NCBI GenBank assembly: GCA_024236095.1 | Contig: JACKLD010000012.1 | Span: 214,291-278,290, forward strand | Direction of reading: 5' to 3' | From: Pseudomonadaceae bacterium | GTDB lineage: Bacteria > Pseudomonadota > Alphaproteobacteria > UBA2136 > UBA6156 | Length of the DNA: 64,000 nt | Shown: piece by piece, positions 1 to 64,000 of the stretch | How the letters are laid out: each line of letters opens with the position of its first letter | How positions within the stretch are numbered: the stretch's first letter is position 1 | Made by a program: the position numbers and the translations under genes | Notes under the pieces: model-generated | The model's input: the letters and a program-made list of their open reading frames with translations, nothing else | Database searches by the model: none | Told to the model about the DNA's origin: nothing

Positions 1-35
1 AACTGGCCTGCATGGCCGCGCAAAGGTTCTAAACC

Positions 36-1748
36 GTGACCACGGCTCTCACCCTCTGGCTGGCGGTGGCGGTGGTTCTCACCCTGCTGGCAGGCATCGG
101 GCGTTTGCTTGGCGGACGCACCATGCCCGCGTTCACCTCGGTTTGGGTGGGCTGGGGCGCCGCTGCCACGCTGATGACCCTGATGGCAGGCGCCACCCCC
201 CTGCCCATGCACCAGCAATTGGCCGCCTTCGGTGCGGTGGGTCTAGCCGGTCTGACCGCCAATCCGCCGACCTGCGACGACCTGCGCCGCCTCGGCAAAC
301 TGTGGCTGCTGGCCCTGCCATTGGCACTGGTGTGGGGCCATACGCAGGTGTTCATGTGGGATGACTTCGCCCACCGCCTGCCTTCATTGGCCTACACCTA
401 CATGTTCGACAGCCTGCCCGCCGCAGGCCTCCCCCCCAGCCATTCCGACTTCCCCGCCTACCCTTACGCCCTGACCTTGCTGGGACTGGCGGTGTGCGAG
501 CTGCTGGGCGGCTTCGCCCCCACCGGCATCGCGCTGGTAAACGGCGGGCTGCTGGTGCTGTTTGCAGGCTTGGTGGCCCACACCCTCTGGCCGCGCCACA
601 CCTTGCTATGGGGCCGCCTGGCCGCCGCACTGCTGCTGGTAACAGCGCTGGCACCGCCCTTCATACCCAAGGTGCTGGTATCGGCCTATCAGGATGCCAC
701 CCTCGGCCTCGCCCTTGCCGTGGCATGGCTGGCATGGCGACGCATGCTGCGGGAAGACGCCTACACATGGCGCGACTGGCTGCAATTGGGCGTTTTGCTG
801 GCGCTGGTGGTCAGCCTCAAGCAAGTCGGGCTGGTGCTGATGACCCTGTTCGGGCTGGCCATCGCCGCCTTGCACGCCCTCAACCTCGCCCCACGCAAAC
901 AGGCCGGGCTGGCACCGGCCTTGCTCCTGTTCGCCCCGCCGGTGCTGGTATGGAGCGCATGGCGCAGTTACGTGGCCCTCAACATGCCGGGCGGCGAATT
1001 TTCCCTGATGCCGTTTGCCGACTGGAACTGGCCGCTCATCCCCACCATGCTGTGGTCGCTTGCCGTTACCATGTGGGAGAAGCCCCTCACCTTCATCCCT
1101 CTGTTGGCCAGCACCCTGCTGCTGGCCAAACCGCGCTGGCGGGCCCGTTATGTCGATGCCCCCACGCTGGCGGCCATCGCGGTGGGCTGGGGCTACGCAG
1201 GCTTTCTGGGCTTTACCTATCTGGCGGCCTTCGGCACCTACGAAGCCGGCATCCTCGCCTCGCTCACCCGCTACCTGCAACACGTCAACTGGATGCTCTG
1301 GCTGGTGCTGCTCGTCACCGCGCAACGGGCGGGGCTGTTCTACCGCCTGCACCAACGGGGCTGGGAGATTGCCGCCATCGCACTCATCCTCACCTTGCCA
1401 TGGACTTTCAAACACCAGCTCATCGGCAAACCCAATGCCGAAGCCCGCCAGATGCTCGCCGTCGCCCCGCTGCTGATGGAACGCCTCCCCGCCGACGGCA
1501 CCATCCTCATCCAGGTGGATGAACCCCAAGGCAGCGGTTTCCGCGCCAAAGTGCTGAAGTACGCGCTGGGCCCGCACTACCGCGTGCAAACCGGCGTCAC
1601 CGGCTTCGGCGTGGCGGGCAACCCCACGCCCACCGTGTGGCTCATCGCCGATGACGACGGCCTCACCCTGCGCGACTGCCGCAGCGAGCCCTGCACCGTC
1701 AGCGTCCTTACGCCCGAGGCCACCGAAGCCGAGCCCCCCGCCCCATGA
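36..1748 (+). CDS. Polytopic membrane glycosyltransferase, GT-C fold (ArnT/PMT-like, polyprenyl-phosphate-sugar dependent)
   Basis: 570-aa ORF with a GTG start and more than 10 hydrophobic helices. Its stop overlaps the start of the downstream GtrA-family gene by 4 nt (ATGA), the usual GtrA plus GT-C pairing. Confidence 0.5.
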   Translation: MTTALTLWLAVAVVLTLLAGIGRLLGGRTMPAFTSVWVGWGAAATLMTLMAGATPLPMHQQLAAFGAVGLAGLTANPPTCDDLRRLGKLWLLALPLALVWGHTQVFMWDDFAHRLPSLAYTYMFDSLPAAGLPPSHSDFPAYPYALTLLGLAVCELLGGFAPTGIALVNGGLLVLFAGLVAHTLWPRHTLLWGRLAAALLLVTALAPPFIPKVLVSAYQDATLGLALAVAWLAWRRMLREDAYTWRDWLQLGVLLALVVSLKQVGLVLMTLFGLAIAALHALNLAPRKQAGLAPALLLFAPPVLVWSAWRSYVALNMPGGEFSLMPFADWNWPLIPTMLWSLAVTMWEKPLTFIPLLASTLLLAKPRWRARYVDAPTLAAIAVGWGYAGFLGFTYLAAFGTYEAGILASLTRYLQHVNWMLWLVLLVTAQRAGLFYRLHQRGWEIAAIALILTLPWTFKHQLIGKPNAEARQMLAVAPLLMERLPADGTILIQVDEPQGSGFRAKVLKYALGPHYRVQTGVTGFGVAGNPTPTVWLIADDDGLTLRDCRSEPCTVSVLTPEATEAEPPAP

Positions 1749-2128
1749 CCCGCCCCCTGCCCCGCCAGATGCTCGGCTTCCTCGCCGTGGGGGCGCTTGC
1801 TTTCGTGGTCGATGCCGGCACCCTCTGGCTCTTGATGCAAACCGGCTGCCCCGCGATGCTGGCACGGGTGGCCAGCATCGCGCTGGCAATGGTGGTGGCG
1901 TGGTACGGCAACCGCACCCTCAGCTTCCGCATGACCACCCCGCCCACCCTGCGCGAGTTCACCCGCTATGCCACACTGGCCGGGGGCGTGGCCGTCCTCA
2001 ACTACGTCATCTTCAGCGCCTTGATTTTACTGACCGAGACTCCGCCTCTGCCCGCCACCGCGCTTGCCACCCTCGCCGCGATGACCGCCTCCTTCCTCGG
2101 CATGAAACGCGGTGTCTTCGGCAAATAG
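1745..2128 (+). CDS. GtrA-family membrane protein (polysaccharide synthesis/flippase-like)
   Basis: 127 aa with 4 TM helices, a GtrA-like N-terminus (LGFLAVGALAFVVDAGTLWLL) and the conserved GNRTLSF motif. Confidence 0.7.
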   Translation: MTRPLPRQMLGFLAVGALAFVVDAGTLWLLMQTGCPAMLARVASIALAMVVAWYGNRTLSFRMTTPPTLREFTRYATLAGGVAVLNYVIFSALILLTETPPLPATALATLAAMTASFLGMKRGVFGK

Positions 2129-2200
2129 CCGCCCGCGTACACGTCACATTCCGCCATATTCCCGCTTTCTCCATCGCCGCATCCCCGCTATACTCCGCCC

Positions 2201-5200
2201 ATGGGCGTGGGATACATTCACCTTACCTGCAAGAGCAGCTTTTCCCTGTTGGAGGGCATGGTGCCGGTCAAAAAACTGGCCAAGGCGGTGGCGGGCGCGG
2301 GTTTTCCGGCGGTGGGCGTGGCCGAGCTCGGCAATCTCTTTTCGGCGGTAGAAGCCAGCAAGCACCTCGCCGGCGCGGGCGTGCAACCCATTTTGGGCTG
2401 CGAACTTCCGGTGCTGGAACTCCCCTCCACCACCCTCACCGCCCGCCCTGCATTGGGGATGCTGACCCTGCTGGTACAAAACGAAACGGGGTGGAAAAAC
2501 CTCGCCCGCCTTGTCAGCATGGCCAACTTGCGCAAGCAAAACGAAGGCGACAGCGGCGTTGCGTTCAACGAGGTGTTGGCCCGTGCCGAAGGACTGATAT
2601 GCCTGACCGGCGCCTACGGGCGCGGCTGGGCCGCGCTGGGCGAGAAACAAGGGCGGCTGGAGGCGTTCATCCAACCTTTGGCCGAGGCCTTTGGCGACCG
2701 CTTGTATATCCAGTTGGAACGCCACGGCACCGACGGCGAAGCCGCCATGGAAGCCAGCCTGTTGGCCTTGGCCGGTAAACTCGACCTGCCGCTGGTGGCC
2801 ACCAACGACGTGCGCTTTCTCAAACCCGCCGACCAAGAGGCGTTCGAGGTGCTGGTGGGCATCGGTGATTCCACCACCATGGACGACCCCGCCCGCCGCC
2901 GCTTTACCCCCAACCACCATGTGCGCAGCGAGGCCGATATGCTGGCCGCCTTTGCTGATATCCCTGAAGCCTGTGCCAACACGGTACACATCGCCAAACG
3001 CTGCGCCTTCCTGCTTCCCGCCGTCAGCGTGAAGAAGATGTTCATGCCCAAGTGGGAGTTCAGCGGCGACACCCCCACCGACCAAGTCATCCGCGAAGAA
3101 GCCGCCAAGGGGCTGGCCGAACGGCTGGAGACCCACGTTTACCCTCGCTGCGACAACGACGAGGCCCGCGCCGCCGCCAAGGCGCAGTATGAAAAACAAT
3201 TGGCCTTCGAGCTGGATGTGATCATCGGCATGGGATATGAGGGCTACTTTCTGATTACCTCCGACTTCATCCGCTGGGCCAAAAGCAAGGGCATTCCGGT
3301 GGGGCCGGGGCGCGGTTCCGGTGCAGGGAGTTTGGTGGCGTGGTCACTGAAAATCACCGATTTGGACCCCCTGCGCTGGGAGCTCTACTTCGAGCGCTTC
3401 CTCAATCCCGACCGCGTCAGCCTGCCCGACTTCGATATCGATTTCTGCCAAGACCGCCGCGAGGAGGTTATTGCCTACGTGCAGACGCGTTTCGGTGCCG
3501 AACGCGTGGCCCAAATCATCACCTTCGGGACTTTGAAAGCCAAAGCCTGCCTGCGCGACGTGGGCCGCGTGCTGGGCCTGGGCTACAATTTCGTGGGCCA
3601 AATTGCCGCCCTGGTGCCGGAAGGCGCCAAGCCGCCGCCCATCAGCGAAGTGCTGGAAACCGACGAACGCCTGAAAGCCCGTTACGAGGACGAGGAGGAT
3701 GTCAAACGGCTGATTGACGTGGCCCTGCAACTGGAAGGCTGCTACCGCCACGCCAGCACCCACGCGGCAGGGGTGATTATCACCGACCGCCCCATTGCCG
3801 AGGTGTGCGGCCTGTATGTCGACCCACGCTCCCCCATGCCCGCCACCCAGTTCTCCATGGGCGATGCCGAATACGCCGGGCTGGTGAAGTTCGACTTTCT
3901 GGGGCTGAAAACCCTCTCGGTGGTGCGCATGGCCGAAGTGCTGGCCCGCAAGAAGCAACCGGAATTCGACATCAACACCATCCCGCTGGACGACATGCCC
4001 AGCTACCATCTGCTGGAACTCGGCCGCAACCTCGGCGTGTTCCAGATCGAATCGGCGGGCATGGTCGACCTCACCAAGCGCATGAAAGTTTCCAACATGG
4101 AAGACCTCTCGGCGCTCATCGCCCTCTACCGTCCGGGGCCGATGGAATGGATTCCCAGCTACATCGCCCGAAAAATGGGGCAAGAGCCTGTTTCCTACCC
4201 TCACCCACTGCTGGAAGACACGCTGAAAGTGACCTTCGGCATCGCCGTCTACCAAGAGCAGGTGATGCAAATGGCCCGCACGCTGGCGGGCTACACGCTG
4301 GCAGGGGCCGACATGCTGCGCCGCGCCATGGGCAAAAAGAAACCCGAAGAAATGGCCAAGCAGCGTGAAATGTTCGTGAAGGGCGCCGCGGACACCAACG
4401 GCATCGCGGCTGATGTCGCCAACAGCATCTTCGACCAGATGAGCGCCTTTGCGGGCTACGGCTTCAACAAGGCCCACAGCATGGCCTATGCGCTGATTGC
4501 CTACCAAACGGCTTACCTGAAAGCCCACTTCCCGCTGGAATTCATGGCGGCCACCATGACGTACGACCGTGGCAACACCGACAAACTGCTCAAATACAAA
4601 ATGGAGTTGGAAAAACTCGGTTTCACCCTGCTGCCGCCCGACGTCAATGCCAGCGAAGTGATGTTCTCGGTGGAAGAACCGGCAGGCGGCCAAGGTGCGG
4701 TACGTCATGCGCTAGCGGCTATCAAGGGCGCGGGCGAAGAGGTGATGCGCGGGCTGGTGGCCGAGCGGCAGGCAGGCGGCCCCTTCTCTTCCATCTGGAA
4801 CCTGCTGGCCCGCCTCGACCCGCAAGGTATGAACAAGCGCCAGCTTGAGGTTCTCATCAAGTCTGGCGCACTGGACAGTCTTGAGCCCAACCGCGCCCTG
4901 CTGCTGGCCAACATGGATAAATACCTCGCCTACGCCCAAGCCAACGCCGAACAGAAGTCTAGCGGACAAGAGAGTCTTTTTTCCGCCGAAAGCGGTGATT
5001 TGGACCCAGCCCCGTTCATGCAAGGGTTGGCCCCCGCGCTCGACATCGACCACCTGCAACAACTGGCCTTCGAGCAGGAGACGGTGGGCTTTTATCTCTC
5101 CGACCACCCCCTCTCGGCCTTTGCCGAAGAGCTGGACAAGGTGGCAGGGCTCAAGCCACTGGCCGAGATGGAAGACTTCGCCGCCGCAGGCGGCGGCAAC

Positions 5201-5662
5201 TGCAAGGTGGCGGGAATCGTCCATGACATCCGCGAAGTCAAAACCAAAAGCGGCAACCGCATGGGCATTTTAAGCCTGTCCGACGCCAGCGGCCAAACCG
5301 AGGTGGCGGTCTTCAGTGAGGCCTACGCCAATCACCAAGGGCTGCTGGAAAGCGGCGAGCCGCTGATGCTCAACCTGCGCGTGCAGCAAGACGGCGAGCG
5401 CCTGCGCATCAATGCCGAAGAAATCCGCACCTTGGCCAATGCGCTTGGCACCCGCGCCGAACTTTCCATCACCCTGCCGGATGCCACCCTGCTGCCCCAG
5501 ATCAAAACCGTGCTCGACAAAGCGGGCCAAGGCCCCACCCGCGTGCGCCTCACTTTGCCCGCCGCCGACGGCAAACAGGCCACGCTGAAAATCCCCCATG
5601 GCATTGCCTGCAATCCGAACGTGCTGACCAACCTGCGCGGCCTCGGCGTGGCCGTCACCTAA
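2201..5662 (+). CDS. dnaE: DNA polymerase III alpha subunit
   Basis: 1153 aa. Has the PHP-domain N-terminus (SFSLLEG...), the polymerase core (GRGSGAGSLVAWSLKITDLDP, FDIDFCQDRR) and a C-terminal OB fold. Confidence 0.95.
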   Translation: MGVGYIHLTCKSSFSLLEGMVPVKKLAKAVAGAGFPAVGVAELGNLFSAVEASKHLAGAGVQPILGCELPVLELPSTTLTARPALGMLTLLVQNETGWKNLARLVSMANLRKQNEGDSGVAFNEVLARAEGLICLTGAYGRGWAALGEKQGRLEAFIQPLAEAFGDRLYIQLERHGTDGEAAMEASLLALAGKLDLPLVATNDVRFLKPADQEAFEVLVGIGDSTTMDDPARRRFTPNHHVRSEADMLAAFADIPEACANTVHIAKRCAFLLPAVSVKKMFMPKWEFSGDTPTDQVIREEAAKGLAERLETHVYPRCDNDEARAAAKAQYEKQLAFELDVIIGMGYEGYFLITSDFIRWAKSKGIPVGPGRGSGAGSLVAWSLKITDLDPLRWELYFERFLNPDRVSLPDFDIDFCQDRREEVIAYVQTRFGAERVAQIITFGTLKAKACLRDVGRVLGLGYNFVGQIAALVPEGAKPPPISEVLETDERLKARYEDEEDVKRLIDVALQLEGCYRHASTHAAGVIITDRPIAEVCGLYVDPRSPMPATQFSMGDAEYAGLVKFDFLGLKTLSVVRMAEVLARKKQPEFDINTIPLDDMPSYHLLELGRNLGVFQIESAGMVDLTKRMKVSNMEDLSALIALYRPGPMEWIPSYIARKMGQEPVSYPHPLLEDTLKVTFGIAVYQEQVMQMARTLAGYTLAGADMLRRAMGKKKPEEMAKQREMFVKGAADTNGIAADVANSIFDQMSAFAGYGFNKAHSMAYALIAYQTAYLKAHFPLEFMAATMTYDRGNTDKLLKYKMELEKLGFTLLPPDVNASEVMFSVEEPAGGQGAVRHALAAIKGAGEEVMRGLVAERQAGGPFSSIWNLLARLDPQGMNKRQLEVLIKSGALDSLEPNRALLLANMDKYLAYAQANAEQKSSGQESLFSAESGDLDPAPFMQGLAPALDIDHLQQLAFEQETVGFYLSDHPLSAFAEELDKVAGLKPLAEMEDFAAAGGGNCKVAGIVHDIREVKTKSGNRMGILSLSDASGQTEVAVFSEAYANHQGLLESGEPLMLNLRVQQDGERLRINAEEIRTLANALGTRAELSITLPDATLLPQIKTVLDKAGQGPTRVRLTLPAADGKQATLKIPHGIACNPNVLTNLRGLGVAVT

Positions 5663-6205
5663 CGTCCTGAAGCCCGCTGCTCCGGCGCCCCCGCAGGCAC
5701 AACCTTCACCTGCTTGCCATATACATCCTCAACATAGGCGCGGAAGTACGCCGCCAACATGGCGTTCTCGCCGTTGATGCAGGCATCGGTGGTCTTTTGT
5801 TCCAGCCAGCCGATGGCAAACACTGCTTGCTGCAAATCATTTTCTCCCTGCAACGCAATCTGCGGATGCCCCAACCGCACTTGCAAATCCTCCGCCGAGA
5901 TCACACCATCCATATCCATACGTTCCACCTGCTTGCGCACCCGCCAGGCACACTCCTGCCGCTGCGCTTCCAGCGGCCAGCGGTTGAAGGGAATCTTGGT
6001 GCCGTGGCACTCCTTCCAACTCAGACACATGTTCGGGTCAGCCTTATCCTTGCCACCTTTTCCAAACGAAGGCACAGGCAACGGATGCACCAGCATCGCC
6101 ACCGACATGCGCACGTCGTTTGCCGTCGGCGCCGTGCTGCACCCACCGGCAACCAAAGCCGCCGCACCGGCAACCAACCCCGAACAAGCGCTGATACGTT
6201 TCATA
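5659..6205 (-). CDS. Hypothetical lipoprotein
   Basis: Real 3' portion of the long antisense ORF 5659..7773. ATG at 6205 gives MKRISACSGLVAGAAALVAGGCS (signal peptide plus lipobox). It is convergent with dnaE, and several Cys pairs suggest a periplasmic fold. Confidence 0.5.
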
Positions 6206-6339
6206 CCCATCACATAGGGCATCGTCCGATGTTTGCAAGCCCCCGCAACACAGTCCCCTCTGTCTTTTTCCACGGGGGAATTGACCGTTGTTGCGTTGCA
6301 GCATAGGCTGGCGCCAACAACCAACAACAAGAGGCCCCC

Positions 6340-7671
6340 ATGCCCAACGTGATATCCATGAAAAAATCTTCCGACAAAAAGCCCGCCAAAACGTCTTCCA
6401 CGCAAGATTCCCCCTCGGCCATGAAGGTGGAGTTTCCAATCCTTTCCGGCACCATCGGGCCCGATGTGCTCGATGTGCGCAGCCTCTACAAAGACAAAGG
6501 CGTGTTTACGTTTGACCCCGGATTCATGAGCACCGCCGCCTGCAAAAGCGCCGTCACCTACATCGATGGCGACAAGGGCGAGCTGCTCTATCGCGGTTAT
6601 CCCATCGAGCAACTGGCCAACAATGCGGGCTATCTGGAGGTCTGCTACCTGCTGATGTTCGGCGAACTGCCAAGCCCCAAACAACTGGAAGAGTTTGAAG
6701 ACACCGTGCTTTCCCACACCATGGTGCACGAGCAGGTGCACACCTTCTACCACGGCTTCCGCCCCGACGCGCACCCCATGAGCATCCTCTGCGGCGTGGT
6801 CGGCGCGCTGGCCAGTTTTTACCATGACAGCACCGACATCCATAACCCCCGCCACCGCGAAATCACTGCCTATCGCCTGATTGCCAAGATGCCCACGCTG
6901 GTGGCCATGGCCTACAAGTACAGCGTCGGCCAACCCTTCATGTATCCGGATGCCAGCCTCTCCTACGCTGGCAACTTCCTGCGCATGATGTTCGCCGTGC
7001 CTACACAAGACTACGTCGTCAACCCGGTGGTGGAACGCGCCATGGACGTCATCTTCACCCTCCACGCCGACCACGAGCAGAACGCCAGCACCAGCACCGT
7101 GCGTCTGGCGGGCAGCAGCGGTGCCAACCCGTTTGCCTGCATTGCCGCCGGTGTCGCCACGCTGTGGGGCCCCGCCCACGGCGGCGCCAACGAGGCCGTG
7201 CTCAACATGCTGGAAGAGATCGGCGATGTGAAGAACATCCCCAGCTATCTGGAAAAGGTGAAAGACAAACTCGACCCGACCCGCCTGATGGGCTTTGGCC
7301 ACCGCGTGTACAAGAACTTCGACCCCCGCGCCAAGATCATGAAGGAAAACTGCGACGCCGTACTGAAAGAGCTGGGCGTTGCCGACCCGGCACTGGAAGT
7401 GGCAATGGAGCTGGAACGCATCGCGCTGTCCGACCCCTACTTCATCGAGCGCAAGCTGTACCCGAACGTCGATTTTTACAGCGGCATCATCCTCCGTGCC
7501 ATCGGCATCCCCACCAGCATGTTCACCTGCATCTTCGCGCTGGCCCGCACGGTGGGGTGGATCACCCACTGGAACGAGATGATCGGCGAGGCCGACCAGA
7601 AAATCGGTCGCCCACGGCAGCTTTATATCGGGCCCAAACGCCGGGACTTCGTACCGTTGGCAAAACGGTAA
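6340..7671 (+). CDS. gltA: Citrate synthase (type II)
   Basis: 443 aa with the full citrate synthase signature ([39 protein letters not shown]). Confidence 0.95.
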
Positions 7672-7822
7672 CGCCGATTTTCTCCTTGCACAGTGCACGC
7701 CAAAGGCGTGACATCGGCCGCCCACGGCAGCTTTACATCGGGCCCAAACGCCGGGACTTCGTGCCGTTGGCAAAACGGTAACGCCGATTTTCTCCTTGCA
7801 CGGTGCACGCCAAAGGCGTCAT
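7606..7822. repeat. Tandem direct duplication (2 x about 105 bp, about 97% identical) of the last 21 codons of gltA plus about 40 bp downstream
   Basis: Copy 1 runs about 7606-7709 and copy 2 about 7715-7819, with a 5-bp spacer. Both encode ...[21 protein letters not shown]. Copy 2 abuts a NIME-like repeat. Confidence 0.8.
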
Positions 7823-7940
7823 TCCATCCCCGCCAAGTCGAAGCAACGACGGCAGACGGACAACTGGAGCCGGAACGAAGTGGAGACCAACGCGAAGCGT
7901 AACCAATGCCCGGGGCGCACGTTCCTGTGCAAACCCGCCC
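7808..7940. repeat. NIME/dRS3-like intergenic repeat element
   Basis: The CGCCAAAGGCGTCATTCCATCCCCGCCAAG...GAGACCAACGCGAAGCGTAAC segment is related to 45075-45160 and shares its core with 12060-12128 and 47033-47100. Confidence 0.5.
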
Positions 7941-8048
7941 CCCACATCTTGTCCAAATCCCTTCTAAAAACACCTCTTTCACAACATATCGTACCCACAA
8001 CTTTCTCAACCCCAAAACCTTGAAAAACCTCACCTTCACCACCATCTC

Positions 8049-9089
8049 ATGGAGGTGCAAAAACGCCCCGCCACCGTCACCCGCCGTTTTGCCCTAATGG
8101 CAGGCGCTGCCGTTGCTCTGACCCCATCTACGGCAAAGGCGAATGACTTCATCGAATGGGCCCGCAATATCTTCGGTGATCATGAAAAACCCTCAGCCTC
8201 GCCGTCCCGCGCACGTCGCTCGCAACGCCACAGCCAACCCAAACGCCTGACCGGCACGCCGGCCTTCCAATACTACGATGCCGAAGCCGACAAACTGATG
8301 GCCGGAAAATACGCAGGCTCGCTGCGCCGTATCGTGCTGGAATGCCCGAACATCCGCAAAGAACCCTTCATCATTGCCATCAAGCCCACCGACGGCAAAC
8401 CGTTCCGCTTCAACATGGAGCTGTTGGTCGAAGCCCTCCAATCACCTGATGGCGAGAAGCCATCTCCCCACCTCATCCAAGCCCACGGCCCGGCCATGGC
8501 CATGATGATCGTCCAGCACATGCAACGCTGTTCGCTGCCCGGACAGCAAGAAGCCCATGCCGTCATCTATTCGGCCTACCGCTCCGAGGCAAAAAACCGT
8601 TCCTGCGGCGGCAACCCCAACTCGCTCCACAAACGCTTCGCTGCGATAGATTGGGGCACCATCAACGGGTGCGAACCCGAGGTCATCGCCGGCGCCTCCA
8701 TTGCCGACGACATGGCCACCCGCCACGGCGGCACCGCTTATTACCCGAGCAAATTCATCCCCGACAAACGCCATTGGCGCGCTGCCTTCACCCATACCGA
8801 CCTCGGCACCCTCCGCTTCTGGGAAGACCTGTCGCCGGAAGAGATGCGCTCCGCCTACCAAGAGTGGCGTACCGAGCAACAAGGCCGCATGATTGTGGCC
8901 GAAGCACTCCCGCCCCTCCCCGACCAAAAACCACCCACCCCGCTGCACAACAGCACCTTTGCCAATGCCATGCGCGGCATCCGCAAGAATCCTGTTGCCA
9001 TACCCAACCACACGGCGACCGCCCACGCCAACACCACCTCCGGAATCGGGCAACGTTTGCTTCAATTTGTAACAGATTTCGGGCGCTAA
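8049..9089 (+). CDS. Tat-secreted DUF882/YcbK-like (peptidase M15A-like) protein
   Basis: 346 aa with a twin-arginine motif (TRRFALMAGAAVAL) and a central SAYRSEAKNRSCGGNPNSLHKRFAAIDW segment that matches the DUF882 core. Confidence 0.6.
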   Translation: MEVQKRPATVTRRFALMAGAAVALTPSTAKANDFIEWARNIFGDHEKPSASPSRARRSQRHSQPKRLTGTPAFQYYDAEADKLMAGKYAGSLRRIVLECPNIRKEPFIIAIKPTDGKPFRFNMELLVEALQSPDGEKPSPHLIQAHGPAMAMMIVQHMQRCSLPGQQEAHAVIYSAYRSEAKNRSCGGNPNSLHKRFAAIDWGTINGCEPEVIAGASIADDMATRHGGTAYYPSKFIPDKRHWRAAFTHTDLGTLRFWEDLSPEEMRSAYQEWRTEQQGRMIVAEALPPLPDQKPPTPLHNSTFANAMRGIRKNPVAIPNHTATAHANTTSGIGQRLLQFVTDFGR

Positions 9090-9577
9090 ACCCCCGCCAC
9101 CTTGCGCGCAAACGCCGCATGATGCGCATGGGTCAGCGCTACCGCCAACGCGTCGGCGGCATCGGCACTGGCAATCTTGGCGGTCGGCAACAACACCTTC
9201 ACCATGTGGGCCACTTGCTCTTTCTCGGCACGGCCACTGCCCACCAGCGATTGCTTCACCAACCGCGCGGCATATTCCGCCACCGGCACCCCATGCTGAC
9301 TGGGCACCAGCAAGCACACCCCGCGCGCCTGCCCCAACTTCAGCGAACTGCGGGCGTTGGTGTTCACAAACACTTCTTCCACCGCCGCCGCCTCGGGCTT
9401 GTGCGTGACAATCACCTCGGCCAACCCGGCGGCAATCACCGCCAGTCGCAAAGGCACGGCATAGGATGGCTTGGTGGAAATCCGCCCGCACGCCACAAAG
9501 CGGTACTGGTTGCCCTGCACATCAATCACACCGTAGCCGGTGTGCTCCAAGCCGGGGTCAATCCCTAAAACACGCAT
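9086..9577 (-). CDS. ruvC: Holliday junction resolvase RuvC
   Basis: 163 aa starting MRVLGIDPGLEHTGYGVID, with the conserved RuvC catalytic acidic residues. Confidence 0.9.
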   Translation of the reverse strand: MRVLGIDPGLEHTGYGVIDVQGNQYRFVACGRISTKPSYAVPLRLAVIAAGLAEVIVTHKPEAAAVEEVFVNTNARSSLKLGQARGVCLLVPSQHGVPVAEYAARLVKQSLVGSGRAEKEQVAHMVKVLLPTAKIASADAADALAVALTHAHHAAFARKVAGV

Positions 9578-10119
9578 CAGCGTTTGCCGTGAGAGGGCAA
9601 CATCCGCACCAATGTCTCGTCACGGAAGTAGCGGTGATGCACCACGGCGGCGGCCACATGCGCCACCAGCAAGGCGATCAGCACAAAGCCGGCAATCTCG
9701 TGCACCTCGCGGAACACTCCGGCCATCTCGGTGTTTTTGGCTACCAATGTCGGGACTTGCCACCCGAACATCGCCACCGGATGCCCCGCCGACTGGCTCA
9801 TCAGAATACCGGAAAGCGGCATCAAAAACATGAACACGTACAACACGTCATGTCCGGCGCGCACCAGCGGCTTCAGCCATGCCGGAATGCTGTCTACCAA
9901 TGCCGGACGCCGCTGCGTCACCCACCACAGCGCGCGGCCAAACGCCAACAGCAAAACCAGCACGCCGAAGGACTTGTGCAGCCCATACGCCGTGCCCTTC
10001 CATACCTGCGGCAGTTCGTCCAACGTCAATCCCAACGCCAACAGGCCGATAATCAACACGGCCATCAGCCAGTGGAAAAGTTTGGTCACAGGATGGTAAG
10101 CACGGGCAACGGCAGACAT
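9577..10119 (-). CDS. Cytochrome b561 family protein
   Basis: Has the YHPVTKLFHWLMAVLIIGLLALG N-terminus, 4 TM helices and conserved His residues. The start is chosen at the internal ATG (MSAV). Confidence 0.75.
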   Translation of the reverse strand: MSAVARAYHPVTKLFHWLMAVLIIGLLALGLTLDELPQVWKGTAYGLHKSFGVLVLLLAFGRALWWVTQRRPALVDSIPAWLKPLVRAGHDVLYVFMFLMPLSGILMSQSAGHPVAMFGWQVPTLVAKNTEMAGVFREVHEIAGFVLIALLVAHVAAAVVHHRYFRDETLVRMLPSHGKR

Positions 10120-10171
10120 GGCAAGGCTCCTTTTTGTATGCCCCATTATACGTAACCTTCGCAAAAACGGC

Positions 10172-10205
10172 ATAAAAAAAACCGACTCTTCGGCCGGTTT
10201 TTTAT
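10172..10205. terminator. Bidirectional rho-independent terminator
   Basis: AAAAAAAACCGACTCTTCGGCCGGTTTTTTAT hairpin flanked by an A-tract and a T-tract, immediately 3' of the histone-like gene. Confidence 0.6.
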
Positions 10206-10214
10206 GCCAGAAGG

Positions 10215-10529
10215 TTACTTCTTCTTGGCAGGGGCCTTTTTCTTGGCCGGAGCCTTTTTGGCGGGGGCTTTTTTCACCGCCGCTTTCTTGGCCGGAGCTT
10301 TTTTCACCGCAGCCTTTTTGGCAGCAGGTTTCTTGGCCGGAGCCTTCTTCACCGCCGCTTTCTTGGCAGGGGCTTTTTTCACCGCTGCTTTTTTGGCCGG
10401 AGCTTTTTTCACGGCGGCTTTCTTGGCAGCAGGTTTCTTCACAGCGGCTTTTTTGGCAGGAGCCTTTTTGGCCGGGGCTTTTTTCACCGCCGGTTTCTTG
10501 GCGGCGGGTTTCTTTTTAGCGGTTGCCAT
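10215..10529 (-). CDS. Histone H1-like / AlgP-like lysine-alanine-proline repeat DNA-binding protein
   Basis: 104 aa made almost entirely of [13 protein letters not shown] repeats. The DNA is a tandem 30-33 bp repeat array. Confidence 0.75.
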
Positions 10530-10729
10530 GGGTGCAAACCTTTATTGAGGGGTTCGGTTGAGCCCATAACGCCCTTCGTCATGCGCATCACCTTGCTGCA
10601 AGGTTTGCATATTGGTTTTGTGTGTCAACACTTTGCCGCGTATTGCCATCACCCTGTGACGAATTCAGCGCACATCACCATAGGCGCACACGGCAAAAAC
10701 ACAAGGCAATGTGCCGCTTTCATCTGCCA

Positions 10730-11464
10730 TCAGGCAGCGTCGTCATCCTGCAAATTAATGATGACATCTTGCACATCGTCATCGTTGTTCAACGCATCAA
10801 TCATCTTCTCCAACTGCACCAGTTGTTCTTCATCCGTCAGTGCCTGACGCTGCATCGGCACATACGTCAAATCGGCTTCTTCGGCATCGCCAAGACTTTG
10901 CGCCAACGCGTCGCGCACGGCGGCAAAATCATCGGGCAGCGTATAGATGCGGTGACCGTCTTCATCACTCTGCACGTCGTCAGCCCCAGCCAAAATCGCC
11001 TGTTCCAAAACATCTTCATGGGCTCCCTTGCCTACCGGATACACCAGCACCCCCACCTGTTTGAACATCCATGCCACGCTGCCGTCCGTCCCCACGTTGC
11101 CGCCGTTCTTGGCAAAGGCGGTGCGCACATTGGTGATGGTGCGGGTGGGGTTGTCGGTCAGCGTGCGCACCAGCACCGCCACGCCGCCGGGCCCGTAACC
11201 TTCGTAGGTACGTTCCACATAGTCGGCGCCCTGCAACTCACCCGTCCCACGCTTGATGGCCCGCTCGATCACGTCCTTGGTCATGTTGGCGGCGCGTGCT
11301 TTGTCTACCGCCGCGCGCAGGTTGGGGTTGGCGGCGACATCGCCACCGCCCTGCCGTGCCGCCGTCACCAAGTCACGCAGCAACTTGGTAAACACCTTCG
11401 AGCGTTTCTTATCCTGCGCCGCCTTGCGGTGCATGATGTTCTTGAACTGGCTATGCCCGGCCAT
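10730..11464 (-). CDS. yebC: YebC/PmpR family transcriptional regulator
   Basis: 244 aa starting MAGHSQFKNIMHRKAAQDKKRSKVFTKL, the standard YebC N-terminus. Confidence 0.9.
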   Translation of the reverse strand: MAGHSQFKNIMHRKAAQDKKRSKVFTKLLRDLVTAARQGGGDVAANPNLRAAVDKARAANMTKDVIERAIKRGTGELQGADYVERTYEGYGPGGVAVLVRTLTDNPTRTITNVRTAFAKNGGNVGTDGSVAWMFKQVGVLVYPVGKGAHEDVLEQAILAGADDVQSDEDGHRIYTLPDDFAAVRDALAQSLGDAEEADLTYVPMQRQALTDEEQLVQLEKMIDALNNDDDVQDVIINLQDDDAA

Positions 11465-12038
11465 GAGTCACATCCCTCATCTGTCTTAGTTTCTGCACCA
11501 TGCGCCAACGACCATGTCCGGGCGTGACCAGCCCCTCTGCCTCATCAAGAGTAAACCAACGCATCGTCAAGTTTTCAGAACTTCCCGGTATGGGAGTCTT
11601 CTCATTGAACCGTGCCAGAAATCTCATATCAAAGTGCAAGTGCTCAGGCTCGTCCTTGCGTGGGGGGATGCACTGGATATCAAGATCAAAAATGCCTCCA
11701 TTACCAACAGTCATGTCCGGAGTGATACCGGATTCCTCCTCCAACTCGCGCAAGGCGACACGATACACATTCCCGTCACCGTCACAGTGCCCTCCAAATT
11801 GCAACCATAAGTCAAGCTTGGGATGATGCATCAGCAGCACTTTAGACAAGTCAAGGTTGGCCACCAAAAGGGAACCCGTAATGTGCCCCGGTGAAAAATC
11901 ATCCCTCCACAGACAACGCGGATTCTTTTCAATCAGGTCAAGGAAAAGACGCCTATAAACACGTTCATATGCCATTAATGGTTCCTCGGTTGGCTGATAG
12001 GCGGCAAGCGCCGTCTGAAGCCATTGATGTTCGCCCAT
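11451..12038 (-). CDS. NUDIX hydrolase
   Basis: 195 aa with a Nudix box (GGHCDGDGNVYRVALRELEEESGI). Confidence 0.8.
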   Translation of the reverse strand: MGEHQWLQTALAAYQPTEEPLMAYERVYRRLFLDLIEKNPRCLWRDDFSPGHITGSLLVANLDLSKVLLMHHPKLDLWLQFGGHCDGDGNVYRVALRELEEESGITPDMTVGNGGIFDLDIQCIPPRKDEPEHLHFDMRFLARFNEKTPIPGSSENLTMRWFTLDEAEGLVTPGHGRWRMVQKLRQMRDVTHGRA

Positions 12039-12059
12039 GATATTTCTCCCCTTAATAAC

Positions 12060-12128
12060 TTCGCTGGATTCCCGCGTTACGCGTTGCGTTGGTCTCCGCT
12101 ACGCTTCGGCTTGCGGGAATAACGCTTG
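12060..12128. repeat. dRS3-like inverted-repeat element (ATTCCCGC-37 nt core-GCGGGAAT)
   Basis: GGATTCCCGCGTTACGCGTTGCGTTGGTCTCCGCTACGCTTCGGCTTGCGGGAATAAC. Its reverse complement is near-identical to 47040-47095. Confidence 0.6.
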
Positions 12129-12138
12129 GCAAAGACTG

Positions 12139-12936
12139 TTACTCCCCCAACACCCCACCCACCTTCACTTGGGTAATGGATGTCGCCAAACCATTGTCGC
12201 CAACACTTACCACCACGCCGCACAGGGTGCCTTCTCCGGCTGCGGGCTGGAACTTGTTGCGGCCGACCGTCAGCAGGCCGGGCATCACGCTCTCGTAGCT
12301 CATGCCGAGGCTGGAATCGTAGTCGCCGCACATCCCCGCATCGGTCAGGTAGGCGGTGCCCTTGGGCTGAATGCGCGCATCGTGGGTCGGAATGTGGGTA
12401 TGCGTGCCCACCACCAAACTGGCCTTGCCGTCGCAGGCGTAGCCCATCATGCACTTTTCGGCAGTGGCTTCGGCATGCATGTCAATCACCAGCGCATCCA
12501 CGGTGTCGCCCAGACGGTAATCTTGCGCCAACATCTCGCGCACTTTCACAAACGGACAGTCCACCTGGTGGCGCATGAACACCCGCCCCTGCAAATTGAT
12601 AACCCCCACCCGCTTGCCCGCAGCGGTGGTAAACACCGTATGCCCACGCCCGGCACTACCTTGCGGATAATTGGCCGGACGGATGATGCGCGGGTTGCCC
12701 GCCAGCAGTTCTTCCACGCCACGCTGGTCAAACGTGTGGTCGCCTAGCGTAATCACATCGGCCCCGACGGAGAAGATCTCCTTGGCGGTCTCGGCGGTAA
12801 TCCCGCGCCCGTTGGCGGCGTTTTCGCCGTTGACGATGGTACAATCTACCGCAAAGCGTTCCTTCAGCGCGGGCAAATGTTTGGTCAGGGCGTTGCGGCC
12901 CGGCACGGCGGCAACATCGCCAAGGAAAAGAATGTT
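12139..12936 (-). CDS. YmdB-like metallophosphoesterase (2',3'-cyclic-nucleotide phosphodiesterase family)
   Basis: MNILFLGDVAAVPGR N-terminus followed by GDHTFD and GTHTHIPTHD metal-binding motifs. The track's start at 12960 is a TTG; the ATG at 12936 is preferred. Confidence 0.8.
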   Translation of the reverse strand, partial: NILFLGDVAAVPGRNALTKHLPALKERFAVDCTIVNGENAANGRGITAETAKEIFSVGADVITLGDHTFDQRGVEELLAGNPRIIRPANYPQGSAGRGHTVFTTAAGKRVGVINLQGRVFMRHQVDCPFVKVREMLAQDYRLGDTVDALVIDMHAEATAEKCMMGYACDGKASLVVGTHTHIPTHDARIQPKGTAYLTDAGMCGDYDSSLGMSYESVMPGLLTVGRNKFQPAAGEGTLCGVVVSVGDNGLATSITQVKVGGVLGE

Positions 12937-12976
12937 CATAAGGCGGTTATACGGGGTCAAACCCCAATGGGCAAGC

Positions 12977-13624
12977 CTACCAGCAACGGATAACCTCTTT
13001 CCCGGTCACCACATACTCCAGCCGCTGGTCGTGGTATTCGGCCGGAAAGTCATCCACCTCCAGCTCGGTATGACACACGCCGATGGTCAAGGTCGGGAAC
13101 GGCGCCTGCTTGAACGTGCGGTCGTAAAAGCCGCCGCCATAGCCCAAGCGATGCCCTTGGCGGGTGTAGCCCAACATCGGGCAGATGATGACGGCAGGCC
13201 AAATCGGCGCCCCACAACCGGTGGGAATCCCCAGCACGTCGGGCTCCGTCCCCCCCTCGGCGGTGAAGATGTTGAACGCCAGCGGATGCCCCACTTCCAC
13301 CACACGGGGCAACGCCACGGTATGGCCGTCGGTCCACAGCTCGCGAGCCAGCGGCAGCAGATCAATCTCGCTGCCACGGGGGTAATACAGACCCACCACG
13401 GTGGGGCCGAACTCGGCCAGCAGCGTGCGCAGGTGGTTGATGACTTTCCAACGGGTGGTATCGCGCAAATCGGCGTTGATGACCTTGCGCCGCAACAAAA
13501 AATCGGCTCGCAACTCGGCCTTGCGAGTTTTCAACGAACGGCTGCCGGGGTCAACCGTGAACGGGACAGCAATGGCAGGAGTGGGGCGCGTCAGACGAGG
13601 CATAAAGGCAAGATGGGGCAGCAT
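12977..13624 (-). CDS. ygfA: 5-formyltetrahydrofolate cyclo-ligase
   Basis: Has GYGGGFYDR plus a KAELRADFLLRRKV N-terminal region. The true start may be a TTG near 13534 (MKTRKAELR...), which would shorten the N-terminus. Confidence 0.8.
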   Translation of the reverse strand: MLPHLAFMPRLTRPTPAIAVPFTVDPGSRSLKTRKAELRADFLLRRKVINADLRDTTRWKVINHLRTLLAEFGPTVVGLYYPRGSEIDLLPLARELWTDGHTVALPRVVEVGHPLAFNIFTAEGGTEPDVLGIPTGCGAPIWPAVIICPMLGYTRQGHRLGYGGGFYDRTFKQAPFPTLTIGVCHTELEVDDFPAEYHDQRLEYVVTGKEVIRCW

Positions 13625-13711
13625 TGCAAGAAATCAAGCCCGGCACGGAAGTTCCAGAAACCGGCCAATCCCGTTCAACTCGCAATGACCACCACCTGTC
13701 ACTCTAACATC
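13535..13711 (-). ncRNA. ssrS: Candidate 6S RNA (ssrS), proposed from synteny
   Basis: A zapA-ssrS-ygfA arrangement is conserved in beta/gamma-proteobacteria. If ygfA starts near 13534, a 177-nt non-coding gap the length of 6S RNA remains, and its ends are complementary (GAACGGG / CCCGTTC). Not verified structurally. Confidence 0.3.
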
Positions 13712-13999
13712 TTACTGCGGCAACAACTGTTCCAGCTTCAACGCCAACGCCCGATGGAACTGAACCACGCTGGCTCCCTGCTCGTCCAACTGGTCGCGGG
13801 CTTCAAGACTTTCCGCCGCCAACTGGATGCAGGCCAGCACCAACTGGCGGTCGCGGTCCATCAACGGGTCGGCGCTGCGCAGGTCGGAAAGCAAGGCATC
13901 CACATGGGTGGCAAGACTTTTCACCTTGGTTTCCTGCCCCGCCGCCACGCTCAGGCGGTAACTGCGGCCTCCCAGCGTCACATCCACCATGTTGCTCAT
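13712..13999 (-). CDS. zapA: Cell division protein ZapA
   Basis: 95 aa starting VDVTLGGRSYRLSV, with ZapA-like coiled-coil content. Confidence 0.85.
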   Translation of the reverse strand: MSNMVDVTLGGRSYRLSVAAGQETKVKSLATHVDALLSDLRSADPLMDRDRQLVLACIQLAAESLEARDQLDEQGASVVQFHRALALKLEQLLPQ

Positions 14000-14265
14000 G
14001 CGGCGGCACTTTCTTGGCTATTGTCGGGAAGGCTTTCCATGCGGGAAATCAAATCATCCAACCGCGAAAGCGCATGACGCTGGCGGGTTTTCAATTCCTT
14101 GTTCTCGCCACGCAGACGGGCCAACTCGCCTTCCACCGGCATCGCTGCAACCTCGCCCCCCGCACTGTGCAGGTTGGCCATATGGTCTTCCAGCTGGCGC
14201 ACAATGTTCAGCAAGCGCTGGGTGCTGCGGTTGTCGGCCAATTTGGGCAATGGTATGTCGCTCAT
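13996..14265 (-). CDS. ZapB-like coiled-coil protein (DUF904-like)
   Basis: 89-aa coiled coil (ELARLRGENKELKTRQRHALSRLDDLISRMESL) whose stop overlaps the zapA start by 4 nt. Confidence 0.45.
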   Translation of the reverse strand: MSDIPLPKLADNRSTQRLLNIVRQLEDHMANLHSAGGEVAAMPVEGELARLRGENKELKTRQRHALSRLDDLISRMESLPDNSQESAAA

Positions 14266-14385
14266 GCCTCACCCCTTCCTCATGATTGCTACGCTTGAAG
14301 TGTTACTTGAAGTCAGGCGGCGGGTCAACGGTTGCGCGCATCCAACCGACAAGGCACAATCGCCCAAAAGAGACGCCACACCCAC

Positions 14386-15570
14386 ATGACCTCCGCCCTG
14401 CCCCGTTATGACGCCATCAACCTGGCTGGCAAGGCGATACTAATGCGGGTGGATTTCAACATCCCCCCCGATGCTCACGGCAACCTTGCCGACACCTACC
14501 GGCTGGAGGCCCACTTGCCTGGCATCAAGGAACTTTTGGCCAAAGGCGCACGGCTGGGACTGCTCACCCACCGGGGCCGCCCACAGGGCGATGTGGTACC
14601 GCATCTTTCCACCAAACCGCTGGCTGAAGAACTCTCGCGCCAGTTGGGGCAAGCGGTGCACCATGTGCCCGACTGCATCGGCCGCATGGCCGAACAGGCC
14701 ATGGCGGAACTTCCGCCGGGGCAAGTGCTGCTGTTCGAGAACACCCGCTTTCATTTGGGCGAACAGGTCAACGACGCCGCCTTCGTGCGTCACCTTGCCA
14801 AACTGGGCGAGGTGTTCGTCAACGATGCCTTTGCCGCCGCGCACCGCCCCCATGCCAGCATGTCGGGGCTGGCCGCCACCATGCCGACCAGCGTGCTGGG
14901 CCCCTTGATGCTGCGCGAACTCGACTGGCTACAAACCCTTCAGGCTGATGCGCCGCGCCCCCTCTCCTGCATCATCGGCGGCACGCAGGTGGCCGCCAAG
15001 CTCGACCTCATCGCCGCACTGATGACCCGTGTGGATACCCTGATGCTGGCGGGAGCCGTGGCCCATACCTTTCTTGCCAGCCGCGATATGGGACTGGGCC
15101 GCAGCCTTTTAGACCCCGGCAGCGTCGAGCGCGCCCGCGATATCTTCGCCGAAGCCGGCGTGGTGGGCTGCCGCCTGCTGCTGCCGCAAGACTTCACCGT
15201 GCAAAACAAACAGGACGGAACCGTCACCGCCAAACCCTTCAACAAGCTCAGCGGCGATGACATGGCCATGGATATCGGCCCGCAAACTTGCGAGACATGG
15301 CGGCAGGTCATCGGCAAAAGTGCCCGCAGCTTCTGGCTGGGCAGCGTCGGCAACTTCGAGCATTCGCCGTTCGATACCGGCTGCCGCACCGTCGCCGAAG
15401 GCTTGCTGGCCGCCGAGGGCTTCACCCTTGCTGCGGGCGACGGCCTGCTCAAGGCCCTCAAGCCCGATGCCATGCGCACACGTCTGCCCCACGTCTCCAG
15501 CGGTGCGGCGGTGTGGCTGCATGCCCTGGCAGGCAAGCCCCTCCCCGCCTTACAAGTTTTGCGCCGTTAA
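14386..15570 (+). CDS. pgk: Phosphoglycerate kinase
   Basis: Carries the LMRVDFNIP, LTHRGRP and hinge motifs. The start is set at the internal ATG (MTSALPRYD). Confidence 0.92.
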   Translation: MTSALPRYDAINLAGKAILMRVDFNIPPDAHGNLADTYRLEAHLPGIKELLAKGARLGLLTHRGRPQGDVVPHLSTKPLAEELSRQLGQAVHHVPDCIGRMAEQAMAELPPGQVLLFENTRFHLGEQVNDAAFVRHLAKLGEVFVNDAFAAAHRPHASMSGLAATMPTSVLGPLMLRELDWLQTLQADAPRPLSCIIGGTQVAAKLDLIAALMTRVDTLMLAGAVAHTFLASRDMGLGRSLLDPGSVERARDIFAEAGVVGCRLLLPQDFTVQNKQDGTVTAKPFNKLSGDDMAMDIGPQTCETWRQVIGKSARSFWLGSVGNFEHSPFDTGCRTVAEGLLAAEGFTLAAGDGLLKALKPDAMRTRLPHVSSGAAVWLHALAGKPLPALQVLRR

Positions 15571-15585
15571 AGGCATTCCCATAAA

Positions 15586-15613
15586 GCAAAAGCCCCCGGA
15601 ACGGGGGCTTTTG
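15586..15613. terminator. Bidirectional rho-independent terminator
   Basis: CAAAAGCCCCCGGAACGGGGGCTTTTG between the convergent pgk and the 15628-15945 gene. Confidence 0.7.
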
Positions 15614-15627
15614 TACAAGCAGTCGCC

Positions 15628-15945
15628 TTACTGGGCGGTCGCTTCGCCGGCGGCGTTTTCCACCGCTTGGGCGGCGTCTTGCATGGCGTCGGCCGCACCT
15701 TGCATGGCGTCGGCGGCGTCTTGCATCATGCCTTCTTCAGGCATCGGGGCCGCTTCCGGAGCAGGAGCCGCTTCGGGCATCGGGGCCGCTTCAGGCATCG
15801 GAGCCGGCATCGGGGCGGCTTCAGGCATGGGGGCTTCCATCATCGGGGCTTCCATGGCTTCTTGCTTTTCGTTTTGTTGGTACACCATGTAGGCGCCAAC
15901 GGCCAGCACGGCGATACCGGCGATAATCAGAGGAGCTTTGCTCAT
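15628..15945 (-). CDS. Small membrane-anchored protein with PEAAPM tandem repeats
   Basis: MSKAPLIIAGIAVLAVGAY TM anchor followed by (APMPEA)n repeats. A good SD (AAGGAAG) precedes the ATG at 15945. Confidence 0.55.
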   Translation of the reverse strand: MSKAPLIIAGIAVLAVGAYMVYQQNEKQEAMEAPMMEAPMPEAAPMPAPMPEAAPMPEAAPAPEAAPMPEEGMMQDAADAMQGAADAMQDAAQAVENAAGEATAQ

Positions 15946-16153
15946 CGGGGTCTTCCTTTTGTTGTTTGCTTCGGGCACGGGCCTTCAGCAGGTTCATGAC
16001 AGCTTGCCACGTTGCCATGCCAAGCATGGGGGTAGGTCAAACCTCGCGCGCATTTAGGCCCCGCAAACCGCCGCTGTCAATGCCCAGCGCAACAAAAAGG
16101 CAACTTGTTTATCAAGGGGATACGTTTCTTACACGATACTTACAAAACCGGAC

Positions 16154-16681
16154 TTACGCGGTCTCGGCGCGAAACCGCGCACCCAACTCGGCATAATGCG
16201 GCGCCGACCAGCCGATGTAAGCGCGCTCTTCGTCGGTCAAACGGCGCACCGGTTTGGCAGGCACACCGGCCCACAGCCAACCGCTTTCCACCACCTTGCC
16301 GGGCGACACCAACGCTCCTGCCGCCACCATGCTGAATGCCTGTACCACCGCCCCGTCCAACACCTTCGAGCCCATGCCGATCAAGCAATCGTCGTGGATC
16401 TGGCAACCGTGCACGATGGCCCCGTGGCCGATGGTCACACGGTTGCCGATGATCAGCGGCCATTTTTCATAGGTGACATGGCACACCGCGTTTTCCTGAA
16501 TGTTGGTCATCTCGCCCACGCGGATGCGGTTGACATCTCCGCGCAGCACCGCGCCAAACCAGACGGAGCTGCGGCTGCCAACGTGCGTATCGCCGATCAC
16601 GCGGGCGCTGTCGGCCACAAACACGTTTTGGCCAAGGGTCGGGTGGATGCCTTGATAGGGGCGGATATTTGCGCCCATCAC
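16154..16681 (-). CDS. Gamma-carbonic anhydrase family / hexapeptide-repeat protein (YrdA/PaaY-like)
   Basis: 175 aa with left-handed beta-helix hexapeptide repeats and conserved His residues. Confidence 0.85.
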   Translation of the reverse strand: MMGANIRPYQGIHPTLGQNVFVADSARVIGDTHVGSRSSVWFGAVLRGDVNRIRVGEMTNIQENAVCHVTYEKWPLIIGNRVTIGHGAIVHGCQIHDDCLIGMGSKVLDGAVVQAFSMVAAGALVSPGKVVESGWLWAGVPAKPVRRLTDEERAYIGWSAPHYAELGARFRAETA

Positions 16682-16682
16682 C

Positions 16683-17204
16683 TCAGTTCCCCGTCCCGCT
16701 GATTTTGCCGGTCACATCGCGCGTGGCGAGCGAGATTCCGCTGGAAGCCCCCTCGCCTTCGCCACCGTCCACCGCCTTGAGCATCACTTGGTCGCGCTGC
16801 TTGCACTGGGCTTCAATCTTGGCGCCATCGGAAATATGGATGGTGCCGTACACCACCCGCCCGCGAATCACCGCGTTGGGGCGGCACTCCAGCTTTTCCA
16901 ACACATCCATCGGGCCGTTCACCGTGCCGTCGGCCAGCACCGAGGTGGCAATCACCGCACCGTTGATGACCGCCCCCTTGCTCACCACCAACTGGCCGCG
17001 CCCGCCTTCGTACACGCTCACCTTGCCGTCCACCCGGCCATCCACCCGCAATTGCCCGCTGAAGTACACGTCACCACGGATCTGCAAATTGCCGGTAATC
17101 AGGCAATGCCCGTCAATGTCACGGGGGTCGATCACCTCCAGCGACACGTCGGCACCGGCGGATTTCCCGCCCGACTTCGCCTTGCTGCCCAAAAACCAGA
17201 TCAT
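16683..17204 (-). CDS. Bactofilin (CcmA-like cytoskeletal protein)
   Basis: 173 aa with a DUF583-like repetitive beta-helix (GDVYFSGQLRVDGRVDGKVSV...). Confidence 0.8.
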   Translation of the reverse strand: MIWFLGSKAKSGGKSAGADVSLEVIDPRDIDGHCLITGNLQIRGDVYFSGQLRVDGRVDGKVSVYEGGRGQLVVSKGAVINGAVIATSVLADGTVNGPMDVLEKLECRPNAVIRGRVVYGTIHISDGAKIEAQCKQRDQVMLKAVDGGEGEGASSGISLATRDVTGKISGTGN

Positions 17205-17431
17205 GCCACCTTCCTACCCCATGCGCAGGCTTTAGAAAAGCCCCCTATCCTGTTTGCGCATGGGGCCTGTGGCACAACATCTGCGATGACACGACCCAAT
17301 GCAATTCAGGGAACGATCGATCGCGATACGGAGAGCGGAGAAGTTAAGGGAGCAAAGCCTCCTTACGCCACAGACGCCATTCCAAGGAACACGGGCCACC
17401 GACAATGCAAAGAGTTGGGTTTTGTTCGGTT

Positions 17432-18196
17432 TTAAAACGTTTTCCAGCAATACCCTACCGTCTTGGCCGCCGCATCAAACACCTTCACGTCAATCAGCCG
17501 CGTGGCGTCATCCGCCGCATCAATGGCCATTTCCCCCTTGATATCCATGCTTTTCGCCGTATCCAACGCAAACGATTTGCTATTGCCGCCGGCCTGCGTG
17601 TTGCTGCGCATGGCCACGGCATTGTCCCCCACCACCAGCGAGACCCGCGCCGTCAGCTTCGGCGGCAACTTGATGCCCTTGGCCACCTTGGTCAGGTTCA
17701 GGCTGTAACTGGCCTTGCCGTCGGCATACTTGGCATCAAGGTTGACGCACTGCACCAGCTCGCGCTCCAGCTTGGGCTTCAACAATTGCTCATAGGTGGC
17801 GATGCTCTGCTTCAGTGTCAGCAGTTCCCCTTCCACTTGCGTCAGCTTGCCGGTGGCTTCGGCGCGGGCGGTTTCGGCCATGGTGGTCTTGGCTTCGGCT
17901 TCGGCACGGGCCTTGCGCTCGGTGTCCAGCTGGTTTTTCATGGCATCATACTCAACCTTGAACTCTAGATAATCCTTGCGCATTTTCTCAGCTTCTTCAA
18001 CACGATGCTTCATCGAATTAAAGTCCAACTTCAGCCAAGCAGGCGCAATCACCCCCGCCGACACCAAAAACCCCCCCACCGGCAACGCCACCGCCAACAC
18101 CACCATACTCCAGAACAACTGGGTGGAAATATGCAGCGTCAACGGCCGCCGGTCGGTCTCGTTGCGCTTCATGATGAGAATGGTATAGGCGGGCAT
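17432..18196 (-). CDS. Membrane-anchored coiled-coil protein (bactofilin-neighbourhood)
   Basis: MKRNETDRRPLTLHISTQLFWSMVVLAVAL TM anchor, a long coiled coil and a C-terminal globular domain. It sits directly upstream of bactofilin. Confidence 0.5.
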   Translation of the reverse strand: MPAYTILIMKRNETDRRPLTLHISTQLFWSMVVLAVALPVGGFLVSAGVIAPAWLKLDFNSMKHRVEEAEKMRKDYLEFKVEYDAMKNQLDTERKARAEAEAKTTMAETARAEATGKLTQVEGELLTLKQSIATYEQLLKPKLERELVQCVNLDAKYADGKASYSLNLTKVAKGIKLPPKLTARVSLVVGDNAVAMRSNTQAGGNSKSFALDTAKSMDIKGEMAIDAADDATRLIDVKVFDAAAKTVGYCWKTF

Positions 18197-18277
18197 GGAG
18201 CGCAGTATAACAGAACGCCCCCTCCCCCGCACAATAAAAAAGGGAGCCAACGGCCCCCTTTTCTGCATAACATACAG

Positions 18278-18703
18278 TTAGCGTTTGCTGAACTGCGTGC
18301 TGCGGCGGGCCTTGTGTTTCCCGTACTTTTTGCTTTCCACCACGCGGGAGTCGCGGGTGAGGTAGCCCAGCTTCTTCAGCACCGGACGGTTGGAGGCTTC
18401 CATTTGCTCCAGCGCTTTCGAAATGCCGTGACGCAGGGCACCGGCCTGACCCGACAGACCGCCGCCGTGGCAACGGGCCACCACGTCGTACTTGCCGGCC
18501 TGGTCCAGCGCGAAGAACGGCTGGTTGGTAATCATCTGCAGCACCGGACGACCGAAGTAGTCTTCGATTTTACGACCGTTGATGGTGATCTGGCCCTTGC
18601 CTTTTTTCAGCCACACGCGGGCAATGGCGTTTTTCCGCTTGCCGGTGGCGTAAAAGCGGCCGGCCTTTTCGTTGGCGGCCTTGATGGTTTGCGCAATGCT
18701 CAT
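18278..18703 (-). CDS. rpsI: 30S ribosomal protein S9
   Basis: [17 protein letters not shown] ... [11 protein letters not shown]. Confidence 0.95.
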
Positions 18704-18704
18704 G

Positions 18705-19154
18705 TTACTTGGCCCCCTTGATGGTCATCGTCTTGGGTTGCTGGGCGGTGTGCGGGTGTTCGGTCCCGGCATACACGTGCAGCTTCTTGTACATCTTGCG
18801 GGAAAGCGCGCTCCACTTGGGCAGCATGCGCTTCACGGCGCGCTCCACCACGCGCTCGGGGTGTTTGCCGTCCAGCTCGGCCCCGGCGAGGATGGTCTTC
18901 AAACCACCCGCAAAGCCGGTGTGGTAATGGAATTCCATGTTGTCGCGCTTGTGGCCGGTCAGGCGCACTTTTTCGGCATTGATAACCACCACATGGTCGC
19001 CGTTGTCGACGTGCGGGGTAAAATTCGGTTTGTGTTTGCCGCGCAGAACCATGGCGATCTGGGAGCTCAAACGCCCCAGAGGCACGTCGGTGGCGTCCAC
19101 CACGTACCATTCGTTGTTGGTTTCGCTGGCTTTCAGGCTGGTGGTAATGTCCAT
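18705..19154 (-). CDS. rplM: 50S ribosomal protein L13
   Basis: [21 protein letters not shown]... Confidence 0.95.
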
Positions 19155-19321
19155 CCGGCTGAATCCTTTAGCTGTTCATATCAACCCAGCAAAGGCGCCG
19201 TGGCGCTTGTTTATCCCTGCCGGGGGCACTCCAATGAACGGGCCGCCGCAGCCACCCGCCAATTCCCGTCGCCATCGGGGAATGCCGCCTTGTAGGCGAG
19301 CCCCCTCCCCCTGTCAAGCCC

Positions 19322-21487
19322 CTATTCAACAATTCCCTCTTCCACCGCCATCTTCGGCACCGCCATCGCCTTGCGCTCGGGCTCACCGGCGGCCACGTCG
19401 GCGCCCGCACCGCCCGCCTGCCGTGTTTCGGCAAACCATTCGGCATAAACAAGCTGCAATTCAGCCATGGTGGAGCCTGCCCACCACGCCAACTTGTAAA
19501 GCCCCGGCGCCATCTGGTACACGCCATGGCGCAGCTTCAGGTTGTCCAGCGCTTGCTCGCGCACCTCCCACACCGCGTCATACAGGCCGCTGGCCATGTT
19601 CTCCAAATCGTCAAATTCGTCGACGTTGCGCCACACTTCCTGCGCCGACAGGCGCGGCGTCTCTTCGCCCACATCGCCCACATAAGGCAGCGGCGCCAGC
19701 AACACCAAGTCTTCGGCCGGAAGCTCCGGCAAAAGGTAGCGGGCAATGTACGGATAATTCTCCAGCACGTCCTCGCTTGGCTCACGCAGCACCTCCTTGG
19801 CTCCCAGCCAGGGCATGTCGGCGGACGGCGGCAACGCGGCGGCGTAGTTCTCCACCGAAAGGTACGGCTGGACAATCGGGCACACCCGCCCCTCGTCCTC
19901 GGCCGGGCACACCCCGTGCTCACGGTTGCGCGGGTGCAGCTCGGGGAACCAGAAGGTATCGATTTCAAATTCAAACTCCGGCGGCAGCGGGTGATACCCC
20001 ACATCGGCCATCACCGCATTGCCTTCAATCTTGGCCACCGCACTGATGGGCAAACGCTGCCCCGCCAGCCGCCGCTCCAGCGCATCGAAGGTAATCACGT
20101 CAAAACCCTTGCGCGGCACGATCGGGTAAAAACGCCCTTTCATTTTCTCGGGCACCGGCGCCAGCCAGCGGTTTTCATCCATGGGGTGACGCATCGCCTC
20201 GTAAATATGCTGCCAGCTTTCATAAAAGTAGTGCAGCGGGTCCCACAATGGGCCGAACAACTGTAAAAAGCGGCCGGTGGTCAAATCCCAGCCCCACAAC
20301 GCGGGGTTTTCAAAGTGCTCGGGGTGGGTGGGCAACCATGTGCTGCCCCATGCCGCCACGGTGCGGCTGTGCGGCAGGTTCAGGTTGGGGATAAGCGGCA
20401 GCGGATCGGCCACGTTGGGGCTGATATAGCCGCTCCCGTCGCTCACCGCCACACGGGCGGGCACAATCTTGCGGGCGGTAATGTAGCCGGGCGCCAGCAC
20501 CTCCAAAATCGTCCCCACCGGCGCCTTGTCGGCCCGTTCTTCCGCCACCTCGTGCAGCCCGCGCACCACCCGGCCCGGCCAGTAGTCTTCCAGCTCGAAC
20601 TCACGGCTCACCACCTGCATGCCGTTGCAGGCTTCAAAGGTCGGTATCAGCGTGCAGCCCTTGGCGAACAGGCCGTCCACCCATTCTTCGCCGCCCTGAG
20701 CCTCCAGCCAGTCTTCATAATCCGTCCCTTCAGGACGCACCGCCCATGCCGCCAACAAGGCGTCTCCGGCCGCGGCAGCATCCGCTTCGGCCACGCCGTC
20801 CTGCTTGGCAAACAGCATCTGCACCTGCGGCAGCTTCCAGCCGTCAATGTAAAAGGTATCGGGACGGTATTTGTAAGGGTACAAGTTCGGTGCATCATAC
20901 ACTGCCTGCACCGCCACATCGTCCGGCGCCCCGCTGGGCTGGCCCACCGGCCCGCGCCCCATGTCGAGGTTGCGGAACTTCAGCAAAAACACCTGTTCCA
21001 GCAACTCGGCTCCTTCCATGCGCCCGTCCACCTCGCGGCAATGGCGCGGGAACACCGCCAACGGCAGCCACGGCTTGGCGGGCCGCCCTTCGTCATCCAT
21101 GGCGGCGGCGTTGTAGGCGTCCCATTCCAGCGCGGTCTTGGCCTCCGGCCCGAGGCCGATATACACCGTCCGCCCCGCCAAATCCCGCACAAACAAGGGA
21201 GATAACGGCACTTCGGTATCCACCTCCATCAACGTCAAAATGTTCTCGTCGGTGGCCACGTTGTGCCCGTGCACACAGCCGCGCGGGTCACTCTGCCATG
21301 CCTCGCTCACCCGCTTGGGGCCTTCGGTGCCGTCAAACGGGTCGATGTCAAACAACGCACTGCCACCATCCCACAGATACGGATGCAGCCCCATGCCAAT
21401 CTCATGCCGCCCATACCGTGCCACCATGCGCTTGGTTGGCACCTTGCCCTTTTGCCCCCATGCGTTTTTGTAGTTCAGAACGTCCAT
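19322..21487 (-). CDS. Large hypothetical protein (721 aa), no recognisable domain
   Basis: Clean ATG start with coding-like codon usage. No signal peptide and no motif I can assign. Adjacent to the giant membrane protein gene. Confidence 0.6.
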   Translation of the reverse strand: MDVLNYKNAWGQKGKVPTKRMVARYGRHEIGMGLHPYLWDGGSALFDIDPFDGTEGPKRVSEAWQSDPRGCVHGHNVATDENILTLMEVDTEVPLSPLFVRDLAGRTVYIGLGPEAKTALEWDAYNAAAMDDEGRPAKPWLPLAVFPRHCREVDGRMEGAELLEQVFLLKFRNLDMGRGPVGQPSGAPDDVAVQAVYDAPNLYPYKYRPDTFYIDGWKLPQVQMLFAKQDGVAEADAAAAGDALLAAWAVRPEGTDYEDWLEAQGGEEWVDGLFAKGCTLIPTFEACNGMQVVSREFELEDYWPGRVVRGLHEVAEERADKAPVGTILEVLAPGYITARKIVPARVAVSDGSGYISPNVADPLPLIPNLNLPHSRTVAAWGSTWLPTHPEHFENPALWGWDLTTGRFLQLFGPLWDPLHYFYESWQHIYEAMRHPMDENRWLAPVPEKMKGRFYPIVPRKGFDVITFDALERRLAGQRLPISAVAKIEGNAVMADVGYHPLPPEFEFEIDTFWFPELHPRNREHGVCPAEDEGRVCPIVQPYLSVENYAAALPPSADMPWLGAKEVLREPSEDVLENYPYIARYLLPELPAEDLVLLAPLPYVGDVGEETPRLSAQEVWRNVDEFDDLENMASGLYDAVWEVREQALDNLKLRHGVYQMAPGLYKLAWWAGSTMAELQLVYAEWFAETRQAGGAGADVAAGEPERKAMAVPKMAVEEGIVE

Positions 21488-21514
21488 ATTCTTCTTCTTT
21501 TTGTGGTTAAGTCA

Positions 21515-24500
21515 CTAGCTTATATTGAATCCTCGGCTGGCGAAAATCTTGTTGGCAATACCCTGCTTCACGCTGTCATCAACCTTGTCGTCCAGCATCT
21601 GGATGATCAACTGCACATGCTGGTTGTAGTTCCCTACGCTCATCAGGGCGGCCTGCTCGTGGGTGGTCAGGTCATCCACCATGTCGGTAATTTGGTCCAA
21701 CACATTGATGCCAACCCCGGCACTGGCCAACAGGTTGCGCAAGCTGGCCTCGACGGCAGGACGGTTTTTGTCAAACATCGCCGCACGCTTGTAAGCATTC
21801 TGCGCCTGAACCTTGATCTGCTTCCGCGTCTTCTGCACATGCGGCATGGAATACTTGGCGTTGATGCTCTGTTGCAGCACACTGTTGATGCCTTCCTCAA
21901 ACGCCGCTTCATGGATCACGTTCAACGGGCTGTGCTTCTTGTAATCCTTCAAAATCACCTTGGCGTTGTTACGAACATCCACCGGCAAACTGGTATCGGC
22001 CAACTGCGCCTGCAGCTCGGCCTTGTAGTCCACATCAGCCTGACGCAACTGCAGGAACATGTCGGCCACCCCGCGCATTTGGTAGAACTGCCGTTTGCCG
22101 CTCAACATCTTGTTGAGCGCGCCAACCTTGTAATCGTCACCCAAGTCTTCGCGCATGAACTTGGTCACCGCATAGGCGTCATTCCGCGTCCGCGCCGCCG
22201 TGCCGTAGCTCTTGCGGGCGTCTTTTTCCACCAAGTAATAGTGGTCGCCAAACGCCCCTTCAAAGGTGCCGCCCACTTCCTTGGTGGCCTTGCTGCCGGC
22301 CAGCTCGCGCATCACGGCGGGAGTCAGCTTCACTTCGCCACCCGCCACCTTCATGGTGCCGTTTTGCACGGTGATCGCCATTTGGCGGTTGTTCATGTAC
22401 TGCTGCATCGCCTGCATCATGGTGGCGCCGCGCAGCTCTTCGGCACTGAAGAACGCCTTGCTGCCCTCGCGCCCGGTGGCCTGCTGCAAGGCCTTGTAGC
22501 CATCGGCGTTTTTCGCCGCCGCTTCGCTGGCCGCCTGCCGTGCGGCGTTCATCATGCCCCTGAAGGCATCCTGCCCCATCGCCATGTTGCCGAAGTACTG
22601 GTCACCCTTGGCAATCTCGCCGATTTCCTTCTCGTAGAAGCCCAAGCGCTGGCCTGCCGCCTTTCGTTCTTTCCATTTCTTGAAGCCACCCGCTTCCTGC
22701 CATGCACGGGCGCGTTCAGGGCCTTCCTTACCCTCGTTCAACACTTCCTTGATGACATTGAAGCCCGGAATGCTCCCCGCCGCCCCGCTGGCGGTAATCG
22801 AACCATAAAAGCCCGACGCCGCCGTCATCCAATACCCCGGCAAACTGGGCTTGTAATCGTTTTTCTTGATACGCTCACCCAGTTCTTTATGACGCTTGCG
22901 CATGTCTTCCAGACGAACATCGTCGATACTTTTCGCGGCTGTCTCTTCCAACATGTCTCCGGTGGCTTTCCACACGGCTTTCGAAGACGCCTCGATATCC
23001 TTGGCCTTGGGCTGGCCACCATCCACGATCTTGTCGTAAATGGTTTTTGCCTCCTTGGTGTTGTCTTTCCCGTCCGCAACCACGCCGCCTGCTGCCTTCA
23101 CATCTCCGGCCGTGGCTTCTTCCATTTGCCCTTGCTGCACCGCTGCCTGCTGTGCGGTGGCGCTTGTTACCGCATCGCCATCCTGTCCCGGCGCCTGCTG
23201 TCCCAAGCTGCCGACATTCAAAGTCTGCACATCCATCTGGCCGACACTTCCGGCGCCACCGCCACCTCCCTGTGGGCCGCTTCCCGGAGATATGGGTCCC
23301 TTGGGAGTATTCGGGCCGCCATCACCATCATCACCATCGTCATCAGTTCTGGGTTTCCTCAAACGATCGAACGCCTCGTTTTCCCGCTCGGCCTGTGTTT
23401 GCATATCAAACATCCGGTTTGCTTCTTCAGCTTCCGTCTGCAAATCGTACATGGCATTGGCATCTTCCGCCTCCGCCATAATGCTGTCGGCATTGGCTTC
23501 AAAGTCACTTTGGGCTTGGTCAAGACGCGCATTTTCAGCTTCAGCTTCGTTTTGAAGATCAAACATATCGTTTGCAGCATAGGCCATATCTTCTTCTGCA
23601 GCCCTCATCTGCTTCTCAAGGGCATCCCTTTCCTCCATATCCCGCTCACGTTGCGCCTCAGTATCTTGCTTGCCGAGCTTACGCCGATTCCACGCACTCA
23701 ATCCCGCCCCGCCCACACCTGCCCCAACCGCCGACGCGATGGTAATAGCGGCTTTTTTCCCTGCATCGGCAATTTTCTCCGCAGCCCCATCAATCTCGGT
23801 AAGCTTCTGGATATTCTGCGCATCGCCGATCTTGAAAATCAGGAACATGGTCATCCCCACCAGCGACGAGTAAATTCCCGCAATCCCGAACAGGAACACG
23901 CCTTGGCGGAAGTTGCTGTCGATAGGCCCCTGTCCGGTGAGCGAGATGGCTTTGTAAATCACATCGCCCAACCGGTCGACCAGCAAGAATGTCACCGGCA
24001 CAACCTTCAACACCCCCACAATCAGGATGCTCTGGATAAGAAGCCCGGCAGCATGGTTGGGCATGGCAATCCCGAACAGGAAGGCAATCGGCGTGATCAT
24101 GATCACCATCAGCAACACCATATCGACAATGACACGCATAATTTCGATAATCGCCATGGCCACAATCCCGGCAAAAATAGACGCAAGGCCCGTCAACATC
24201 TTCCCGATGGCTGCAATAAAGCTACCAATTGCCCCTTTACCCCAAAAGCCGGTATCTTCCGTCAAGACTTTGACTTCGTTCAAACCAAGAGCATCAACCC
24301 CCTTGGCCATTTCTTCGTTTTGGAGCTGCTTGGCGGTATTTCTCAAAACAATCGCGTAAATCGACTCCGCCAAGAAACGTCGTTTTTCAATGTCGCTGGT
24401 TTTGGCGTCCAAATTTTCCTTGAAGAACTTGCCGTTGAAGTAGGTGATGAAGTTGTTGATGGATTCTGCCGATACCTGCCCCCCCTGCAGCATCGATGCA

Positions 24501-25933
24501 TCCCAAAGTTGCGGAATAGGCTTGCTGCCGTTTACGTACTCGCGCAAGGCCGAAGGAACATTCCACCCCAAAAACATCCCTTCATAAACCTGATTGGCAC
24601 TGGCTTGGCTGCACCTGCTTGATTGCAGGTCGTACTTGGTATCTTGGGCAAATGTCGCATCAGTGATACGCCCCGGAATAACCATGGATGGGGCTGGCAT
24701 CGACCCAAGAACCGTTGCAGGGCTCGACGCCATTCTCAGAATTCCTGCCAACGAAGTCCGCCCTTCCGCATCAACATCAGACTTTGGATCCTCAAATGCC
24801 TGCTGAACTTTCGATTGTGCCCGTGGAAGCGTGGCTTTCAACAACCCCTTGAAAGATGAACTGGTTCCCGAGCTGCCCAGGTCCGACTGTGTCACCAAGT
24901 AATATAATAGCGAATCTGGGCGCGCATGCACGCGCGCAAGCGTCGCCTGCCCCTTTAAGTCCTTAATCAGTTTTGCGTAACTGATGCACGTATCGCAGTT
25001 ACCCACTCCCGTAACAGGAGATCCATTAGACTTTATTGCCATGTTACGGATTTCCAGCAAGCCCTGCTTATACATCTCTGGCTTGTTCGGAATCGACTCT
25101 TCGTCCTCGTATAACATCAACATAGGCGGGACAAACACCGAAAGGTCTTGCGCATTCGTTTTCGCGTAAAAATCTTTAATATTTGCAATAAATGCGGGCA
25201 AGCTGTCAGGGGCAACCAGTGCATCCACCCCTGTAGCCGCAGGAGATGTTGTTGCACCCGCTGTCGCTGTTGTAGCAGGCGCCGTTGCCGCAGCAGCAGG
25301 CTGCAAATCCTTGGGGAGAGGCGGAATGCCACATTGCGCAAAATCTTTGGCCAGATTGTACCAGTTTCTACCGGCTGAAATAGACGGACTCGACATCAAA
25401 AACCGCTCAGCCTCCGCAGCCGCAATCAGCCCCTGATACCCCTGCGACCTGAACAAGTCGGCAAAAATCACTTCCAGCGTGGTGCCCACGTGGGCGGCCA
25501 CCAACTGCGGGGTAAAGCCCATGACTTCTGGGACAGATTGCGTGGCACCGGGAGTTGCCGCCACCATACCGGGAGATATCGGCTTGTTGATCTTGTAAAA
25601 TAACAACTGGCTGTTATAAGGCGCAAACAAACAGATGATGGTCACCAGCAACCACGCCGCAATGGTCTTGAAGTTGTGCAGCGCCTTGTTGAAGACGATC
25701 GCCAGCGCCCCCACCAGCGCCGAGGCCAGCGCCACGTAGTACAGTGCGGGCACTGCGCCACCGTTGTAGCCCTTGAACAGGAACCATTGAAAAGTAAACC
25801 CGGTCAGCAGACTGTCCATCTGCGCCTTGGTCATGCTCAAAAACGGAAACGTCGTATCCGGCGTAAAACTCTGCGCAAACGCCCCGCCACTGGCGAAAAC
25901 AAACGCCAACGCGAAAAGCGCCAACAGGCGCAT
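21515..25933 (-). CDS. Giant secreted/polytopic membrane protein (about 1470 aa), VirB6/TraG_N-like topology with coiled-coil tandem repeats and an Asp/Gly-rich linker
   Basis: Signal peptide MRLLALFALAFVFASGGAFAQ, then 2 TM helices, a soluble segment of about 450 aa, a cluster of 4-5 TM helices (aa about 640-790), then 22-aa coiled-coil repeats (DMFDLQNEAEAENARLD...). These are followed by a DDDGDDGDGGPNTPKGP...GGGGGAG linker and a C-terminal domain of about 600 aa. Lower GC than the flanks. Confidence 0.65.
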   Translation of the reverse strand: MRLLALFALAFVFASGGAFAQSFTPDTTFPFLSMTKAQMDSLLTGFTFQWFLFKGYNGGAVPALYYVALASALVGALAIVFNKALHNFKTIAAWLLVTIICLFAPYNSQLLFYKINKPISPGMVAATPGATQSVPEVMGFTPQLVAAHVGTTLEVIFADLFRSQGYQGLIAAAEAERFLMSSPSISAGRNWYNLAKDFAQCGIPPLPKDLQPAAAATAPATTATAGATTSPAATGVDALVAPDSLPAFIANIKDFYAKTNAQDLSVFVPPMLMLYEDEESIPNKPEMYKQGLLEIRNMAIKSNGSPVTGVGNCDTCISYAKLIKDLKGQATLARVHARPDSLLYYLVTQSDLGSSGTSSSFKGLLKATLPRAQSKVQQAFEDPKSDVDAEGRTSLAGILRMASSPATVLGSMPAPSMVIPGRITDATFAQDTKYDLQSSRCSQASANQVYEGMFLGWNVPSALREYVNGSKPIPQLWDASMLQGGQVSAESINNFITYFNGKFFKENLDAKTSDIEKRRFLAESIYAIVLRNTAKQLQNEEMAKGVDALGLNEVKVLTEDTGFWGKGAIGSFIAAIGKMLTGLASIFAGIVAMAIIEIMRVIVDMVLLMVIMITPIAFLFGIAMPNHAAGLLIQSILIVGVLKVVPVTFLLVDRLGDVIYKAISLTGQGPIDSNFRQGVFLFGIAGIYSSLVGMTMFLIFKIGDAQNIQKLTEIDGAAEKIADAGKKAAITIASAVGAGVGGAGLSAWNRRKLGKQDTEAQRERDMEERDALEKQMRAAEEDMAYAANDMFDLQNEAEAENARLDQAQSDFEANADSIMAEAEDANAMYDLQTEAEEANRMFDMQTQAERENEAFDRLRKPRTDDDGDDGDGGPNTPKGPISPGSGPQGGGGGAGSVGQMDVQTLNVGSLGQQAPGQDGDAVTSATAQQAAVQQGQMEEATAGDVKAAGGVVADGKDNTKEAKTIYDKIVDGGQPKAKDIEASSKAVWKATGDMLEETAAKSIDDVRLEDMRKRHKELGERIKKNDYKPSLPGYWMTAASGFYGSITASGAAGSIPGFNVIKEVLNEGKEGPERARAWQEAGGFKKWKERKAAGQRLGFYEKEIGEIAKGDQYFGNMAMGQDAFRGMMNAARQAASEAAAKNADGYKALQQATGREGSKAFFSAEELRGATMMQAMQQYMNNRQMAITVQNGTMKVAGGEVKLTPAVMRELAGSKATKEVGGTFEGAFGDHYYLVEKDARKSYGTAARTRNDAYAVTKFMREDLGDDYKVGALNKMLSGKRQFYQMRGVADMFLQLRQADVDYKAELQAQLADTSLPVDVRNNAKVILKDYKKHSPLNVIHEAAFEEGINSVLQQSINAKYSMPHVQKTRKQIKVQAQNAYKRAAMFDKNRPAVEASLRNLLASAGVGINVLDQITDMVDDLTTHEQAALMSVGNYNQHVQLIIQMLDDKVDDSVKQGIANKIFASRGFNIS

Positions 25934-26140
25934 GTCACCAAAGCGGCGCGGGCACGTCATAGGTACATTGTGGGGATGCTTCCGCCCGTCTTCAAGGGAT
26001 ACAAAGGTATACCTGCCCATCTCTGTGGCGTTTTGGCCCCGACCTCTGCCCGATGCAATGCCCATGAGAACACGGAGACCACCATACGCCATCACCACGC
26101 CCGCAGGGCCTCATTGCGAGCGCCGTGCGGCAATCTCCCC

Positions 26141-26319
26141 TCCCGTTCATCAACTTTGGAAACTCATTCAAAAACTGGCGGAACGGGAGGGATTGCCGTC
26201 GCTCCGCTCGGCGGCCTGCGGCTCGAGCCCATGCCCGTAGGTCGTATCGAGAGTTCTCACCCTCCCGTTCATCAACTTTGGAAACTCATTCAAAAACTGG
26301 CGGACGGGAGGGATTCGAA
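26141..26319. repeat. Two tandem copies of a 58-bp hairpin unit, each ending in a copy of the tRNA-Ser 3' end (att-site direct repeats)
   Basis: CCCTCCCGTTCATCAACTTTGGAAACTCATTCAAAAACTGGCGGA(A)CGGGAGGGATT appears at 26141-26198 and 26259-26319. TGGCGGAACGGGAGGGATTCGAA equals the 3' end of tRNA-Ser at 31909-31931. Confidence 0.65.
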
Positions 26320-26483
26320 TTGAAGAAATAATGCTTTAATTTGATTCAGTTAAAAAATTTTCTAAAAATCCCAAGGCCCCTATTTAAGCCCCCATAACAA
26401 TCCGCTTTTTACTTTCAAACACTTGATTCATAAGTACTAATCCTTACTATTCATCAATACTGTAGGTTATAAATCATCTCTCG

Positions 26484-26942
26484 TCAACTTGACGTGCATG
26501 CAGATACAGCTCTGCTGTATACCCTAACCGATTCAATTGTATTATTTTCAACAAAATCCCAGAAATCTTCGCTAAACTTTAATCTAGGGTTGAAGGCGAT
26601 TGAAAAACCACTTGAAGCTAACTTTTTCAAATTTAAAGCTTCTGCAAACCACTCTAGTACATTGAGAGGGTTTGAATGCACGCTGGGCTTCTGTGCCACA
26701 AATACTAAATGTCCACCATCACGGTAAAACTCATCAGATAAAACAATAAAACACTCCAAAAACGGCCAATCATCAAAAGTTGAAGGAATACCACCGGGAG
26801 TAGTGATTAAATCTTTCTTCCGGTGACACGCAATTCTTGAAAAAGCATATTTTTCATCATCAAGTAGCCCATTATTAATATAGGCAAATTTTGTATTCTT
26901 AGAATTTGTAAATTCAAAACTTTCGGAAAAAAATATTCTTAA
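26484..26942 (-). pseudogene. Decayed gene remnant (no ATG; frame open to 26942) in a very AT-rich stretch
   Basis: The ORF-track M at 26757-26759 is a TTG. The frame continues upstream with ...KYAFSRIACHRKKDLITTPGGIPSTFDDWPFLECF... and no ATG. Confidence 0.3.
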
Positions 26943-27259
26943 TTATCTCACTTCTAGATGTTTTTTGTTCTAACGGTAACGATGCTTGAGCATCCTCAAT
27001 AAGTGAAAACGCATAAACACCAAAACGGATTTTTCCCTCACTCATTCGAGTTACCTCTCCATTGATTTCTTAGAAACTTCATCCACCACTTTCACATCTG
27101 AAAACCAGAAGTTTTAACTCTCCTCGCACAACAAGTTATTAAGTTAATTCAACGGGTAGATTATATAATAAAATTCAAATCGTAAGTCAAACTTTACAAT
27201 ACTACAGTGCCGCTGTAATCTTCTTGTGTTAAGGCTTATTTTGTTGTATACGAAACGGC

Positions 27260-28291
27260 ATGATAAATAATGTAAAGTCTGCCGTTTGTGACCCAAAGCC
27301 AATAATTACCTTGGGTGTTCCGGCGCGTAATGAGGCTCAAAATCTCCCACGGTTGGTATCCTCCCTTCTACATAATCAACAAATTGTTCAGGATCGATAT
27401 CATTTACAAACACTTATTTGCATAAATGGCTCAACTGACAAGAGCGAAGAAGTCGCCTGTAGTTTGGGGGGTGACCCACGTTATCAGGATTTAAACATTA
27501 GTGTGTTATCATCTGATGCCGGGAAAATGGCTGCACAACAAGAAATCTGCCGCCAACGGCAGGGTGAGTGGGTTGTTTTCGCCGACGCTGATACTGAATT
27601 GGATCAAAACTGCCTAAATGGCTTGTTGATCGATGCGGAGCAACATCCGGAGGCACAGGTAGTATATGCTGATACTATTCCACAATGGTCTGGAAAATTA
27701 AGTTTGTTTGACTGGATGCTCAGCGTTCACTATCAGCAACCTGATGTTTTAACGCATCGTCACTACTTCCAAGGGCGTAGCTTTTTGATTAAATGCCCCG
27801 ATGTTTTTCTCTCCACGATGCGGAAAGGTGAGGGTTTGGAAAAGGCCTATCCTCGATTTTTAAACCTTCAAGCAGGGCCACAAATTGACGATGTGTACTT
27901 GTCACGTTTGATTTTCGACAAGTACGGCGCTGGATCAATGTTAAAATCCCCTTCGGCAAGGTTGAACTATGTTCCGCCCCGCAGCATGGCAGATTACTAC
28001 CGAGGCATGAAACGCCTGCTTATTGAGATTCATCGGCTGGATATTTTGTATCCTGAACATGCTCACTTACAGCGAGATTATTTCCAGCGCCGGACAATTC
28101 TTAAACGTTGGGCTGGATTGACGGCCTCAACCCAGTTGCGTCATATGGGTTACAAGAGCTTTGACCATGTGGTGAGGGGTATTGTTAAAATGCAGATTGC
28201 AAAAGGGTATTTGTTCCCAAATTCAGAAACAGAGCTTTGGCCGGAGACGAGGACAACCAAGTCCTTTGAGCAGGAGGATAAGGAAGTATAA
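27260..28291 (+). CDS. Glycosyltransferase family 2 (GT-A fold)
   Basis: ITLGVPARNEAQNLPRLVSSL N-terminus and a DAD (DxD) motif in VVFADADTELD. Soluble, low GC. Confidence 0.7.
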   Translation: MINNVKSAVCDPKPIITLGVPARNEAQNLPRLVSSLLHNQQIVQDRYHLQTLICINGSTDKSEEVACSLGGDPRYQDLNISVLSSDAGKMAAQQEICRQRQGEWVVFADADTELDQNCLNGLLIDAEQHPEAQVVYADTIPQWSGKLSLFDWMLSVHYQQPDVLTHRHYFQGRSFLIKCPDVFLSTMRKGEGLEKAYPRFLNLQAGPQIDDVYLSRLIFDKYGAGSMLKSPSARLNYVPPRSMADYYRGMKRLLIEIHRLDILYPEHAHLQRDYFQRRTILKRWAGLTASTQLRHMGYKSFDHVVRGIVKMQIAKGYLFPNSETELWPETRTTKSFEQEDKEV

Positions 28292-28893
28292 TGAACGATT
28301 ATTCAAAGCTTAATTTGGGGTGTGGACAGAGGCCGAATAACAAGTTCCCTCGGCCATGGTTGAATGTCGACCGAGAGGGGGCGGTGGCTGATATAACATG
28401 GGATATTGCTGACCTGCCGCAAGCATGGAACGCCACTTTTGATGAGGTTCGTGTTTCCCACGTTTTAGAGCATTTCTTTTTGGCTGAGGTACCGAATGTT
28501 CTTGCTGGGTGGTTACGGGTTTTGAAACCGAATGGAGTGTTGAGGGTTATTGTACCAGACTTGGATATTATTCTAAAAAATCTTCAGGATGGGATTGATG
28601 CAAAAGGGCGTACAGCCCTGTCTACCACCGAAACCACTCCTGTACTCGCCCAAATATACGGGATTGGTTATGATCAGGCTTCTACGGGGACACACTGGCG
28701 GCACCGGATGATTTACAATGAGGCCATGTTACGTTCTATCCTTCTACAAACGGGTCAGCTCACCAATATCACGAGATATTCTAAGGTTGATGATCCTGCC
28801 TATGGTTTTGGAATAGTGGATGATTCTCAAAATATCTTTTCACTTGGCATGAAAGCCGATAAAGTAACAACGCATGAAATGATGGGGGTTTAG
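28291..28893 (+). CDS. Class I SAM-dependent methyltransferase
   Basis: LNLGCGQRP motif I and VSHVLEHF, with a Methyltransf_11/23-like layout. The ATG overlaps the upstream stop (TAATGA). Confidence 0.7.
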   Translation: MNDYSKLNLGCGQRPNNKFPRPWLNVDREGAVADITWDIADLPQAWNATFDEVRVSHVLEHFFLAEVPNVLAGWLRVLKPNGVLRVIVPDLDIILKNLQDGIDAKGRTALSTTETTPVLAQIYGIGYDQASTGTHWRHRMIYNEAMLRSILLQTGQLTNITRYSKVDDPAYGFGIVDDSQNIFSLGMKADKVTTHEMMGV

Positions 28894-29991
28894 ATGCCTA
28901 TTTTAACAGATGAACGCCAGAAGTATTTTGCTGATTATGGCGGTATTGCCTTGGGTTTAAATATTGCACAGGAGTCGGCAAACACCGTTCCCATGTTATT
29001 TACCCCGCCTCATCAATGTGTGGCGAAAGACGACATAGCAGCTGGAAATGTGGCGCTTGCTATGTTTCGGGGTAAGAAAGTTGTTTTAAAGGCGTCAACG
29101 GGTGATCGTGACTTTACCGAACATGCCAAACGCGGGGTTGGTACCTCTCGTAACCGTAAATCTTTGTTGGTTGATGTTGGAACTACTTGGGAGGCTGATG
29201 TTCTTCCACAGTTTGTAAATGAGTCGGGTGATGTACGCTCTATTGTTTTGCAAGAATTTGTAGCTTTGCCTGATAATGCCTACGCGATTGTACATGCAAA
29301 GGCCGATGAAATGCTGATTGAATTTACTGTGGATGGGGATCGCTTCTTACTTTTTGTTAATCATAGGAATGGGGCAACCTCCCTTGAAACAAGTCGTCAT
29401 GATGGGGATATGACCTCACTACATGGCCGAATTGACGTAAACCATTTTGCGGCGATGATGCGGGATATGTACAAGGTTGTAGGGTTTGATTTCAATATTG
29501 AATGTTTTATGAATCGTAGCTTAGTTTCAATCATTCAACTTCGCCCCGTGCCTCAAGATATACCCCACGATCCTTTAATCACGGCCAAGATTGCCCAACG
29601 TCTAGTATTGCCAACACAGCCCCCTTTGCATCATACGCGTTTTGTGTGTGGGCTGGTGGATAGCTATGGTGTTATCCAAACAAATGTAGAAGCGGCTCAT
29701 AATGTTGGGCAACCTGATACCATGTTGGTACTGCGAGATACCCCTGACTTGCCTTGGGAATATCCTTTTTTTGCCCAACGGGCAGCTTCCAGCCTAAGAA
29801 CAGTTTTTGTGGATGTTCACAGTGCTTCGACTTTATCTCATGATCCGACGGATTTACCTATGGACTTGGGTGTTCGAGAACATTACCGGCGTTTTGCCGC
29901 CCCACGTTTTCAAACAACCGAACTTGTTGGCCGAAATGTTGAAATCCTTATGGACGGGCACGAGGGAGTCATGGATGATCATGGCCGGTAA
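28894..29991 (+). CDS. Hypothetical protein (365 aa), unknown function
   Basis: Starts 1 nt after the MTase stop. No motif I can assign. Co-operonic with GT2, MTase and Nudix. Confidence 0.55.
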   Translation: MPILTDERQKYFADYGGIALGLNIAQESANTVPMLFTPPHQCVAKDDIAAGNVALAMFRGKKVVLKASTGDRDFTEHAKRGVGTSRNRKSLLVDVGTTWEADVLPQFVNESGDVRSIVLQEFVALPDNAYAIVHAKADEMLIEFTVDGDRFLLFVNHRNGATSLETSRHDGDMTSLHGRIDVNHFAAMMRDMYKVVGFDFNIECFMNRSLVSIIQLRPVPQDIPHDPLITAKIAQRLVLPTQPPLHHTRFVCGLVDSYGVIQTNVEAAHNVGQPDTMLVLRDTPDLPWEYPFFAQRAASSLRTVFVDVHSASTLSHDPTDLPMDLGVREHYRRFAAPRFQTTELVGRNVEILMDGHEGVMDDHGR

Positions 29992-30529
29992 ATCAAAATC
30001 AACGAAGATGAGAAAACGTATGACACAAGATCGTAACCGTACCGTGATGATTAAGGGTAAGCAGGTCAATTTCGTCTTTTTGGGTTCGGAGGCTAAAATT
30101 CCCTTTGATAAGGTGACAAGCGTATCAGTCATTCCTTTTACGAAGGTTGGGGATGTTGTGGCGGTGCGTAACCCACGCGGGATTGATATTCCTGGAGGGC
30201 ATGTGCAACAGGGTGAAACCTCCATTGAGCAAGTGGCTCACCGTGAAGTGGGTGAGGAAGCCTACGCCAAAATGGATTCGGTTGAAGTTGTTGATGTTAT
30301 TCAATCTGACTACTATGGTTCAGCACCCGACCAGCTTACTTACATGGTTATCATGATGGGGGAAGTAAGTGAATTAATGCCGTTTGAGGTTAATGATGAA
30401 ACCACAGAGCGTCAGATTATGCCCACACAAGATTTCCTTACCGCCTATTCGGGTGGAGATCGAGGTGATATGGAGGCCCTTTTAAAGGCTGCGATTGAGA
30501 AACGTGCTATGGGGATGGGGGGACGTTAA
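29975..30529 (+). CDS. NUDIX hydrolase
   Basis: Nudix box GGHVQQGETSIEQVAHREVGEEAYA. The start overlaps the upstream gene by 17 nt. Confidence 0.75.
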   Translation: MIMAGKSKSTKMRKRMTQDRNRTVMIKGKQVNFVFLGSEAKIPFDKVTSVSVIPFTKVGDVVAVRNPRGIDIPGGHVQQGETSIEQVAHREVGEEAYAKMDSVEVVDVIQSDYYGSAPDQLTYMVIMMGEVSELMPFEVNDETTERQIMPTQDFLTAYSGGDRGDMEALLKAAIEKRAMGMGGR

Positions 30530-30645
30530 CCCCAAACCCACCACCCCACCCCCAGCCCGAGGGCGAAGCCGTACAGCACCATAAACACATACACGATCAC
30601 CATTTCAGGCCGTCCGGGTGGGGGAATATGGGGTTCGGGAATCAT
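30526..30645 (-). CDS. Putative 39-aa hydrophobic peptide (single TM)
   Basis: MIPEPHIPPPGRPEMVIVYVFMVLYGFALGLGVGWWVWG. GGAGG lies 6 nt upstream of its ATG, which sits 2 nt after the stop of the upstream ORF, and its stop overlaps the Nudix stop by 4 nt. Could be spurious. Confidence 0.25.
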   Translation of the reverse strand: MIPEPHIPPPGRPEMVIVYVFMVLYGFALGLGVGWWVWG

Positions 30646-30646
30646 C

Positions 30647-31015
30647 CTACTTGCCTCCCTTTTTGGCTTCGGCCTTCAACTGTTCGTCCAGAGGGGTGAA
30701 TAACAAGCCGCACTTCTTGGCGATGCTGGCTTGTTCGATAGCCTCATATTCTCCCTTCAACTGGCGATACTCTGCCGCCTCGGGGCCATCTCCGCCTTCC
30801 AGAAAGAACAACGCTGGCCAGAACAACACCAACCCCACGCCCATCTGCCATGAGTCCGAACTGGCTTCGCTTTTGAGTTGTTGGTAAAGCTTGCTTGTCC
30901 GGCGGGTGATCCGGGTTTGCTCCATGCCAAGCTGCTGGCAGTCGTACTGCTGATACATCAATGGCGACACATCCGCCGCGATCATCTTGTCGGGATTGCT
31001 CGCACAAGCGGCCAA
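30647..31015 (-). CDS. Hypothetical protein with one hydrophobic segment
   Basis: 122-aa ORF between the island cargo and the integrase fragment. No recognisable domain. Confidence 0.35.
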   Translation of the reverse strand: MAACASNPDKMIAADVSPLMYQQYDCQQLGMEQTRITRRTSKLYQQLKSEASSDSWQMGVGLVLFWPALFFLEGGDGPEAAEYRQLKGEYEAIEQASIAKKCGLLFTPLDEQLKAEAKKGGK

Positions 31016-31023
31016 AAGACCCG

Positions 31024-31743
31024 CTATGGCGATTGTGAGGGGTTGGGGGTATGGGCATACAGCCGAGCCTCATTCCGTTCCAGCTTCCGCAAGAAGTCAG
31101 GCAATGCGCTGGCATCAAACGCCGCATAATGCCCTTTTGAGTAAGGTTTCAGGGCATCCCGATTCATGAACGTGGCAACCGGGTTGTGCTGCACCAATCC
31201 TTCCACAATGGCATACCGGAACACCTGCCCGCACATTTGCTTGAGCCGCCGGGCCACCTCATGGGCTTTCCGCTCTTCCACTTTCCTAATAGCCCCGATG
31301 ATATCCTGAACCGTCACATCCTTAATGGGCATGGCCCCAAACGCCGGGAAGATATCCCGCTCCAGTCGCCGCAGGTTGTAGCTGCCATGATTTTCCGTCC
31401 AGCCAGACACATTCTTGGCGTGCCATGCTCGAGCCACCACCTCAAACGTGGTTTCGCTTTCCAGTTTGGCTCGCGCTTTGTCTTTTCGTTTCTCAAGGGC
31501 CGGATCAACCTCCTGCGCTTTCATCTTCCGGGCGGCCATGGCCTTCTCCCGGGCCTCGGCCAACGTCACCAGCGGGTAACTGCCAAGGGCAAGTTTCTTT
31601 TCTTTCCCAAGATAGTAGTACTTCAGCTTCCAATGTTTGCCCCCGGCAGGAGACACCAACAGATACAACCCGTCAAAATCGGCCAGTTTATAAGGCTTTT
31701 CCTTGGGTTTCGCGGCTTGAATGGCCTTGTCGGTGAGGGGCAT
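31024..31743 (-). pseudogene. int: Truncated P4-type phage integrase (N-terminal DUF4102/SAM-like region only, 239 of about 400 aa)
   Basis: MPLTDKAIQAAKPKEKPYKLADFDGLYLLVSPAGGKHWKLKYY... is the standard P4-integrase N-terminus. The ORF ends before the catalytic R..HxxR..Y domain. It lies adjacent to the tRNA-Ser 3' end. Confidence 0.7.
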
Positions 31744-31908
31744 TTGGGGGCCTCCTGTTTTTTGATGGGGGCCTAATGGGTAAATTTGGCCCCTAAAAGT
31801 TCTGGCTAGGGGCGTTTTTTACCGGATGAAGCCGAACACAAAAGCAGGATAAACCCAAGTAATTCCGCCTGTCTAGTGAATTTCTCCGAATGTCGCTGAA
31901 TCAAATAA

Positions 31909-32002
<94 letters not shown>

Positions 32003-32157
32003 AGCTAGGACGGGCGGAACATGCCGCTTTAGCATCGCGCTGTCAATCCATTTTGCACGCTTGGGGCGCACCGTGCATCTTCCGTACAAATCTGCGGTTG
32101 GTACATGGTTCGGCAGCCCCCCATGACACCATCCCCAACCTCGGTTACAGTGCGGCC

Positions 32158-33000
32158 ATGAATGACTCCCCTACCCGTCCGGTTGTCGAAACCTTCATGC
32201 GCACCCTGCAAAACCGCGTCATCACCGCCTTCGAGGCGCAGGAGGACAGCGGCACCACCTTCACCCGCACCCCATGGCAGAAGGAGGCAAACGCTCCCAT
32301 GCAAGGCGGCGGCATTACGGCCACCATGAAGGCCACCGGCAGCAAAGCCGTATTTGAAAAAGTCGGCGTCAACTTCTCCTGCGTCCACGGACAATTCGCC
32401 CCGCAGTTTGCCAAGGAGATTCCCGGCGCGGCGGAAAGCGACGGCGCCTTCTGGGCCTGCGGTGTCAGCCTTGTGGCCCACATGGCCAACCCCCACGTGC
32501 CCGGCGTACACATGAATGTGCGGCGGATAGAAACCTCCAAAGGCTGGTTCGGCGGCGGCGCCGATCTCACCCCCGCCATCCCGTACGATGACGACACCGC
32601 CCACTTCCATGCAGCCTTGGCCAAACCCTGCCACGCCCATGGCCCCCACAGCCATGCCCGCTTCAAACAGTGGTGCGACGAATACTTCTTCTTGCCCCAC
32701 CGGGGCGAAGCCCGCGGCGTTGGCGGCATCTTTTTCGACTATTTGGAAGACGATTTCGACCACGGTTTCGCCTTGGTGCAAGGGGTGGGCGAGGCCTTTC
32801 TGGAGGCCTTCGTCCCGCTGGTGGAACGGCGCAAGCACACGCCTTACACTGCCGAACACAAACACGCGCAAAACCTCAAACGCGGCCGCTATGCCGAGTT
32901 CAACCTGCTGTATGACCGTGGCACCCGCTTCGGCCTACAAACCGGCGGCAACACCGAGGCCATCCTGATGAGCCTCCCCCCCACCGCCATTTGGGAGTGA
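32158..33000 (+). CDS. hemF: Oxygen-dependent coproporphyrinogen-III oxidase
   Basis: WQKEANAPMQGGGITATMKATGSKAVFEKVGVNFSCVHGQFAPQFA and the remaining HemF signature. The start is set at the internal ATG (MNDSPTRP). Confidence 0.9.
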   Translation: MNDSPTRPVVETFMRTLQNRVITAFEAQEDSGTTFTRTPWQKEANAPMQGGGITATMKATGSKAVFEKVGVNFSCVHGQFAPQFAKEIPGAAESDGAFWACGVSLVAHMANPHVPGVHMNVRRIETSKGWFGGGADLTPAIPYDDDTAHFHAALAKPCHAHGPHSHARFKQWCDEYFFLPHRGEARGVGGIFFDYLEDDFDHGFALVQGVGEAFLEAFVPLVERRKHTPYTAEHKHAQNLKRGRYAEFNLLYDRGTRFGLQTGGNTEAILMSLPPTAIWE

Positions 33001-33396
33001 CCGAATCCTCAAACCTACCGTGCCCCTGCTCATTTCTCCAAACCAGCCCAAAGCCCCCAGAGGAGGAGGACGCAAGGGGGAGGAGGTTCCCTCCTCCCCC
33101 TTGCCATCAAGAGTGAAGTTGGCCCACAGGGCCAAGTTGCCGCGCCCGTAGGGCTTTAGGCAACGGGGAAAGCGCCCGCCGTACCCCCACCGCCAACCTC
33201 AAGAAAGAACGCCCGCCTCCCCCATCAGGCTTCAAGCACTGCCTCCCCCACTTCCACATTGACAACCACGTCAAACACATGCACAAAGCACAGGCATTGT
33301 TCCGGAATCTCCGGCACCATGCTGCCATGTGGCAGAGCCGGTTAATTGGTTCAGGCTTCGCCGCTGGTAAACATGTAAAATACTGGACTCTCAAAA

Positions 33397-33605
33397 TGCC
33401 CAACGGCACTGTGAAATGGTTTAACGCCCAAAAGGGTTACGGCTTCATTCAACCGGAAGAAGGCGGCGCCGACATCTTCGTGCACATCACCGCCCTGCAG
33501 GAAGCTGGCCTTCAGCACCTCGACGACGGTCAAAAGCTCACCTACGACCTGGTGGAAGACCGCCGCGGCAAAACCGCCGCCGGCAACCTCAAGCTGGTCA
33601 ACTAA
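33397..33605 (+). CDS. cspA: Cold-shock protein (CspA family)
   Basis: MPNGTVKWFNAQKGYGFIQP...DIFVHITAL with RNP1/RNP2 motifs, preceded by about 280 nt of 5' UTR. Confidence 0.9.
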
Positions 33606-33623
33606 GGCTCATCGGCTTTATGC

Positions 33624-33655
33624 AAACCGCTCTCACAAGGGCGGTTTTTTGTTTT
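33624..33655 (+). terminator. Rho-independent terminator after cspA
   Basis: AAACCGCTCTCACAAGGGCGGTTTTTTGTTTT. Confidence 0.5.
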
Positions 33656-33690
33656 GCCGCAGGGGTAGCATTCCCGTTATAGTCACACCA

Positions 33691-35037
33691 ATGCAAGCAA
33701 TCCCCCCCCAGCGTGTCCTTGTTGTTGGCCAAGGTGGCCGTGAACACGCCCTGTGTCACACTCTCCACAAATCGCCTTATTGCAAAAAACTCTTCTGTGC
33801 CCCTGGAAACGGAGGCATATCGCAAATAGCAACCTGTTTACCCATAGACATGATGGACAACATGGCGATTGTGGATATATGTCACCAACATGGAATAACC
33901 TTTGTCATCATCGGCAATGACGCCCCTCTCGCAAATGGTGTGGTGGATGCCTTGATGGCCGAGGGAATTGATGTTTTCGGACCGACGCAGGCAGCGGCGC
34001 GTATTGAAAGCTCCAAGGTATTCATGAAGGATATGTGCGCGCAGGCTAACGTGCCGACCGGGCAATACCAGTTCTTTACCAATAGCGGTGACGCCGTGAC
34101 CCATGTCCGTAGGCACGGGGCTCCACTCGTCATAAAAGCCGATGGGCTGACAATGGGCAAAGGGGTCACACCCTGTGCAACAGTAAACGAGGCCATAGAA
34201 GCAATCCGGCAAACCATGGATCTCCGAACTTACGGCCCCGGTGGTACCAGCGTTATCATCGAAGAGTTTTTGGAAGGTGAAGAACTCAGCTTTTTTGCCA
34301 TACTCGATGGTACCGGTTGTATTGTTCCTCTCACCGCAGCCCAAGACCACAAACGCGCCTACGACGGCGATATCGGCCCCAACACAGGCGGCATGGGTGC
34401 ATATAGTCCCGTACCGTGGTTCACCGCTGCTCACCAACAGGAAGTCCTTGCCCATATTGTGATCCCGATTGACGCTGCACTCCGTGCCAACAATGCACCG
34501 TTTTGCGGTTTTCTCTATGTCGGTTTGATGAAAACCCCGTCCGGTTTTAGGGTAATCGAATTCAACGCCCGCTTTGGTGATCCGGAAGCTCAATGCATCT
34601 TGCCCCGTTTGACCTCTGACCTGTTGCCACTGCTCTGGCTGGCAGCAAAGGGGCAGTTGGCCAAGGCCAGCGCTCCCAACTTCAGCCCTGAAAGCTGCAT
34701 AACCGTCACCATGGCCACCAAAGGCTACCCCGGTCAGGTGGAAAATGGCTCACATGTTGGGGGCATATCGGCTGCGGCTTCTTTGCCCGGTTCTCTCGTA
34801 TTTCATGCAGCAACCTGCCTTACCCCCGAGGGGATATACACCGCGCACGGCGGGCGTGTTTTGAACATCACGGGACTCGGGCCGACATTGGATGACGCAC
34901 ACTACACCGCTTACCAAGCCGTCGCCAAAATCGACTGGCCGGAAGGATTCTATCGCCACGACATTGGCCACCGCGCACATAATTTAGAGTATTCTTCCCC
35001 CCCTACCGGCTCACATGCACCTCGGCATTCACGGTAA
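33691..35037 (+). CDS. purD: Phosphoribosylamine--glycine ligase
   Basis: RVLVVGQGGREHAL N-terminus with ATP-grasp motifs. It has a C-terminal extension of about 25 aa that overlaps the convergent gene, and its GC is lower than its neighbours. Confidence 0.9.
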   Translation: MQAIPPQRVLVVGQGGREHALCHTLHKSPYCKKLFCAPGNGGISQIATCLPIDMMDNMAIVDICHQHGITFVIIGNDAPLANGVVDALMAEGIDVFGPTQAAARIESSKVFMKDMCAQANVPTGQYQFFTNSGDAVTHVRRHGAPLVIKADGLTMGKGVTPCATVNEAIEAIRQTMDLRTYGPGGTSVIIEEFLEGEELSFFAILDGTGCIVPLTAAQDHKRAYDGDIGPNTGGMGAYSPVPWFTAAHQQEVLAHIVIPIDAALRANNAPFCGFLYVGLMKTPSGFRVIEFNARFGDPEAQCILPRLTSDLLPLLWLAAKGQLAKASAPNFSPESCITVTMATKGYPGQVENGSHVGGISAAASLPGSLVFHAATCLTPEGIYTAHGGRVLNITGLGPTLDDAHYTAYQAVAKIDWPEGFYRHDIGHRAHNLEYSSPPTGSHAPRHSR

Positions 35038-35791
35038 CGGTCACATCGCTTTCACCGGCTTCGCCCACCGGCTCGGGCATGGCTTCAGCCATATCGGCCT
35101 TCATCATTATCGCCCGCGCCATGTAGGGCTGCGGCTTGGGCATGTTGCCGCCGATATTCATGGTGGCCACCCGCACATTGCCCATCCCCAACTGTTTGGC
35201 GATGGCTTTGGCACGGGTCTGGATGGTCGCCAACGCCTCACTCACCAGCTCGTCCTTCACCGCATCAGATGCCTCGCGGGAGAGGTAGAAGTTCATCCCC
35301 TGCATGGCAAAGTCCTGCTGCTGCAAGGCTCCCGCCAGCTTCAGCACCGCATCCTTGTCGGCCCCGTCCAGCACCAGCGTTTGTTGGGCCGTCCAGTAAG
35401 CCTTCTTCTCGCGCTCATCCTTACCCAGCGGACGCACTTCCGGCGGATACTGCTTGTAAACGTTGTAATAGCCCGTACTGGCCTTCACCGCCGACACCTT
35501 CTTGGCCATGCCCAGCGCCGCCTGCATCTTGGCGTTCACCGCCGCTTGTGCTTCCGCTGCCGTCTTGCCGTCACGCTGAATATTCAAGTTCACCCGCACC
35601 CTGTCCTGCGTCACCACCTTGCGTGCGTCGGCACTCAGGTTCAGCACCGTCACATTACGCAGATACGCTGCCATGTCATCGTCAGCCCGCACCGGCGCCA
35701 CCGCACCCATGCTCATGCCGCCCGCCAACAAGGCTCCCGCCAGGGCATAGCTATAAAGGCTGTTATGGATTGTCATGGTCGATCCTTTCAT
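35003..35791 (-). CDS. SIMPL-domain (DUF541) periplasmic protein
   Basis: Signal peptide followed by a SIMPL-like body (VRVNLNIQRDGKTAAEAQAAVNAKMQAAL...). Confidence 0.7.
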   Translation of the reverse strand: MKGSTMTIHNSLYSYALAGALLAGGMSMGAVAPVRADDDMAAYLRNVTVLNLSADARKVVTQDRVRVNLNIQRDGKTAAEAQAAVNAKMQAALGMAKKVSAVKASTGYYNVYKQYPPEVRPLGKDEREKKAYWTAQQTLVLDGADKDAVLKLAGALQQQDFAMQGMNFYLSREASDAVKDELVSEALATIQTRAKAIAKQLGMGNVRVATMNIGGNMPKPQPYMARAIMMKADMAEAMPEPVGEAGESDVTVTVNAEVHVSR

Positions 35792-35807
35792 CTTGGGTGT
35801 GGGGTTA

Positions 35808-36542
35808 TTAGTTCAACTCATAATCCACGGTGGTCACCACGCGCAGAATCTTGTTCACCTGTTCGCTTTCGCCTTCAAAACCGTCACGGCCCAAAATCTG
35901 CACGCTGCCCTGCGTCGCACGGCGGATGCCCCCCACTTTGGCGCCACTGTCGGCGGCAAACTGTTCGGCGGCCTTGCGCGCCTCAGCGGTGGCGGCACTC
36001 ACCAGCTCTGGTTTCTTGTCGTTCAGCCGCGTGAACGCATAGTTGGGGCCCCAGCTGCTGGTCAAAATCACTCCCTGCCCCACCAGTTCGCCCAAGGCGT
36101 TCTTGGCCTTGGCAATGCCCTCCAGATTCCCCGTGCGCACCGTCACCCCGCCGTTGATGGTAAAACGCGGCCCGCCAGCCCCCCGATTGTAGCGGTCGGC
36201 ATCGCCGTCAACCACCGAAACATTCTGGTTTTCCACCTCGGCCCCTGCAATGCCGAAGTTGGCCAGAAACGCGCGAATCTGCCCCTGCTGCGCGGCAATT
36301 TCCCCCTGCACCGCCTTCAGGTCGTTGCCGCTGGCCGAGAGCCCCAAATTCCACGTCGCCAAATCAGCCACGGCAGGAAGCTCGGCCGCCCCACGCACCG
36401 TTACCACCCGATCGGCCAAGCGCACACTGGCAATCTGGCTACCCAACACATACGCCGCGCCCACCGCCAACAACCCGGCCAGCGCAACTCCCACCAATGT
36501 CCTGTCCATATCCTCCGGCCCTTTCTTCTTGCCCGCCAGCAT
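35808..36542 (-). CDS. SIMPL-domain (DUF541) protein, paralog
   Basis: TM/signal N-terminus (MDRTLVGVALAGLLAVGAAYVL) and a SIMPL-like body, in tandem with the previous gene. Start approximate (ATG near 36541-36543). Confidence 0.65.
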   Translation of the reverse strand: MLAGKKKGPEDMDRTLVGVALAGLLAVGAAYVLGSQIASVRLADRVVTVRGAAELPAVADLATWNLGLSASGNDLKAVQGEIAAQQGQIRAFLANFGIAGAEVENQNVSVVDGDADRYNRGAGGPRFTINGGVTVRTGNLEGIAKAKNALGELVGQGVILTSSWGPNYAFTRLNDKKPELVSAATAEARKAAEQFAADSGAKVGGIRRATQGSVQILGRDGFEGESEQVNKILRVVTTVDYELN

Positions 36543-36567
36543 AACGCAACATCCTGACAAGACGACA

Positions 36568-36596
36568 TAAAAAAACCACCCCGAAGGGTGGTTGTA
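36568..36596 (-). terminator. Rho-independent terminator of the 23S-5S operon
   Basis: On the minus strand CAACCACCCTTCGGGGTGGTTTTTTT lies immediately 3' of the 5S rRNA. Confidence 0.6.
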
Positions 36597-36645
36597 AGAT
36601 TCTGTAACATCCACAGGAAACCGCAACGCCTGAATCAGGAATCAA

Positions 36646-36760
36646 AACCTGGCAATGAGCTACTCTCGCGTGCCTTAAGACAAACTACCATCGCCGCTGG
36701 AGGGCTTCACGGCCGTGTTCGGAATGGGAACGGGTTTTTAACCTCCGCCAATGTCACCAG
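36646..36760 (-). rRNA. rrf: 5S ribosomal RNA
   Basis: Reverse complement ...CCGAACACGGCCGTGAAGCCCTCCAGCGGCGATGGTAGTTTGTCTTAAGGCACGCGAGAGTAGCTCATTGCCAGG matches the conserved 5S helices. Confidence 0.85.
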
Positions 36761-36861
36761 GAAACGATTCCCAACACAGGCGTTGCGTGTCAATAACTTC
36801 AAGAAACCAATTGCTTGCGTCAAGGTTGCTGCCGCGTTTCAGATCTGCGGTGCAAGGTAAA

Positions 36862-39585
<2,724 letters not shown>

Positions 39586-40040
39586 CGCCAAACGGGGGCA
39601 CCTTGCACGCGCAGATCCGAAACGCGGGCCAAAACCCGGCATTCTGTCGAATCCGCGAGAGCATACCTTGACGCCAACCGCACACAGGCCGAAACCCGTC
39701 TGCGTTTGGTCAATTTTGTTGCGTTAACATCTTGCGTCATCAAAGACAGCGGGTGGATTGCACGCTAGCGCAACCGGCCCGCAAGATGCCAACACGGCTA
39801 TCTTGGAGTTATTGACTTCCTATAAAATTGTCACAGAGCCGGTGCTTCGGCGGTTGCCCGCTTCCGCACCCAAGGCCGGTCGGGCAAATGCCCCCGCGCC
39901 GTGGAGTGGGGTATAGGTGACTCCCCACGCCCTGTCAACACTCTCACCCCAACTTTTTTCAACAATCTTTCGCCTCGCCTGCAACCTGTTTCATCACAAG
40001 GAAAAAGGGGGCCGCGGCCCCCTCTCCATAATCGCCCCCG

Positions 40041-40601
40041 TCAACGCACCCGGTCAGGCAACAGGCCCACCAGCAGCATCAGGGCACCGGCAACCATCAA
40101 CCCGACGCCCGTGCCCGACATCGCAGGCCACACCGCCGCAAACGCGCTGCCGTCAATGGCGCCCAGCGTCACCTTGCCGCCCAGCCAGCCGTCCAGCAGG
40201 CCGGAGGCCTTCCACCACGCGTGGCTAGACGCATAGGCCGCCGCGCCCAGCAAACCGCCCAGCACAAACCACAGGGCATCCTTGCGGCCGGTGGCCAGCG
40301 CCGTCCAGCCGGTGCCCGGGCAATAGCCCGCAAGAGCAAAACCGAGGCCCAACAAGGCACCACCAATCACCACACCGATATAGGTGGCCTTCACGCTCAT
40401 ATGACCCACATCCACCAAGCCGAGGCTCAACCCGGCCATCAGCAAGGTACTGGCCACCGCAATCGCCAACAGAATCACCTTGGCCAAATGCAGGTTGGAA
40501 AGCCGCAGCATCCCCATAATATAGTTCGGGTTGGTGGCCCCCACGCGGTCAAGCATGAAGCCGAACGCCACACCCAACACAACCGGAAGAATCATCTCCA
40601 T
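40041..40601 (-). CDS. YeeE/YedE-family sulfur-compound transporter subunit (DUF395/DUF6691-like)
   Basis: 186-aa polytopic membrane protein with a GYCPGTGW motif. Confidence 0.7.
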   Translation of the reverse strand: MEMILPVVLGVAFGFMLDRVGATNPNYIMGMLRLSNLHLAKVILLAIAVASTLLMAGLSLGLVDVGHMSVKATYIGVVIGGALLGLGFALAGYCPGTGWTALATGRKDALWFVLGGLLGAAAYASSHAWWKASGLLDGWLGGKVTLGAIDGSAFAAVWPAMSGTGVGLMVAGALMLLVGLLPDRVR

Positions 40602-40602
40602 C

Positions 40603-41160
40603 CTACTTCTCCTTCTTATACAGCATCAACGCGACAGGGATTCCCACGGCGAACGCGCTCACGGCAAACAGGTAGCCTGAAAGCGCGGTCTGCATCATCC
40701 CGCTCATCATGTGGCCGCTGGTGCAGCCTCCGGCCAGACGCGCGCCGTACAGCACGATAAACCCGCCGACAAACGCCCACGCATACCGCTTGGCCGTACT
40801 GTTCCCAAAGTTGGCACGCCACAACCCCGGCATGGCTTTCTCCGCCGCCGCAACACCGCCGCGCAAGCGGGCCGAAACAAACGCCCCCACCGCCATCGCC
40901 AACACAAACAGCACACCGTAGTTCAGCGGGTTGGCAATGGCCTTGGCCAGCTTGCCGCCGCTTTCGTCAAAGTAGGCATTGCTGCTGGCAAAGCCGCTTT
41001 TGGCCGTGGCATCGGCCACCGCGATGCTACCATCCAGCCAACTCCACAGCCAGCCAGACGCCACCGCAAACTCGGTGGAAACCCCCACCGGCTTGGCCAG
41101 CAGCACGGCGGCAAAAAATACCACCCCCAGCAACAGGCCCCCTTTCAACCATCCAAACAT
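40603..41160 (-). CDS. YeeE/YedE-family sulfur-compound transporter subunit
   Basis: 185-aa membrane protein with a GGCTSGHMMSGM motif (conserved Cys), separated from the downstream subunit by 1 nt. Confidence 0.7.
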   Translation of the reverse strand: MFGWLKGGLLLGVVFFAAVLLAKPVGVSTEFAVASGWLWSWLDGSIAVADATAKSGFASSNAYFDESGGKLAKAIANPLNYGVLFVLAMAVGAFVSARLRGGVAAAEKAMPGLWRANFGNSTAKRYAWAFVGGFIVLYGARLAGGCTSGHMMSGMMQTALSGYLFAVSAFAVGIPVALMLYKKEK

Positions 41161-41217
41161 AGACAGGCTCCTTTTGTTTTAGTATTATCTAAATCGAGAA
41201 TAAAGGATTCCACCCCC

Positions 41218-41514
41218 GTGTCAAGCGCCATCAACCCCCAAGCCGCCGCACAGGCCAGCAACCTTCTCAAACACATGGCCCACAAGGGGCGCCTGCTGGT
41301 ACTATGCGCACTGGGCGATGCCGAACACACCGCCGGCGAACTCGCCGCCCTCACCGGCCTCACGCCTTCGGCGCTCTCACAACACCTCGCCCGCCTGCGC
41401 GAGGCAAACCTGGTCACCGCCCGCACCCGCCACCGCCATCGCGTCTATACACTGGCCTCTCCCCACATCCGCACGCTTATCAGCACCCTGAAAACCATCT
41501 ACTGCCCACGCTGA
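41218..41514 (+). CDS. ArsR/SmtB-family transcriptional regulator
   Basis: GRLLVLCALGDAEHTAGELAALTGLTPSALSQHLARLREANLV wHTH. GTG start. Divergent from the yeeE/yedE pair. Confidence 0.7.
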   Translation: MSSAINPQAAAQASNLLKHMAHKGRLLVLCALGDAEHTAGELAALTGLTPSALSQHLARLREANLVTARTRHRHRVYTLASPHIRTLISTLKTIYCPR

Positions 41515-41534
41515 CCCGCCCCCCACCGGGAGCG

Positions 41535-41936
41535 CTAAGAGCGCCCGCCACCACCCGACTGCATGTCCGCCGCCACCAAACGCAACGCCCGCCGCACTCC
41601 TTCATCCGTCAAATCGCGCTCCCGCGGCATCCCGATATACGGCCACGCATCGGGGGCATGCTTCTCCACCATACCCGCTCCCTTACATGCACACAGCGCA
41701 TTGGCGCGCCCCCACGCCCGCGCATAGACAAGCCGCGCCTCCAAAGCATCCAACCCGGTAAAGCCTCTTCCCATCTTATGAACCTCAAAGATATCCACCC
41801 GACTCGCCAGCACGTTCCGTGCCGCGTCAAACGCTCCGAAATCTCTCATCCACGCACGGTTCGCCCTCAGCCAGCCAACCTTCACTCCCTCCACACGGTC
41901 ACGCAGCCAAACCCCGATATCCATGCCATTTTCCAT
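41535..41936 (-). CDS. Hypothetical protein
   Basis: 133-aa ORF with no recognisable motif. Confidence 0.35.
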   Translation of the reverse strand: MENGMDIGVWLRDRVEGVKVGWLRANRAWMRDFGAFDAARNVLASRVDIFEVHKMGRGFTGLDALEARLVYARAWGRANALCACKGAGMVEKHAPDAWPYIGMPRERDLTDEGVRRALRLVAADMQSGGGGRS

Positions 41937-41986
41937 GCCCGGAAACCTACCCCCTTCCCCAGCCCTCTGTCAACTTGCCGGCACTT

Positions 41987-42457
41987 TTAAAACAGCACCG
42001 CCTTCATCACATCGCCGAACCCCCAGCCACTGTCTTGTTGCGCCACCGCGCCCACTTCCTCCACCCGAGAGGCCCGCGCCCGCGTTTGCGCAAAAGCGAT
42101 GTTCCCCATCCCGCTCACCAGACCCAACTCGTTCACCAGCACCGGCGTAAAATCTTCCTCGGTGGGCATGTTGCGGCATTGCGGGTGCCCGGTGCGGTAC
42201 AACTCGGCTTTCACCACCTCGCCGGTCCGCAGATGCAGCACCATCTCGCGTTCGGCCACCAGACCTTGCAGGCGGTCAGCCCCTTCACCCACCCGCACGC
42301 TCTGCAACATACCGTAATTCTCCTGCGCGGTACGCAAGGCGTCGGGTGGACAGGCCCCCACCCCGTTCATCGCGCGCATGGCAAGGCCGGTGGTGCAGCC
42401 ACTCACCAGCACCGCCACCAGCAGCACACACCACAGGGAACATGTCATCGGTTTCAT
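41987..42457 (-). CDS. Hypothetical lipoprotein
   Basis: MKPMTCSLWCVLLVAVLVSGC gives a signal peptide and lipobox. Confidence 0.5.
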   Translation of the reverse strand: MKPMTCSLWCVLLVAVLVSGCTTGLAMRAMNGVGACPPDALRTAQENYGMLQSVRVGEGADRLQGLVAEREMVLHLRTGEVVKAELYRTGHPQCRNMPTEEDFTPVLVNELGLVSGMGNIAFAQTRARASRVEEVGAVAQQDSGWGFGDVMKAVLF

Positions 42458-42605
42458 CTCAAGACAACACTACACCTCTCCCTGCCTGCTCCGCCCTATC
42501 CTCCACGCAACAGCAACGCCACCCAGCGACATCCCCGCCACACCTTGCCGCACATACATGGAAAATTATTTATATTTTACTTAAATTAAACGAAGTAAAT
42601 TAAAC

Positions 42606-43044
42606 TTACTGCGCAACACCATCCATCAAACTGTGCAACTCGTCCGTCTGCTTCACCACACCGCCCGCCGGTGCGGCCGGAGCCGCCACCGCCTTGCCGC
42701 CGGTGGTGCATGACAACAGGCGGATATCATACCGCGGATGCTCCAGCCCCGCCACCTCCGGATAGACGTTGAACATCCATCCGGCAAAGATGCCCTCGCC
42801 ATCCAGCGTACTCACATCCAGCCATGCCACGTCTTGCCCGGGCACGCCGTCCACCCCGCGCACGCACTTGCGCAGCACCACCTGCACCGGCAGGTTGCTT
42901 GAAAAACTGTTTTCCACCAGCGTCACGTCGCGCACGCGGTTGGTGTTCTTGTCCAAAAGCCTGATACGCGCCGCCCCGGTATCCGCCAATGCACCCCCGG
43001 CCACCAAAACAGCCAGCATCACCGCAAGCGCCCGCAACATCATG
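42606..43044 (-). CDS. Hypothetical secreted protein
   Basis: [20 protein letters not shown] signal peptide. Overlaps the MerR gene by 5 nt. Confidence 0.45.
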
Positions 43045-43483
43045 CGCCTTCTCCGGCCAACATGTCGCGGATACCCCGCAGCTCCTTCACAAACGGCCCC
43101 ATGCCGCAACCGGCCTGTTGCAGGTCTTTCTTCTTGGCCTTGGCAAGGTACGCTTGCACACCGCGCACCGCCATGCCTTGGTCATACAGCAAGGTCTGGA
43201 TAAGCCGCAGCAACGCCACGTCTTCGGCCTTGTAATAGCGCCGCCCGCCGCTTTTCTTCATCGGTTTCAGCTGCGGAAACTTGCTTTCCCAAAAGCGCAG
43301 CACATGGGTGGCCACACCAAGCTCGACCGCCACTTCGCTGATGGTGCGGTAGGCTCCGGCGCTTTTGCTTTCGCGCTTCACGTTGGGTGGCGCCACCTTG
43401 GTGCGCCCCCCCACCTTCAGGCCACCGTTCTCGGCGGTCGTGGCCGTGGGCACAAAGTCAAACAGGTCGTTCACCGCCGCCAT
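43040..43483 (-). CDS. MerR-family transcriptional regulator
   Basis: [25 protein letters not shown]. Conserved position downstream of ihfA. Confidence 0.7.
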
Positions 43484-43494
43484 GCCGAACAGCC

Positions 43495-43788
43495 TTACTT
43501 GCCGTTCATCTTGTCTTTCAGGTTGTGCGAGGCCTTGAACACCAGCACCTTGCGCGGGGTAATCGGCACTTCTTCGCCGGTCTTGGGGTTGCGGCCCATG
43601 CGCGCGCGTTTGCTGCGCACGGAAAAGGTGGCAAAGTTGGAAAGCTTCACCGTCTCTCCCCGGCCAACGGTCTTGATGATTTCCTCAAAGGTGGCATCCA
43701 CCACTTCGGCGGCCTCCTTGCGCGAGGTGCCCACCTCGCGGTACACGGCGTCGGCCAAATCCATGCGGGTCAGGGTTTTGCTGCTCAT
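43495..43788 (-). CDS. ihfA: Integration host factor subunit alpha
   Basis: [11 protein letters not shown]...[12 protein letters not shown]...VFKAS matches the IHF/HU fold. GGAGG lies 8 nt upstream of the ATG at 43788. Confidence 0.85.
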
Positions 43789-43966
43789 TGAAGTATCCTC
43801 CATTCATTCAGACAATCTGCGGTTTTGGCAAGGGAAACCTCCCTCGCCGAGAGAGCCAACCACCCCCCTCTCAACATCCGGCAACCTACGCGTTCCCCCG
43901 CCCAAGGTCAAGAATGCAGAACACAATTTCCCTGCCAAAATCACACCTTGTAAGGTAACCACGCAC

Positions 43967-44959
43967 CTACCACCGTACAACCGCACTCCCCCAAGAGAGC
44001 CCCGCGCCAAACGCCTGCATCAACACGATGTCACCGCGCGCAATGCGCCCATCCGTCACCGCCGCATCCAGTGCCAGCGGAATGCTCGCCGCACTGGTGT
44101 TGGCGTGCTTGTCCACTGTCACCACCAGCTTGTCGGCCGCGACCCCCAAGGCATCGCGCGCCGCCTCCAAAATCCGCACATTGGCCTGATGCGGCACCAG
44201 CCAATCCACATCCCCAAGCGCCAACCCCGCTTGCGCCAACACCGGCGGCACCTGCCCCATCTGCCGCACCGCCTGCTTGAACACCTCGCGCCCCTGCATC
44301 ACCACCACGCCCGCCGTCTGGGTGGAAGACACCCCGCCGCTGCTCTTCAAACACCCCGCCTGCGTGCCGTCCATCCCCAGTTCCACCGCCAGCAGCCCCT
44401 GCGGTGCCGCATCACCCGTCAATCCCTTAACTCCGTCATCCGTACATCCCATCACCACCGCCCCGGCCCCGTCGCCAAACAGCACGCAAGTCCCCCGGTC
44501 GTTCCAGTCCACTACACGGCTGAAGGTCTCCGCCCCAATCACCAACGCATGCTTGCCCATGCCCTGCGCCAACAAGCCCTTGGCGGTGGCCAAGGCCATA
44601 ATGAACCCGCTGCACGCACCGTTCACGTCCAGCGCCGCACAGGTGGTCGGCGCCCCAATCGCGCCTTGCACCAACGCCGCCACACTGGGGAAACTCAAGT
44701 CCGGCGTACACGTCGCCACCACAATCACGCCAACATCTGCCGCCGCAATCCCCGCCCGTTCCAACGCCTGCACCGCCGCATCCCGCGCCAGCGTAAAGGT
44801 GCTTTCATCCTTTTCACAGATATACCGCTGCCTGATCCCCGTCCGCGAGACAATCCACGCATCGTTCGTCTCCACACCCCGCGCCACCAAATCGTCATTG
44901 CTCACACAGGTTCGCGGCAACGCCGCACCGGTAGAAAGAATCGGAAAGTTCATCGCCAT
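43967..44959 (-). CDS. fabH: 3-oxoacyl-ACP synthase III
   Basis: SRTGIRQR motif, the active-site Cys in NGACSGFIMALATA, and the C-terminal HQAN and GAG motifs. Confidence 0.9.
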   Translation of the reverse strand: MAMNFPILSTGAALPRTCVSNDDLVARGVETNDAWIVSRTGIRQRYICEKDESTFTLARDAAVQALERAGIAAADVGVIVVATCTPDLSFPSVAALVQGAIGAPTTCAALDVNGACSGFIMALATAKGLLAQGMGKHALVIGAETFSRVVDWNDRGTCVLFGDGAGAVVMGCTDDGVKGLTGDAAPQGLLAVELGMDGTQAGCLKSSGGVSSTQTAGVVVMQGREVFKQAVRQMGQVPPVLAQAGLALGDVDWLVPHQANVRILEAARDALGVAADKLVVTVDKHANTSAASIPLALDAAVTDGRIARGDIVLMQAFGAGLSWGSAVVRW

Positions 44960-45059
44960 CCCCTCCTTCTCGCACAGCCCGACCAAATTGTCATCCTTGC
45001 GAAAGCATGGGTCTTGATCAAACGACCAAATTGTTTGTACGGCAAGAGGGGGGGGTAAG

Positions 45060-45250
45060 GGGGGGACGAAGCCCCCCTTGCGCCGAAGGCGTCATTCCAG
45101 CCCCGCCAAGCCGAAGCAACGGCAACTGACGGACAGCTGGAACCCAATGCCCAACGCAAACGTTCCCGTACAAAAACAACCATAGAAAAAATCCCTGCTT
45201 TCGCAGGGATGACAAACCTCGCTTTCGTCATTGCGGGCCACAAGGCCAAG
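45060..45250. repeat. Composite NIME-like repeat (G-run, GTCATTCCAGCCCCGCC... core, ATCCCTGCTTTCGCAGGGATGAC inverted repeat)
   Basis: Related to 7808-7940. Contains a dRS3-like palindrome. Confidence 0.6.
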
Positions 45251-45264
45251 CAATCTCCCGAAGT

Positions 45265-45474
45265 TTACTCGGCAGCTTCAACCACCGCTTTCGCAGCCTT
45301 CACCTGCACACCCTTGTACCACAGGCTGCCGTCTTGCTCCTTCACCACATGGTGACGCAGGCCCAACGTGCCGGTCTTGGGGTTGGCGGCAATCGTGCCG
45401 GTTTGCGCTTCAGCCTGACGTTGCTGACGCATGCCTTTGCGGCTGGGACTGGTTTTCTTCTTAGGTACGGCCAT
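45265..45474 (-). CDS. rpmF: 50S ribosomal protein L32
   Basis: MAVPKKKTSPSRKGMRQ...LRHHV. Confidence 0.85.
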   Translation of the reverse strand: MAVPKKKTSPSRKGMRQQRQAEAQTGTIAANPKTGTLGLRHHVVKEQDGSLWYKGVQVKAAKAVVEAAE

Positions 45475-45639
45475 GGTCGGCTCCTTCCTTCAAAAATCTG
45501 GTTAACAGGGCGCCTCTTACCCCAACTTGCCCCCCCGCGCAAGACTTATTTCATCAATTCTCCCTCTCCCCGCAATACCACGACACCCCATTGTCACGCC
45601 TTGCTCCCCTGTCATATAGCCCCACATCAAGTCCGGGGG

Positions 45640-45878
45640 AAACTCCGGCCATATCCATTACCAATCTACCAAATCAGGCCGCAGGCCTTCCATCACGGGC
45701 GCCAGCCCGTCATGCCCGCGCAGGCGGGTACCCACGTTACACGTCACGCCAAAGGCGTTCCATCTTTCGAACATACCAACATCGAACACTCGAACATCGA
45801 CATCCCCACCCACGCCACAGGCATTCCACCTGCCAACATCCCTTTACTAACATCCAACATCCTCTTACACTCCGCCCC
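45640..45878. repeat. Composite repeat with a GCCCGCGCAGGCGGG palindrome and a CGAACAT heptamer tract
   Basis: Shares ...CAGGCCGCAGGCCTTCCAT...TTCGAACATACCAACATCGAACACTCGAACATCGACA...TTACTAACATCCAACATC with 48355-48545 and 58200-58320. Ends at the ATG of the BamE-like gene. Confidence 0.6.
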
Positions 45879-46301
45879 ATGAAACACCTCATCCTCGCCC
45901 TCACCCTTGCCGTGGCCGCCACGGCCTGTACCGAAACCGTCTCCACCCACGGCCAAATCATCCTGCCCAGCCGCCTCGCGCAGGTGCAGCCGGGGGTCTC
46001 CACCAAGTCCGACGTGCAATACCTGCTGGGCAGCCCCAGCACCACCGGCACCTTCAACGACAACCGCTGGTACTACCTTACCAGCACCTTGGTTAGCGAA
46101 CCTCTGTCTCCCAACCAACTCAAGGCCCGTAAAGTCATCGCGATCGACTTCGACCCCTCCGGCACCGTCGCCGGCGTGCAAACGCTGGATGAAACCGCCG
46201 GCAAACCGGTCACGCCGGATACGGCGGAAACCGCCACCCACGGCCAAAGCCTCGGCGTGCTCGACTCCATGATGCAAAACGTCGGCATGGGCGGCTTTTA
46301 A
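45879..46301 (+). CDS. Outer-membrane lipoprotein, BamE/SmpA/OmlA-like
   Basis: MKHLILALTLAVAATAC lipobox. The SRLAQVQPGVSTKSDVQYLLGSPS...NRWYY region is SmpA_OmlA-like. Confidence 0.6.
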   Translation: MKHLILALTLAVAATACTETVSTHGQIILPSRLAQVQPGVSTKSDVQYLLGSPSTTGTFNDNRWYYLTSTLVSEPLSPNQLKARKVIAIDFDPSGTVAGVQTLDETAGKPVTPDTAETATHGQSLGVLDSMMQNVGMGGF

Positions 46302-46392
46302 CCCGCCTCCCCTGGCATGCGCCCTAACAATCTACAGCCCGCAGGGCCGTCATTCCGACACAGGCTGGAACCCAGGGCGAAACCCGTGTAGC

Positions 46393-47010
46393 ATGACCGA
46401 CATGACGCGCTTCCCAAACCCTCCCAACCACGCCCAATCCGGCGCCCTCTTCGGGCTGGATGCCCGCCTCGCCCTCGCCATCTTCGCCATCCTCACCGTC
46501 ATGGCGGGCTACGTGGCCTATGGCCGCATCGGGCTGGCCAAAACCGCCGCCCTCGTCAGCGAGCTGCAAAGCATCAACCAAGCCCTCGCCGCCTACCAAA
46601 CCGATATGGGTACCTTCTACCTCTTCACGCTGGATAAGGCTCCGGACGACACCGGCGCCACCGATCTCGAGGCCCTGTGGGACAAATCCAAACTGCTCCC
46701 CGGCTTCCAACACCTCTGGAACGGCCCCTACCTCCACCGCGAAACCCGCCAGCACCCCTACTTTGGCCGCTTCACCATCTTTTACGGCCAGTCCGACCGC
46801 CAAACCACCTGCACCATCGATAGCGACTGCTACGTCTGGCTGGCACTCACAAAAGTACCCGCCAACGTCTGGGACGACATCAACAAGGCACTTGACGAAG
46901 ACGGCGGCAAGCAGCCCGAGCCCGCCGACGCCCGCACCACCTCGGGCCTTATCCAAGCCGATGCCGCCACCGACCCCCGCACCCTCATCTACCGCACCGT
47001 CTCACGTTAA
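46393..47010 (+). CDS. Hypothetical membrane-anchored protein, paralog A
   Basis: 205 aa. Its N-terminus (QSGALFGLDARLALAIFAILTVMAGY) is conserved with the gene at 47137. Confidence 0.5.
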   Translation: MTDMTRFPNPPNHAQSGALFGLDARLALAIFAILTVMAGYVAYGRIGLAKTAALVSELQSINQALAAYQTDMGTFYLFTLDKAPDDTGATDLEALWDKSKLLPGFQHLWNGPYLHRETRQHPYFGRFTIFYGQSDRQTTCTIDSDCYVWLALTKVPANVWDDINKALDEDGGKQPEPADARTTSGLIQADAATDPRTLIYRTVSR

Positions 47011-47032
47011 CCGTACAATAAAGACAGCGTCT

Positions 47033-47100
47033 CTCCCGCGAGCCGGAGCGTAGCGGAGACCAACGCAACGCCTAACGCGGGAATCCGGAAAATTTGAACC
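47033..47100. repeat. dRS3-like inverted-repeat element (same family as 12060-12128, opposite orientation)
   Basis: TCTCCCGCGAGCCGGAGCGTAGCGGAGACCAACGCAACGCCTAACGCGGGAATCCGG. Confidence 0.6.
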
Positions 47101-47136
47101 AACGCCCCATAGCTTCTGGCCTCTCCAGCAAAACCC

Positions 47137-47754
47137 ATGTACCATCTCCTTATGAACACATCCTTTTCCCAGCACTCCGAAAGCGGCGCCCTTTTCGGAC
47201 TCGATGCCCGCATCGCCCTCGCCATCTTCGGCGTCCTCTCGCTCGTCTCGGGCGCAGCCCTGCTGGCGGGGCTCGACAGCTCCCGGGCCAAGTCGCTGGC
47301 CACCGAACTCTCCGACCTCGGCAAAGGCATCGAAGCTTTGCAGTACGACTTGCGTGACGATATTTTCACCGTTGCCACCGTCCCCAACGGTACCGAAGCC
47401 TTCCGCACCCTGTTCGATAAAGAAGCCGTCGCCGAAACCGGCACATGGCGCGGCCGCTGGCTGGGCCCGTACATTACCTTCACCGGCACCCAACACCCCC
47501 GCTACGGCGCCATGTCTCTGGAAAAACACCCCGCCGTCCACAGCCAATCCTGCGGCGGCGACGACACCTGCTACCAGTGGGTGGTCTACGGCAATGTCAA
47601 ACCGTCCATCAGCGCCGAGGTCAACACCATCATCGACGGCCCGCACGAAACCACGCCGGAAAACCAGGGCCGCCTGCAATGGGACGACGGCGGCGACGAC
47701 ACCGGCATCCTTTACTACCGCGCCGCCAAAGCGCTCACCACAGAAGAACGTTGA
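47137..47754 (+). CDS. Hypothetical membrane-anchored protein, paralog B
   Basis: 205 aa starting ESGALFGLDARIALAIFGVLSLVSGAAL. It shares the W..GPY...T..HP.YG...L...D..CY.W core with paralog A. Confidence 0.5.
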   Translation: MYHLLMNTSFSQHSESGALFGLDARIALAIFGVLSLVSGAALLAGLDSSRAKSLATELSDLGKGIEALQYDLRDDIFTVATVPNGTEAFRTLFDKEAVAETGTWRGRWLGPYITFTGTQHPRYGAMSLEKHPAVHSQSCGGDDTCYQWVVYGNVKPSISAEVNTIIDGPHETTPENQGRLQWDDGGDDTGILYYRAAKALTTEER

Positions 47755-47786
47755 CAACCCCGCCCTAATTGTATACCAACAGCGCC

Positions 47787-48350
47787 ATGAACCTGAAACT
47801 CCGCTCCTTCGCCATTTCCCTCACCGCGATGACCGCGCTGATCCCCAACCTCGGCGCCGACACCGCCCCGCGCCTTGATGCCACCCTGCTGGCCAAGGGC
47901 CTTGCCCAGCTTGAAGATCACCTCCCCCAACTCCCCGATGTTGACATCGGCACCCCGACCATTGAAGACACTGGCGCCGCCACCCAAAGAGACCTGCAAC
48001 AAACAGCCAAGCTAGAATTCCCCACCCCCGTCATTACCAACCTTACCCCGTCCAACACATGTCCGGCACTCACCACCGCCCTCAATCACATCAACATAGC
48101 CTATGCCCAAGCCCAAGAATTCCGGGCCAACCGCGCCATGGAAATGCAGCAAATCCGTACCACGACTTTCAACCAAGACCTCCCCAAGCCTCTGCTTGGT
48201 TACATCTCCGCCGCCATCCGTAACCGCATCGTTTTCGATCCCGACCTCCCCGCCATTAACAAAGGCCTTCACGACTACTTCACAGAACTGGCCCGCAATG
48301 CCCGCACCGCCGCCAATGACTGCCTCATCCGCGACGGCAAAATGATGTAG
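47787..48350 (+). CDS. Hypothetical secreted protein
   Basis: MNLKLRSFAISLTAMTALIPNLGA signal peptide, 187 aa. Confidence 0.5.
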   Translation: MNLKLRSFAISLTAMTALIPNLGADTAPRLDATLLAKGLAQLEDHLPQLPDVDIGTPTIEDTGAATQRDLQQTAKLEFPTPVITNLTPSNTCPALTTALNHINIAYAQAQEFRANRAMEMQQIRTTTFNQDLPKPLLGYISAAIRNRIVFDPDLPAINKGLHDYFTELARNARTAANDCLIRDGKMM

Positions 48351-48354
48351 CCCC

Positions 48355-48545
48355 ACGGCCCGCAGGGCCGTCATCCCCGCGTAGGCGGAGACCCACGTTA
48401 CAAATCAGGCTGAAAACCTTCCACTGTCATCCGGTTGAAGAACGGGATCCACGACCAACCTACAAACCACGCCGCAGGCGTTCCATCTTTCGAACATTCG
48501 AACATACCAACATCGACCACTCGAACATCGACACACGCCCCCACG
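48355..48545. repeat. Composite repeat with GTCATCCCCGCGTAGGCGGAG and a CGAACAT heptamer tract
   Basis: Member of the same family as 45640-45878 and 58200-58320. Lies between two convergent genes. Confidence 0.6.
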
Positions 48546-48561
48546 GCCAAAGGCCGTTCCA

Positions 48562-49068
48562 CTACACTCCCCGAATCTTCCCCGCCACCCTATCCAGCAC
48601 CACATGCACAAAGCCCACCTCGGCGGGCTTGCTGGCAAAACCCTTGGCAATGTTCAGAAACTCATTCACCACCACCTTCACCGGCAGATCGGGGCGCACC
48701 GAAAGCTCGGCACAGGCCGCCCACAACAACGCGTACAACACGGGGTCCAGCCGCTCCAGCGGCCATTCGTCCAGCATGTGCGCGCCAATCAATTCCCGAT
48801 ACCGCACCGCCCCCTCGCCTGCTTCCGCCACAATCTCGGCAAACAGCGCGGCATCGGCCTTGCGGGCTTTCACGTCGGCCAAAAATTCCGCCGCCACCTC
48901 ATCTACCGGCTCGTTCATCTTGCGCGCGGCAAACAACACCTGCACCGCACACACCCGTGCTTCGGTGCGGCGGTCGCCGCTCAGGCTGGCCTCGGTGGCC
49001 GGAAACGCGTCATCGCCTTTTTCCCAATCGGTTTCAGGCAGGGGGATATCAAACAGGTTCGTGCTCAT
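48562..49068 (-). CDS. nusB: Transcription antitermination factor NusB
   Basis: RRTEARVCAVQVLF...ALLWAACAEL...VVNEFLNIAKGF NusB fold with an N-terminal extension of about 30 aa. Confidence 0.85.
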   Translation of the reverse strand: MSTNLFDIPLPETDWEKGDDAFPATEASLSGDRRTEARVCAVQVLFAARKMNEPVDEVAAEFLADVKARKADAALFAEIVAEAGEGAVRYRELIGAHMLDEWPLERLDPVLYALLWAACAELSVRPDLPVKVVVNEFLNIAKGFASKPAEVGFVHVVLDRVAGKIRGV

Positions 49069-49086
49069 ACGCGCATAAGCCCCAAC

Positions 49087-49533
49087 TCAGCGGGCCTTGT
49101 CAATAAGACGCAGGAAGTCTTCCGGATTATTGAACTCATTATACACCGAGGCGTAACGGATAAACCCGATAAAATCGACCTTCTGCAAATGTTCCAGCAC
49201 CGCCTGTCCCACCTCGCGGCTGCCCACCTCGCTTTTGCCGTGCTCGGTCAATTGCTGCTCAATCTCGTTCACCATGCGGGCAATTTCGGTCTGCGGCACG
49301 GGGCGCTTCCTGAGCGCGGTCAACAGGCTCTTGGTCAACTTGTCGCGGTCAAACAACTCCCGCCGCCCATCACGCTTGGTCACCACCACTTGCTGCACCT
49401 GGAACTTCTCAAACGTGGTAAACCGCCGCCCGCAGCTCTCGCACTCACGGCGCCGCCGGATGGTCTTGCCATCGTCGCTGGGACGACTGTCCTTCACCTG
49501 CGTATCGTCGTGGCCACAAAACGGACATTTCAT
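49087..49533 (-). CDS. nrdR: Transcriptional repressor NrdR
   Basis: MKCPFCG...CESCGRRFTTFE zinc ribbon plus an ATP-cone. Confidence 0.9.
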   Translation of the reverse strand: MKCPFCGHDDTQVKDSRPSDDGKTIRRRRECESCGRRFTTFEKFQVQQVVVTKRDGRRELFDRDKLTKSLLTALRKRPVPQTEIARMVNEIEQQLTEHGKSEVGSREVGQAVLEHLQKVDFIGFIRYASVYNEFNNPEDFLRLIDKAR

Positions 49534-49683
49534 GGCGTCACTTTGCCTACAACCCCAACATCTTGTCCATACGGCCACCCCATACCCCCAAGCCCCCTGC
49601 GGCAACTTGCCCACACCCCACCCGGCCGATTTGCCTTACCGCTTTTGTTGCCCTATACTCCCCCCGCAAAGGAGACCCTTTGC

Positions 49684-50082
49684 ATGCCCCGCACCATCAA
49701 AAACGCCCTTCTCGCCACCGGCTGCGCCTTCGCCCTCGCGTCCTGTGCCGACTCTCAAACCGCCGAAGCCCCCACCACCCCGCAACAGGCCTGCCAGACC
49801 ATCCACCAGCAGTTTACCCACAATATCAAGCGCATCAAGGCATTGCTGGAGAGAACGACCGCCCTCGACCAAAAGGCCCAGGCCCCGTCGCAAAATGCCT
49901 TCCCCTCCGAGCAAGACATCAAAGACTACCTCATTGCGGTCAACGCCACGGGCTCCAACATGCACCACGGCAACCCGACAACCCGCGATGCCTTCGCTGA
50001 AGATATCAAGCTTTGCTTCAGCCAGCCGCAACCGGCAGAAACCCCGTCGGCCACCACCCTCTCGCAAGCCACAACACGCTAG
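49684..50082 (+). CDS. Hypothetical lipoprotein
   Basis: [21 protein letters not shown] lipobox, 132 aa. Confidence 0.5.
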
Positions 50083-51371
50083 GCCGCCTGCGCCACTCCT
50101 GTCGTCATCCCCTCATAAATCGGGAACGCCGCGCACAACGCCGCCACCCTGGCTTTTACCTTGGGCGCGGTAACGTCCAGCGTGCCAGCCGCCATCGCCT
50201 GCACCATCTCGGCAATCAGGGCGCCAATCTCGGCAAACTCCACCTCGCCAAAACCACGGGTGGTGCCCGCAGGCGTCCCCAACCGGATGCCACTGGTGTT
50301 CACCGGGCTTTCGGTATCATAGGGCACCATGTTCTTGTTGCAGGTCAAGCCCACTTCGTCCAGCGCGTGCTCCACCGCCTTGCCGGTCAACTTGAGCGGA
50401 CGCAAATCCACCAAGCACAAATGGTTGTCGGTGCCACCGCTCACCACGCGCACGCCACCATCCTGCAACGCTTTCACCAGCGCCACGCAGTTGGTCTTTA
50501 CCTGCTTGATGTACTGCTTGTACTGCGGCTGAAGTGCCTCGCCAAACGCCACCGCCTTGCCCGCAATCACGTGCATCAGCGGCCCACCTTGGAATCCCGG
50601 GAACACCGCACTGTTCAACTTTTTCGCCAACGCTTCATCGTTGGTCAAAATCATCCCGCCGCGCGGCCCGCGCAAGGTTTTGTGGGTCGTCGTCGTCACC
50701 ACGTCGGCGTGGGGGAACGGGCTGACATGCTCACCCGCCGCCACCAATCCGGCAATGTGGGCAATGTCGGCCATGAACTTGGCACCTACCCCATGGGCAA
50801 TCGCCGCCATCCGTTCAAAATCAATCTCGCGCGGGTAGGCACTGGCCCCCGCGGTCACCAATGCGGGCTTCACCTCGTTGGCCACCCGCTCCAATTCGTC
50901 ATAGTCAATCGTCTCGCTGTCTTGGCGCACGCCGTAAAAGTGCGGTTCAAACCACTTGCCGCTCATGTTGGCGGTGTGGCCGTGGGTCAGGTGCCCACCT
51001 TGGTCCAAACGCAAACCCAAAATCTTGTCCCCCGGGTTCAACAGCGCAAAAAACACCGCTTGGTTGGCTTGGCTGCCGCTGTGCGGCTGAACGTTGGCAA
51101 ACTTGCAGCCGAACAATTGGCACGCCCGTTGCCGCGCCAATTCCTCCACCGCATCGGCGGGCGCACAGCCACCGTAATAGCGCTTGCCGGGGTAACCTTC
51201 GGCGTACTTGTTGGTCAGCACGCTGCCCTGTGCTTCAAGTACCGCCTTGCTGACGATATTCTCGCTGGCAATCAGCTCAATGCTGTCGCGCTCACGCTGC
51301 AACTCGGCAGCAATCGCCTGCGCCACGCTCTCGTCTTTGGCCACGCCCTGCGTAAAAAATGTACTTGCCAT
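50079..51371 (-). CDS. glyA: Serine hydroxymethyltransferase
   Basis: [39 protein letters not shown] and the PLP-lysine region [14 protein letters not shown]. Confidence 0.95.
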
Positions 51372-51447
51372 GCCCTGTTCCTCCTCTTGATACGCAAAGA
51401 ACCTACCACAGCCACCATCAAAGGGCAGGCCCCTGCCCGTCTTCATA

Positions 51448-51900
51448 TCACTCAGGACGCACCGGCACCCGCGCCAACCTCTCCAAGCGCTTCACCCTCC
51501 GTTCCAATGGCACAAATCCGGTTTCCAAAAACACCCTTACCAGCCGCTCCATCTTGTCGTTGGAAAGGTAATGGCTCGGCAGCGTCAACACGTTGACGTC
51601 ACTGGCCTCACGGTCGTGCTTCAATACATCTTCATCAAATCCCACCACGGCACGCAACCCGTCAAACCTGTTGGCCCTTACAACCGGAAGCCCGCCGCTC
51701 ATGCACAGCAAAATCGCCCGTTCGGCCTCTCCCGCAATCACCGCCCCGCACGCCGCATCCACATAGTCAACCAACCCATCGTCCGGCAGCAGGGAAAACG
51801 TTCCTTTGTCCAGCACCTCATGCCCCTGGGCCTGCAACACCTGCATCAGCCACATCTTGGCCGGATATCCATAATGATCGCACGCAAAAGCAATTTTCAC
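51448..51900 (-). CDS. rpiB: Ribose-5-phosphate isomerase B (RpiB/LacA family)
   Basis: [12 protein letters not shown]...[13 protein letters not shown] start. Confidence 0.85.
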
Positions 51901-51961
51901 CGCCCAACCTTAACCAAAGCCACGCAACCTGACCAGTCCCCGGGCAAATTCGGGAAGGGCT

Positions 51962-52558
51962 TTAAACCACCGCATCCACTTTAGGCACATCCGCCTTGGG
52001 CGCCGCCTTGGCAGGCGCGGGGGCCTGCGCCACCGGCGCCGGAGCTGCCACCGGCGCAGGCGCAGCCGCCAACGCCGTCTGTAAACTCACATTGCGGGCA
52101 CTGCGCGCCACCTGTTCCAACTGCGCCTGTACCTGTTGCACCGCTTGCTGCTGGCTGGGACGCGGCTTGGGTGCTTCTTCGGTAATGTTCAGCCCGTAAG
52201 CCCGCAGCGCGGTCAACACGTTCCAACGGGGGATGGTATCGCTGCTGGTCTTGCGCAAATACGTGCCAAGCCCCACCACCTGCGCCAGCGCGTCGCTGCG
52301 CGAAGGCTGGGCGGTAATAAACTGGTCAATTTCCACGGCCACCTGCACCAACTGCACGCGCTGGCCTTCGGTCAGCCCGGTATTGGCGGCAACCTCTGCA
52401 ATCACCGAACGCACATCGGCTGAAACCGGCAACGCCGCAGCTGGCGAACTTCCACCGCCTGTCACCGCGTTAAGGGCGCGTACCTGTTCCATACAGTCGT
52501 CCTGACTCTCTCTCCTCTCACTCCCCGCAAGTGTTCCAAGCTTGTGGGGCGATGCCAT
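51962..52558 (-). CDS. Hypothetical protein with Ala/Pro-rich C-terminal tail
   Basis: 198-aa ORF with no recognisable domain. Start uncertain; an alternative is MEQVRALNAV. Confidence 0.4.
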   Translation of the reverse strand: MASPHKLGTLAGSERRESQDDCMEQVRALNAVTGGGSSPAAALPVSADVRSVIAEVAANTGLTEGQRVQLVQVAVEIDQFITAQPSRSDALAQVVGLGTYLRKTSSDTIPRWNVLTALRAYGLNITEEAPKPRPSQQQAVQQVQAQLEQVARSARNVSLQTALAAAPAPVAAPAPVAQAPAPAKAAPKADVPKVDAVV

Positions 52559-52688
52559 CCTGGCATGTGTTTATAGTAGCTTACCCAAGCCGTCAGGCAA
52601 GGAAATCTGACATACCCCCCGTACACAACTGACTTATCCACAAGCACCCTGTTGCGCCTACGCACCACCTCCAAATAAAACTACACGC

Positions 52689-54005
52689 TTATGCCACACT
52701 TTTCCCGATCGGCAACATCCCCGCCAACCGCTTGGAGATGTCCCCATATCCGCGCTCAATCCGCTCGATGTGCGAGAGCTTGGTCTCGCCTTCAGCCAAG
52801 GCGGCGGCAATCACATACGCCAGTCCGGCCCGCAAGTCGGGCACCGCCACCACCCCGGCAGGGGCCTTCAGCGGGGTTTTGCCCATAATCAGCGCGCTGT
52901 GGGCGTGGCCGCGATGATGGAACCGGCATGGTGCCCCCACACATTCATGGCTCACCTGAATTTTCGCCCCCATGTCGTTCAGCACGCGGGTGTAGCCCAA
53001 ACGGTCTTCATACACCGTCTCGTGCACCGCGCTGATGCCCTCGGCCTGTGTCAGCAAGACCGCGAACGGCTGCTGCCAGTCGGTAGAGAATCCGGGGTAG
53101 ACATCCGTCTCCAGCATAATCGGCCGCAAATCGCCCGCACGGAAAAAACGCATGCTCTGCTCGCCCAGCAACTCCACCCCACCGCCAATCTGACGATAAT
53201 AGGCCAAGAAGTTGTTCAAGGTTTCCGGCAAAATGCCGTGCACCACCATGCTGCCGTTGGTGGCGCAGGCCAAGGTGGCCCAACTGGCGGCCTCAATGCG
53301 GTCACCCAAACAATGCATGGTGGTACCGGAGAGCTTTGCCACCCCCTCCACCCGGATCTCGCGCCCGGGGCTCACGAAAATCACCGCACCCATCGCCCGC
53401 AACATGGTCACCAGCGCCATAATCTCCGGCTCAATCGCGGCATTTTTAATCACCGTCGTGCCCTTGGCCAACACGCTGAGGAACAAGCACGTCTCGGTAG
53501 CCCCCACACTGGGGTACGGCAACTCAAAGTGTGCGCCTTTCAGGCTTTTCACCACCGTGGCTGCCATGTGGGTATTGTCCACGTCGGTTTTGCCGCCAAA
53601 CGCCAACACCGCCGCTTCGTGGAAATCAATCGCCCGCTTGCCGATATCGCAGCCGTCCAGCCGCGGAATCTCGGCCTTGCCGAAACGGTGCAGCAGCACC
53701 GGCAACATCAAAATCGGGATGCGGTTGCTACGGCTGTCCGGCGTGCTCACCCGGTGACTGTGCAGCGGCGTCGGGTCAATCCGCAAGGTGCTGGCGTCCT
53801 GCCGGTCCACTGCCACTCCCACGCTACGCAGCAGGTTGGCGGTAATCTCCACGTCACCGATCTGCGGGGCGTTGGTCAGCACCGTCGGCCCGTCGCCCAG
53901 GCACGCCGCCACCATCGCCTTGGTGGTAAAGTTTTTGGCACCGTAACAGGTAATCTCGCCGTTTACCGGCGCGCCGCCGGTAATGGTGTAGGTGCCGCTG
54001 CTCAT
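52689..54005 (-). CDS. murA: UDP-N-acetylglucosamine 1-carboxyvinyltransferase
   Basis: EPT-family fold. GAKNFTTKAMVAACL corresponds to MurA GAKNAALPILFAALL, and the remaining residues align with E. coli MurA. Confidence 0.85.
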   Translation of the reverse strand: MSSGTYTITGGAPVNGEITCYGAKNFTTKAMVAACLGDGPTVLTNAPQIGDVEITANLLRSVGVAVDRQDASTLRIDPTPLHSHRVSTPDSRSNRIPILMLPVLLHRFGKAEIPRLDGCDIGKRAIDFHEAAVLAFGGKTDVDNTHMAATVVKSLKGAHFELPYPSVGATETCLFLSVLAKGTTVIKNAAIEPEIMALVTMLRAMGAVIFVSPGREIRVEGVAKLSGTTMHCLGDRIEAASWATLACATNGSMVVHGILPETLNNFLAYYRQIGGGVELLGEQSMRFFRAGDLRPIMLETDVYPGFSTDWQQPFAVLLTQAEGISAVHETVYEDRLGYTRVLNDMGAKIQVSHECVGAPCRFHHRGHAHSALIMGKTPLKAPAGVVAVPDLRAGLAYVIAAALAEGETKLSHIERIERGYGDISKRLAGMLPIGKSVA

Positions 54006-54117
54006 CCCCGAAATCTCCCTCGTCAATCAGCGGGCACCCTGCCAAACTCCGGCCCAAAAAGCAAGAAGGGCCGCAAGGCCCTCCCCGAATATCCAAGCAA
54101 ACAACACCAAGCAGCCG

Positions 54118-54348
54118 TCAGTGCACCGCCCCCTTGGCGCGCAAATATGCTTCCAGCTGTTCATTCAGCGCCAGTTTCTTGCGCTTCAACAGCTTCACGC
54201 CGTCCCAATCCACGGCACTAAACCCCAGCTCCTCGGCCAACTCCTCTTCCAACGCCTGTTTGCGCTCCAACAACCGCGCATAATGCGGATCGTTCCGCAG
54301 CAGGTCCAAACTTACCGGATGATTTTGCACGACAGCACGATAAGGCAT
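54118..54348 (-). CDS. DUF465/YdcH-like small protein
   Basis: HPVSLDLLRNDPHYARLLERKQALEEEL resembles the DUF465 consensus. Confidence 0.45.
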   Translation of the reverse strand: MPYRAVVQNHPVSLDLLRNDPHYARLLERKQALEEELAEELGFSAVDWDGVKLLKRKKLALNEQLEAYLRAKGAVH

Positions 54349-54454
54349 CTCACAGTCTCCTTTTGTTGGCTCCCGGCACACGCAAGGTCATGCTAACGCT
54401 GCGGCGCCCGCTTCGGCAATTATGTTCTTGTGCCACACAGCTTATGCAACGGGG

Positions 54455-54769
54455 TCACAACCCCAACTGACGCCAGCTTCCATCACCATCGCGACTTTTG
54501 ATACGGGACAAAGCCTCAGCCCATCGAGAACAGGAAGCCAGCCTACGGACATTATCTAGATCGGAGCAGCGCGGATGAAGCGCTGACCGCCACACTTGCG
54601 CTTCCTCAAGAGCCCGGGTCAATCCTTGCAAACCTTCCTGCTGAGACTGATCCCTGTTTCCATTTAAGAGAGTCACGCCCAAAATCAAAGCTCCAATCGC
54701 ACCGCCCGCCTTGGCAGCTTCATTCCATGAGAGACCTGTTGAAGATGTATAAGATTGAGCCATAGCCAT
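54455..54769 (-). CDS. Hypothetical small protein
   Basis: 104-aa ORF in a locally lower-GC stretch. No motif. Confidence 0.25.
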   Translation of the reverse strand: MAMAQSYTSSTGLSWNEAAKAGGAIGALILGVTLLNGNRDQSQQEGLQGLTRALEEAQVWRSALHPRCSDLDNVRRLASCSRWAEALSRIKSRDGDGSWRQLGL

Positions 54770-54857
54770 TACATAGTCCTCTCAGCCGAAACATCAACCC
54801 CTCAACACCGATTCCCTGCCGCCACATCAGGCACATGCGCAACACTTATAAAAAAGA

Positions 54858-56369
54858 TCAAGCACCTTCAAAAGCTTGACTCTGCCATGCCACGCTCAAA
54901 ATCCTGCGCACCAGCGCAGCGTCGGCACTGTGGTCGAAGTGGCCGAACTCCGGCGCCATGGTCTGCGCAGCGGCAAAACTGCCCATCGGCACCACATGCA
55001 CCTTGGGGGGGCGTATCTGCCCGCCCTTGCAGCCGGCCCGATACGGCTCGAAGCGCAACTCCATCTCGGCATGCAGGCGTTTGGCCACGCTTGCCAACAG
55101 CTCGGGGGCAACCTCGCCCAGCGGGCGGCTCACCTCCACCAGCCATTGCGGCGTGCGCTCGGCCACGTTGTGACCGAACAACGCCTCACGCACAAACACG
55201 CCATGGTTCACCAGCGCCATGTTGATGTTCGCCAATGCCTCCAACACCCCGTCCTCGCGGAAACTCTCTCCCAGCCCGCACAGGCGCACCACCGGCCCCT
55301 TTAGCGCCACCGTCAGCGGCTCGGCCTGCAATACCTTCACAATCTGGCCGGTACTCACCGCCAGCAACCCCGACATGTTGCTCACCACCAGCAGATATTC
55401 GCGCCCGGCCTCCACCTTGTGCGCGGGTAAGCGGCGGTAATTCCGCACAAACCGCCCGTCGGCGTGCACGTCCTCCACCGGCACGAATTCATAAAACACC
55501 GCACCATCGTCCTTCAGCCGCAAACGTTGGCGGATATTCACATCCTCCTGCCACGCCAGCACGCCGGAGGGCCCGTAATACCACTGCATCCATTTCAGGT
55601 TGGGCAGGCCGCCCAGCACGTAGGCCAATTCGGTGCGCTGCAGCGCAATGTCATAGCCGCTGAAGGCATACAGCTGTAAATTCGGCACCAACTCGCGCAG
55701 CGGCACAAAGCGGCTTTCCTGCTGGCTGATGTACAGCGCGAAATCGATCAGCGTTTTCGGGTGCGCCACCAACACCGCCACCTCGCGGCCGTGCTGACGC
55801 AACTGGTCCAACATACAGGCAAAGCCCTGCAAACGGTTGCCGTTCTGTTCGCTCAACCCCGCCATGCGCGGCAACGTCCACCGCTGCCTGAACCACCCGC
55901 GCCGCATATCCACCGCTGTATGGAAACCCATCACCGGTACCTGCCCAACCCGCTTCAGCGGCTCGGCCTCACCAAGGTAGAAGAAGCTCCCCTTCACCGC
56001 CAGCCCCTGCTCACCCAACCGCGCCTTGATGTGTTTCTCTGCCGCCAAAAAGTCATCCGCCACATGCCCGTCCAGCGGCGCCGCCTGCCCGCGCCACGGC
56101 ACAATCGCCAGCGGCTTGGCACGGCTCACCAAATTGGGGCTTTGCAGCACTTGCGCAATCGGCTGCCCCGGCGGCTGCACCATCTTGCCCAGGGCCTCGG
56201 CCCATGCCTTGGGGCTTTGCACCGGCACCGCCCGAGTGAACGTCTGGTACAGCAAATCAAAATCCCTGTACCCCGCCAACTTGGAAACCCCGTAATACGC
56301 CGCGACGCTGCACTTGCCGTTGGCCTTCAATATCCGCCGCAAAACCGCCTGCTGCACACTCCCGCTCAT
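54858..56369 (-). CDS. GH3-like (ANL-superfamily-like) protein, divergent
   Basis: The N-terminus QQAVLRRILKANGKCSVAAYYGV...RDFDLLYQTFTRAVPV resembles bacterial GH3 N-termini. I could not find the SSGTTG P-loop. The start overlaps the upstream SBP stop (ATGA). Confidence 0.5.
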   Translation of the reverse strand: MSGSVQQAVLRRILKANGKCSVAAYYGVSKLAGYRDFDLLYQTFTRAVPVQSPKAWAEALGKMVQPPGQPIAQVLQSPNLVSRAKPLAIVPWRGQAAPLDGHVADDFLAAEKHIKARLGEQGLAVKGSFFYLGEAEPLKRVGQVPVMGFHTAVDMRRGWFRQRWTLPRMAGLSEQNGNRLQGFACMLDQLRQHGREVAVLVAHPKTLIDFALYISQQESRFVPLRELVPNLQLYAFSGYDIALQRTELAYVLGGLPNLKWMQWYYGPSGVLAWQEDVNIRQRLRLKDDGAVFYEFVPVEDVHADGRFVRNYRRLPAHKVEAGREYLLVVSNMSGLLAVSTGQIVKVLQAEPLTVALKGPVVRLCGLGESFREDGVLEALANINMALVNHGVFVREALFGHNVAERTPQWLVEVSRPLGEVAPELLASVAKRLHAEMELRFEPYRAGCKGGQIRPPKVHVVPMGSFAAAQTMAPEFGHFDHSADAALVRRILSVAWQSQAFEGA

Positions 56370-57223
56370 GGCGCCTCAACCATCGCCGCCACATTCATGT
56401 ACTGGCGTGCATCATTGCCGTAATAATTCTTCAACAAGGCTTTTACTTCACCACTGACAATCAACTCGCGCATCGCCACATCCAGCATGTACTTCAACTC
56501 ACTGTCACGAGGCAGTTCAAAACCCATCGGAAAAGACCGCACAGGCTTATCCTCAATGACCCTCACCTTCCCCGGGGTTTTCTCCATATAATCCATCCCC
56601 GACCAGTACGGCATGAACATCACATCCGCCTTGCCCGCCAACATGGCTTCCACCGCCTCGGCAAACGAGACAATATCCGGCAGTACATGCAACTTGGCTT
56701 TTGGGTAATCTTCTTCGGCAATATGGATGGTCGGGTCGTTATCAATCCCCGCCACCACCACCGATTCATCGTTTATGCGTCTAAAATCCTCATCAAACCG
56801 ATGGTCATCCACCCGCACCAACACCATCACGGGGTTGTAGTAATAAGGGAGCGTCGCAAACACCTGTTTGGCCTTGCGGCTGTCAATCCAGTTACCGGTA
56901 CAGAACATGTCGAACTTGCCACCATTCAGCCCCAACGGCGTCATGCCAAAGCCGGTTTCTTCCACCCACTCAACGCTCAAACCAAGCTTTGCGGCCAAAG
57001 CCGTCACAACCTCATAGTCAAGTCCCGAGATCTCGCCCGTATTCGGCTCCACCACCAGCGCCGGAGGAATACTCGCATACCCGCACCGCAACACCCCCGT
57101 CCGCATCACCCGTTCATACGCGCTCTCACGCTGGGCAGAAGGCCCGTCCCCCTTCCCCAACCACCACACCGTCAGCGCGCTGGCCACAACCGCCACGACC
57201 AAAGCCAGAAGCATTTGCTTCAT
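56366..57223 (-). CDS. Periplasmic substrate-binding protein (SBP_bac_3-like)
   Basis: Signal peptide MKQMLLALVVAVVASA and a two-lobe SBP-like body (VLRCGY...GEISGLDYEV...DMFCTGNW). Confidence 0.75.
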   Translation of the reverse strand: MKQMLLALVVAVVASALTVWWLGKGDGPSAQRESAYERVMRTGVLRCGYASIPPALVVEPNTGEISGLDYEVVTALAAKLGLSVEWVEETGFGMTPLGLNGGKFDMFCTGNWIDSRKAKQVFATLPYYYNPVMVLVRVDDHRFDEDFRRINDESVVVAGIDNDPTIHIAEEDYPKAKLHVLPDIVSFAEAVEAMLAGKADVMFMPYWSGMDYMEKTPGKVRVIEDKPVRSFPMGFELPRDSELKYMLDVAMRELIVSGEVKALLKNYYGNDARQYMNVAAMVEAP

Positions 57224-58095
57224 TTTAATCCTCCTACAGAAAAATCATACGGCTTGGCAACAGAAACCACCCCATCAACCTCAAATAGATTGCTCCTAAT
57301 AATCCTATCGAGCTTCTGCGTCATTCGAAGCTCCTCTGTACCGGCATCTATCAAATTTTTAAGCTGTATTTCATCAGGTGCAACAACAGCCCCGACGGCC
57401 AAAAGCCACAAAGGCTGTACCCCCTTCACCTTACGGTGTTTGATTTTATTATGTTTATTATGGAACGAGTTGATCTCAGGTATGCTTATGTGGGCATCGG
57501 CCTTACGGGTTGAGACAAACATAGAAAGGTCACTAACCGGGGTTAGCTGGGGCAGACTTATCAGCTTTGCCTTTGGAAACTCTTGTCGAGTAATAACCCC
57601 CGGTGTGGTTCCGTCAAGCGCCACGAAACGAATATCCGGCGCATTTAGTCGGGAAATGTTATTATCAAAACGCGTATCATTCTCTTCTACATACACATAG
57701 AATGGCGCATAAAAAATCGGATCAGCAAAGAGCATGGAACGTGCCCGCGTCGCAGAAGATGTTGCAAACGCACAAAAAGCATCTACCCGCCCCGAAGCAA
57801 GTGCGGCACCAATATCACCGTATCCAACCTCCTCGGTCCATTCTAATTGAATATCCAAGGCCTTACCAACACTCTGCATATACTCATACATCACTCCAGA
57901 CAGCTTGCCCGTATTCACATCCTTTACAAAGAACGGCTCAAGCACGCTATACCCACACCTTAGCACCCCCGTCCGCATCACCCGTTCATACGCGCTCTCA
58001 CGTTGGGCAGAAGGCCCGTCCCCCTTCCCCAACCACCACACCGTCAGCGCGCTGGCCACAACCGCCACGACCACCGCCAACAGCATCTGTTTCAT
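57220..58095 (-). CDS. Periplasmic substrate-binding protein, paralog with low-GC body
   Basis: The first 50 aa are identical to the downstream paralog; the rest is divergent and AT-richer. The track's ORF start at 58155 is upstream of the real ATG at 58095. Confidence 0.7.
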   Translation of the reverse strand: MKQMLLAVVVAVVASALTVWWLGKGDGPSAQRESAYERVMRTGVLRCGYSVLEPFFVKDVNTGKLSGVMYEYMQSVGKALDIQLEWTEEVGYGDIGAALASGRVDAFCAFATSSATRARSMLFADPIFYAPFYVYVEENDTRFDNNISRLNAPDIRFVALDGTTPGVITRQEFPKAKLISLPQLTPVSDLSMFVSTRKADAHISIPEINSFHNKHNKIKHRKVKGVQPLWLLAVGAVVAPDEIQLKNLIDAGTEELRMTQKLDRIIRSNLFEVDGVVSVAKPYDFSVGGLK

Positions 58096-58199
58096 GAAAT
58101 CCCACCACCTTCTTTTGCCCGCCATGGTAAAGGGCTTCCCCGCCTGCGGCAACACCCTGCACCATTACAAGGCACCCCAGAAACCTCACCTCTCCTCTG

Positions 58200-58320
58200 C
58201 CAACACGAAGCCGTCATCCCCGCGCAGGCGGGGATCCACGTTACAAACAGGCCGCAGGCCTTCCATTGTTCGAACATACCAACATCGAACATTCGAACAT
58301 CTACTTACTAACATCCAACA
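58200..58320. repeat. Composite repeat (GTCATCCCCGCGCAGGCGGGGATCCA dRS3-like palindrome plus CGAACAT heptamer tract)
   Basis: Its terminal TTACTAACATCCAACATC encodes the last residues and stop codon of the GGDEF-EAL gene on the minus strand. Confidence 0.6.
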
Positions 58321-60682
58321 TCTTTTTCCCCTTCGCCGTCTTCAACCGCACCACATTCCCCTTCCCTTTCGCCTTGCCCTTGGCAGCTTTCTCCACCGTC
58401 TTGGGCGCCTCTTTCAGCGGATAATCCATCATCACCCGCCCCGCATACGCCGCGCACAACGCCTCAATGTCGGGCTGGGGCTTGGCAAACAGCCACCCCT
58501 GCCCATAGTCGATGCCCAAACTGCGCAACACGTCACGGGTCGGCTCATCTTCCACAAACTCGGCGATGGTCATGATCCCCATGCCCTTGCACAACGCCGC
58601 CATGTGCTTCACAAACAACTGGTCTTGGCTGTTGGCCACCATGTCCTTCACAAAGGCGCCGTCAATTTTCACAATGTCCACGTCCAGCACCCGCAAATAC
58701 TTGAAGCTGGTAAACCCGCTCCCAAAGTCGTCCAACGCAAAGCGGAACCCCAGCCCCCGCAACTCGGTAATAAACGCACCAATCTCCTCAATGTCGCGCA
58801 TCTCCGCCGGGTCGTGCAGCGCCATGGTTTCGGTCACTTCAAACACAATGCGGCGGGGGTCGATCTGCGTCTCGTGCAGCAACTCTTTCACCTTCGCCAT
58901 TACCGCCGCATCGCCCAAGCTCCGGCATGAGAGGTTGATGGAAATATCCGCCTCAATTCCCTGTTTCATCAATTTTTTCTGCGTCTCGAACACCCGCCGC
59001 GTCACCGCCAAATCCAACTGCTGGATCAACCCGAAGTGCTCCGCCGCATCAATGTACAAGGCGGGGCTCACCACCTTGCCGTCCTTGTCGTAAATCCGCA
59101 GCAACGCCTCAAACAGCGGTCGCTCCCGCACCCTGTCGGGCACAATCGCCTGATAATGCATCTCAAAGTCACCATCAGTCATACACTCTTTCAAACGGTC
59201 CACCCATTTCAACTGGGCTTTCACGCTGCCCACCGTGTCGGCGGTCTCGTCGGCCCGCTCCACAAACAGGCGGTTGCGCCCCATGTCCTTGGCCCGATAC
59301 ATCGCCAAATCCGCACTCATGATCAGGTGGTCAACGCCCTTCTCGTCCTGCGGATACTGCACCATCCCCATGCTCATGGTGGTGCCCAGCTTGGCGCCGT
59401 TGTAGTCCAGCGCCATGGCTTTCACCTTTTCCACAATCTTGTGGACCTTGGCCTCGGCCTTGTCCACGGGGATGTTGTGCATGATGATACCGAACTCGTC
59501 GCCGCCCAACCGCGCCACCACGTCGGTGCTGCGCATCTGCTGACGCAAAATATCCGCCACGCCCTGCAAAATGCGGTCTCCCGCCTCATGCCCGTGGGTG
59601 TCGTTCACCTCCTTGAAACGGTCGAGGTCGATGAAGATCAGCACCCCGCTGGTCTCGTGCCGACGGCTCAAGTTCACCGCCCGTTCCAACTCTTCCTTGA
59701 AGCGGGTGCGGTTCACCAAGCCGGTCAATTGGTCAGATGTCGCCATGCGGTACATGTTCTCGCGGTCCAGCTTGCTGGCGGTGATGTTGCTGGCCGCGCC
59801 CCTGTACCCCTCAAAGTGCCCGTCTTCGTCAAACACCGGCACACCTGAAAGCCGCAGGCACACCCGCTCACCGTCCTTGGCCTGCGCCCAAAACTCCAAA
59901 TCCCGATACGGCTGCCGCCGGTCCATCCGGCTGACAATCAAATCCTGCGTGGGGTTGGCCTCGCCACCTTCAAACAACGCCGAAAGCTGGCCGGTCCCCA
60001 TCAAATCCTCCGGCGCATACCCCAACACCCCCGCCACACCGGGAGAGACATAGGTAAACACCCCCGCCACGTCCACTTCCCACAACCAGTCGGCGCTGCT
60101 GGCGGCAAAGTCGCGGAAACGCAATTCACTGCGCTCCAACTCGTCCTGCGCGGTGCGGTACGCCGTCACGTCATGGGCGTGCAGCACCACCTGCCGCACC
60201 TGCCAGTCGGCATCGGGAAGCCCCTTCACCACCGCCTCCACCTGCACCCAGCCTTGCGCGGCGTGCATCTCGCGGGGGCGGAACCTGAACGCCAACGCCC
60301 CCAACGGCTTGCCACCCAACACATCGCGTACCACCGCCTGCACCGCCGCCATGTCGGCGGGGTGCACCAGCGCCGCCAATTCCTGCCCGCGCACTTCTTC
60401 ACGGTTATAGCCCAGCACACGGCTGTACGCGGCGTTCACGTAGTCCAGCGTGCCGTCTTCGTTGACAATCGCCGTCAAATCATACGCATTGTCCACCATC
60501 AACTTGTATCTGCGGCTCACCGCCGCCATTTGGCGTGTGCGCACATCCACCTCATGAGCCAACACCGCCTTCATCTGGCTGCGGGTGCGCCACCATACGC
60601 CCGCCACCGCCATCCCCGCCCCGCCCAGCATGGTGGCGTAGGGCAACACGTATTCCAAACCGGCAAACCATTGCCCAATCAT
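58301..60682 (-). CDS. PAS-PAS-GGDEF-EAL c-di-GMP signalling protein with Lys-rich C-terminal tail
   Basis: An N-terminal TM segment, two PAS-like regions, a GGDEF motif (RLGGDEFG), an EAL domain (EVTE...DDFGSGFTS...QGWLFAKP) and the tail KAAKGKAKGKGNVVRLKTAKGKKMLDVSK. Confidence 0.9.
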   Translation of the reverse strand: MIGQWFAGLEYVLPYATMLGGAGMAVAGVWWRTRSQMKAVLAHEVDVRTRQMAAVSRRYKLMVDNAYDLTAIVNEDGTLDYVNAAYSRVLGYNREEVRGQELAALVHPADMAAVQAVVRDVLGGKPLGALAFRFRPREMHAAQGWVQVEAVVKGLPDADWQVRQVVLHAHDVTAYRTAQDELERSELRFRDFAASSADWLWEVDVAGVFTYVSPGVAGVLGYAPEDLMGTGQLSALFEGGEANPTQDLIVSRMDRRQPYRDLEFWAQAKDGERVCLRLSGVPVFDEDGHFEGYRGAASNITASKLDRENMYRMATSDQLTGLVNRTRFKEELERAVNLSRRHETSGVLIFIDLDRFKEVNDTHGHEAGDRILQGVADILRQQMRSTDVVARLGGDEFGIIMHNIPVDKAEAKVHKIVEKVKAMALDYNGAKLGTTMSMGMVQYPQDEKGVDHLIMSADLAMYRAKDMGRNRLFVERADETADTVGSVKAQLKWVDRLKECMTDGDFEMHYQAIVPDRVRERPLFEALLRIYDKDGKVVSPALYIDAAEHFGLIQQLDLAVTRRVFETQKKLMKQGIEADISINLSCRSLGDAAVMAKVKELLHETQIDPRRIVFEVTETMALHDPAEMRDIEEIGAFITELRGLGFRFALDDFGSGFTSFKYLRVLDVDIVKIDGAFVKDMVANSQDQLFVKHMAALCKGMGIMTIAEFVEDEPTRDVLRSLGIDYGQGWLFAKPQPDIEALCAAYAGRVMMDYPLKEAPKTVEKAAKGKAKGKGNVVRLKTAKGKKMLDVSK

Positions 60683-60750
60683 GCAGCACCTCCCGCCACC
60701 TTGGCACGGGTCATGCTAGAACACTCCCAAACAACACAAGGAGCACCATC

Positions 60751-60975
60751 ATGGATGTCCGTATCTCCAGCTACCGCCCGCTGCCCGTCAGCGCCAATCC
60801 GGCCCCGCGCAGCGCCACCACACTGGGCGCCCCCACAGCTCCGCAGGCCGCACAAGCCCCCACGCCACAAGCCCAGGCCGCGCGCAACGTGGTCAACCTG
60901 CCCAACAATCTCCAGCAAATCGCCGAGGCCAGCCCCATGGGCCCGCGCGGCAGTCTGGTCGATATCATGGTCTAA
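60751..60975 (+). CDS. Hypothetical small Ala/Pro-rich protein
   Basis: 74-aa ORF with a strong SD (AAGGAG) 7 nt upstream of the ATG. Confidence 0.35.
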   Translation: MDVRISSYRPLPVSANPAPRSATTLGAPTAPQAAQAPTPQAQAARNVVNLPNNLQQIAEASPMGPRGSLVDIMV

Positions 60976-61064
60976 ACGGCAGTTCATACGCCGCCATCCT
61001 ACGCGCCCACGCGCGCAACCGCACACCTTCCCACCCGTTATGCCACAGGCACTGTGGCGCAAAA

Positions 61065-61709
61065 CTAACGCTCGCGCGGCGCCGCCGATTCCAATTGCCG
61101 CTTCACATACCGCCCCACCATGTCTTCCAGCTTGCCGGTATTCGCTTGCCCCAAGCTGTCGGTCTCAAAGGCAAACCACAGCGCGTCATAAAACTCGCTG
61201 GGGTCACGCTCAATCTGCACCAGCATCGTGTTACTCCCCTGAAGTACCTGTCCAAAGCACCGGTTCAGTACAAAATACGCCGCCATCCGCGCTATCCGCT
61301 TGTTGCCATCCACAAACGGTTGCAGCTTGATAAGCTGCCACAACACATCGGTCGCCAAGCCAATCGGATCGCGCTTGCCCCACTCCTGATGCCACCTGGC
61401 AACCAACGCCCTGAAAGCATCCGGCACCTCCTGCGGCGGCAAGGCCCGATAGTTTTTAAATCTCGGCAAATGCACATCCTCAAAACGGAACGCCCCCGGA
61501 TGCTCCACCAAATTCACCATCGCAAAATGGTTCAACGAGCGGATAAACGGGCCCTCCAGACCAAAATGCCCTTTGCGCAACCCTTTAAACGAAAGTTCAA
61601 TATTCCTTATCAAAAACTCTCTGGACATCTCACTATTACGACGCTCATATTCATCATAAAGTTCAGGCTCTTTCGCCCTGTCAACGAACAGGACCATCGA
61701 GTTCCTCAT
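61065..61709 (-). CDS. Fic/Doc (Fido) family protein with degenerate active-site motif
   Basis: LQPFVDGNKRIARMAA aligns to the Doc-type motif HxFx(D/N)(A/G)NKR with His replaced by Gln. Confidence 0.65.
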   Translation of the reverse strand: MRNSMVLFVDRAKEPELYDEYERRNSEMSREFLIRNIELSFKGLRKGHFGLEGPFIRSLNHFAMVNLVEHPGAFRFEDVHLPRFKNYRALPPQEVPDAFRALVARWHQEWGKRDPIGLATDVLWQLIKLQPFVDGNKRIARMAAYFVLNRCFGQVLQGSNTMLVQIERDPSEFYDALWFAFETDSLGQANTGKLEDMVGRYVKRQLESAAPRER

Positions 61710-61983
61710 CCCATAATAAATCCATACCAGTCCATTTATAAAAGCTTACCGCCCTTTCGCGCAACCTTTTGACATATCGCTCATCAAAAGGATTACCCTC
61801 CCGTATTTTCCGCTCACGTTCCGCCTTTTTCTCAGGAGATGCATTCATCCACTCATCATCGGCAATCCCGATAGTATTCGCAATATCCTGCTCCCAATGC
61901 TCTCTGGCCGTCATCGGTCTCCGGCTCTCCAACAAATCCCGCAATTCCTGCGTCGTCACGGTGGGCTTGTCACTCAGTGCCAT
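61681..61983 (-). CDS. Hypothetical small protein upstream of and overlapping the Fido gene (possible cognate partner)
   Basis: 100-aa ORF whose stop overlaps the fic start by 29 nt. Confidence 0.4.
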   Translation of the reverse strand: MALSDKPTVTTQELRDLLESRRPMTAREHWEQDIANTIGIADDEWMNASPEKKAERERKIREGNPFDERYVKRLRERAVSFYKWTGMDLLWDEELDGPVR

Positions 61984-62020
61984 GACGTTTTCTCCCCTTG
62001 CGGTACGGTTATAAGCCTCT

Positions 62021-63280
62021 TTATCTCAAAATCAAGTCTTTCTCCCACACCCCCACATCTTCCGCCCGCAACCGAACATTAAGCCGCCACTCCTCACCTT
62101 CCAACACACTCTCCAACACATCGCCATGGGCATACAGCCACGCCAACCGCTTGCCGTCACTGGCGGGCACCCGCACCTCCAAAACTTGCCATGCCTGCTT
62201 CAGTTCCGCCTCCAACGCCGCCAGCAGGTTGTCCACTCCCTCACCGCTGACCGCCGAAACCCCCAAACCGCCCTCCGGCACCTCCACACCGTCCGCCAGC
62301 CTGTCCACCTTGTTGAACGCCACCACCCGAGGCTTGTCAGCGGCCCCAATCTCACGCAGCACCGCATCCACATCCGCCGCCTGCGCGCGCCAGTCGGGGT
62401 TGCTGGCATCGCGCACTTCCAGCAGCAGGTCGGCCATCACCACCTCTTCCAAGGTTGCCTTAAAGGCTTCCACCAATTCATGCGGAAGGTCGGCCACAAA
62501 GCCCACCGTATCGGCCAACACAATCTCCAAGCCACCGGGCAGGCGGAACCGCCGCATCAACGGGTCCAGCGTTGCAAACAACGCATCGGCCACCAGCGTG
62601 CCCGCCTCCACCACGCGGTTGAACAACGTGCTCTTGCCCGCATTGGTGTAGCCCACCAGCGCCACGGTGGGTATCTGCGCCCGCTGACGCGCCACCCGCT
62701 GCAAATTGCGCGTGGCCGCCACATCCGCCAACTCAGCCTTCAACCGCCCAATCCGCGTCTTGATCATCGTGCGGTCAAGGTCAAGCTGTCGTTCCCCCGG
62801 CCCGCTGGCCTTGCCGGTGCCGCCGCGCTGACGCTCAAGGTGGGTCCACTGCCGCACCAAACGGCTTTGCATGTAAGTCTGCCGCGCCAGCTCCACCTGC
62901 AGTTTCCCCGCCCGCGTCCGCGCCCTGGAGGCAAAGATCTCCAAAATCAACCCTGTCCGGTCCAACACCTTGGCCTGCAATCCCACCTCCAGGTTACGCT
63001 GCTGACGCGGGCTCAAACCTGCATCCACCACCACCACTTCAACCCCGTCATCCGCCACCCGCGCTTTCAACTCGTCCACCTTGCCTCCGCCAATCAGCGT
63101 GGCAGGGTTGATTTTCGACAACCTCACCCCCTCGCCGCACACTACCTCCAACCCCAGCGAATCCGCCAAGTTTTCCGCCTCATGCAACTTGGCCTCCAAC
63201 GTGCGTACGGGTGCAACCGCCCCGCTACCGCGCTCCGGCGGCATTTCCACTGCCACCACCATGGCCCTGCCCAAACTCAT
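62021..63280 (-). CDS. hflX: GTPase HflX
   Basis: HflX N-domain plus G-domain motifs (VALVGYTNAGKSTLFN, DTVGF, NKVD). Confidence 0.9.
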   Translation of the reverse strand: MSLGRAMVVAVEMPPERGSGAVAPVRTLEAKLHEAENLADSLGLEVVCGEGVRLSKINPATLIGGGKVDELKARVADDGVEVVVVDAGLSPRQQRNLEVGLQAKVLDRTGLILEIFASRARTRAGKLQVELARQTYMQSRLVRQWTHLERQRGGTGKASGPGERQLDLDRTMIKTRIGRLKAELADVAATRNLQRVARQRAQIPTVALVGYTNAGKSTLFNRVVEAGTLVADALFATLDPLMRRFRLPGGLEIVLADTVGFVADLPHELVEAFKATLEEVVMADLLLEVRDASNPDWRAQAADVDAVLREIGAADKPRVVAFNKVDRLADGVEVPEGGLGVSAVSGEGVDNLLAALEAELKQAWQVLEVRVPASDGKRLAWLYAHGDVLESVLEGEEWRLNVRLRAEDVGVWEKDLILR

Positions 63281-63339
63281 CCCTTGCCTCTACCACGCCC
63301 CCATCCAAAAAGCGACAACCAAACAAAAGCGGGCCACCG

Positions 63340-63412
63340 GCCCGCCTACGCCGCAGGCGTCATTCCAGCAAAAGCGGGAATCCAGCTTGTCTGGAACAAC
63401 GCTTTCCCCGCT
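63340..63412. repeat. dRS3-like repeat (ATTCCAGCAAAAGCGGGAAT) between hfq and hflX
   Basis: GCCGCAGGCGTCATTCCAGCAAAAGCGGGAATCCAGC. Confidence 0.5.
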
Positions 63413-63414
63413 GC

Positions 63415-63654
63415 CTACTCTTCCTGCCCCTGCATCAAATCATAAATACTGAACGCATCCTGCGGCATCACGGTAGCAATGGCATGCATCATCACCAGCT
63501 GGGTAATTCCGTCACGCGCCAGCGTCAGCGTGTGGCTGTCCGCCCATGTCATCGTCCCCGAGAGCTTGACCCCGTTGGTCAAAAACACCGTCACCGGCGC
63601 ATGCCCCTTCACCAAATGCTGCATGAATGCCGCCTGCAGGCTGTTGTCGCTCAT
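63415..63654 (-). CDS. hfq: RNA chaperone Hfq
   Basis: Sm1/Sm2 motifs (VTVFLTNGVKLSGTMTWADSHTLTL...QLVMMHAIATVMP). Confidence 0.85.
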   Translation of the reverse strand: MSDNSLQAAFMQHLVKGHAPVTVFLTNGVKLSGTMTWADSHTLTLARDGITQLVMMHAIATVMPQDAFSIYDLMQGQEE

Positions 63655-63778
63655 GTAAGAACCCTTGTTTTTATATCTTGTTGTGGGCTTGTTTGCACCC
63701 TACGCCAGCCCGACGCTGCCTGCCAGCCCCTCCCCCGCCACTCGCCACAGGCGCTGCGGCAATTGCGCCACCATTTCC

Positions 63779-64000
63779 TCAAGGCCGCCAAAAACGCGGG
63801 ACAAACACCAAAATCACCGTATAAAGCTCCAGCCGCCCCAACAGCATCGCCCAGGTCAAAATCACCTTGGCGGCTTGCGGAAGCCCGGCAAAGTTACCGG
63901 CAGGCCCGGCTTCTCCCAACGCGGGCCCAACATTCCCGAGGGTGGCAATGCTGGTGGAAAACGCCGTCACGATATCCACTCCGGTAGCCGCCACCAACAC
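63779..64000 (-). CDS. TrkH/KtrB-family potassium transporter, C-terminal fragment (gene continues beyond window)
   Basis: TLGNVGPALG selectivity-filter-like motif with a hydrophobic C-terminus. The ORF is open at the window edge. Confidence 0.55.
   Translation of the reverse strand: MLVAATGVDIVTAFSTSIATLGNVGPALGEAGPAGNFAGLPQAAKVILTWAMLLGRLELYTVILVFVPRFWRP

Follow-up and report, generated by a model that had tools for sequence, protein, structure and literature searches.

Probable Ssn-related-motif hairpins within lineage-specific intergenic mosaics of an uncultured alphaproteobacterium

The 64-kb window, i.e. the whole stretch of DNA analysed, contains a family of short repeats, and every repeat site is located between called genes. 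At the left, a 110-nt segment comprising the gltA 3' end and the downstream spacer is tandemly duplicated (7603..7819, plus strand; 2 copies, 96% identical). A small hairpin, CGCCAAAGGCG, closes each copy, and on its right the second copy stops at the GT|CAT of the following repeat. The mosaic at this position (7806..7935, plus strand) is composed of three pieces: the small hairpin, a GTCAT (7817) with a type A long-loop hairpin that matches 45081-45144, and a partial type B 37-nt core (7868-7903). The type B long-loop copy at 12057..12126 reads on the minus strand as GTTATTCCCGC, the 37-nt core and GCGGGAATCCAG, and another one at 47026..47095 (plus strand) has the arms TCCCGCG (47034-47040) and CGCGGGA (47076-47082) around the core. 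A degenerate palindrome, ATTCCCG-N8-CGGGAAT (equivalent to ATTCCC-N10-GGGAAT), is found without a GTCAT head and without strand assignment at 19262..19283. An earlier note had listed ten sites, nine of which carry related repeats where it placed them; the tenth is displaced by about 40 nt, being this palindrome at 19262-19283 rather than 19215-19245.

Ten of the approximately 13 hairpin copies are crowded into 44.97-48.46 kb. The first, at 44974..45024 (plus strand), is a degenerate short-loop copy, GTCATCCTTGC-gaaa-GCATGGGT. The composite unit at 45047..45156 (plus strand) consists of a G-run hairpin GGGGGG..CCCCCC (45060-45079), a small hairpin GCGCC-GAA-GGCG and a GTCAT (45091), followed by type A arms TTCCAGC (45095-45101) and GCTGGAA (45136-45142) that enclose a 34-nt loop. 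Directly after rpmF lies the short-loop copy GTCATCCCTGC-gaaa-GCAGGGAT (45179..45229, minus strand), which is followed by a T-run. The rpmF-bamE spacer holds a type C mosaic (45672..45830, plus strand) with GCC-NNA-GGC-STTCCAY modules at 45678, 45748 and 45814, a hairpin at 45709-45734 and an A/C-rich tail containing TTCGAACATACCAACATCGA, and the 91-nt spacer between bamE and a pilin-like gene holds the short-loop copy GTCATTCCGAC-acag-GCTGGAACCCA (46333..46383, plus strand). Two further type C mosaics on the plus strand also end in A/C-rich tails: that at 48354..48562 has two short-loop hairpins (48370-48395 and 48426-48451) and an STTCCAY module (48471), and that at 58197..58320 has a hairpin at 58212-58239 and a module at 58251. 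Finally, three hairpins follow each other at 63328..63393 (plus strand), GCGGGCC-acc-GGCCCGC, GCC-gca-GGC and GTCATTCCAGC-aaaa-GCGGGAATCCAG.

The family is confirmed as real and far above chance. Self-BLAST of the window aligns 7808-7871 with 45081-45144 (86%, E 9e-14), 12066-12126 with 47026-47086 (90%, E 2e-16), 45707-45801 with 58211-58304 (85%, E 5e-23) and 48367-48427 with 58210-58269 (85%, E 5e-11). The three example sequences quoted in the earlier note are exact: ATTCCCGC-N37-GCGGGAAT at 12069-12121, GTCATCCCCGCGCAGGCGGGGATCCA at 58213-58238 and ATTCCAGCAAAAGCGGGAAT at 63362-63381. Its proposed search for the 37-nt core, run on the window, recovers 12076-12112 on the minus strand and a second copy at 47040-47076 on the plus strand with 3 mismatches, where chance predicts 0. 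For the oriented core GTCATNCC-N10-GGNAYCCA, allowing at most one mismatch, there are 6 matches against 0.07 expected, and none of 100 shuffles reaches 6; these enrichment counts refer to the 64-kb window only and are not equivalent to a genome-wide count. The looser pattern suggested in that note, ATTCCM-N6-12-GGRAT, is weakly enriched in the window, with 2 sites giving 4 matches over both strands against 0.8 expected and 2 of 100 shuffles reaching 4. This weak enrichment, together with a permissive count of GTCAT plus hairpin (18) that does not rise above the shuffles (12.4), would suit the view that the resemblances are a chance outcome of a GC-rich, strongly skewed genome. However, that view is refuted by the copy-to-copy E-values (1e-11 to 1e-23), the repeated 37-mer, the oriented-core count and the stem covariation described below, and its probability is practically negligible.

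What the copies have in common is an oriented hairpin of the form GTC-AT(N)CC(N)GC-tetraloop-GC(N)GG(N)AT-CCA. In a typical unit, a G-run hairpin comes first, then a small GC hairpin and the GTCAT head; the main hairpin, whose loop is either 4 nt or 33-37 nt, is followed by a CCAC/G tail and sometimes by an A/C-rich extension. Taken over 22 copies, gathered from the window and from seven other loci, base pairing in the 8-bp stem reaches 95.5% and 5 pairs are changed on both sides, a covariation that 0 of 500 shuffles reaches and that collapses when the partners are slid, in line with a hairpin-forming semi-palindrome kept by selection. In the same copies, T18 and C19, which belong to the GTC before the palindrome, are invariant, as are A20 and T21; G17 and the first base past the palindrome, C41, are at least 90% conserved. 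A covariance model found 8 short-loop copies, 7 of which are its training sequences; the eighth, at 44974..45024, is new (E 0.005), and two long-loop copies were matched weakly (E 0.19 and 1.1). As single-stranded DNA, the short-loop composites fold with z = -4.2 (the 63328..63393 site), -3.7 and -2.5, whereas the long-loop copies (z = -0.3 to -1.6) fold no better than shuffles.

Intergenic hairpins might instead function in RNA, where they could terminate transcription, stabilise mRNAs as 3' hairpins or serve in 5' leaders. The intergenic position of every copy and the type C tails that extend to the bamE start codon would be in line with such a role, and so would the copy just past rpmF, the sole one resembling an intrinsic terminator with its T-run directly after the hairpin (45191-45210, minus strand). 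Nevertheless, the densest region shows no excess of terminator-like sites (6 against 5.3 expected), no Rfam family was matched, and a close relative lacks the elements in the same spacers. The copies lie between convergent, divergent and co-directional genes alike, and their orientation tracks the DNA strand rather than the direction of the neighbouring gene: the repeats are strongly biased to the C-rich strand, i.e. the leading-strand template. We therefore consider an RNA-level role unlikely.

The earlier note regarded the repeats as dRS3/NIME-like elements pointing to a Neisseriales-like lineage. Indeed, the core hairpin is of the same sequence class as neisserial dRS3/NTS, with a palindromic core of the ATTCCC..GGGAAT type, the mosaic organisation is borne out, and the elements lie near variable or rearranged regions. 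The exact consensus ATTCCC-N8-GGGAAT, however, has 0 matches in the window, the nearest site (63362) carrying 1 mismatch, and the stems vary (ATGCCCGC, ATCCCCGC, ATTCCAGC, ATCCCTGC). The taxonomic clue is contradicted. The window has one chance occurrence of GCCGTCTGAA and no 12-mer dialect of the DNA uptake sequence, the 23S rRNA has its best matches (approximately 80%) solely in Alphaproteobacteria, and 42-49 kb and 1-16 kb of the window are syntenic with contigs of MAG GCA_049297695.1, labelled Alphaproteobacteria. The same hairpin is also present in Dehalococcoidia, Fibrobacteria, Comamonadaceae and Pirellulales MAGs. Because the host is an uncultured alphaproteobacterium, the repeats do not point to Neisseria ancestry; hairpins like dRS3 are not Neisseria-specific, and a tempting taxonomic inference is thereby corrected.

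In its fuller form, this reading would make the repeats true neisserial elements at which filamentous phage or IS110-type recombinases attach and recombination is concentrated. NIMEs are repeat units of 50-150 bp bracketed by inverted dRS3 copies. In the window, one inverted pair, 45091 on the plus strand and 45213 on the minus strand, flanks about 40 nt, and four copies have arms around inserts of 33-37 nt, as in mosaic elements; the majority of copies are direct and unpaired. The sites are without phage or IS110 genes, and in view of this, of the taxonomy, of the phyletic spread and of the lack of exact dRS3, the proposal appears very improbable. The Correia elements (CREE), with which comparison had also been advised, are likewise small intergenic repeats of Neisseria, but the architecture of the window repeats is unrelated, and the 26-bp Correia terminal inverted repeat TATAGTGGATTAACAAAAATCAGGAC has 0 matches in the window with up to 3 mismatches allowed.

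The class into which the repeats fit is that of the widespread Ssn-related motif (SRM) described in PMC11893778 (Nat Commun 2025), the work on the Ssn-family GIY-YIG single-strand DNA nucleases. SsnA is a small nuclease that cuts the NTS/SRM repeats of Neisseria as single-stranded DNA, on the forward strand only; the upstream GTC is needed for cleavage, and the C just after the palindrome for binding (PMC11893778). The Neisseria Transformation Sequence (NTS), CGTCATTCCCGCGMAVGCGGGAATCYRG, contains dRS3, and the SRM is defined as HGTCWYN(0-2)YYVSBRHN(0-5)WNVSBRGN(0-2)RNCYNB (PMC11893778). The strict SRM pattern has 3 matches in the window (45708, 58212 and 63358) against 0.36 expected; these are the NTS-like hairpin of the rpmF-bamE mosaic, the best NTS-like hairpin at 58212-58239 and the third hairpin of the 63328..63393 site. 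Against the 28-position NTS consensus, the copies at 58212-58239 and at 63358-63385 show 3 mismatches each (identity 25/28), and two further copies have 4-5 mismatches. The window copies thus share with SRM/NTS the GTCAT head, the ATNCCNGC stem, the 4-nt loop, the C after the stem and a clustered, intergenic distribution, and their conserved positions are those which SsnA needs for binding and cutting. SRMs lie mostly outside genes, are over-represented relative to dinucleotide shuffles and are spread over many phyla; among the Alphaproteobacteria they occur in Rhizorhabdus, Wolbachia, Rickettsia, Sphingomonas and Devosia (PMC11893778), and an uncultured alphaproteobacterial lineage now joins the carriers of such repeats.

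The correspondence has its limits, in that many window copies are degenerate and just the three fit the strict pattern. Lineage-specific features are loops of 33-37 nt, which the published motif does not cover, composites of three hairpins that include a G-run hairpin, the presence/absence differences between relatives and the C-rich-strand bias, the last being unmentioned in the main text of PMC11893778 by a term search. Overall, we assign a probability of roughly 65% to the reading that these repeats are SRM/NTS-type hairpins within lineage-specific mosaics, with recognition by a nuclease as its predicted counterpart.

No GIY-YIG/Ssn gene was detected in the 64-kb window, even by a permissive HMM, or in approximately 117 kb of related contigs (L002, L006 and L128-L133), and for this reason we infer the link to an Ssn nuclease. 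In genomes with SRMs, the ssn gene codes for a single-domain GIY-YIG protein and often has the repeats on its flanks; an ssn homologue is missing from 19% of SRM-rich genomes (PMC11893778). The association of ssn with the repeats was observed solely in unrelated metagenome contigs bearing the same composite element: candidate small GIY-YIG ORFs adjoin hairpins in contigs L028, L053 and L103/L116, which were retrieved by the composite pattern, and contig L056 has the order hairpin, candidate ssn, hairpin. These candidates were picked out with a regex for the GIY-YIG motif and with a small HMM derived from the same ORFs; in an NCBIfam scan they give sub-threshold matches only. By analogy with the characterised systems of Neisseria, N. 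elongata, N. wadsworthii and Wolbachia, the source genome would encode elsewhere a small Ssn-family GIY-YIG nuclease (cd10448). The repeats would act as short oriented hairpins formed when the DNA is single-stranded, and the predicted nuclease would be strand-specific, binding the hairpin in just one strand and cleaving a few bases upstream. Motif-carrying single-stranded DNA, e.g. incoming transforming or conjugating DNA, may thereby be shortened or destroyed, and recombination around repeat-flanked genes could be shaped by such cutting.

Comparison with a syntenic relative provides a small, concrete example of rapid element turnover. In the gltA-M15, fabH-rpmF and bamE-pilin spacers, repeats are present in the window but absent from the relative, the bamE-pilin-like spacer being 91 nt in the window against approximately 1 nt in relative L006. 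The rpmF-bamE spacer carries one repeat in each genome, in opposite orientations. In relative L128, the orthologous NUDIX-YmdB spacer holds a short variant hairpin in the same orientation as the window copy at 12057..12126. The copy at 47026..47095 is located at the right-hand breakpoint of a 4.3-kb block whose orientation is reversed in L006. The comparison thus shows gain, loss and re-orientation of the elements and places them beside an inversion breakpoint, which lends support to the suggestion of rearrangement at the repeats. Over short evolutionary distances they act as small non-autonomous elements: copies come and go, nest in one another and change orientation.

Such behaviour also recalls the REP/BIME-type extragenic palindromes of E. 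coli and Pseudomonas, which a REP-associated tyrosine transposase (RAYT), an IS200/IS605-like Y1 enzyme whose gene is flanked by the palindromes, would spread and maintain through single-stranded hairpins at the replication fork. Shared features are the short oriented hairpins clustered as mosaics in intergenic DNA, the strand bias relative to replication, the gain and loss between relatives and a presumed single-strand DNA biology. However, the conserved head is GTCAT and not GTAG, the signature typical of REPs, and a Pfam scan of the approximately 52 window ORFs found no Y1 or other transposase, and hence no RAYT. The neighbour of the composite element in other contigs is a candidate GIY-YIG gene instead, and the match to NTS/SRM is nearly base for base. 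The Ssn paper itself draws a parallel with REP/RAYT (PMC11893778), but for the window repeats we regard a RAYT-driven origin as improbable.

Returning to the SRM/NTS-type reading, repeat orientation may follow the replication strand. In the 4.3-kb block flipped between the two related genomes, GC skew and repeat orientation have both been reset to the new strand. The leading-strand template is rarely single-stranded during replication, and we put forward, as a rather doubtful proposal, that the cleavable strand is kept almost solely on this C-rich template. Insertion of the repeats might be coupled to replication through a single-strand mechanism; alternatively, copies on the lagging-strand template, which is exposed, would be lost to cutting by the cell's own nuclease. 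If true, either option would tie Ssn-type systems to replication-fork biology, beyond incoming DNA, and the link of orientation to strand, if it holds, would place a constraint on the mechanism of a nuclease family whose characterisation dates only from 2025. The 110-nt duplication ending exactly at the GT|CAT head could be a footprint of such breakage and insertion, and so could the copies whose loop contains a second element.

The related repeats scattered over the window form a real family. An earlier note had listed ten sites; direct reading of these found the repeats in place at nine, and the tenth also holds a palindrome, which lies at 19262-19283, about 40 nt from where it had been put. 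The three example sequences quoted in that note are exact, and the 37-nt core that it proposed as a search term recurs in the window, with zero occurrences expected by chance. Every listed site is intergenic, with housekeeping neighbours including gltA, NUDIX, ymdB, rplM, fabH, rpmF, bamE, nusB and hflX. By repeat finding and self-BLAST of the window, the larger copies fall into three mosaic types, with copy-versus-copy E-values of 1e-11 to 1e-23. Type A comprises 7808-7871 and 45081-45144 (86% identical), and type B pairs 12057-12126 (minus strand) with 47026-47095 (86-90% identical) and includes an incomplete copy at 7868-7903. Type C is found at 45700-45830, 48361-48562 and 58204-58320 (79-85% identical), its copies having the exact 20-mer TTCGAACATACCAACATCGA in common. 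Short solitary copies lie at 46333-46383 and 63343-63393.

All types share one hairpin unit, which reads 5' to 3' as GTC, an 8-bp stem (AT-N-CC-N-GC), a 4-nt loop (GCAG, GAAG, GAAA or AAAA), the complementary arm and CCA(C/G). GTTACA often follows directly 3', and a small GC hairpin such as GCC-GNA-GGC usually precedes the unit on its 5' side. In types A and B, an insert of 33-37 nt separates the arms of this hairpin, as in TTCCAGC-N34-GCTGGAA (45095-45142) for type A and TCCCGCG-N35-CGCGGGA (47034-47082) for type B. A chance origin is excluded; the oriented core pattern matches six times in the window where 0.07 matches are expected, and a second oriented module, GCC-NNA-GGC-STTCCAY, matches six times where 0.13 are expected, with every match of both on the plus strand. 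In one case (40200-40215), the GCC-NNA-GGC-CTTCCAC module falls within a sulphur-transport gene (40041-40601, minus strand) and is thus not intergenic. Since a permissive count of GTCAT plus any hairpin is undiscriminating (18 against 12.4 expected), it was dropped in favour of the oriented core and a covariance model.

An alignment was made of 22 short-loop copies, drawn from the window and from seven other loci. The stem is 95.5% paired, five of the eight stem pairs show changes on both sides, and this pairing and covariation was reached by none of 500 shuffles; the signal collapses when the partners are slid. The covariance model built from the alignment recovers its seven window members and one further degenerate copy at 44974-45024 (E 0.005); two long-loop copies are matched weakly and below significance (E 0.19 and 1.1). 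Folding of the short-loop composites as single-stranded DNA gives two or three hairpins in succession (z -4.2, -3.7 and -2.5), and folding energy alone does not set the long-loop copies apart from shuffles. A role of these hairpins at the RNA level does not fit, because their orientation ignores the direction of the neighbouring genes, terminator-like sites are not enriched (6 against 5.3 expected), and a T-run is present at only one copy (45191-45210, after rpmF). The repeats were also considered as CRISPR arrays and as integron attC sites, and both readings were rejected; there is no regular spacing or cas context for the former, and no integrase context or attC core sites for the latter.

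The repeats are instead Ssn-related hairpins resembling the Neisseria Transformation Sequence (NTS), a kind of element that has already been described. About half of the neisserial dRS3 copies sit within this longer oriented repeat, CGTCATTCCCGCGMAVGCGGGAATCYRG (PMC11893778). The earlier note rightly recognised the resemblance to neisserial repeats. The NTS hairpin is bound by SsnA, a 94-aa single-domain GIY-YIG protein of family cd10448, which cuts just upstream of it and acts on single-stranded DNA only and on the forward strand only (PMC11893778). Two window copies agree with the NTS consensus at all but 3 of 28 positions. The strict pattern of the Ssn-related motif (SRM) is matched by three window copies against 0.36 expected, a count reached in 2 of 300 shuffles. 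Cleavage is reported to depend critically on the three bases preceding the palindrome, and binding on the cytosine directly after it (PMC11893778); these are the very positions conserved in our 22-copy alignment: in the GTC before the palindrome, T and C are invariant and G is at least 90% conserved, as is the trailing C.

Database comparisons were negative for the repeats themselves. At gathering thresholds, Rfam reported only 23S, 5S and one tRNA over the whole window, with no family covering the repeat element; at E <= 1 it gave no match within 44.9-48.7 kb, and a plasmid database queried with one repeat cluster returned none. Correia elements are absent from the window, where their 26-bp terminal repeat has no match with up to 3 mismatches. 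What is new is limited to a possible replication-strand rule and the lineage-specific architecture, in which hairpins form composites of three and some copies are long-loop or nested.

The earlier note had also taken the repeats as a clue to a Neisseriales-like lineage, and this was not borne out, because the rRNA is alphaproteobacterial, neisserial uptake sequences are absent and the relatives are labelled Alphaproteobacteria. The best matches of the window 23S rRNA are to Alphaproteobacteria only (~80% identity) in a database where beta- and gammaproteobacterial rRNA operons are also numerous, and none of the eight neisserial dialects of DNA uptake sequence, nor the Haemophilus uptake sequence, is enriched in the window. 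SRMs have been found across phyla, including Rhizorhabdus, Wolbachia, Rickettsia, Sphingomonas and Devosia (PMC11893778). Our one scan of species-representative genomes, queried with a window hairpin variant and its CCACGTTAC tail, returned seven loci, five of them in MAGs of Dehalococcoidia, Fibrobacteria, Comamonadaceae and Pirellulales. The other two are in GCA_049297695.1, a MAG labelled Alphaproteobacteria. One of these, on contig L006, shares synteny with window 42.1-49.2 kb (75-80% nucleotide identity), and a third contig of that MAG (L128) does so with window 1-16 kb. The host is an uncultured, deep-branching alphaproteobacterium. The gltA product (6340-7671) is 100% identical to a public citrate synthase record (P0001) labelled 'MAG: Pseudomonadaceae bacterium'; judging from the 23S rRNA and the syntenic relatives, which point to Alphaproteobacteria, this label is probably wrong. 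The 23S and 5S rRNA genes occupy 36647-39578 on the minus strand and, with no 16S rRNA or spacer tRNAs upstream within the window, the rRNA genes appear to be unlinked.

Comparison with the related MAG reveals turnover of the repeats between relatives. The gltA-M15 spacer holds a 130-nt mosaic and a 110-nt tandem duplication in the window and no repeat in the MAG, the fabH-rpmF spacer holds a repeat cluster in the window and none in the MAG, and the spacer between bamE and the pilin-like gene is 91 nt with a hairpin in the window and ~1 nt in the MAG. Both genomes carry a hairpin between rpmF and bamE, in opposite orientations. Between NUDIX and ymdB, the window has a long-loop copy and the MAG a short variant hairpin (GTCATGGCGAGCGTAGCGTGGCCATCTC) in the same orientation. 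A 4.3-kb block containing DUF2155, MerR-like, fabH, rpmF, bamE and pilin-like genes (window 42705-47007, L006 1814-6190) has opposite orientations, with respect to its flanks, in the two genomes. Each genome has repeats directly beside one of the two breakpoints, at 47026-47095 in the window and at 1405-1585 in L006, where there are three hairpins. The other breakpoint is free of repeats in both, and repeat-mediated inversion is therefore not demonstrated. The proposal that the repeats are sites of rearrangement is plausible and weakly supported. The 110-nt duplication (7603-7819, copies 96% identical) covers the final 69 nt of gltA and the spacer, and it stops 0-3 nt from the GT|CAT head of the neighbouring hairpin repeat, close to where SsnA would cut.

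Typically, ssn genes have the motif on their flanks (PMC11893778). Neither a motif regex, nor tblastn with an approximate E. coli YhbQ probe, nor a permissive HMM detected a GIY-YIG gene in the window, and ~117 kb from close relatives likewise yielded none. A metagenome scan for the composite of a G-run hairpin plus GTCAT returned at least 120 loci, many of which are chance matches of a terminator plus a start codon. A large group of low-GC contigs (40-46%; bioreactor and other metagenomes, L010, L018, L034, L040, L051, L067, L070 and others) carries the same two-module composite, in the order GGGGTTATAAGGGGGC..GCCCCCTTATAG, ~10 nt, then GTCATTCCCGA-loop-TCGGGAATCCA. The arrays are dense, run in both orientations and reach ~15 copies per 5 kb. 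In at least four distinct metagenome loci (L028, L053, L103 with its duplicate L116, and L056), a small GIY-YIG ORF lies directly beside the hairpins. These ORFs were identified by motif regex and a small HMM built from the same ORFs, and an NCBIfam scan of them gave sub-threshold matches only. In L056 (4472-4923) the order is hairpin-ssn-hairpin and the gene is frameshifted, being either a pseudogene or an assembly error. The published ssn-repeat association is thereby reproduced, but outside the window's own lineage. Because the association is not seen within that lineage, we infer the nuclease step for the window repeats, on which a Ssn nuclease would act. REP/RAYT-type elements match the general behaviour of the repeats only, as neither the repeat sequence nor the partner gene seen in other loci fits them, and the window is without a transposase.

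The orientation of the repeats may follow base composition. The window has ~58% G+C and a strongly negative GC skew over its whole length. Third-codon-position skew is -0.31 in plus-strand and -0.21 in minus-strand genes; since it is independent of gene strand, it points to a replication-linked skew. The C-rich strand carries all strict and most degenerate copies: 10 of the 12 classifiable in the window, 3 of 3 in the related contig L002 and ~8 of 8 in L006, the last count including variant hairpins spotted by eye. In the orthologous block, collinear between the window and L006, the skew has opposite signs in the two genomes (fabH plus-strand skew, -0.34 versus +0.22), and the repeats lie on the C-rich strand in each. 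Because the same genes show opposite skew, this unusually strong skew (up to 0.3) follows the direction of replication and has re-equilibrated. The C-rich strand is the leading-strand template, so that the cleavable strand would have the least exposure as single-stranded DNA at the fork. No strand bias was seen across 127 metagenome and genome loci among the matches listed (79 versus 92), which makes the effect particular to the window's own strongly skewed lineage. We regard the replication-strand rule as a lead, drawn from few and partly linked copies.

Other features of the window were noted in passing. A type B repeat separates two paralogous 205-aa proteins with a hydrophobic pilin-like N-terminus (46393-47010 and 47137-47754), the first of which has no Pfam match; they are followed by a 193-aa ORF (47769-48350) that is absent from L006. 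A 147-nt stretch, 93% identical between 57077-57223 and 57949-58095, lies in two adjacent SBP_bac_3 solute-binding-protein genes, which are tandem paralogues outside the repeat family. Between the cytochrome b561 and yebC genes, 10209-10553 is a tandem array of ~18 copies of 15-nt units whose minus strand would encode a Lys/Ala-rich repeat, and a similar array of 18-21-nt units occupies 15645-15835. Finally, a low-GC island (26100-31930, 42-46% G+C) carries a family-2 glycosyltransferase, a methyltransferase, a NUDIX protein and a truncated phage-type integrase (31024-31743, minus strand) that adjoins tRNA-Ser (31909-32002); the 3' end of this tRNA recurs as direct repeats at 26163-26194, 26285-26316 and 31896-31927, which resemble attachment sites.

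Follow-up and report, generated by a model that had tools for sequence, protein, structure and literature searches.

Gene Organization at the tRNA-Ser Locus

The window (the whole stretch of 64 kb that was analyzed) carries, on the minus strand at 21515–25933, a gene for a giant, long-tailed protein that should span the inner membrane several times and that we assign putatively to the TraG_N/VirB6 class from its family and its link to TraG_N. The predicted open reading frame is real: it is open over 21515–26098, upstream as far as a GTG at 26098, and counted from the ATG at 25933 it encodes 1472 aa. The ATG at 25963 (MTCPRRFGDMRLL...) is as plausible a start, because the homolog P0004 starts MRTTHRFGDMRLL. 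The gene is intact over 4.4 kb and keeps every family-invariant residue. In line with the low GC originally noted, its GC content (55%), like its GC3, is lower than that of its neighbors, with codon-position values of 0.57/0.42/0.66 vs. 0.67/0.43/0.79 in the 721-aa gene that follows. This gene, p721 (19322–21487, minus strand), starts 27 nt past the giant stop codon, and its product has neither a transmembrane (TM) helix nor a signal peptide.

The gene order in the window is SIMPL (two copies), CSD, hemF, tRNA-Ser, an island, giant, p721, rplM, and rpsI. The island, which spans 26.2–31.9 kb (5.7 kb) and has a GC content of 42–46%, is bounded by att repeats and is inserted beside the giant-p721 pair, with the giant gene outside the repeats. 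Just upstream of the giant gene, the 3′ end of tRNA-Ser recurs at 26163–26194 and 26285–26316, and both att-like repeats and a truncated P4-type integrase adjoin the gene. The arrangement tRNA-Ser(GCU)-giant-p721 recurs beside core housekeeping genes in diverged genomes, in which p721 is 45–59% identical, and it occurs without any island at five loci (L009, L015, L020, L023, and L031). At L009 the order is SIMPL-SIMPL...CSD-hemF-tRNA-Ser-giant-p7xx, and in L009–L012 the pair is followed by Grx, BolA, SSB, RecG, and Mfd. Searches by tblastn found nothing in 72,556 plasmids (giant, p721, and the giant-family member P0214 as queries) or in 50,697 phages (giant and p721).

The giant and p721 form an obligate two-gene pairing wherever this could be checked. 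Homologs of p721 that are 54–59% identical directly follow giant homologs in L006, L007, and L008; for the 45 GTDB-species p721 matches, nearly every locus that includes DNA upstream of p721 has a large ORF ahead of it on the same strand, and in L013–L044 this upstream ORF is matched by the giant N-domain HMM with E-values from 1e-7 to 0. The AF2 model of p721 (pLDDT 94.8, pTM 0.93) contains a GrpE-like module at aa ~234–351 (20435–20788, minus strand), which is built of helices and then a small beta domain and carries the motif GTILEVLAPGYITARKIVPARVAVSDG. GrpE chains were the only PDB matches of the model in Foldseek (probability up to 0.99), and the Pfam GrpE family (PF01025) was matched at profile positions 124–164 in 20 of 33 p721 family members, at a sub-threshold 12–20 bits vs. 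25.8. Outside this module, nothing in the PDB or BFVD was matched.

Domain Architecture of the Giant Protein

According to Kyte-Doolittle analysis, with which the AF2 helices agree, the giant protein has the layout reported for it: a signal peptide, two TM helices, a large loop, a TM cluster and a tail of ~770 aa. The signal-peptide-like segment occupies aa 1–23, and its sequence, MRLLALFALAFVFASGGAFA followed by Q (25871–25933; this and all following segments are on the minus strand), is kept in homologs. Two TM helices (~59–82 and 84–106) form an N-terminal hairpin (aa ~59–106; 25616–25759), which carries the invariant motif CLFAP..S.LLFY and which the HMM still recognizes in the shortest of the in-operon relatives (hmm positions 34–121). 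The following ~460-aa loop (24239–25615), in which no hydrophobic segment was found over aa 107–568, is presumed to be periplasmic from its topology and cysteines. All 5 Cys residues, among them C201 and C441, which are invariant in the family, lie in this loop and within the first 560 aa; the last ~730 aa are devoid of Cys. The TM cluster (aa ~566–702, or 569–702 by hydropathy; 23828–24238) has 4–5 helices, displays the invariant pattern TP...L...P.HA.G.L.Q...K.VPV and aligns to the TraG_N core; beyond it, hydropathy gave no more clear TM helices. The AF2 model of the membrane domain has a pLDDT of 51 and is not usable, and the result of its fold search was not meaningful.

The tail contains, as noted earlier, a low-complexity linker of poly-Asp/Gly and Pro/Gly (TDDDGDDGDGGPNTPKGPISPGSGPQGGGGGAG; aa ~863–895; 23249–23347) and ends in a conserved C-terminal domain of ~440 aa without Cys (21518–22846), which 56 of the 124 family sequences tested possess and the short in-operon members lack. 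This domain resembles neither the C-terminal regions of F-type TraG nor any sequence in Pfam or the PDB. Between the TM cluster and the linker lies an acidic helical segment (23366–23596), within a linker region that is hypervariable among homologs. It had been described as a coiled coil of 22-aa tandem repeats, with DNA-level repeats at ~23380–23640 that could expand or contract by slippage. Neither Tandem Repeats Finder (TRF), a repeat search nor a self-offset test recovered such repeats. TRF detected no array of this kind at ~23380–23640 and reported a small array with a 9-nt unit at 23320–23342, inside the poly-Asp/Gly linker; the repeat search gave only short (12–17 nt), compositional matches; and the best DNA self-offset (39 nt, 41% identity) is within chance, as the 95th percentile of codon shuffles is 42%. 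DNA repeats prone to slippage do not exist here. In the protein, one period alone is significant, a weak one of 13 aa (score 0.84 vs. a maximum of 0.78 in 500 shuffles), with ~3–5 degenerate copies of a motif resembling (A/R)M(F/Y)D(L/M)Q(T/N)(E/Q)AE.

The Giant Family and Its Relation to TraG_N

The protein had been called an orphan, but an exhaustive HMMER profile search retrieved ~121 representative relatives of 1000–2200 aa, and the gene has an obligate partner. The search brought no flood of TrbL, VirB6, or TraG_N proteins. The original prediction of a VirB6/TraG_N-like topology, for which PF07916 (TraG_N) and PF04610 (TrbL) were the proposed direct HMM test, gained no support from that test, since the window protein has zero matches in Pfam, NCBIfam, or PHROGs at E ≤ 1; the support comes from distant members, profile-profile comparison and gene context. 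Of all Pfam families, TraG_N is the one matched most often by the 41 distant family members (4/41; best E-value 2.3e-4), although its top score in the family, 20.7 bits, is below the gathering cut-off of 36.1. In P0214, one stretch matches both the TM cluster of the giant and TraG_N profile positions 216–457. One distant member matches Bacteroidetes TraJ, which is a VirB6 homolog (PMC4027160). A PDB sequence search with the giant gave no match, TrwI chains included.

In profile-profile comparison, a distant subgroup matched TraG_N, represented by a 5-sequence alignment, with an E-value of 2.4e-5 (probability 76%), and a 100-sequence N-domain profile matched it at 6e-4. Both matches cover the same TM-cluster columns, and their scores beat those of a reversed control and of all 20 block-shuffled controls; hhalign pairs aa 594–707 of the window giant with aa 320–434 of F TraG. 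A profile of close orthologs reached only 0.035 against TraG_N, and spurious profile matches are common for helical membrane segments. The putative homology of the giant to TraG_N is a weak but reproducible signal in sequence profiles.

Association with Type IV Secretion Operons

Consistent with the earlier statement that no type IV secretion system (T4SS) gene is nearby, T4SS-component queries matched no ORF in the window. Elsewhere, eight genomes (L028, L029, L030, L032, L038–L040, and L044) encode a family member of 937–1290 aa together with p721 inside a T4SS operon, flanked by a ParB-like or peri630 gene on one side and by TraB/VirB10-p147-TraC/VirB4 on the other. The operon reads TraE, p237, SLT, UvrD-like, ParB-like, a 630-aa periplasmic protein (peri630), the TraG-like protein, p721, TraB/VirB10, p147, TraC/VirB4, a Pro-rich protein, and p297; its Pfam identities are TrbI PF03743 (E-value 1.8e-13), P-loop_TraG/TraC_F_IV, TraE/VirB8 (weak), and SLT. 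In 12 MAGs (L033, L036, L045, L047–L053, L055, and L057), peri630 is directly followed by a p721 paralog, and no large polytopic ORF was found within ±10 kb of the operon. The same 12 MAGs, among them the closest relative of the window, MFD03283 bin39 (L013 and L048), also have, apart from the operon, a primary-type p721 locus, with a giant upstream wherever upstream DNA is present. Two giant homologs, P0001 and P0002, lie ~1.2–1.8 kb from a VirD4/TraG-type coupling protein (T4CP; PF02534, PF10412, and PF12696). At L035 and L037 the pair is present and T4SS genes were not detected in the stretch fetched; neither a relaxase nor a T4CP was detected in the T4SS operons inspected. Overall, gene context ties the giant family to T4SSs and adds support to a TraG_N/VirB6-like reading.

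Interpretation and Proposed Role

The giant and p721 are best read as a conserved module of an unannotated T4SS in uncultured Alphaproteobacteria, with the giant probably the very divergent, detached VirB6/TraG-class inner-membrane subunit of a dispersed, divergent, chromosomal system. It is unlikely that the pair is instead an envelope module whose function lies outside type IV secretion, such as delivery that is cell-surface or contact-dependent, upkeep of the envelope or handling of membrane proteins in connection with chaperones, with the T4SS neighborhood of its relatives reflecting co-option or a shared ancestor and not a current shared function. Such a module would accord with the stable place of the pair beside tRNA-Ser and amid housekeeping genes (rplM-rpsI, or Grx to Mfd in L009–L012), with the subfamily C-terminal domain missing from in-operon members, with the hint of Hsp70 biology in the GrpE-like module of p721 and with the sub-threshold TraG_N scores; it fits poorly with a membrane protein and p721 lying between T4SS core genes in eight genomes, with operons that lack the membrane gene in 12 MAGs having a separate primary-type p721 locus, and with two giants adjoining a T4CP.

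Two further readings invoke mobile elements. That the giant is a mating-pair-stabilization or entry-exclusion type of TraG, in a T4SS that is a conjugative ICE widespread in the lineage and not a domesticated system, is very unlikely, given operons without a detected relaxase or T4CP, the empty plasmid and phage searches and the synteny of the pair across diverged genomes, even though the operon has ParB-like and UvrD-like helicase genes and F-like markers (TraE and TraC_F_IV), P0001 and P0002 adjoin T4CP and DnaB genes, and the long C-terminal part of F TraG is involved in these two processes (PMC4027160; PMC12624023). Least probable is a gene without function, left behind by a degraded ICE, as originally suggested, or by the tRNA-Ser island next to it. 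The giant gene maps outside the AT-richer att-bounded island, its ORF and invariant residues are retained, the arrangement recurs at five loci free of any island, and the GC3 of p721 (0.79) is core-like; these observations outweigh the neighboring att-like repeats and truncated integrase, the low GC and GC3 of the giant, and homologs on apparently mobile contigs (with DnaB, T4CP, or integrase).

If the giant is a detached T4SS subunit, the giant-p721 module may have arisen inside a T4SS operon and, in the lineage of the window, been duplicated or relocated next to tRNA-Ser(GCU), where the giant could have gained its long linker and new C-terminal domain. It would then act in trans, together with a T4SS operon at another place in the genome. 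VirB6 forms the base of the T4SS stalk in the inner membrane (PMC12624023); if VirB6 and TraG are a guide, the hairpin and the TM cluster of the giant would likewise lie in the inner membrane at the foot of the secretion channel or stalk, and its Cys-containing loop would lie in the periplasm. Both p721 and the tail of ~770 aa might add lineage-specific functions, such as recruitment of partners or substrates, or stabilization of contacts as in F TraG; the membrane side of the tail, like all mechanistic detail, is what we infer.

Comparison with Known Systems

GrpE resembles p721 only, through the fold of a ~120-aa segment and a 40-aa motif; the module represents ~1/6 of the protein. VirB6, TrbL, and TrwI (PF04610) resemble the giant in that they span the inner membrane several times and have a large periplasmic loop, central in VirB6, and presumably have the same role in the machine (PMC4027160; PMC12624023), a likeness to which the TraJ match of one distant member adds. 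On the other hand, the giant has no TrbL/VirB6 HMM match or PDB sequence match and is 4–5 times larger.

The N-terminus of TraG is described as homologous to VirB6 (PMC4027160), and lengths above 1000 aa are normal for TraG_N proteins. In most of the five bona fide members compared, F TraG (938 aa), R27 TrhG (1329 aa), and three others (1051–1322 aa), two N-terminal TM helices (a pair that is clear in F TraG and in two of the remaining four) precede a loop, a TM cluster and an extended C-terminal region. They share weak sequence and profile similarity with the giant across the TM cluster, and members of the giant family, like F-type TraG, occur in operons with TraE, TraB, and TraC homologs. 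In contrast, the window protein falls under every Pfam threshold, its loop is ~460 aa vs. ~270 aa, and its C-terminal domain is unrelated to that of F-type TraG. Unlike F-type TraG, it is not beside traH, traF, or traN, is detached from a T4SS operon here, and is always paired with p721; neither p721 nor the giant C-terminal domain has a counterpart among F-plasmid Tra proteins.

The rvh T4SS of Rickettsiales differs in that RvhB6 has a recognizable VirB6/TrbL domain, belongs to a P-type (vir-like) system and has no p721-like partner, whereas the relatives of the giant have F-like operon markers (TraE and TraC_F_IV) and a domain that is TraG_N-like at best. Nevertheless, the rvh system is likewise alphaproteobacterial and vertically conserved, its genes are dispersed over several loci, and its VirB6-like proteins are chromosomally scattered paralogs enlarged by extensions to 674–1154 aa (PMC2653234).

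Giant Gene and Its Product

The minus-strand open reading frame (ORF) at 21515-26098 is real and encodes, from the ATG at 25933, a protein of 1472 aa (hereafter the giant). The ATG at 25963 could equally well be the start, as the homologue P0004 also has the peptide RFGDMRLL at its N-terminus. According to Kyte-Doolittle hydropathy, the giant has (i) a signal-peptide-like segment (aa 1-23); (ii) two transmembrane (TM) helices at about aa 59-106; (iii) a ~460-aa non-hydrophobic stretch after this hairpin, which holds all five cysteines of the protein; and (iv) a TM cluster at aa 569-702 of four or five helices, which would put the tail in the periplasm or the cytoplasm, respectively. The tail of ~770 aa is devoid of cysteine and consists of an acidic helical segment, a poly-Asp/Gly-Pro linker, and a ~440-aa region. 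The ORF and this layout agree with the original prediction of a long membrane protein with a poly-Asp/Gly linker. Its GC content is also below that of its neighbors, as had been reported, with codon-position values of 0.57/0.42/0.66 vs. 0.67/0.43/0.79 in p721, the 721-aa gene directly downstream (19322-21487, minus strand). A scan for promoters and terminators over 19000-26400 gave counts at chance level, and an AF2 model of the giant N-domain (6 sequences) had a pLDDT of 51 and is unusable.

Tandem repeats of 22 aa, evident in the DNA and able to expand or contract by slippage, had been ascribed to the gene, and neither TRF nor a direct repeat search detects any. The best DNA self-offset is 39 nt with 41% identity, which is inside the range of codon shuffles, and the only periodicity to rise above shuffles is one of 13 aa in the protein. 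Since these approaches agree that a DNA repeat is absent, slippage is not a credible mechanism, and slippage-prone repeats were rejected as an explanation.

Chromosomal Setting and Origin

The window consists of core chromosome, in which the giant has rplM and rpsI (18278-19154), a bactofilin gene (16683-17204), and pgk to one side of it and hemF, a cold-shock gene, purD, and two SIMPL genes to the other. Downstream of rpsI (16154-18268), the bactofilin gene is accompanied by a hexapeptide-repeat transferase gene (16154-16681) and a DUF6776-like 278-aa gene (weak match), and this region may be a cell-shape module. Elsewhere in the window, the minus strand of 40000-52600 carries a run of short ORFs of high GC3 together with ORFs of 339 and 455 aa, has a strongly negative GC skew, and looks like a ribosomal-protein cluster of the S10/spc/alpha type.

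Next to the giant is a 5.7-kb island (26138-31927; 42-46% GC) integrated at the 3′ end of a tRNA-Ser(GCU) gene (31909-32002, minus strand). The att copies are at 26163-26194, 26285-26316, and 31896-31927, and the first two of them repeat this 3′ end. The island encodes a truncated P4-type integrase (31024-31743) with arm-binding and central domains only and no catalytic domain, as well as GT2, methyltransferase, and NUDIX genes. The att-like copies at 26163-26194 and 26285-26316 are a duplication 122 bp apart, lying in a perfect 45-nt direct repeat (26138-26182 and 26260-26304).

It had been proposed that the giant is the remnant of a degraded integrative and conjugative element (ICE). The edge of the gene, at 25933 or 25963, lies outside the interval of the att copies, and the giant was rejected as cargo of the island. 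In relatives (loci L007, L009, L015, L020, L023, and L031), the giant is directly downstream of tRNA-Ser, and in L009 the hemF/CSD/SIMPL neighborhood matches that of the window. As this order recurs, the arrangement tRNA-Ser - giant - p721 is old and syntenic and the island was inserted beside it later, which removes the reading as a degraded ICE remnant. A phage origin was likewise rejected; tblastn of the giant and p721 against plasmids and phages, and of the homologue P0214 against plasmids, gave no match.

One branch of the family is found in a different setting. A Filomicrobium-type 64-kb contig (L001), which carries the homologue P0002, encodes tail-fiber-like proteins (Peptidase_S74, Laminin_G_3), DnaB, an HNH protein, and a Gabija-like pair (AAA_15/AAA_21 and OLD-TOPRIM) followed by a UvrD helicase, with the features of note located at 1-3860 and 20904-24545. 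This suggests a mobile-element or phage-plasmid context for the P0002 branch.

A Family Paired with p721

The giant had been described as an orphan. A word-indexed search recovered no more than five relatives (1463-1588 aa, 31-36% identity), which share with the giant an N-terminal membrane domain of ~740 aa and a C-terminal domain of ~430 aa, separated by a hypervariable linker. Repeating it with an 8-sequence alignment gave these 5 proteins again, probably owing to low-complexity words among the candidates. An exhaustive HMMER search of 1.84 billion representatives with a profile of the N-domain recovered 121 proteins, almost all of them 1000-2200 aa long. With these 121 relatives and a co-inherited partner of ~700 aa, p721, the protein is no orphan. 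Neither the giant nor p721 has a match in Pfam, NCBIfam, or PHROGs, and a family of ~120 clusters was missed by every search of the window protein against these libraries.

The p721 gene starts 27 nt past the giant stop codon. It is far better conserved than the giant, with >150 homologues, all of them unannotated, and with 54-59% identity between the window protein and the p721 homologues next to the giant in L006-L008. Of the loci of 45 GTDB-species p721 matches, nearly all that include upstream DNA have a large ORF ahead of p721 on the same strand, and in loci L013-L044 this ORF is matched by the giant N-domain HMM.

The arrangement differs in L026 and L034. In L026 (2949-4838), the ORF upstream of a primary-type p721 (46% identity) is only ~630 aa long and is matched by neither the N- nor the C-domain HMM of the giant, an apparent break in the pairing that a masked stretch, a frameshift, or a replacement could explain. 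L034 is from Brucella daejeonensis DSM 26944 (contig NZ_JACIJG010000023.1), the only cultured organism among the p721 matches. Its p721 (1541-3607, 42% identity) is preceded by small ORFs of 247 and 222 aa and no giant. An overlapping stop-to-stop ORF at 86-847 has three hydrophobic segments, and a homologue of the 630-aa periplasmic protein of the operon described below follows p721 at 4350-6404.

The p721 Partner Protein

p721 has neither a TM helix nor a signal peptide. Its AF2 model (107 sequences) is very confident (pLDDT 94.8, pTM 0.93) and has no significant match in the PDB or BFVD. The nine top Foldseek matches of the model are all GrpE chains (E 0.019-0.44, best probability 0.99, ~115-127 columns), and in the PDB it matches no other chains. 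The window p721 itself has no match to Pfam GrpE (PF01025, gathering threshold 25.8 bits), and 20 of 33 family members have sub-threshold matches of 12-20 bits, confined to profile positions 124-164. These positions correspond to aa ~325-351 of the window protein, GTILEVLAPGYITARKIVPARVAVSDG. Taken together, the Foldseek matches and the sub-threshold matches indicate that p721 contains a GrpE-like helices-plus-beta module (aa ~234-351) within an otherwise new fold. Contact of p721 with an Hsp70-type ATPase is speculation.

Association with a Type IV Secretion Operon

Three independent lines link the giant family to type IV secretion systems (T4SS): coupling-protein neighbors, operon membership, and remote homology. 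The giants P0001 and P0002 have a VirD4-type coupling protein about 1.2-1.8 kb away. A second p721 paralogue, ~35% identical, is found in a conserved operon of many MAGs (L047 5698-19125, with equivalent stretches in L028-L057). Pfam recognizes in this operon TraE/VirB8 (weak), an SLT transglycosylase, a UvrD-like helicase, TrbI/VirB10 (E 1.8e-13), and the TraC/VirB4 ATPase. The operon also has conserved, unannotated genes for a ~730-aa ParB-like/HTH protein, p147, p297, a 700-820-aa Pro-rich single-TM protein, and a ~630-aa periplasmic protein that is Cys-rich and has a signal peptide. The last of these was considered as a homologue of the giant's loop and rejected (E 0.35), and neither it nor p721 matches any F-plasmid Tra protein. 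The operon stretches examined (L028-L057) showed neither a relaxase nor a coupling protein.

When the operon proteins were mapped on all loci, a fuller operon was found in eight genomes (L028-L030, L032, L038-L040, and L044), in which the operon itself includes p721 and a shorter giant-family member of 937-1290 aa, with the ParB-like or 630-aa periplasmic gene on one side of the two and TraB/VirB10 on the other. Matches to these in-operon members cover the TM hairpin as well as the TM cluster. Mating-pair-formation genes (VirB4/TraC, TraB/VirB10, TraE/VirB8), which accompany family members at these 8 loci, are absent from the 64-kb window. The other operon type is without the membrane gene (L033, L036, L045, L047-L053, L055, and L057), and no large polytopic ORF is found within ±10 kb. 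The same 12 MAGs, which include the closest relative of the window, MFD03283 bin39 (L013 and L048), also have a separate p721 locus of the primary type, with a giant upstream wherever upstream DNA is present. The simplest history is that the module of membrane protein and p721 was duplicated or relocated out of the operon, after which the in-operon membrane gene was lost.

Possible Remote Homology to TraG_N and VirB6

Of the T4SS core components, VirB6/TraG is the one understood least, and it evolves too fast for standard HMMs. The window giant has no Pfam match at E≤1, so it does not reach the gathering threshold of TraG_N (PF07916, 36.1 bits), and it has none in NCBIfam; VirB6/TrbL (PF04610) is matched neither by the giant nor among 41 distant members. 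In these 41, TraG_N is the Pfam family most often matched (4/41 at E≤1). The best scorer of the family, P0214, reaches a sub-threshold 20.7 bits (E 2.3e-4), aligning aa 500-726 with TraG_N profile positions 216-457, and the same segment matches the giant TM cluster. The only signal related to VirB6 comes from one distant member, which matches TIGR03782 (TraJ, Bacteroidetes; E 4.6e-4), and Bacteroidetes TraJ is a VirB6 homologue (PMC4027160).

Profile-profile alignments were made with hhalign against five bona fide TraG_N proteins, namely F TraG, R27 TrhG, and three others of 1051-1322 aa. The E-value was 2.4e-5 for the distant subgroup (probability 76%), 6e-4 for a 100-sequence N-domain profile (probability 28%), and 0.035 for close orthologues. 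The aligned columns were constant across runs (window aa ~594-707 with F TraG aa 320-434), and the real scores of 52.5 and 39.4 exceeded those of the reversed control and of all 20 block-shuffled controls (maxima 39 and 26). Direct HMMER of F TraG against the giant family found nothing. The PDB sequences were searched using the N-domain, distant-member, and p721 profiles as well as the window C-terminal domain sequence, with chance-level matches only and no similarity to solved VirB6 (TrwI) chains. By hydropathy only, the giant has a TraG_N-type layout of N-terminal TM hairpin, large loop, TM cluster, and long C-terminal region. The TraG_N/VirB6-like assignment of the original prediction is favored by gene context, shared layout, and weak profile similarity, and the giant itself matches neither PF07916 nor PF04610.

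Proposed Function and Comparison with Known Systems

Judging from weak membrane-segment similarity and gene context, the giant is probably a T4SS subunit of the TraG/VirB6 class. It would be a detached, enlarged, sub-threshold member of this class whose C-terminal domain and obligate partner, p721, are both new, and the giant and p721 would be part of a T4SS operon type unrecognized as a whole by any library searched. VirB6 is a polytopic protein with a large central periplasmic loop, and its F-type homologue is the N-terminus of TraG (PMC4027160). The R388 structure shows a VirB6 pentamer as the inner-membrane base of the stalk, where it touches VirB10 and recruits pilin (PMC12624023). The TM hairpin and TM cluster of the giant would, by analogy, occupy the VirB6 position of the T4SS encoded by the TraE...TraB-TraC operon, with the Cys-containing loop in the periplasm, and the tail and p721 would add lineage-specific functions. 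With profiles of the giant family, components that appear as a "missing VirB6" can be identified when MAGs are annotated. This T4SS is a candidate effector-delivery machine if the lineage lives in association with hosts or prey.

A more far-reaching proposal, which is unlikely, is that the giant and p721 represent an undescribed T4SS class or sub-class, inherited vertically in uncultured Alphaproteobacteria and Magnetococcia, in which the channel subunit has split off from its operon and been enlarged with a new C-terminal domain, and the GrpE-like module of the new-fold, cytoplasmic p721 recruits or regulates an Hsp70-type ATPase at the channel. If true, the DnaK chaperone cycle would be linked to type IV secretion.

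As a candidate TraG/VirB6-class subunit, the giant resembles the five TraG_N proteins, most of which share its layout by hydropathy. The C-terminal part of TraG functions in mating-pair stabilization and entry exclusion (PMC4027160). The giant C-terminal domain has no match in this mating-pair-stabilization part of F-type TraG; hhalign of a 56-sequence C-domain profile against the five TraG C-terminal regions gave an E-value of 0.23 over 8 columns. The complementary distribution, with the membrane gene either in the operon or absent from it while the giant and p721 are elsewhere, is a natural experiment on the dispersal of chromosomal T4SS modules. Such dispersal in the chromosome is similar to that of the Rickettsiales, and Rickettsia provides a precedent for a dispersed T4SS with enlarged VirB6 paralogues (PMC2653234).

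Follow-up and report, generated by a model that had tools for sequence, protein, structure and literature searches.

Introduction

The closest described relatives of the locus reported here are found among the dikinase-type phosphotransferases, whose mechanism and domain logic have been set out in earlier work (PMC4844700, PMC12167813). These enzymes are recognised by a PPDK_N-type ATP-grasp domain, by conserved metal- and phosphate-binding residues in the ATP site, by a swivel phosphohistidine fold with a conserved His, for which the canonical signature is T/SxxGGxxxH (PMC12167813), and by a third, acceptor-binding domain, which in PEPS, PPDK, RPH and HpeH is a TIM barrel, a RIF-binding or an HpeH-like domain. 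Two-component dikinases are also known (HpeHI, CreHI and the phenylphosphate synthase PpsAB), and in HpeHI the ATP-grasp domain is found alone, as HpeI. The Nudix hydrolases MutT, NUDT15 and NUDX1 offer a second point of comparison, with a standard box that reads G-x5-E-x7-R-E-U-x-E-E-x-G-U, and the glycoside synthase/phosphatase pairs (GpgS/GpgP, MpgS/MpgP, trehalose-6-P or sucrose-6-P synthase/phosphatase), which use a HAD or histidine phosphatase, a third. The Gtr modules (GtrA/GtrB/GtrC) are borne on mobile elements at tRNA genes and combine a GT2 that has C-terminal TM helices (GtrB) with the GtrA flippase and a GT-C in one unit. The MeOPN capsule-modification genes of Campylobacter (Cj1415-Cj1422) include a PPDK-like L-glutamine kinase, Cj1418, which is a full three-domain enzyme; in this pathway, a PEP-utilising-type kinase working via a pyrophosphoryl-His acts with methyltransferases and transferases to provide a methylated phosphate-containing group on sugars; a cytidylyltransferase, a P-loop kinase and an amidohydrolase also take part, but no Nudix hydrolase does.

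An intact operon in a decayed tRNA-Ser islet

The region at 27260-30529 of the window, by which we mean the whole 64,000-nucleotide stretch of DNA that was analysed, holds four genes that form an intact operon, acquired horizontally, and that are one instance of a recurrent cassette. The operon and the islet that carries it comprise the following features:

26138-26316, no strand: left islet scars, two exact 45-nt direct repeats 122 nt apart (repeat search)
26484-27050, minus strand: frameshifted pseudogene, ~187 aa, between the scar and the operon (three-frame translation)
27260-28291, plus strand: GT2 gene, 343 aa, soluble family-2 glycosyltransferase (GT-A fold)
28291-28893, plus strand: class I SAM-dependent methyltransferase (MTase) gene, small, 200 aa
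28894-29991, plus strand: AGH1 gene (365-aa protein), PPDK_N-type ATP-grasp and swivel-phosphohistidine-like domain
29839-29841, plus strand: His316 codon CAT, candidate phospho(pyrophospho)-carrier histidine
29975-30529, plus strand: MutT/NUDT15-like Nudix hydrolase gene, 184 aa from ATG 29975
30647-31015, minus strand: lipoprotein-like ORF, starting at its own lipobox (LLAAC) and abutting the integrase fragment
31024-31743, minus strand: truncated P4-type integrase, 239 aa (PF13356 4.5e-25, PF22022 4.1e-32)
31909-32002, minus strand: tRNA-Ser(GCU), integration target and right islet boundary (ARAGORN)

Read directly from the sequence, the four ORFs are intact on the plus strand, each abutting or overlapping its neighbour, at the positions given by the first-pass annotation. 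The tight coupling that it had described is seen at two junctions, namely a 1-nt overlap (TA[A]TG) between the GT2 and MTase genes, and a TAG immediately followed by ATG where the MTase gene abuts the 365-aa gene; the 17-nt overlap between the 365-aa and Nudix genes exists only if the latter starts at ATG 29975. This codon is preceded by GAGGGAG, other in-frame starts lie at 29981, 30008 and 30020, and in a 96%-identical Nudix homologue the gene call begins at the ATG that corresponds to 30020, so that coupling at this last junction is probable, albeit uncertain. The GC content of the operon is 42-46%, against ~60% in its surroundings. A second copy (locus L012) has a DNA identity of 91-92%, and the dN/dS between the two copies, 0.09 for the 365-aa gene and 0.03 for the Nudix gene, demonstrates strong purifying selection. 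The deviant GC, these ratios and the recurrence of the set elsewhere show that the gene arrangement is not due to chance.

The proposal that an islet with a tRNA gene and an integrase carries the operon as cargo was confirmed. The integrase fragment lies by the tRNA-Ser gene, and each of the 45-nt repeats at the far end terminates in a copy of the tRNA-Ser 3' end (26163-26194 and 26285-26316), which is the organisation of a tRNA-targeting P4-type island. The islet itself is decayed: its integrase and lipoprotein genes are truncated, and a further gene is frameshifted. The integrase fragment comprises the arm-binding and central domains only, and its catalytic domain (PF00589) was not found, hence the islet is probably immobile. 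The lipoprotein-like ORF, since it starts at its lipobox, is apparently truncated at the 5' end; it has no Pfam or NCBIfam match, and its L012 homologue is 139 aa long. The ~187-aa pseudogene has no Pfam match. As regards the GtrA/GT-C pair reported elsewhere in the window, the GtrA gene is real (1745-2128), but the neighbouring 570-aa ORF has no Pfam match, and GtrA is located 25 kb from the operon, beyond the islet, with no demonstrated link to it.

The 365-aa protein is a compact dikinase-type protein

The 365-aa protein, whose family we name AGH1, is a compact member of the PEP-synthase/PPDK/rifampin-phosphotransferase superfamily. It had been considered unassignable, which is accurate at the level of sequence searches in Pfam, NCBIfam, PADLOC and the PDB, where no match was obtained, but not at the level of structure and profile, where AF2, Foldseek and profile comparison recognise an ATP-grasp and a swivel-like domain. 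In the AF2 model (pLDDT 92.9), residues 1 to ~235 form a PPDK_N-type ATP-grasp domain and residues ~240 to 365 a swivel-phosphohistidine-like domain. The best Foldseek matches in the PDB are ATP-grasp enzymes (E 2e-6 to 7e-5), and the AGH1 family profile matches PDB RPH with an E of 1e-5. E203, Q215 and R217, which align with the DIEW...IVQSRPI motif of RPH (E-x11-Q-x-R) and are invariant across 46 sequences, are presumably the counterparts of PPDK E323, Q335 and R337. Across the 57 family members, S68, E143, E203, Q215 and R217 are invariant and H316 is near-invariant; the metal- and phosphate-binding residues of the ATP site are conserved.

His316 is invariant in alignments A2 and A5 and at least 90% conserved in A1, and by DSSP it lies in the loop that follows strand 303-307, within the swivel-like domain, which has the swivel phosphohistidine fold with a conserved His. 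The family motif around it is (L)Dxxx(G)(F)xLSHxPxxLP, and VHSASTLSH in the window protein. In contrast to the dikinases, the swivel signature is degenerate, being only partly kept in AGH1, and the His domain has no sequence-level match: a profile of the C-terminal domain found no swivel in the PDB by sequence, and an hhalign comparison with the verified E. coli EI swivel fell short of significance (prob 0.1%). On fold and topology only, we infer that His316 would be equivalent to the catalytic His of EI and PPDK.

The two domains fill all 365 residues, and AGH1, unlike PEPS, PPDK, RPH and HpeH, lacks a third, acceptor-binding domain; fusions add only a NUDIX domain to it. Whereas HpeI is an ATP-grasp protein alone, AGH1 holds ATP-grasp and His domains together and has its partner separate, and this partner or fusion domain is, in contrast to the dikinases, a Nudix hydrolase.

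The Nudix hydrolase and its association with AGH1

The fourth protein has a Nudix domain (PF00293, 2.5e-11, 44 bits versus a cutoff of 21), and its box, G75-HVQQG-E81-TSIEQVAH-R90-E91-V-G-E94-E95-A-Y-A, keeps the catalytic REx2EE of the standard motif, with a spacer of x8 and a Tyr in place of the last Gly. The x8 spacing occurs throughout the subfamily aligned in A3, in which G74, G75, H76, R90, E91, E94 and E95 are invariant, and x7 is seen in some cassette homologues. By profile, the nearest PDB relatives are NUDT15, plant NUDX1 (6e-7) and MutT, with NUDT15 and MutT matching as well as or better than NUDX1. The protein resembles all three in its Pfam NUDIX domain and its RE..EE catalytic glutamates, but departs from them in its G-x5-E-x8-RE box with the terminal Gly replaced and in a distinctive N-terminal DRxRT...KVTSV extension. 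Part of its subfamily is dedicated or fused to the ATP-grasp/His protein, whereas the Nostoc and Frankia members stand alone.

Collinear fusions, in which a full-length homologue of the 365-aa protein is followed by a Nudix domain, account for 4 of the 46 family members; the linker is ~8 aa long in P0009 and P0012, where the fused Nudix begins at the DRxRT motif, and ~40 aa in P0018. AGH1 and Nudix are encoded by adjacent genes in L012 and L029. The window Nudix shares 42-49% identity with Nudix domains that are either fused to AGH1 proteins or encoded next to them. As judged from this gene architecture, fusion and adjacency establish a link between the ATP-grasp/His protein and the Nudix hydrolase; the AGH1 family members of three other loci (L006, L007 and L010) have no Nudix or GT nearby.

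The glycosyltransferase and the methyltransferase

The assignments of the remaining two enzymes, like that of the Nudix hydrolase, were corroborated by Pfam. The GT2 matches PF00535 (6e-15) and has the features of an inverting GT-A enzyme, namely the GT-A domain, a DXD motif (D109-A-D111) and a downstream acidic base, the likely catalytic base being D210/D211 within a conserved GPQIDDV(Y/F)LSR motif. Its description as soluble holds, since no TM-like segment was detected (maximum KD19 = 0.57), as in all four proteins (maximum KD19 ≤1.21). It possesses a strongly amphipathic helix at residues ~243-260, and its structure model is of low confidence (pLDDT 66). The MTase scores 25.9 bits against PF08241 (cutoff 21.2), in a match that covers the C-terminal half of the profile only. 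It is a class I SAM MTase, with a Rossmann-like fold and a Gly-rich motif I (LNLGCG, residues 7-12), of which G10 and G12 are invariant in alignment A8; SHVLEHF, LRVIVPD and a family-specific insertion, ETTPVLAQIYGIGY...W(R)HR, are its further motifs.

Serotype conversion of the Gtr type finds no support in these data. Like the Gtr modules, the operon brings a GT2 to a tRNA gene by way of a mobile element, but the window GT2, in contrast to GtrB, has no C-terminal TM helices, the conserved set includes neither a flippase nor a GT-C, and the MTase, the ATP-grasp/His protein and the Nudix hydrolase have no counterparts in Gtr modules.

The cassette recurs in distant lineages

The prediction that the genes would co-occur outside this genome was borne out, with the qualification that the third gene elsewhere belongs to a sister family. 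The order GT2, MTase, ATP-grasp/His protein, Nudix is found in CPR bacteria, in a DPANN archaeon and in metagenomes, and there the third protein exceeds the Pfam threshold for PPDK_N; its family is homologous to that of the window protein (hhalign prob 88%, E 3e-6). In Woesearchaeota (L084), GT2 and MTase are followed by a single protein made of PPDK_N, a C-terminal domain and NUDIX, while Saccharibacteria (L086) carry a Nudix, a PPDK_N protein and an MTase-GT2 fusion; PPDK_N scored 38 and 61 bits, versus a cutoff of 27. The complete set is present in unchanged order in four loci (L096, L097, L100 and L103). The four-part set thus occurs, gene fusions included, in at least four divergent lineages, and it is seen in genome fragments from reduced organisms of the CPR and DPANN groups. 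In one locus (L104), the arrangement is GT2-MTase-Nudix, the ATP-grasp protein being missing, and in two others (L099 and L101) MTase and Nudix adjoin with no ATP-grasp between them, on contigs that end before any GT2, from which it follows that part of the function does not require the ATP-grasp protein. As a control for specificity, loci with nothing but distant relatives of the MTase were considered (L107-L187, 12 viral contigs among them), and these showed no partner families.

The window GT2 and MTase are orthologous to those of the CPR/DPANN cassette (29-36% and 50-60% identity, respectively), the range for the MTase including the metagenome orthologues and the Woesearchaeota one (51%). 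The ATP-grasp and Nudix pair belongs to the type seen in polysaccharide-like clusters (Nudix identity 42-49% versus 26-34%). A module swap may therefore have joined a GT2 and MTase of CPR/DPANN cassette type to an ATP-grasp and Nudix of polysaccharide-like-cluster type. Other gene contexts of the AGH1 family point to sugar chemistry, with genes for GT4, a PgaB/NodB-like deacetylase, a FemAB-like acyltransferase, a B12 radical SAM protein, an aminotransferase and a transketolase-like protein. On the 524-kb CPR contig (L097), a Pfam-confirmed undecaprenyl-diphosphate synthase (uppS) gene lies downstream of the cassette, and an IF-2-like gene, judged by eye only, upstream.

Discussion

The notion of an undescribed multi-enzyme system stands: no characterised cluster matching the cassette was found, and a literature search returned no published description of the cassette or of the ATP-grasp/His-Nudix architecture. 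The identity of the four parts is solid, and their folds, like the conservation of the set across very distant lineages, are established. We propose that the cassette is a recurrent, undescribed system of two coupled modules, one made of GT2 and MTase and the other of the dikinase-like protein and the Nudix hydrolase. The best reading is a self-contained cytoplasmic pathway acting on a small phosphorylated or nucleotide-linked substrate, and for this explanation as a whole we consider the case evenly balanced.

The chemistry of the cassette is inferred, and the specifics that follow are, taken jointly, tentative. By analogy with PEPS, PPDK and RPH, the ATP-grasp site would load His316 with the beta and gamma phosphates of ATP, with release of AMP, and the swivel domain would hand phosphate or pyrophosphate to a small acceptor on the partner Nudix domain, which may occupy the place of the PPDK acceptor domain. 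The phosphorylated intermediate could then be glycosylated by the GT2 and methylated by the MTase, and its (pyro)phosphate or nucleotide linkage cut by the Nudix hydrolase, such that glycosylation and methylation would be flanked by ATP-driven, His-mediated (pyro)phosphoryl transfer on one side and Nudix cleavage on the other; which acceptor is used, and in what order the steps run, is conjecture. If this is true, the cassette would make a methylated glycoside or a sugar-nucleotide-like compound in the cytoplasm by way of a phosphorylated intermediate. The glycoside synthase/phosphatase pairs are analogous in logic only; their phosphatases are replaced here by a Nudix hydrolase as the phosphate remover, and the cassette adds an ATP-grasp/His phosphotransferase and an MTase. 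The likeness to the MeOPN genes is one of description, a lead and no match.

It could alternatively be supposed that the cassette decorates a lipid carrier or surface glycan, in a broad sense of serotype conversion. In this case, polyprenol or polyprenyl diphosphate would be turned into polyprenyl phosphate by the ATP-grasp/His protein and the Nudix hydrolase. The GT2, at the membrane surface, would then form a polyprenyl-phosphate sugar for methylation by the MTase, and the product would feed a periplasmic GT-C, for instance one beside the window's GtrA. The hints are weak and indirect: the amphipathic helix 243-260 would suit a GT2 at the membrane, although this protein is poorly modelled; plant NUDX1, an enzyme that hydrolyses prenyl diphosphates, is among the matches of the Nudix profile, but the nucleotide enzymes NUDT15 and MutT match at least equally well; and uppS adjoins the cassette, but in one locus only. 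AGH1 members within polysaccharide-like clusters and the presence of GtrA are also consistent with it, whereas the lack of a TM segment in all four proteins, and of a flippase, GT-C or transporter in the conserved set, argues against it. We therefore regard this role as unlikely.

Somewhat more doubtful is a modification of nucleotides or nucleic acids, in which Nudix and ATP-grasp/His proteins would interconvert NTP and NMP, for example as a one-step NMP pyrophosphokinase, and GT2 and MTase would decorate a nucleotide that either stays free or is destined for DNA or RNA, as a building block or as a cap. In chemical terms, the PPDK-type attack of His on P-beta of ATP equals the hydrolysis of NTP by MutT-type enzymes, which favours this proposal, as do the proximity of the Nudix subfamily to NUDT15 and MutT (and weakly to YtkD/RppH) and the occurrence of a dTMP-kinase-like gene and a second Nudix in two AGH1 clusters. 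The cassette, however, has no nucleic-acid-binding domain, polymerase, base-modifying enzyme or restriction-like partner; no cassette came to light when IMG/VR was scanned with the MTase profile, phage and plasmid collections contain no copy of the 365-aa protein, and action on nucleotides or DNA would be outside the norm for a GT2.

In our favoured reading, the cassette is not an immune system. Anti-phage defence had been put forward for it as island cargo, and its foreign-GC tRNA-Ser/integrase islet would be a suitable setting; GT4 genes near some AGH1 members and GT2 relatives also match Pfam 'GT4-conflict', but these matches overlap generic GT4 models. No PADLOC-DB v2 model rose beyond noise (best matches PDC-S07, E 0.0039, 14.9 bits, and AbiLii, 0.05; nothing for the MTase or the 365-aa protein), and the set has no sensor, nuclease, toxin or abortive-infection-type component. 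The virus, phage and plasmid searches above, the gene neighbours of the cassette on the 524-kb CPR contig and its occurrence in reduced CPR and DPANN organisms speak against defence as well, leaving this role without support and highly improbable. Finally, the idea of a decaying, non-functional remnant, or of a fortuitous juxtaposition in a degraded island, to which the visible decay of the islet might lead, is hardly conceivable, being already contradicted by four intact and coupled ORFs, by the low dN/dS relative to the 92%-identical copy and by the recurrence of the set, with fusions, in divergent lineages.

The four-gene operon and its islet

The four plus-strand genes proposed in the first-pass annotation were borne out by ORF calls on the window:

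27260-28291, +, GT2, 343 aa (Pfam PF00535, 6e-15)
28291-28893, +, class I methyltransferase (MTase), 200 aa (Pfam PF08241, above threshold)
28894-29991, +, 365-aa protein, no domain-model match
ending at 30529, +, Nudix hydrolase (Pfam PF00293, 2.5e-11)

Read off the sequence, the GT2 and MTase genes overlap by 1 nt (GTA-TA[A]TG), and the MTase gene abuts that of the 365-aa protein (TAG/ATG). The 17-nt overlap of the latter with the Nudix gene is conditional on a Nudix start at the ATG at 29975, which is preceded by GAGGGAG; other in-frame starts lie at 29981, 30008 and 30020, and a 96%-identical homologue has its start annotated at the codon that corresponds to 30020. No TM-like segment was found in any of the four proteins, and promoter and terminator scans returned sites no more numerous than in shuffled sequence. 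The GT2 retains an intact DXD together with the acidic base, and its model, with a pLDDT of only 66.5, is nearest in fold to HAS, PcManGT and BcsA, with MpgS/GpgS and DPMS/GtrB/ArnC more distant. Used as single queries, the GT2 and MTase sequences found no match in a PDB sequence search.

The operon sits in a GC trough (42-46% against ~60% around it), with the following features:

26138-26316, two exact 45-nt direct repeats, 122 nt apart, left of the operon, each terminating in a copy of the tRNA-Ser(GCU) 3' end
26484-27050, -, frameshifted pseudogene of ~187 aa between the island scar and the operon, no Pfam family
30647-31015, -, lipoprotein-like ORF that begins at its own lipobox and abuts the truncated integrase
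31024-31743, P4-type integrase that keeps its arm-binding and central domains only
31909-32002, tRNA-Ser(GCU), at the right edge of the GC trough

The segment 26138-26316 is a 122-nt tandem duplication holding both tRNA 3'-end copies, and its repeats look like stacked att scars left by successive integrations at tRNA-Ser(GCU). An inverted repeat (CCCTCCCGTTC...GGAACGGGAGGG) lies inside each 45-nt repeat. Within this decayed islet, the four-gene operon has stayed intact. In another metagenome (L012), a further copy of the window version is 91-92% identical at the DNA level, and this identity falls from ~92% to ~70% about 35 nt past the Nudix stop, at a C-rich tract (CCCCAAACCCACCACCCCACCCCCAGCCC). 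The identity drop and the abutment of the lipoprotein-like ORF on the integrase look like recombination junctions on the two sides of 30530-31030.

The 365-aa protein as a predicted ATP-grasp enzyme with a swivel-like domain

The 365-aa protein had no match in Pfam, NCBIfam, PADLOC or PDB sequence searches, a word-indexed homology search retrieved only the protein itself, and tblastn against phages and plasmids gave no match. An exhaustive HMMER search recovered 57 cluster representatives with identities of 22-32%, most of them covering the full length; they define the family named here AGH1. Its alignment contains five invariant residues (S68, E143, E203, Q215 and R217) and a further near-invariant set (G21, R80, G81, Q120, H316, P322 and R328), and in the comparison of the family profile with RPH from the PDB the motif N.E.F....QLRP is aligned to DIEW....VQSRP. 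With this alignment as input, AlphaFold2 produced a model with a pLDDT of 92.9 and a pTM of 0.92, whose best Foldseek matches in the PDB are ATP-grasp enzymes (E 2e-6 to 7e-5). The ~100 C-terminal residues match the phosphohistidine swivel domains of EI-Ntr (7.5) and EI (6.7) as well as the phosphoryl-carrier domain of PPDK (6.8; 104/128 residues). On the basis of these fold matches, the protein consists of an ATP-grasp domain (1 to ~235) followed by a swivel-like domain (~240 to 365).

DSSP of the model places His316 in the loop after strand 303-307, which we take, from the topology of EI, to be the loop bearing the catalytic His in EI and PPDK; we infer that His316 may be equivalent to that His at the residue level. 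A profile of the C-terminal domain found no swivel domain in the PDB, and hhalign of this domain against the E. coli EI swivel (a sequence identical to 3eza) was not significant, so the swivel assignment is kept at the level of fold only. The published swivel signature, T/SxxGGxxxH (PMC12167813), survives only in part, the family motif being DxxxGFxLSH and that of the window protein VHSASTLSH. The third, acceptor-binding domain is absent from the 365-aa protein, and the AGH1 family differs in this respect from PEPS, PPDK, RPH and HpeH, all of which have one. Since the swivel sequence signature and the acceptor domain both fail, the protein is filed as a new architectural variant and not as a member of a described family; by structure it belongs, remotely, to the PEP-utilising dikinase superfamily, and it would work in the same manner. 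A family of 57 cluster representatives that is blank in current domain libraries, where the window protein matches neither a Pfam nor an NCBIfam model, is thereby given an identity and a testable candidate catalytic residue, His316.

Some AGH1 members (P0026, P0029; L094:449-2011) have Trp where every other member has Gly (GG->WW, RG->RW), and translation of L094:449-2011 with table 11 differs from the stored protein. Probably, the source organisms read UGA as Gly (code 25), and the database entries wrongly show Trp at these codons.

Recurrence of the four-part set in CPR and DPANN lineages

The contexts of loci L001-L004 had first suggested that the set does not co-occur elsewhere, which was overturned by a phmmer pass of the window GT2 and MTase over all fetched loci. 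This picked out two MAG contigs. In the Woesearchaeota contig (L084), a GT2 is followed by an MTase (L084:1209-1808, 51-52% identical to that at 28291-28893 in the window) and then by a 595-aa protein comprising PPDK_N, a C-terminal domain and NUDIX; in the Saccharibacteria contig (L086), a Nudix, a 398-aa PPDK_N protein and a 662-aa MTase–GT2 fusion are adjacent. The PPDK_N domains of L084 and L086 score 38 and 61 bits, respectively, against a Pfam threshold of 27. A metagenome scan with the MTase alignment as probe yielded 11 orthologous loci at 50-60% identity, and HMM mapping identified the complete collinear order GT2–MTase–ATP-grasp–Nudix in L096, L097, L098 (the same sequence as L084), L100 and L103. 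The ATP-grasp protein and the Nudix form one protein in L084/L098, L100 and L103 and are separate in L096 and L097; the sets in L105, L106, L102 and L012 are cut by contig ends. The order GT2–MTase–Nudix without the ATP-grasp/His protein is found in L104 (5025-7060), and in L099 (273-1323) and L101 (86-1191) the MTase leads directly to the Nudix, also without it, the contig stopping before any GT2. As all three loci run from MTase to Nudix, the ATP-grasp component is dispensable in some lineages. In the control loci L107-L187, which hold distant MTase relatives only and include 12 viral contigs, no partner family was found in any. The genes flanking the cassette are uppS and an IF-2-like gene (the latter by eye only) in the 524-kb contig L097, an NDP-sugar epimerase in L096, and SPASM radical SAM genes with a GDPD gene in L104; given this variation from locus to locus, the cassette looks self-contained. 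The co-occurrence of the four parts strengthens the earlier proposal of an undescribed glycan or nucleotide-modification system. The literature searched contained no description of an ATP-grasp/dikinase–Nudix or PPDK_N + NUDIX pairing, nor of the cassette, and a search on GT4-conflict returned nothing relevant.

The ATP-grasp proteins of these cassettes, designated AGH2, align with AGH1 over 214 columns covering the whole grasp domain (hhalign probability 88%, E 3e-6). Their C-terminal domain carries an invariant His (R..DHLQY), and a terminal S(D/N)G motif is common to both groups. From these comparisons, AGH2 is a sister family of AGH1. The window GT2 and MTase are 29-36% and 50-60% identical to those of the CPR/DPANN cassette, of which they are orthologues, and the window ATP-grasp and Nudix pair is of the AGH1 type, the Nudix being 42-49% identical to AGH1-cluster Nudix proteins versus 26-34% to those of the CPR cassettes. 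A single four-part architecture that employs paralogous versions of the second pair argues that GT2 with MTase and ATP-grasp/His protein with Nudix are functional modules belonging together. Among the window, CPR, DPANN and metagenome copies, conservation of the MTase far exceeds that of the other three proteins, and its 50-60% identity between the window island and the other copies suggests transfer of the cassette between domains of life. The compact four-enzyme cassette is kept in CPR and DPANN lineages, and if this retention reflects function, its product may play a part in the physiology or the surface chemistry of these organisms.

Outside the cassette, the closest GT2 relatives in the database (33-35% identity) are at L001:9237-12228, L002:1316-4307 and L003:7776-10788, where they converge on a GT4 and a UbiE-like MTase. 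A tyrosine integrase and an HTH_17 excisionase-like gene adjoin this group in L001 and L002. These three loci represent another mobile GT/MTase module.

Partnership with the Nudix and other AGH1 contexts

A NUDIX domain is carried by 4 of the 46 AGH1 family members, as collinear fusions of a full-length homologue of the 365-aa protein, a linker (~8 residues in P0009 and P0012, ~40 in P0018) and a Nudix with an intact box. The motif DRxRT opens the fused Nudix in P0009 and P0012, as it does the window Nudix; the latter shares 49% identity with the Nudix of the L005 fusion. Unfused neighbouring pairs occur in L012 and L029, and the partnership of ATP-grasp/His protein and Nudix is obligatory-looking. 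The Nudix subfamily has the box G-x5-E-x8-RE..EE throughout. Most of its members have no ATP-grasp protein beside them (Nostoc, Frankia and alphaproteobacterial MAGs provide examples), so that only part of the subfamily shows the link. A Nudix-based genome scan recovered mostly Nostoc, Frankia and Patescibacteria loci, with a solitary Nudix in unrelated lineage-specific contexts; as such loci dominate, the subfamily as a whole was rejected as a marker of the system.

Around the ATP-grasp/His–Nudix fusion there is a second kind of recurrent cluster, at L005:6001-11941, L016:1663-7492 and L093:2911-10299. Besides one or two B12-binding radical SAM enzymes, each encodes a PgaB/NodB-like deacetylase and a FemAB-like acyltransferase (PF13480). 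A GT4 is the extra gene in L005 and L016; the extras in L093 are a CobQ/AAA_26-like ATPase, an ABC exporter and a dTMP-kinase-like gene. Elsewhere the contexts comprise GNAT, AGH1, Nudix and GT4 (L029), an aminotransferase, an AA-kinase-like gene, a second Nudix and an MTase (L094), or a transketolase-like gene, a radical-SAM-like gene and a membrane protein (L007). The thread common to these contexts is sugar and glycan tailoring chemistry. NCBIfam gave sub-threshold matches only for the neighbours of AGH1 members. Phosphonate chemistry, considered for the B12 radical SAM genes, was rejected, the 'P-methyltransferase' similarity being weak.

Proposed mechanism and alternatives

In the PEPS/PPDK/RPH superfamily, the His attacks the P-beta of ATP to give pyrophosphoryl-His and AMP, the gamma-phosphate is lost, and the swivel domain then brings the phosphate to a distant acceptor site (PMC4844700, PMC12167813). 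The Nudix is the best candidate for the second site of His316, as in the fusions it lies C-terminal to the His domain, in the position of the PPDK acceptor domain. We favour a route through a phosphorylated intermediate, in which a kinase step would come first, the GT2 would add a sugar to the phosphorylated intermediate, the MTase would methylate after glycosylation, and Nudix cleavage would be the last step. The specifics of this scheme are tentative. It would also explain the cassettes without the ATP-grasp protein, provided that the phosphorylated acceptor is a common metabolite in those lineages.

A polyprenyl-phosphate or surface-glycan route can be set beside the sugar-tailoring contexts of AGH1, and beside the serotype conversion raised in the first-pass annotation, for which no Gtr-type components were found and the hints are weak and indirect; we consider such a route rather unlikely. 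Modification of a nucleotide or nucleic acid, a pyrophosphate shuttle included, may be considered alongside the nearest solved relatives of the Nudix subfamily (NUDT15, plant NUDX1 and MutT), and it is unlikely. It can be speculated, with equally little confidence, that ATP-grasp, His and Nudix domains constitute a phosphotransfer machine of a new type and, with GT2 and MTase, an unrecognised pathway moved across domains of life. The Nudix would stand in place of the PPDK-type acceptor domain. With ATP bound in the grasp site and a ligand that is either nucleoside-monophosphate-like or an X-phosphate bound by the Nudix, the swivel His would ferry pyrophosphate (or phosphate) between the two, in effect through Nudix chemistry with His instead of water as nucleophile (X-P + ATP <-> X-PPP + AMP). 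The product would be a methylated, glycosylated (pyro)phospho-compound of a pathway present in CPR bacteria and DPANN archaea and transferred into a proteobacterial island. The defence role also raised earlier received no support, the MTase-profile scan of viral contigs finding only distant generic MTases without partners, and it is improbable. That the operon is a non-functional remnant, with dN/dS between the window and L012 at 0.09 for the 365-aa gene and 0.03 for the Nudix gene, is highly improbable.

Swivelling-domain phosphotransfer enzymes have so far been placed in central metabolism, antibiotic resistance and aromatic catabolism. A dikinase architecture that lacks an acceptor domain and is tied genetically to a Nudix hydrolase would widen this repertoire. 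As all four proteins are small and soluble, the system is directly testable in vitro.

Other features of the window

At 36-2128, where a GtrA/GT-C pair had been annotated, GtrA is confirmed (1745-2128, PF04138, 2e-21), and the upstream 570-aa ORF taken for the GT-C has no Pfam match. Farther left of the islet come the ordinary core genes dnaE and pgk. On the minus strand, directly to the left of the att-like scars (19322-26098), are ORFs of 721 and 1527 aa; neither has a match in Pfam, nor the longer one in NCBIfam. The 1527-aa ORF contains TM-like stretches and long Ala/Gln/Glu-rich repeats, and may be cargo of an older island.
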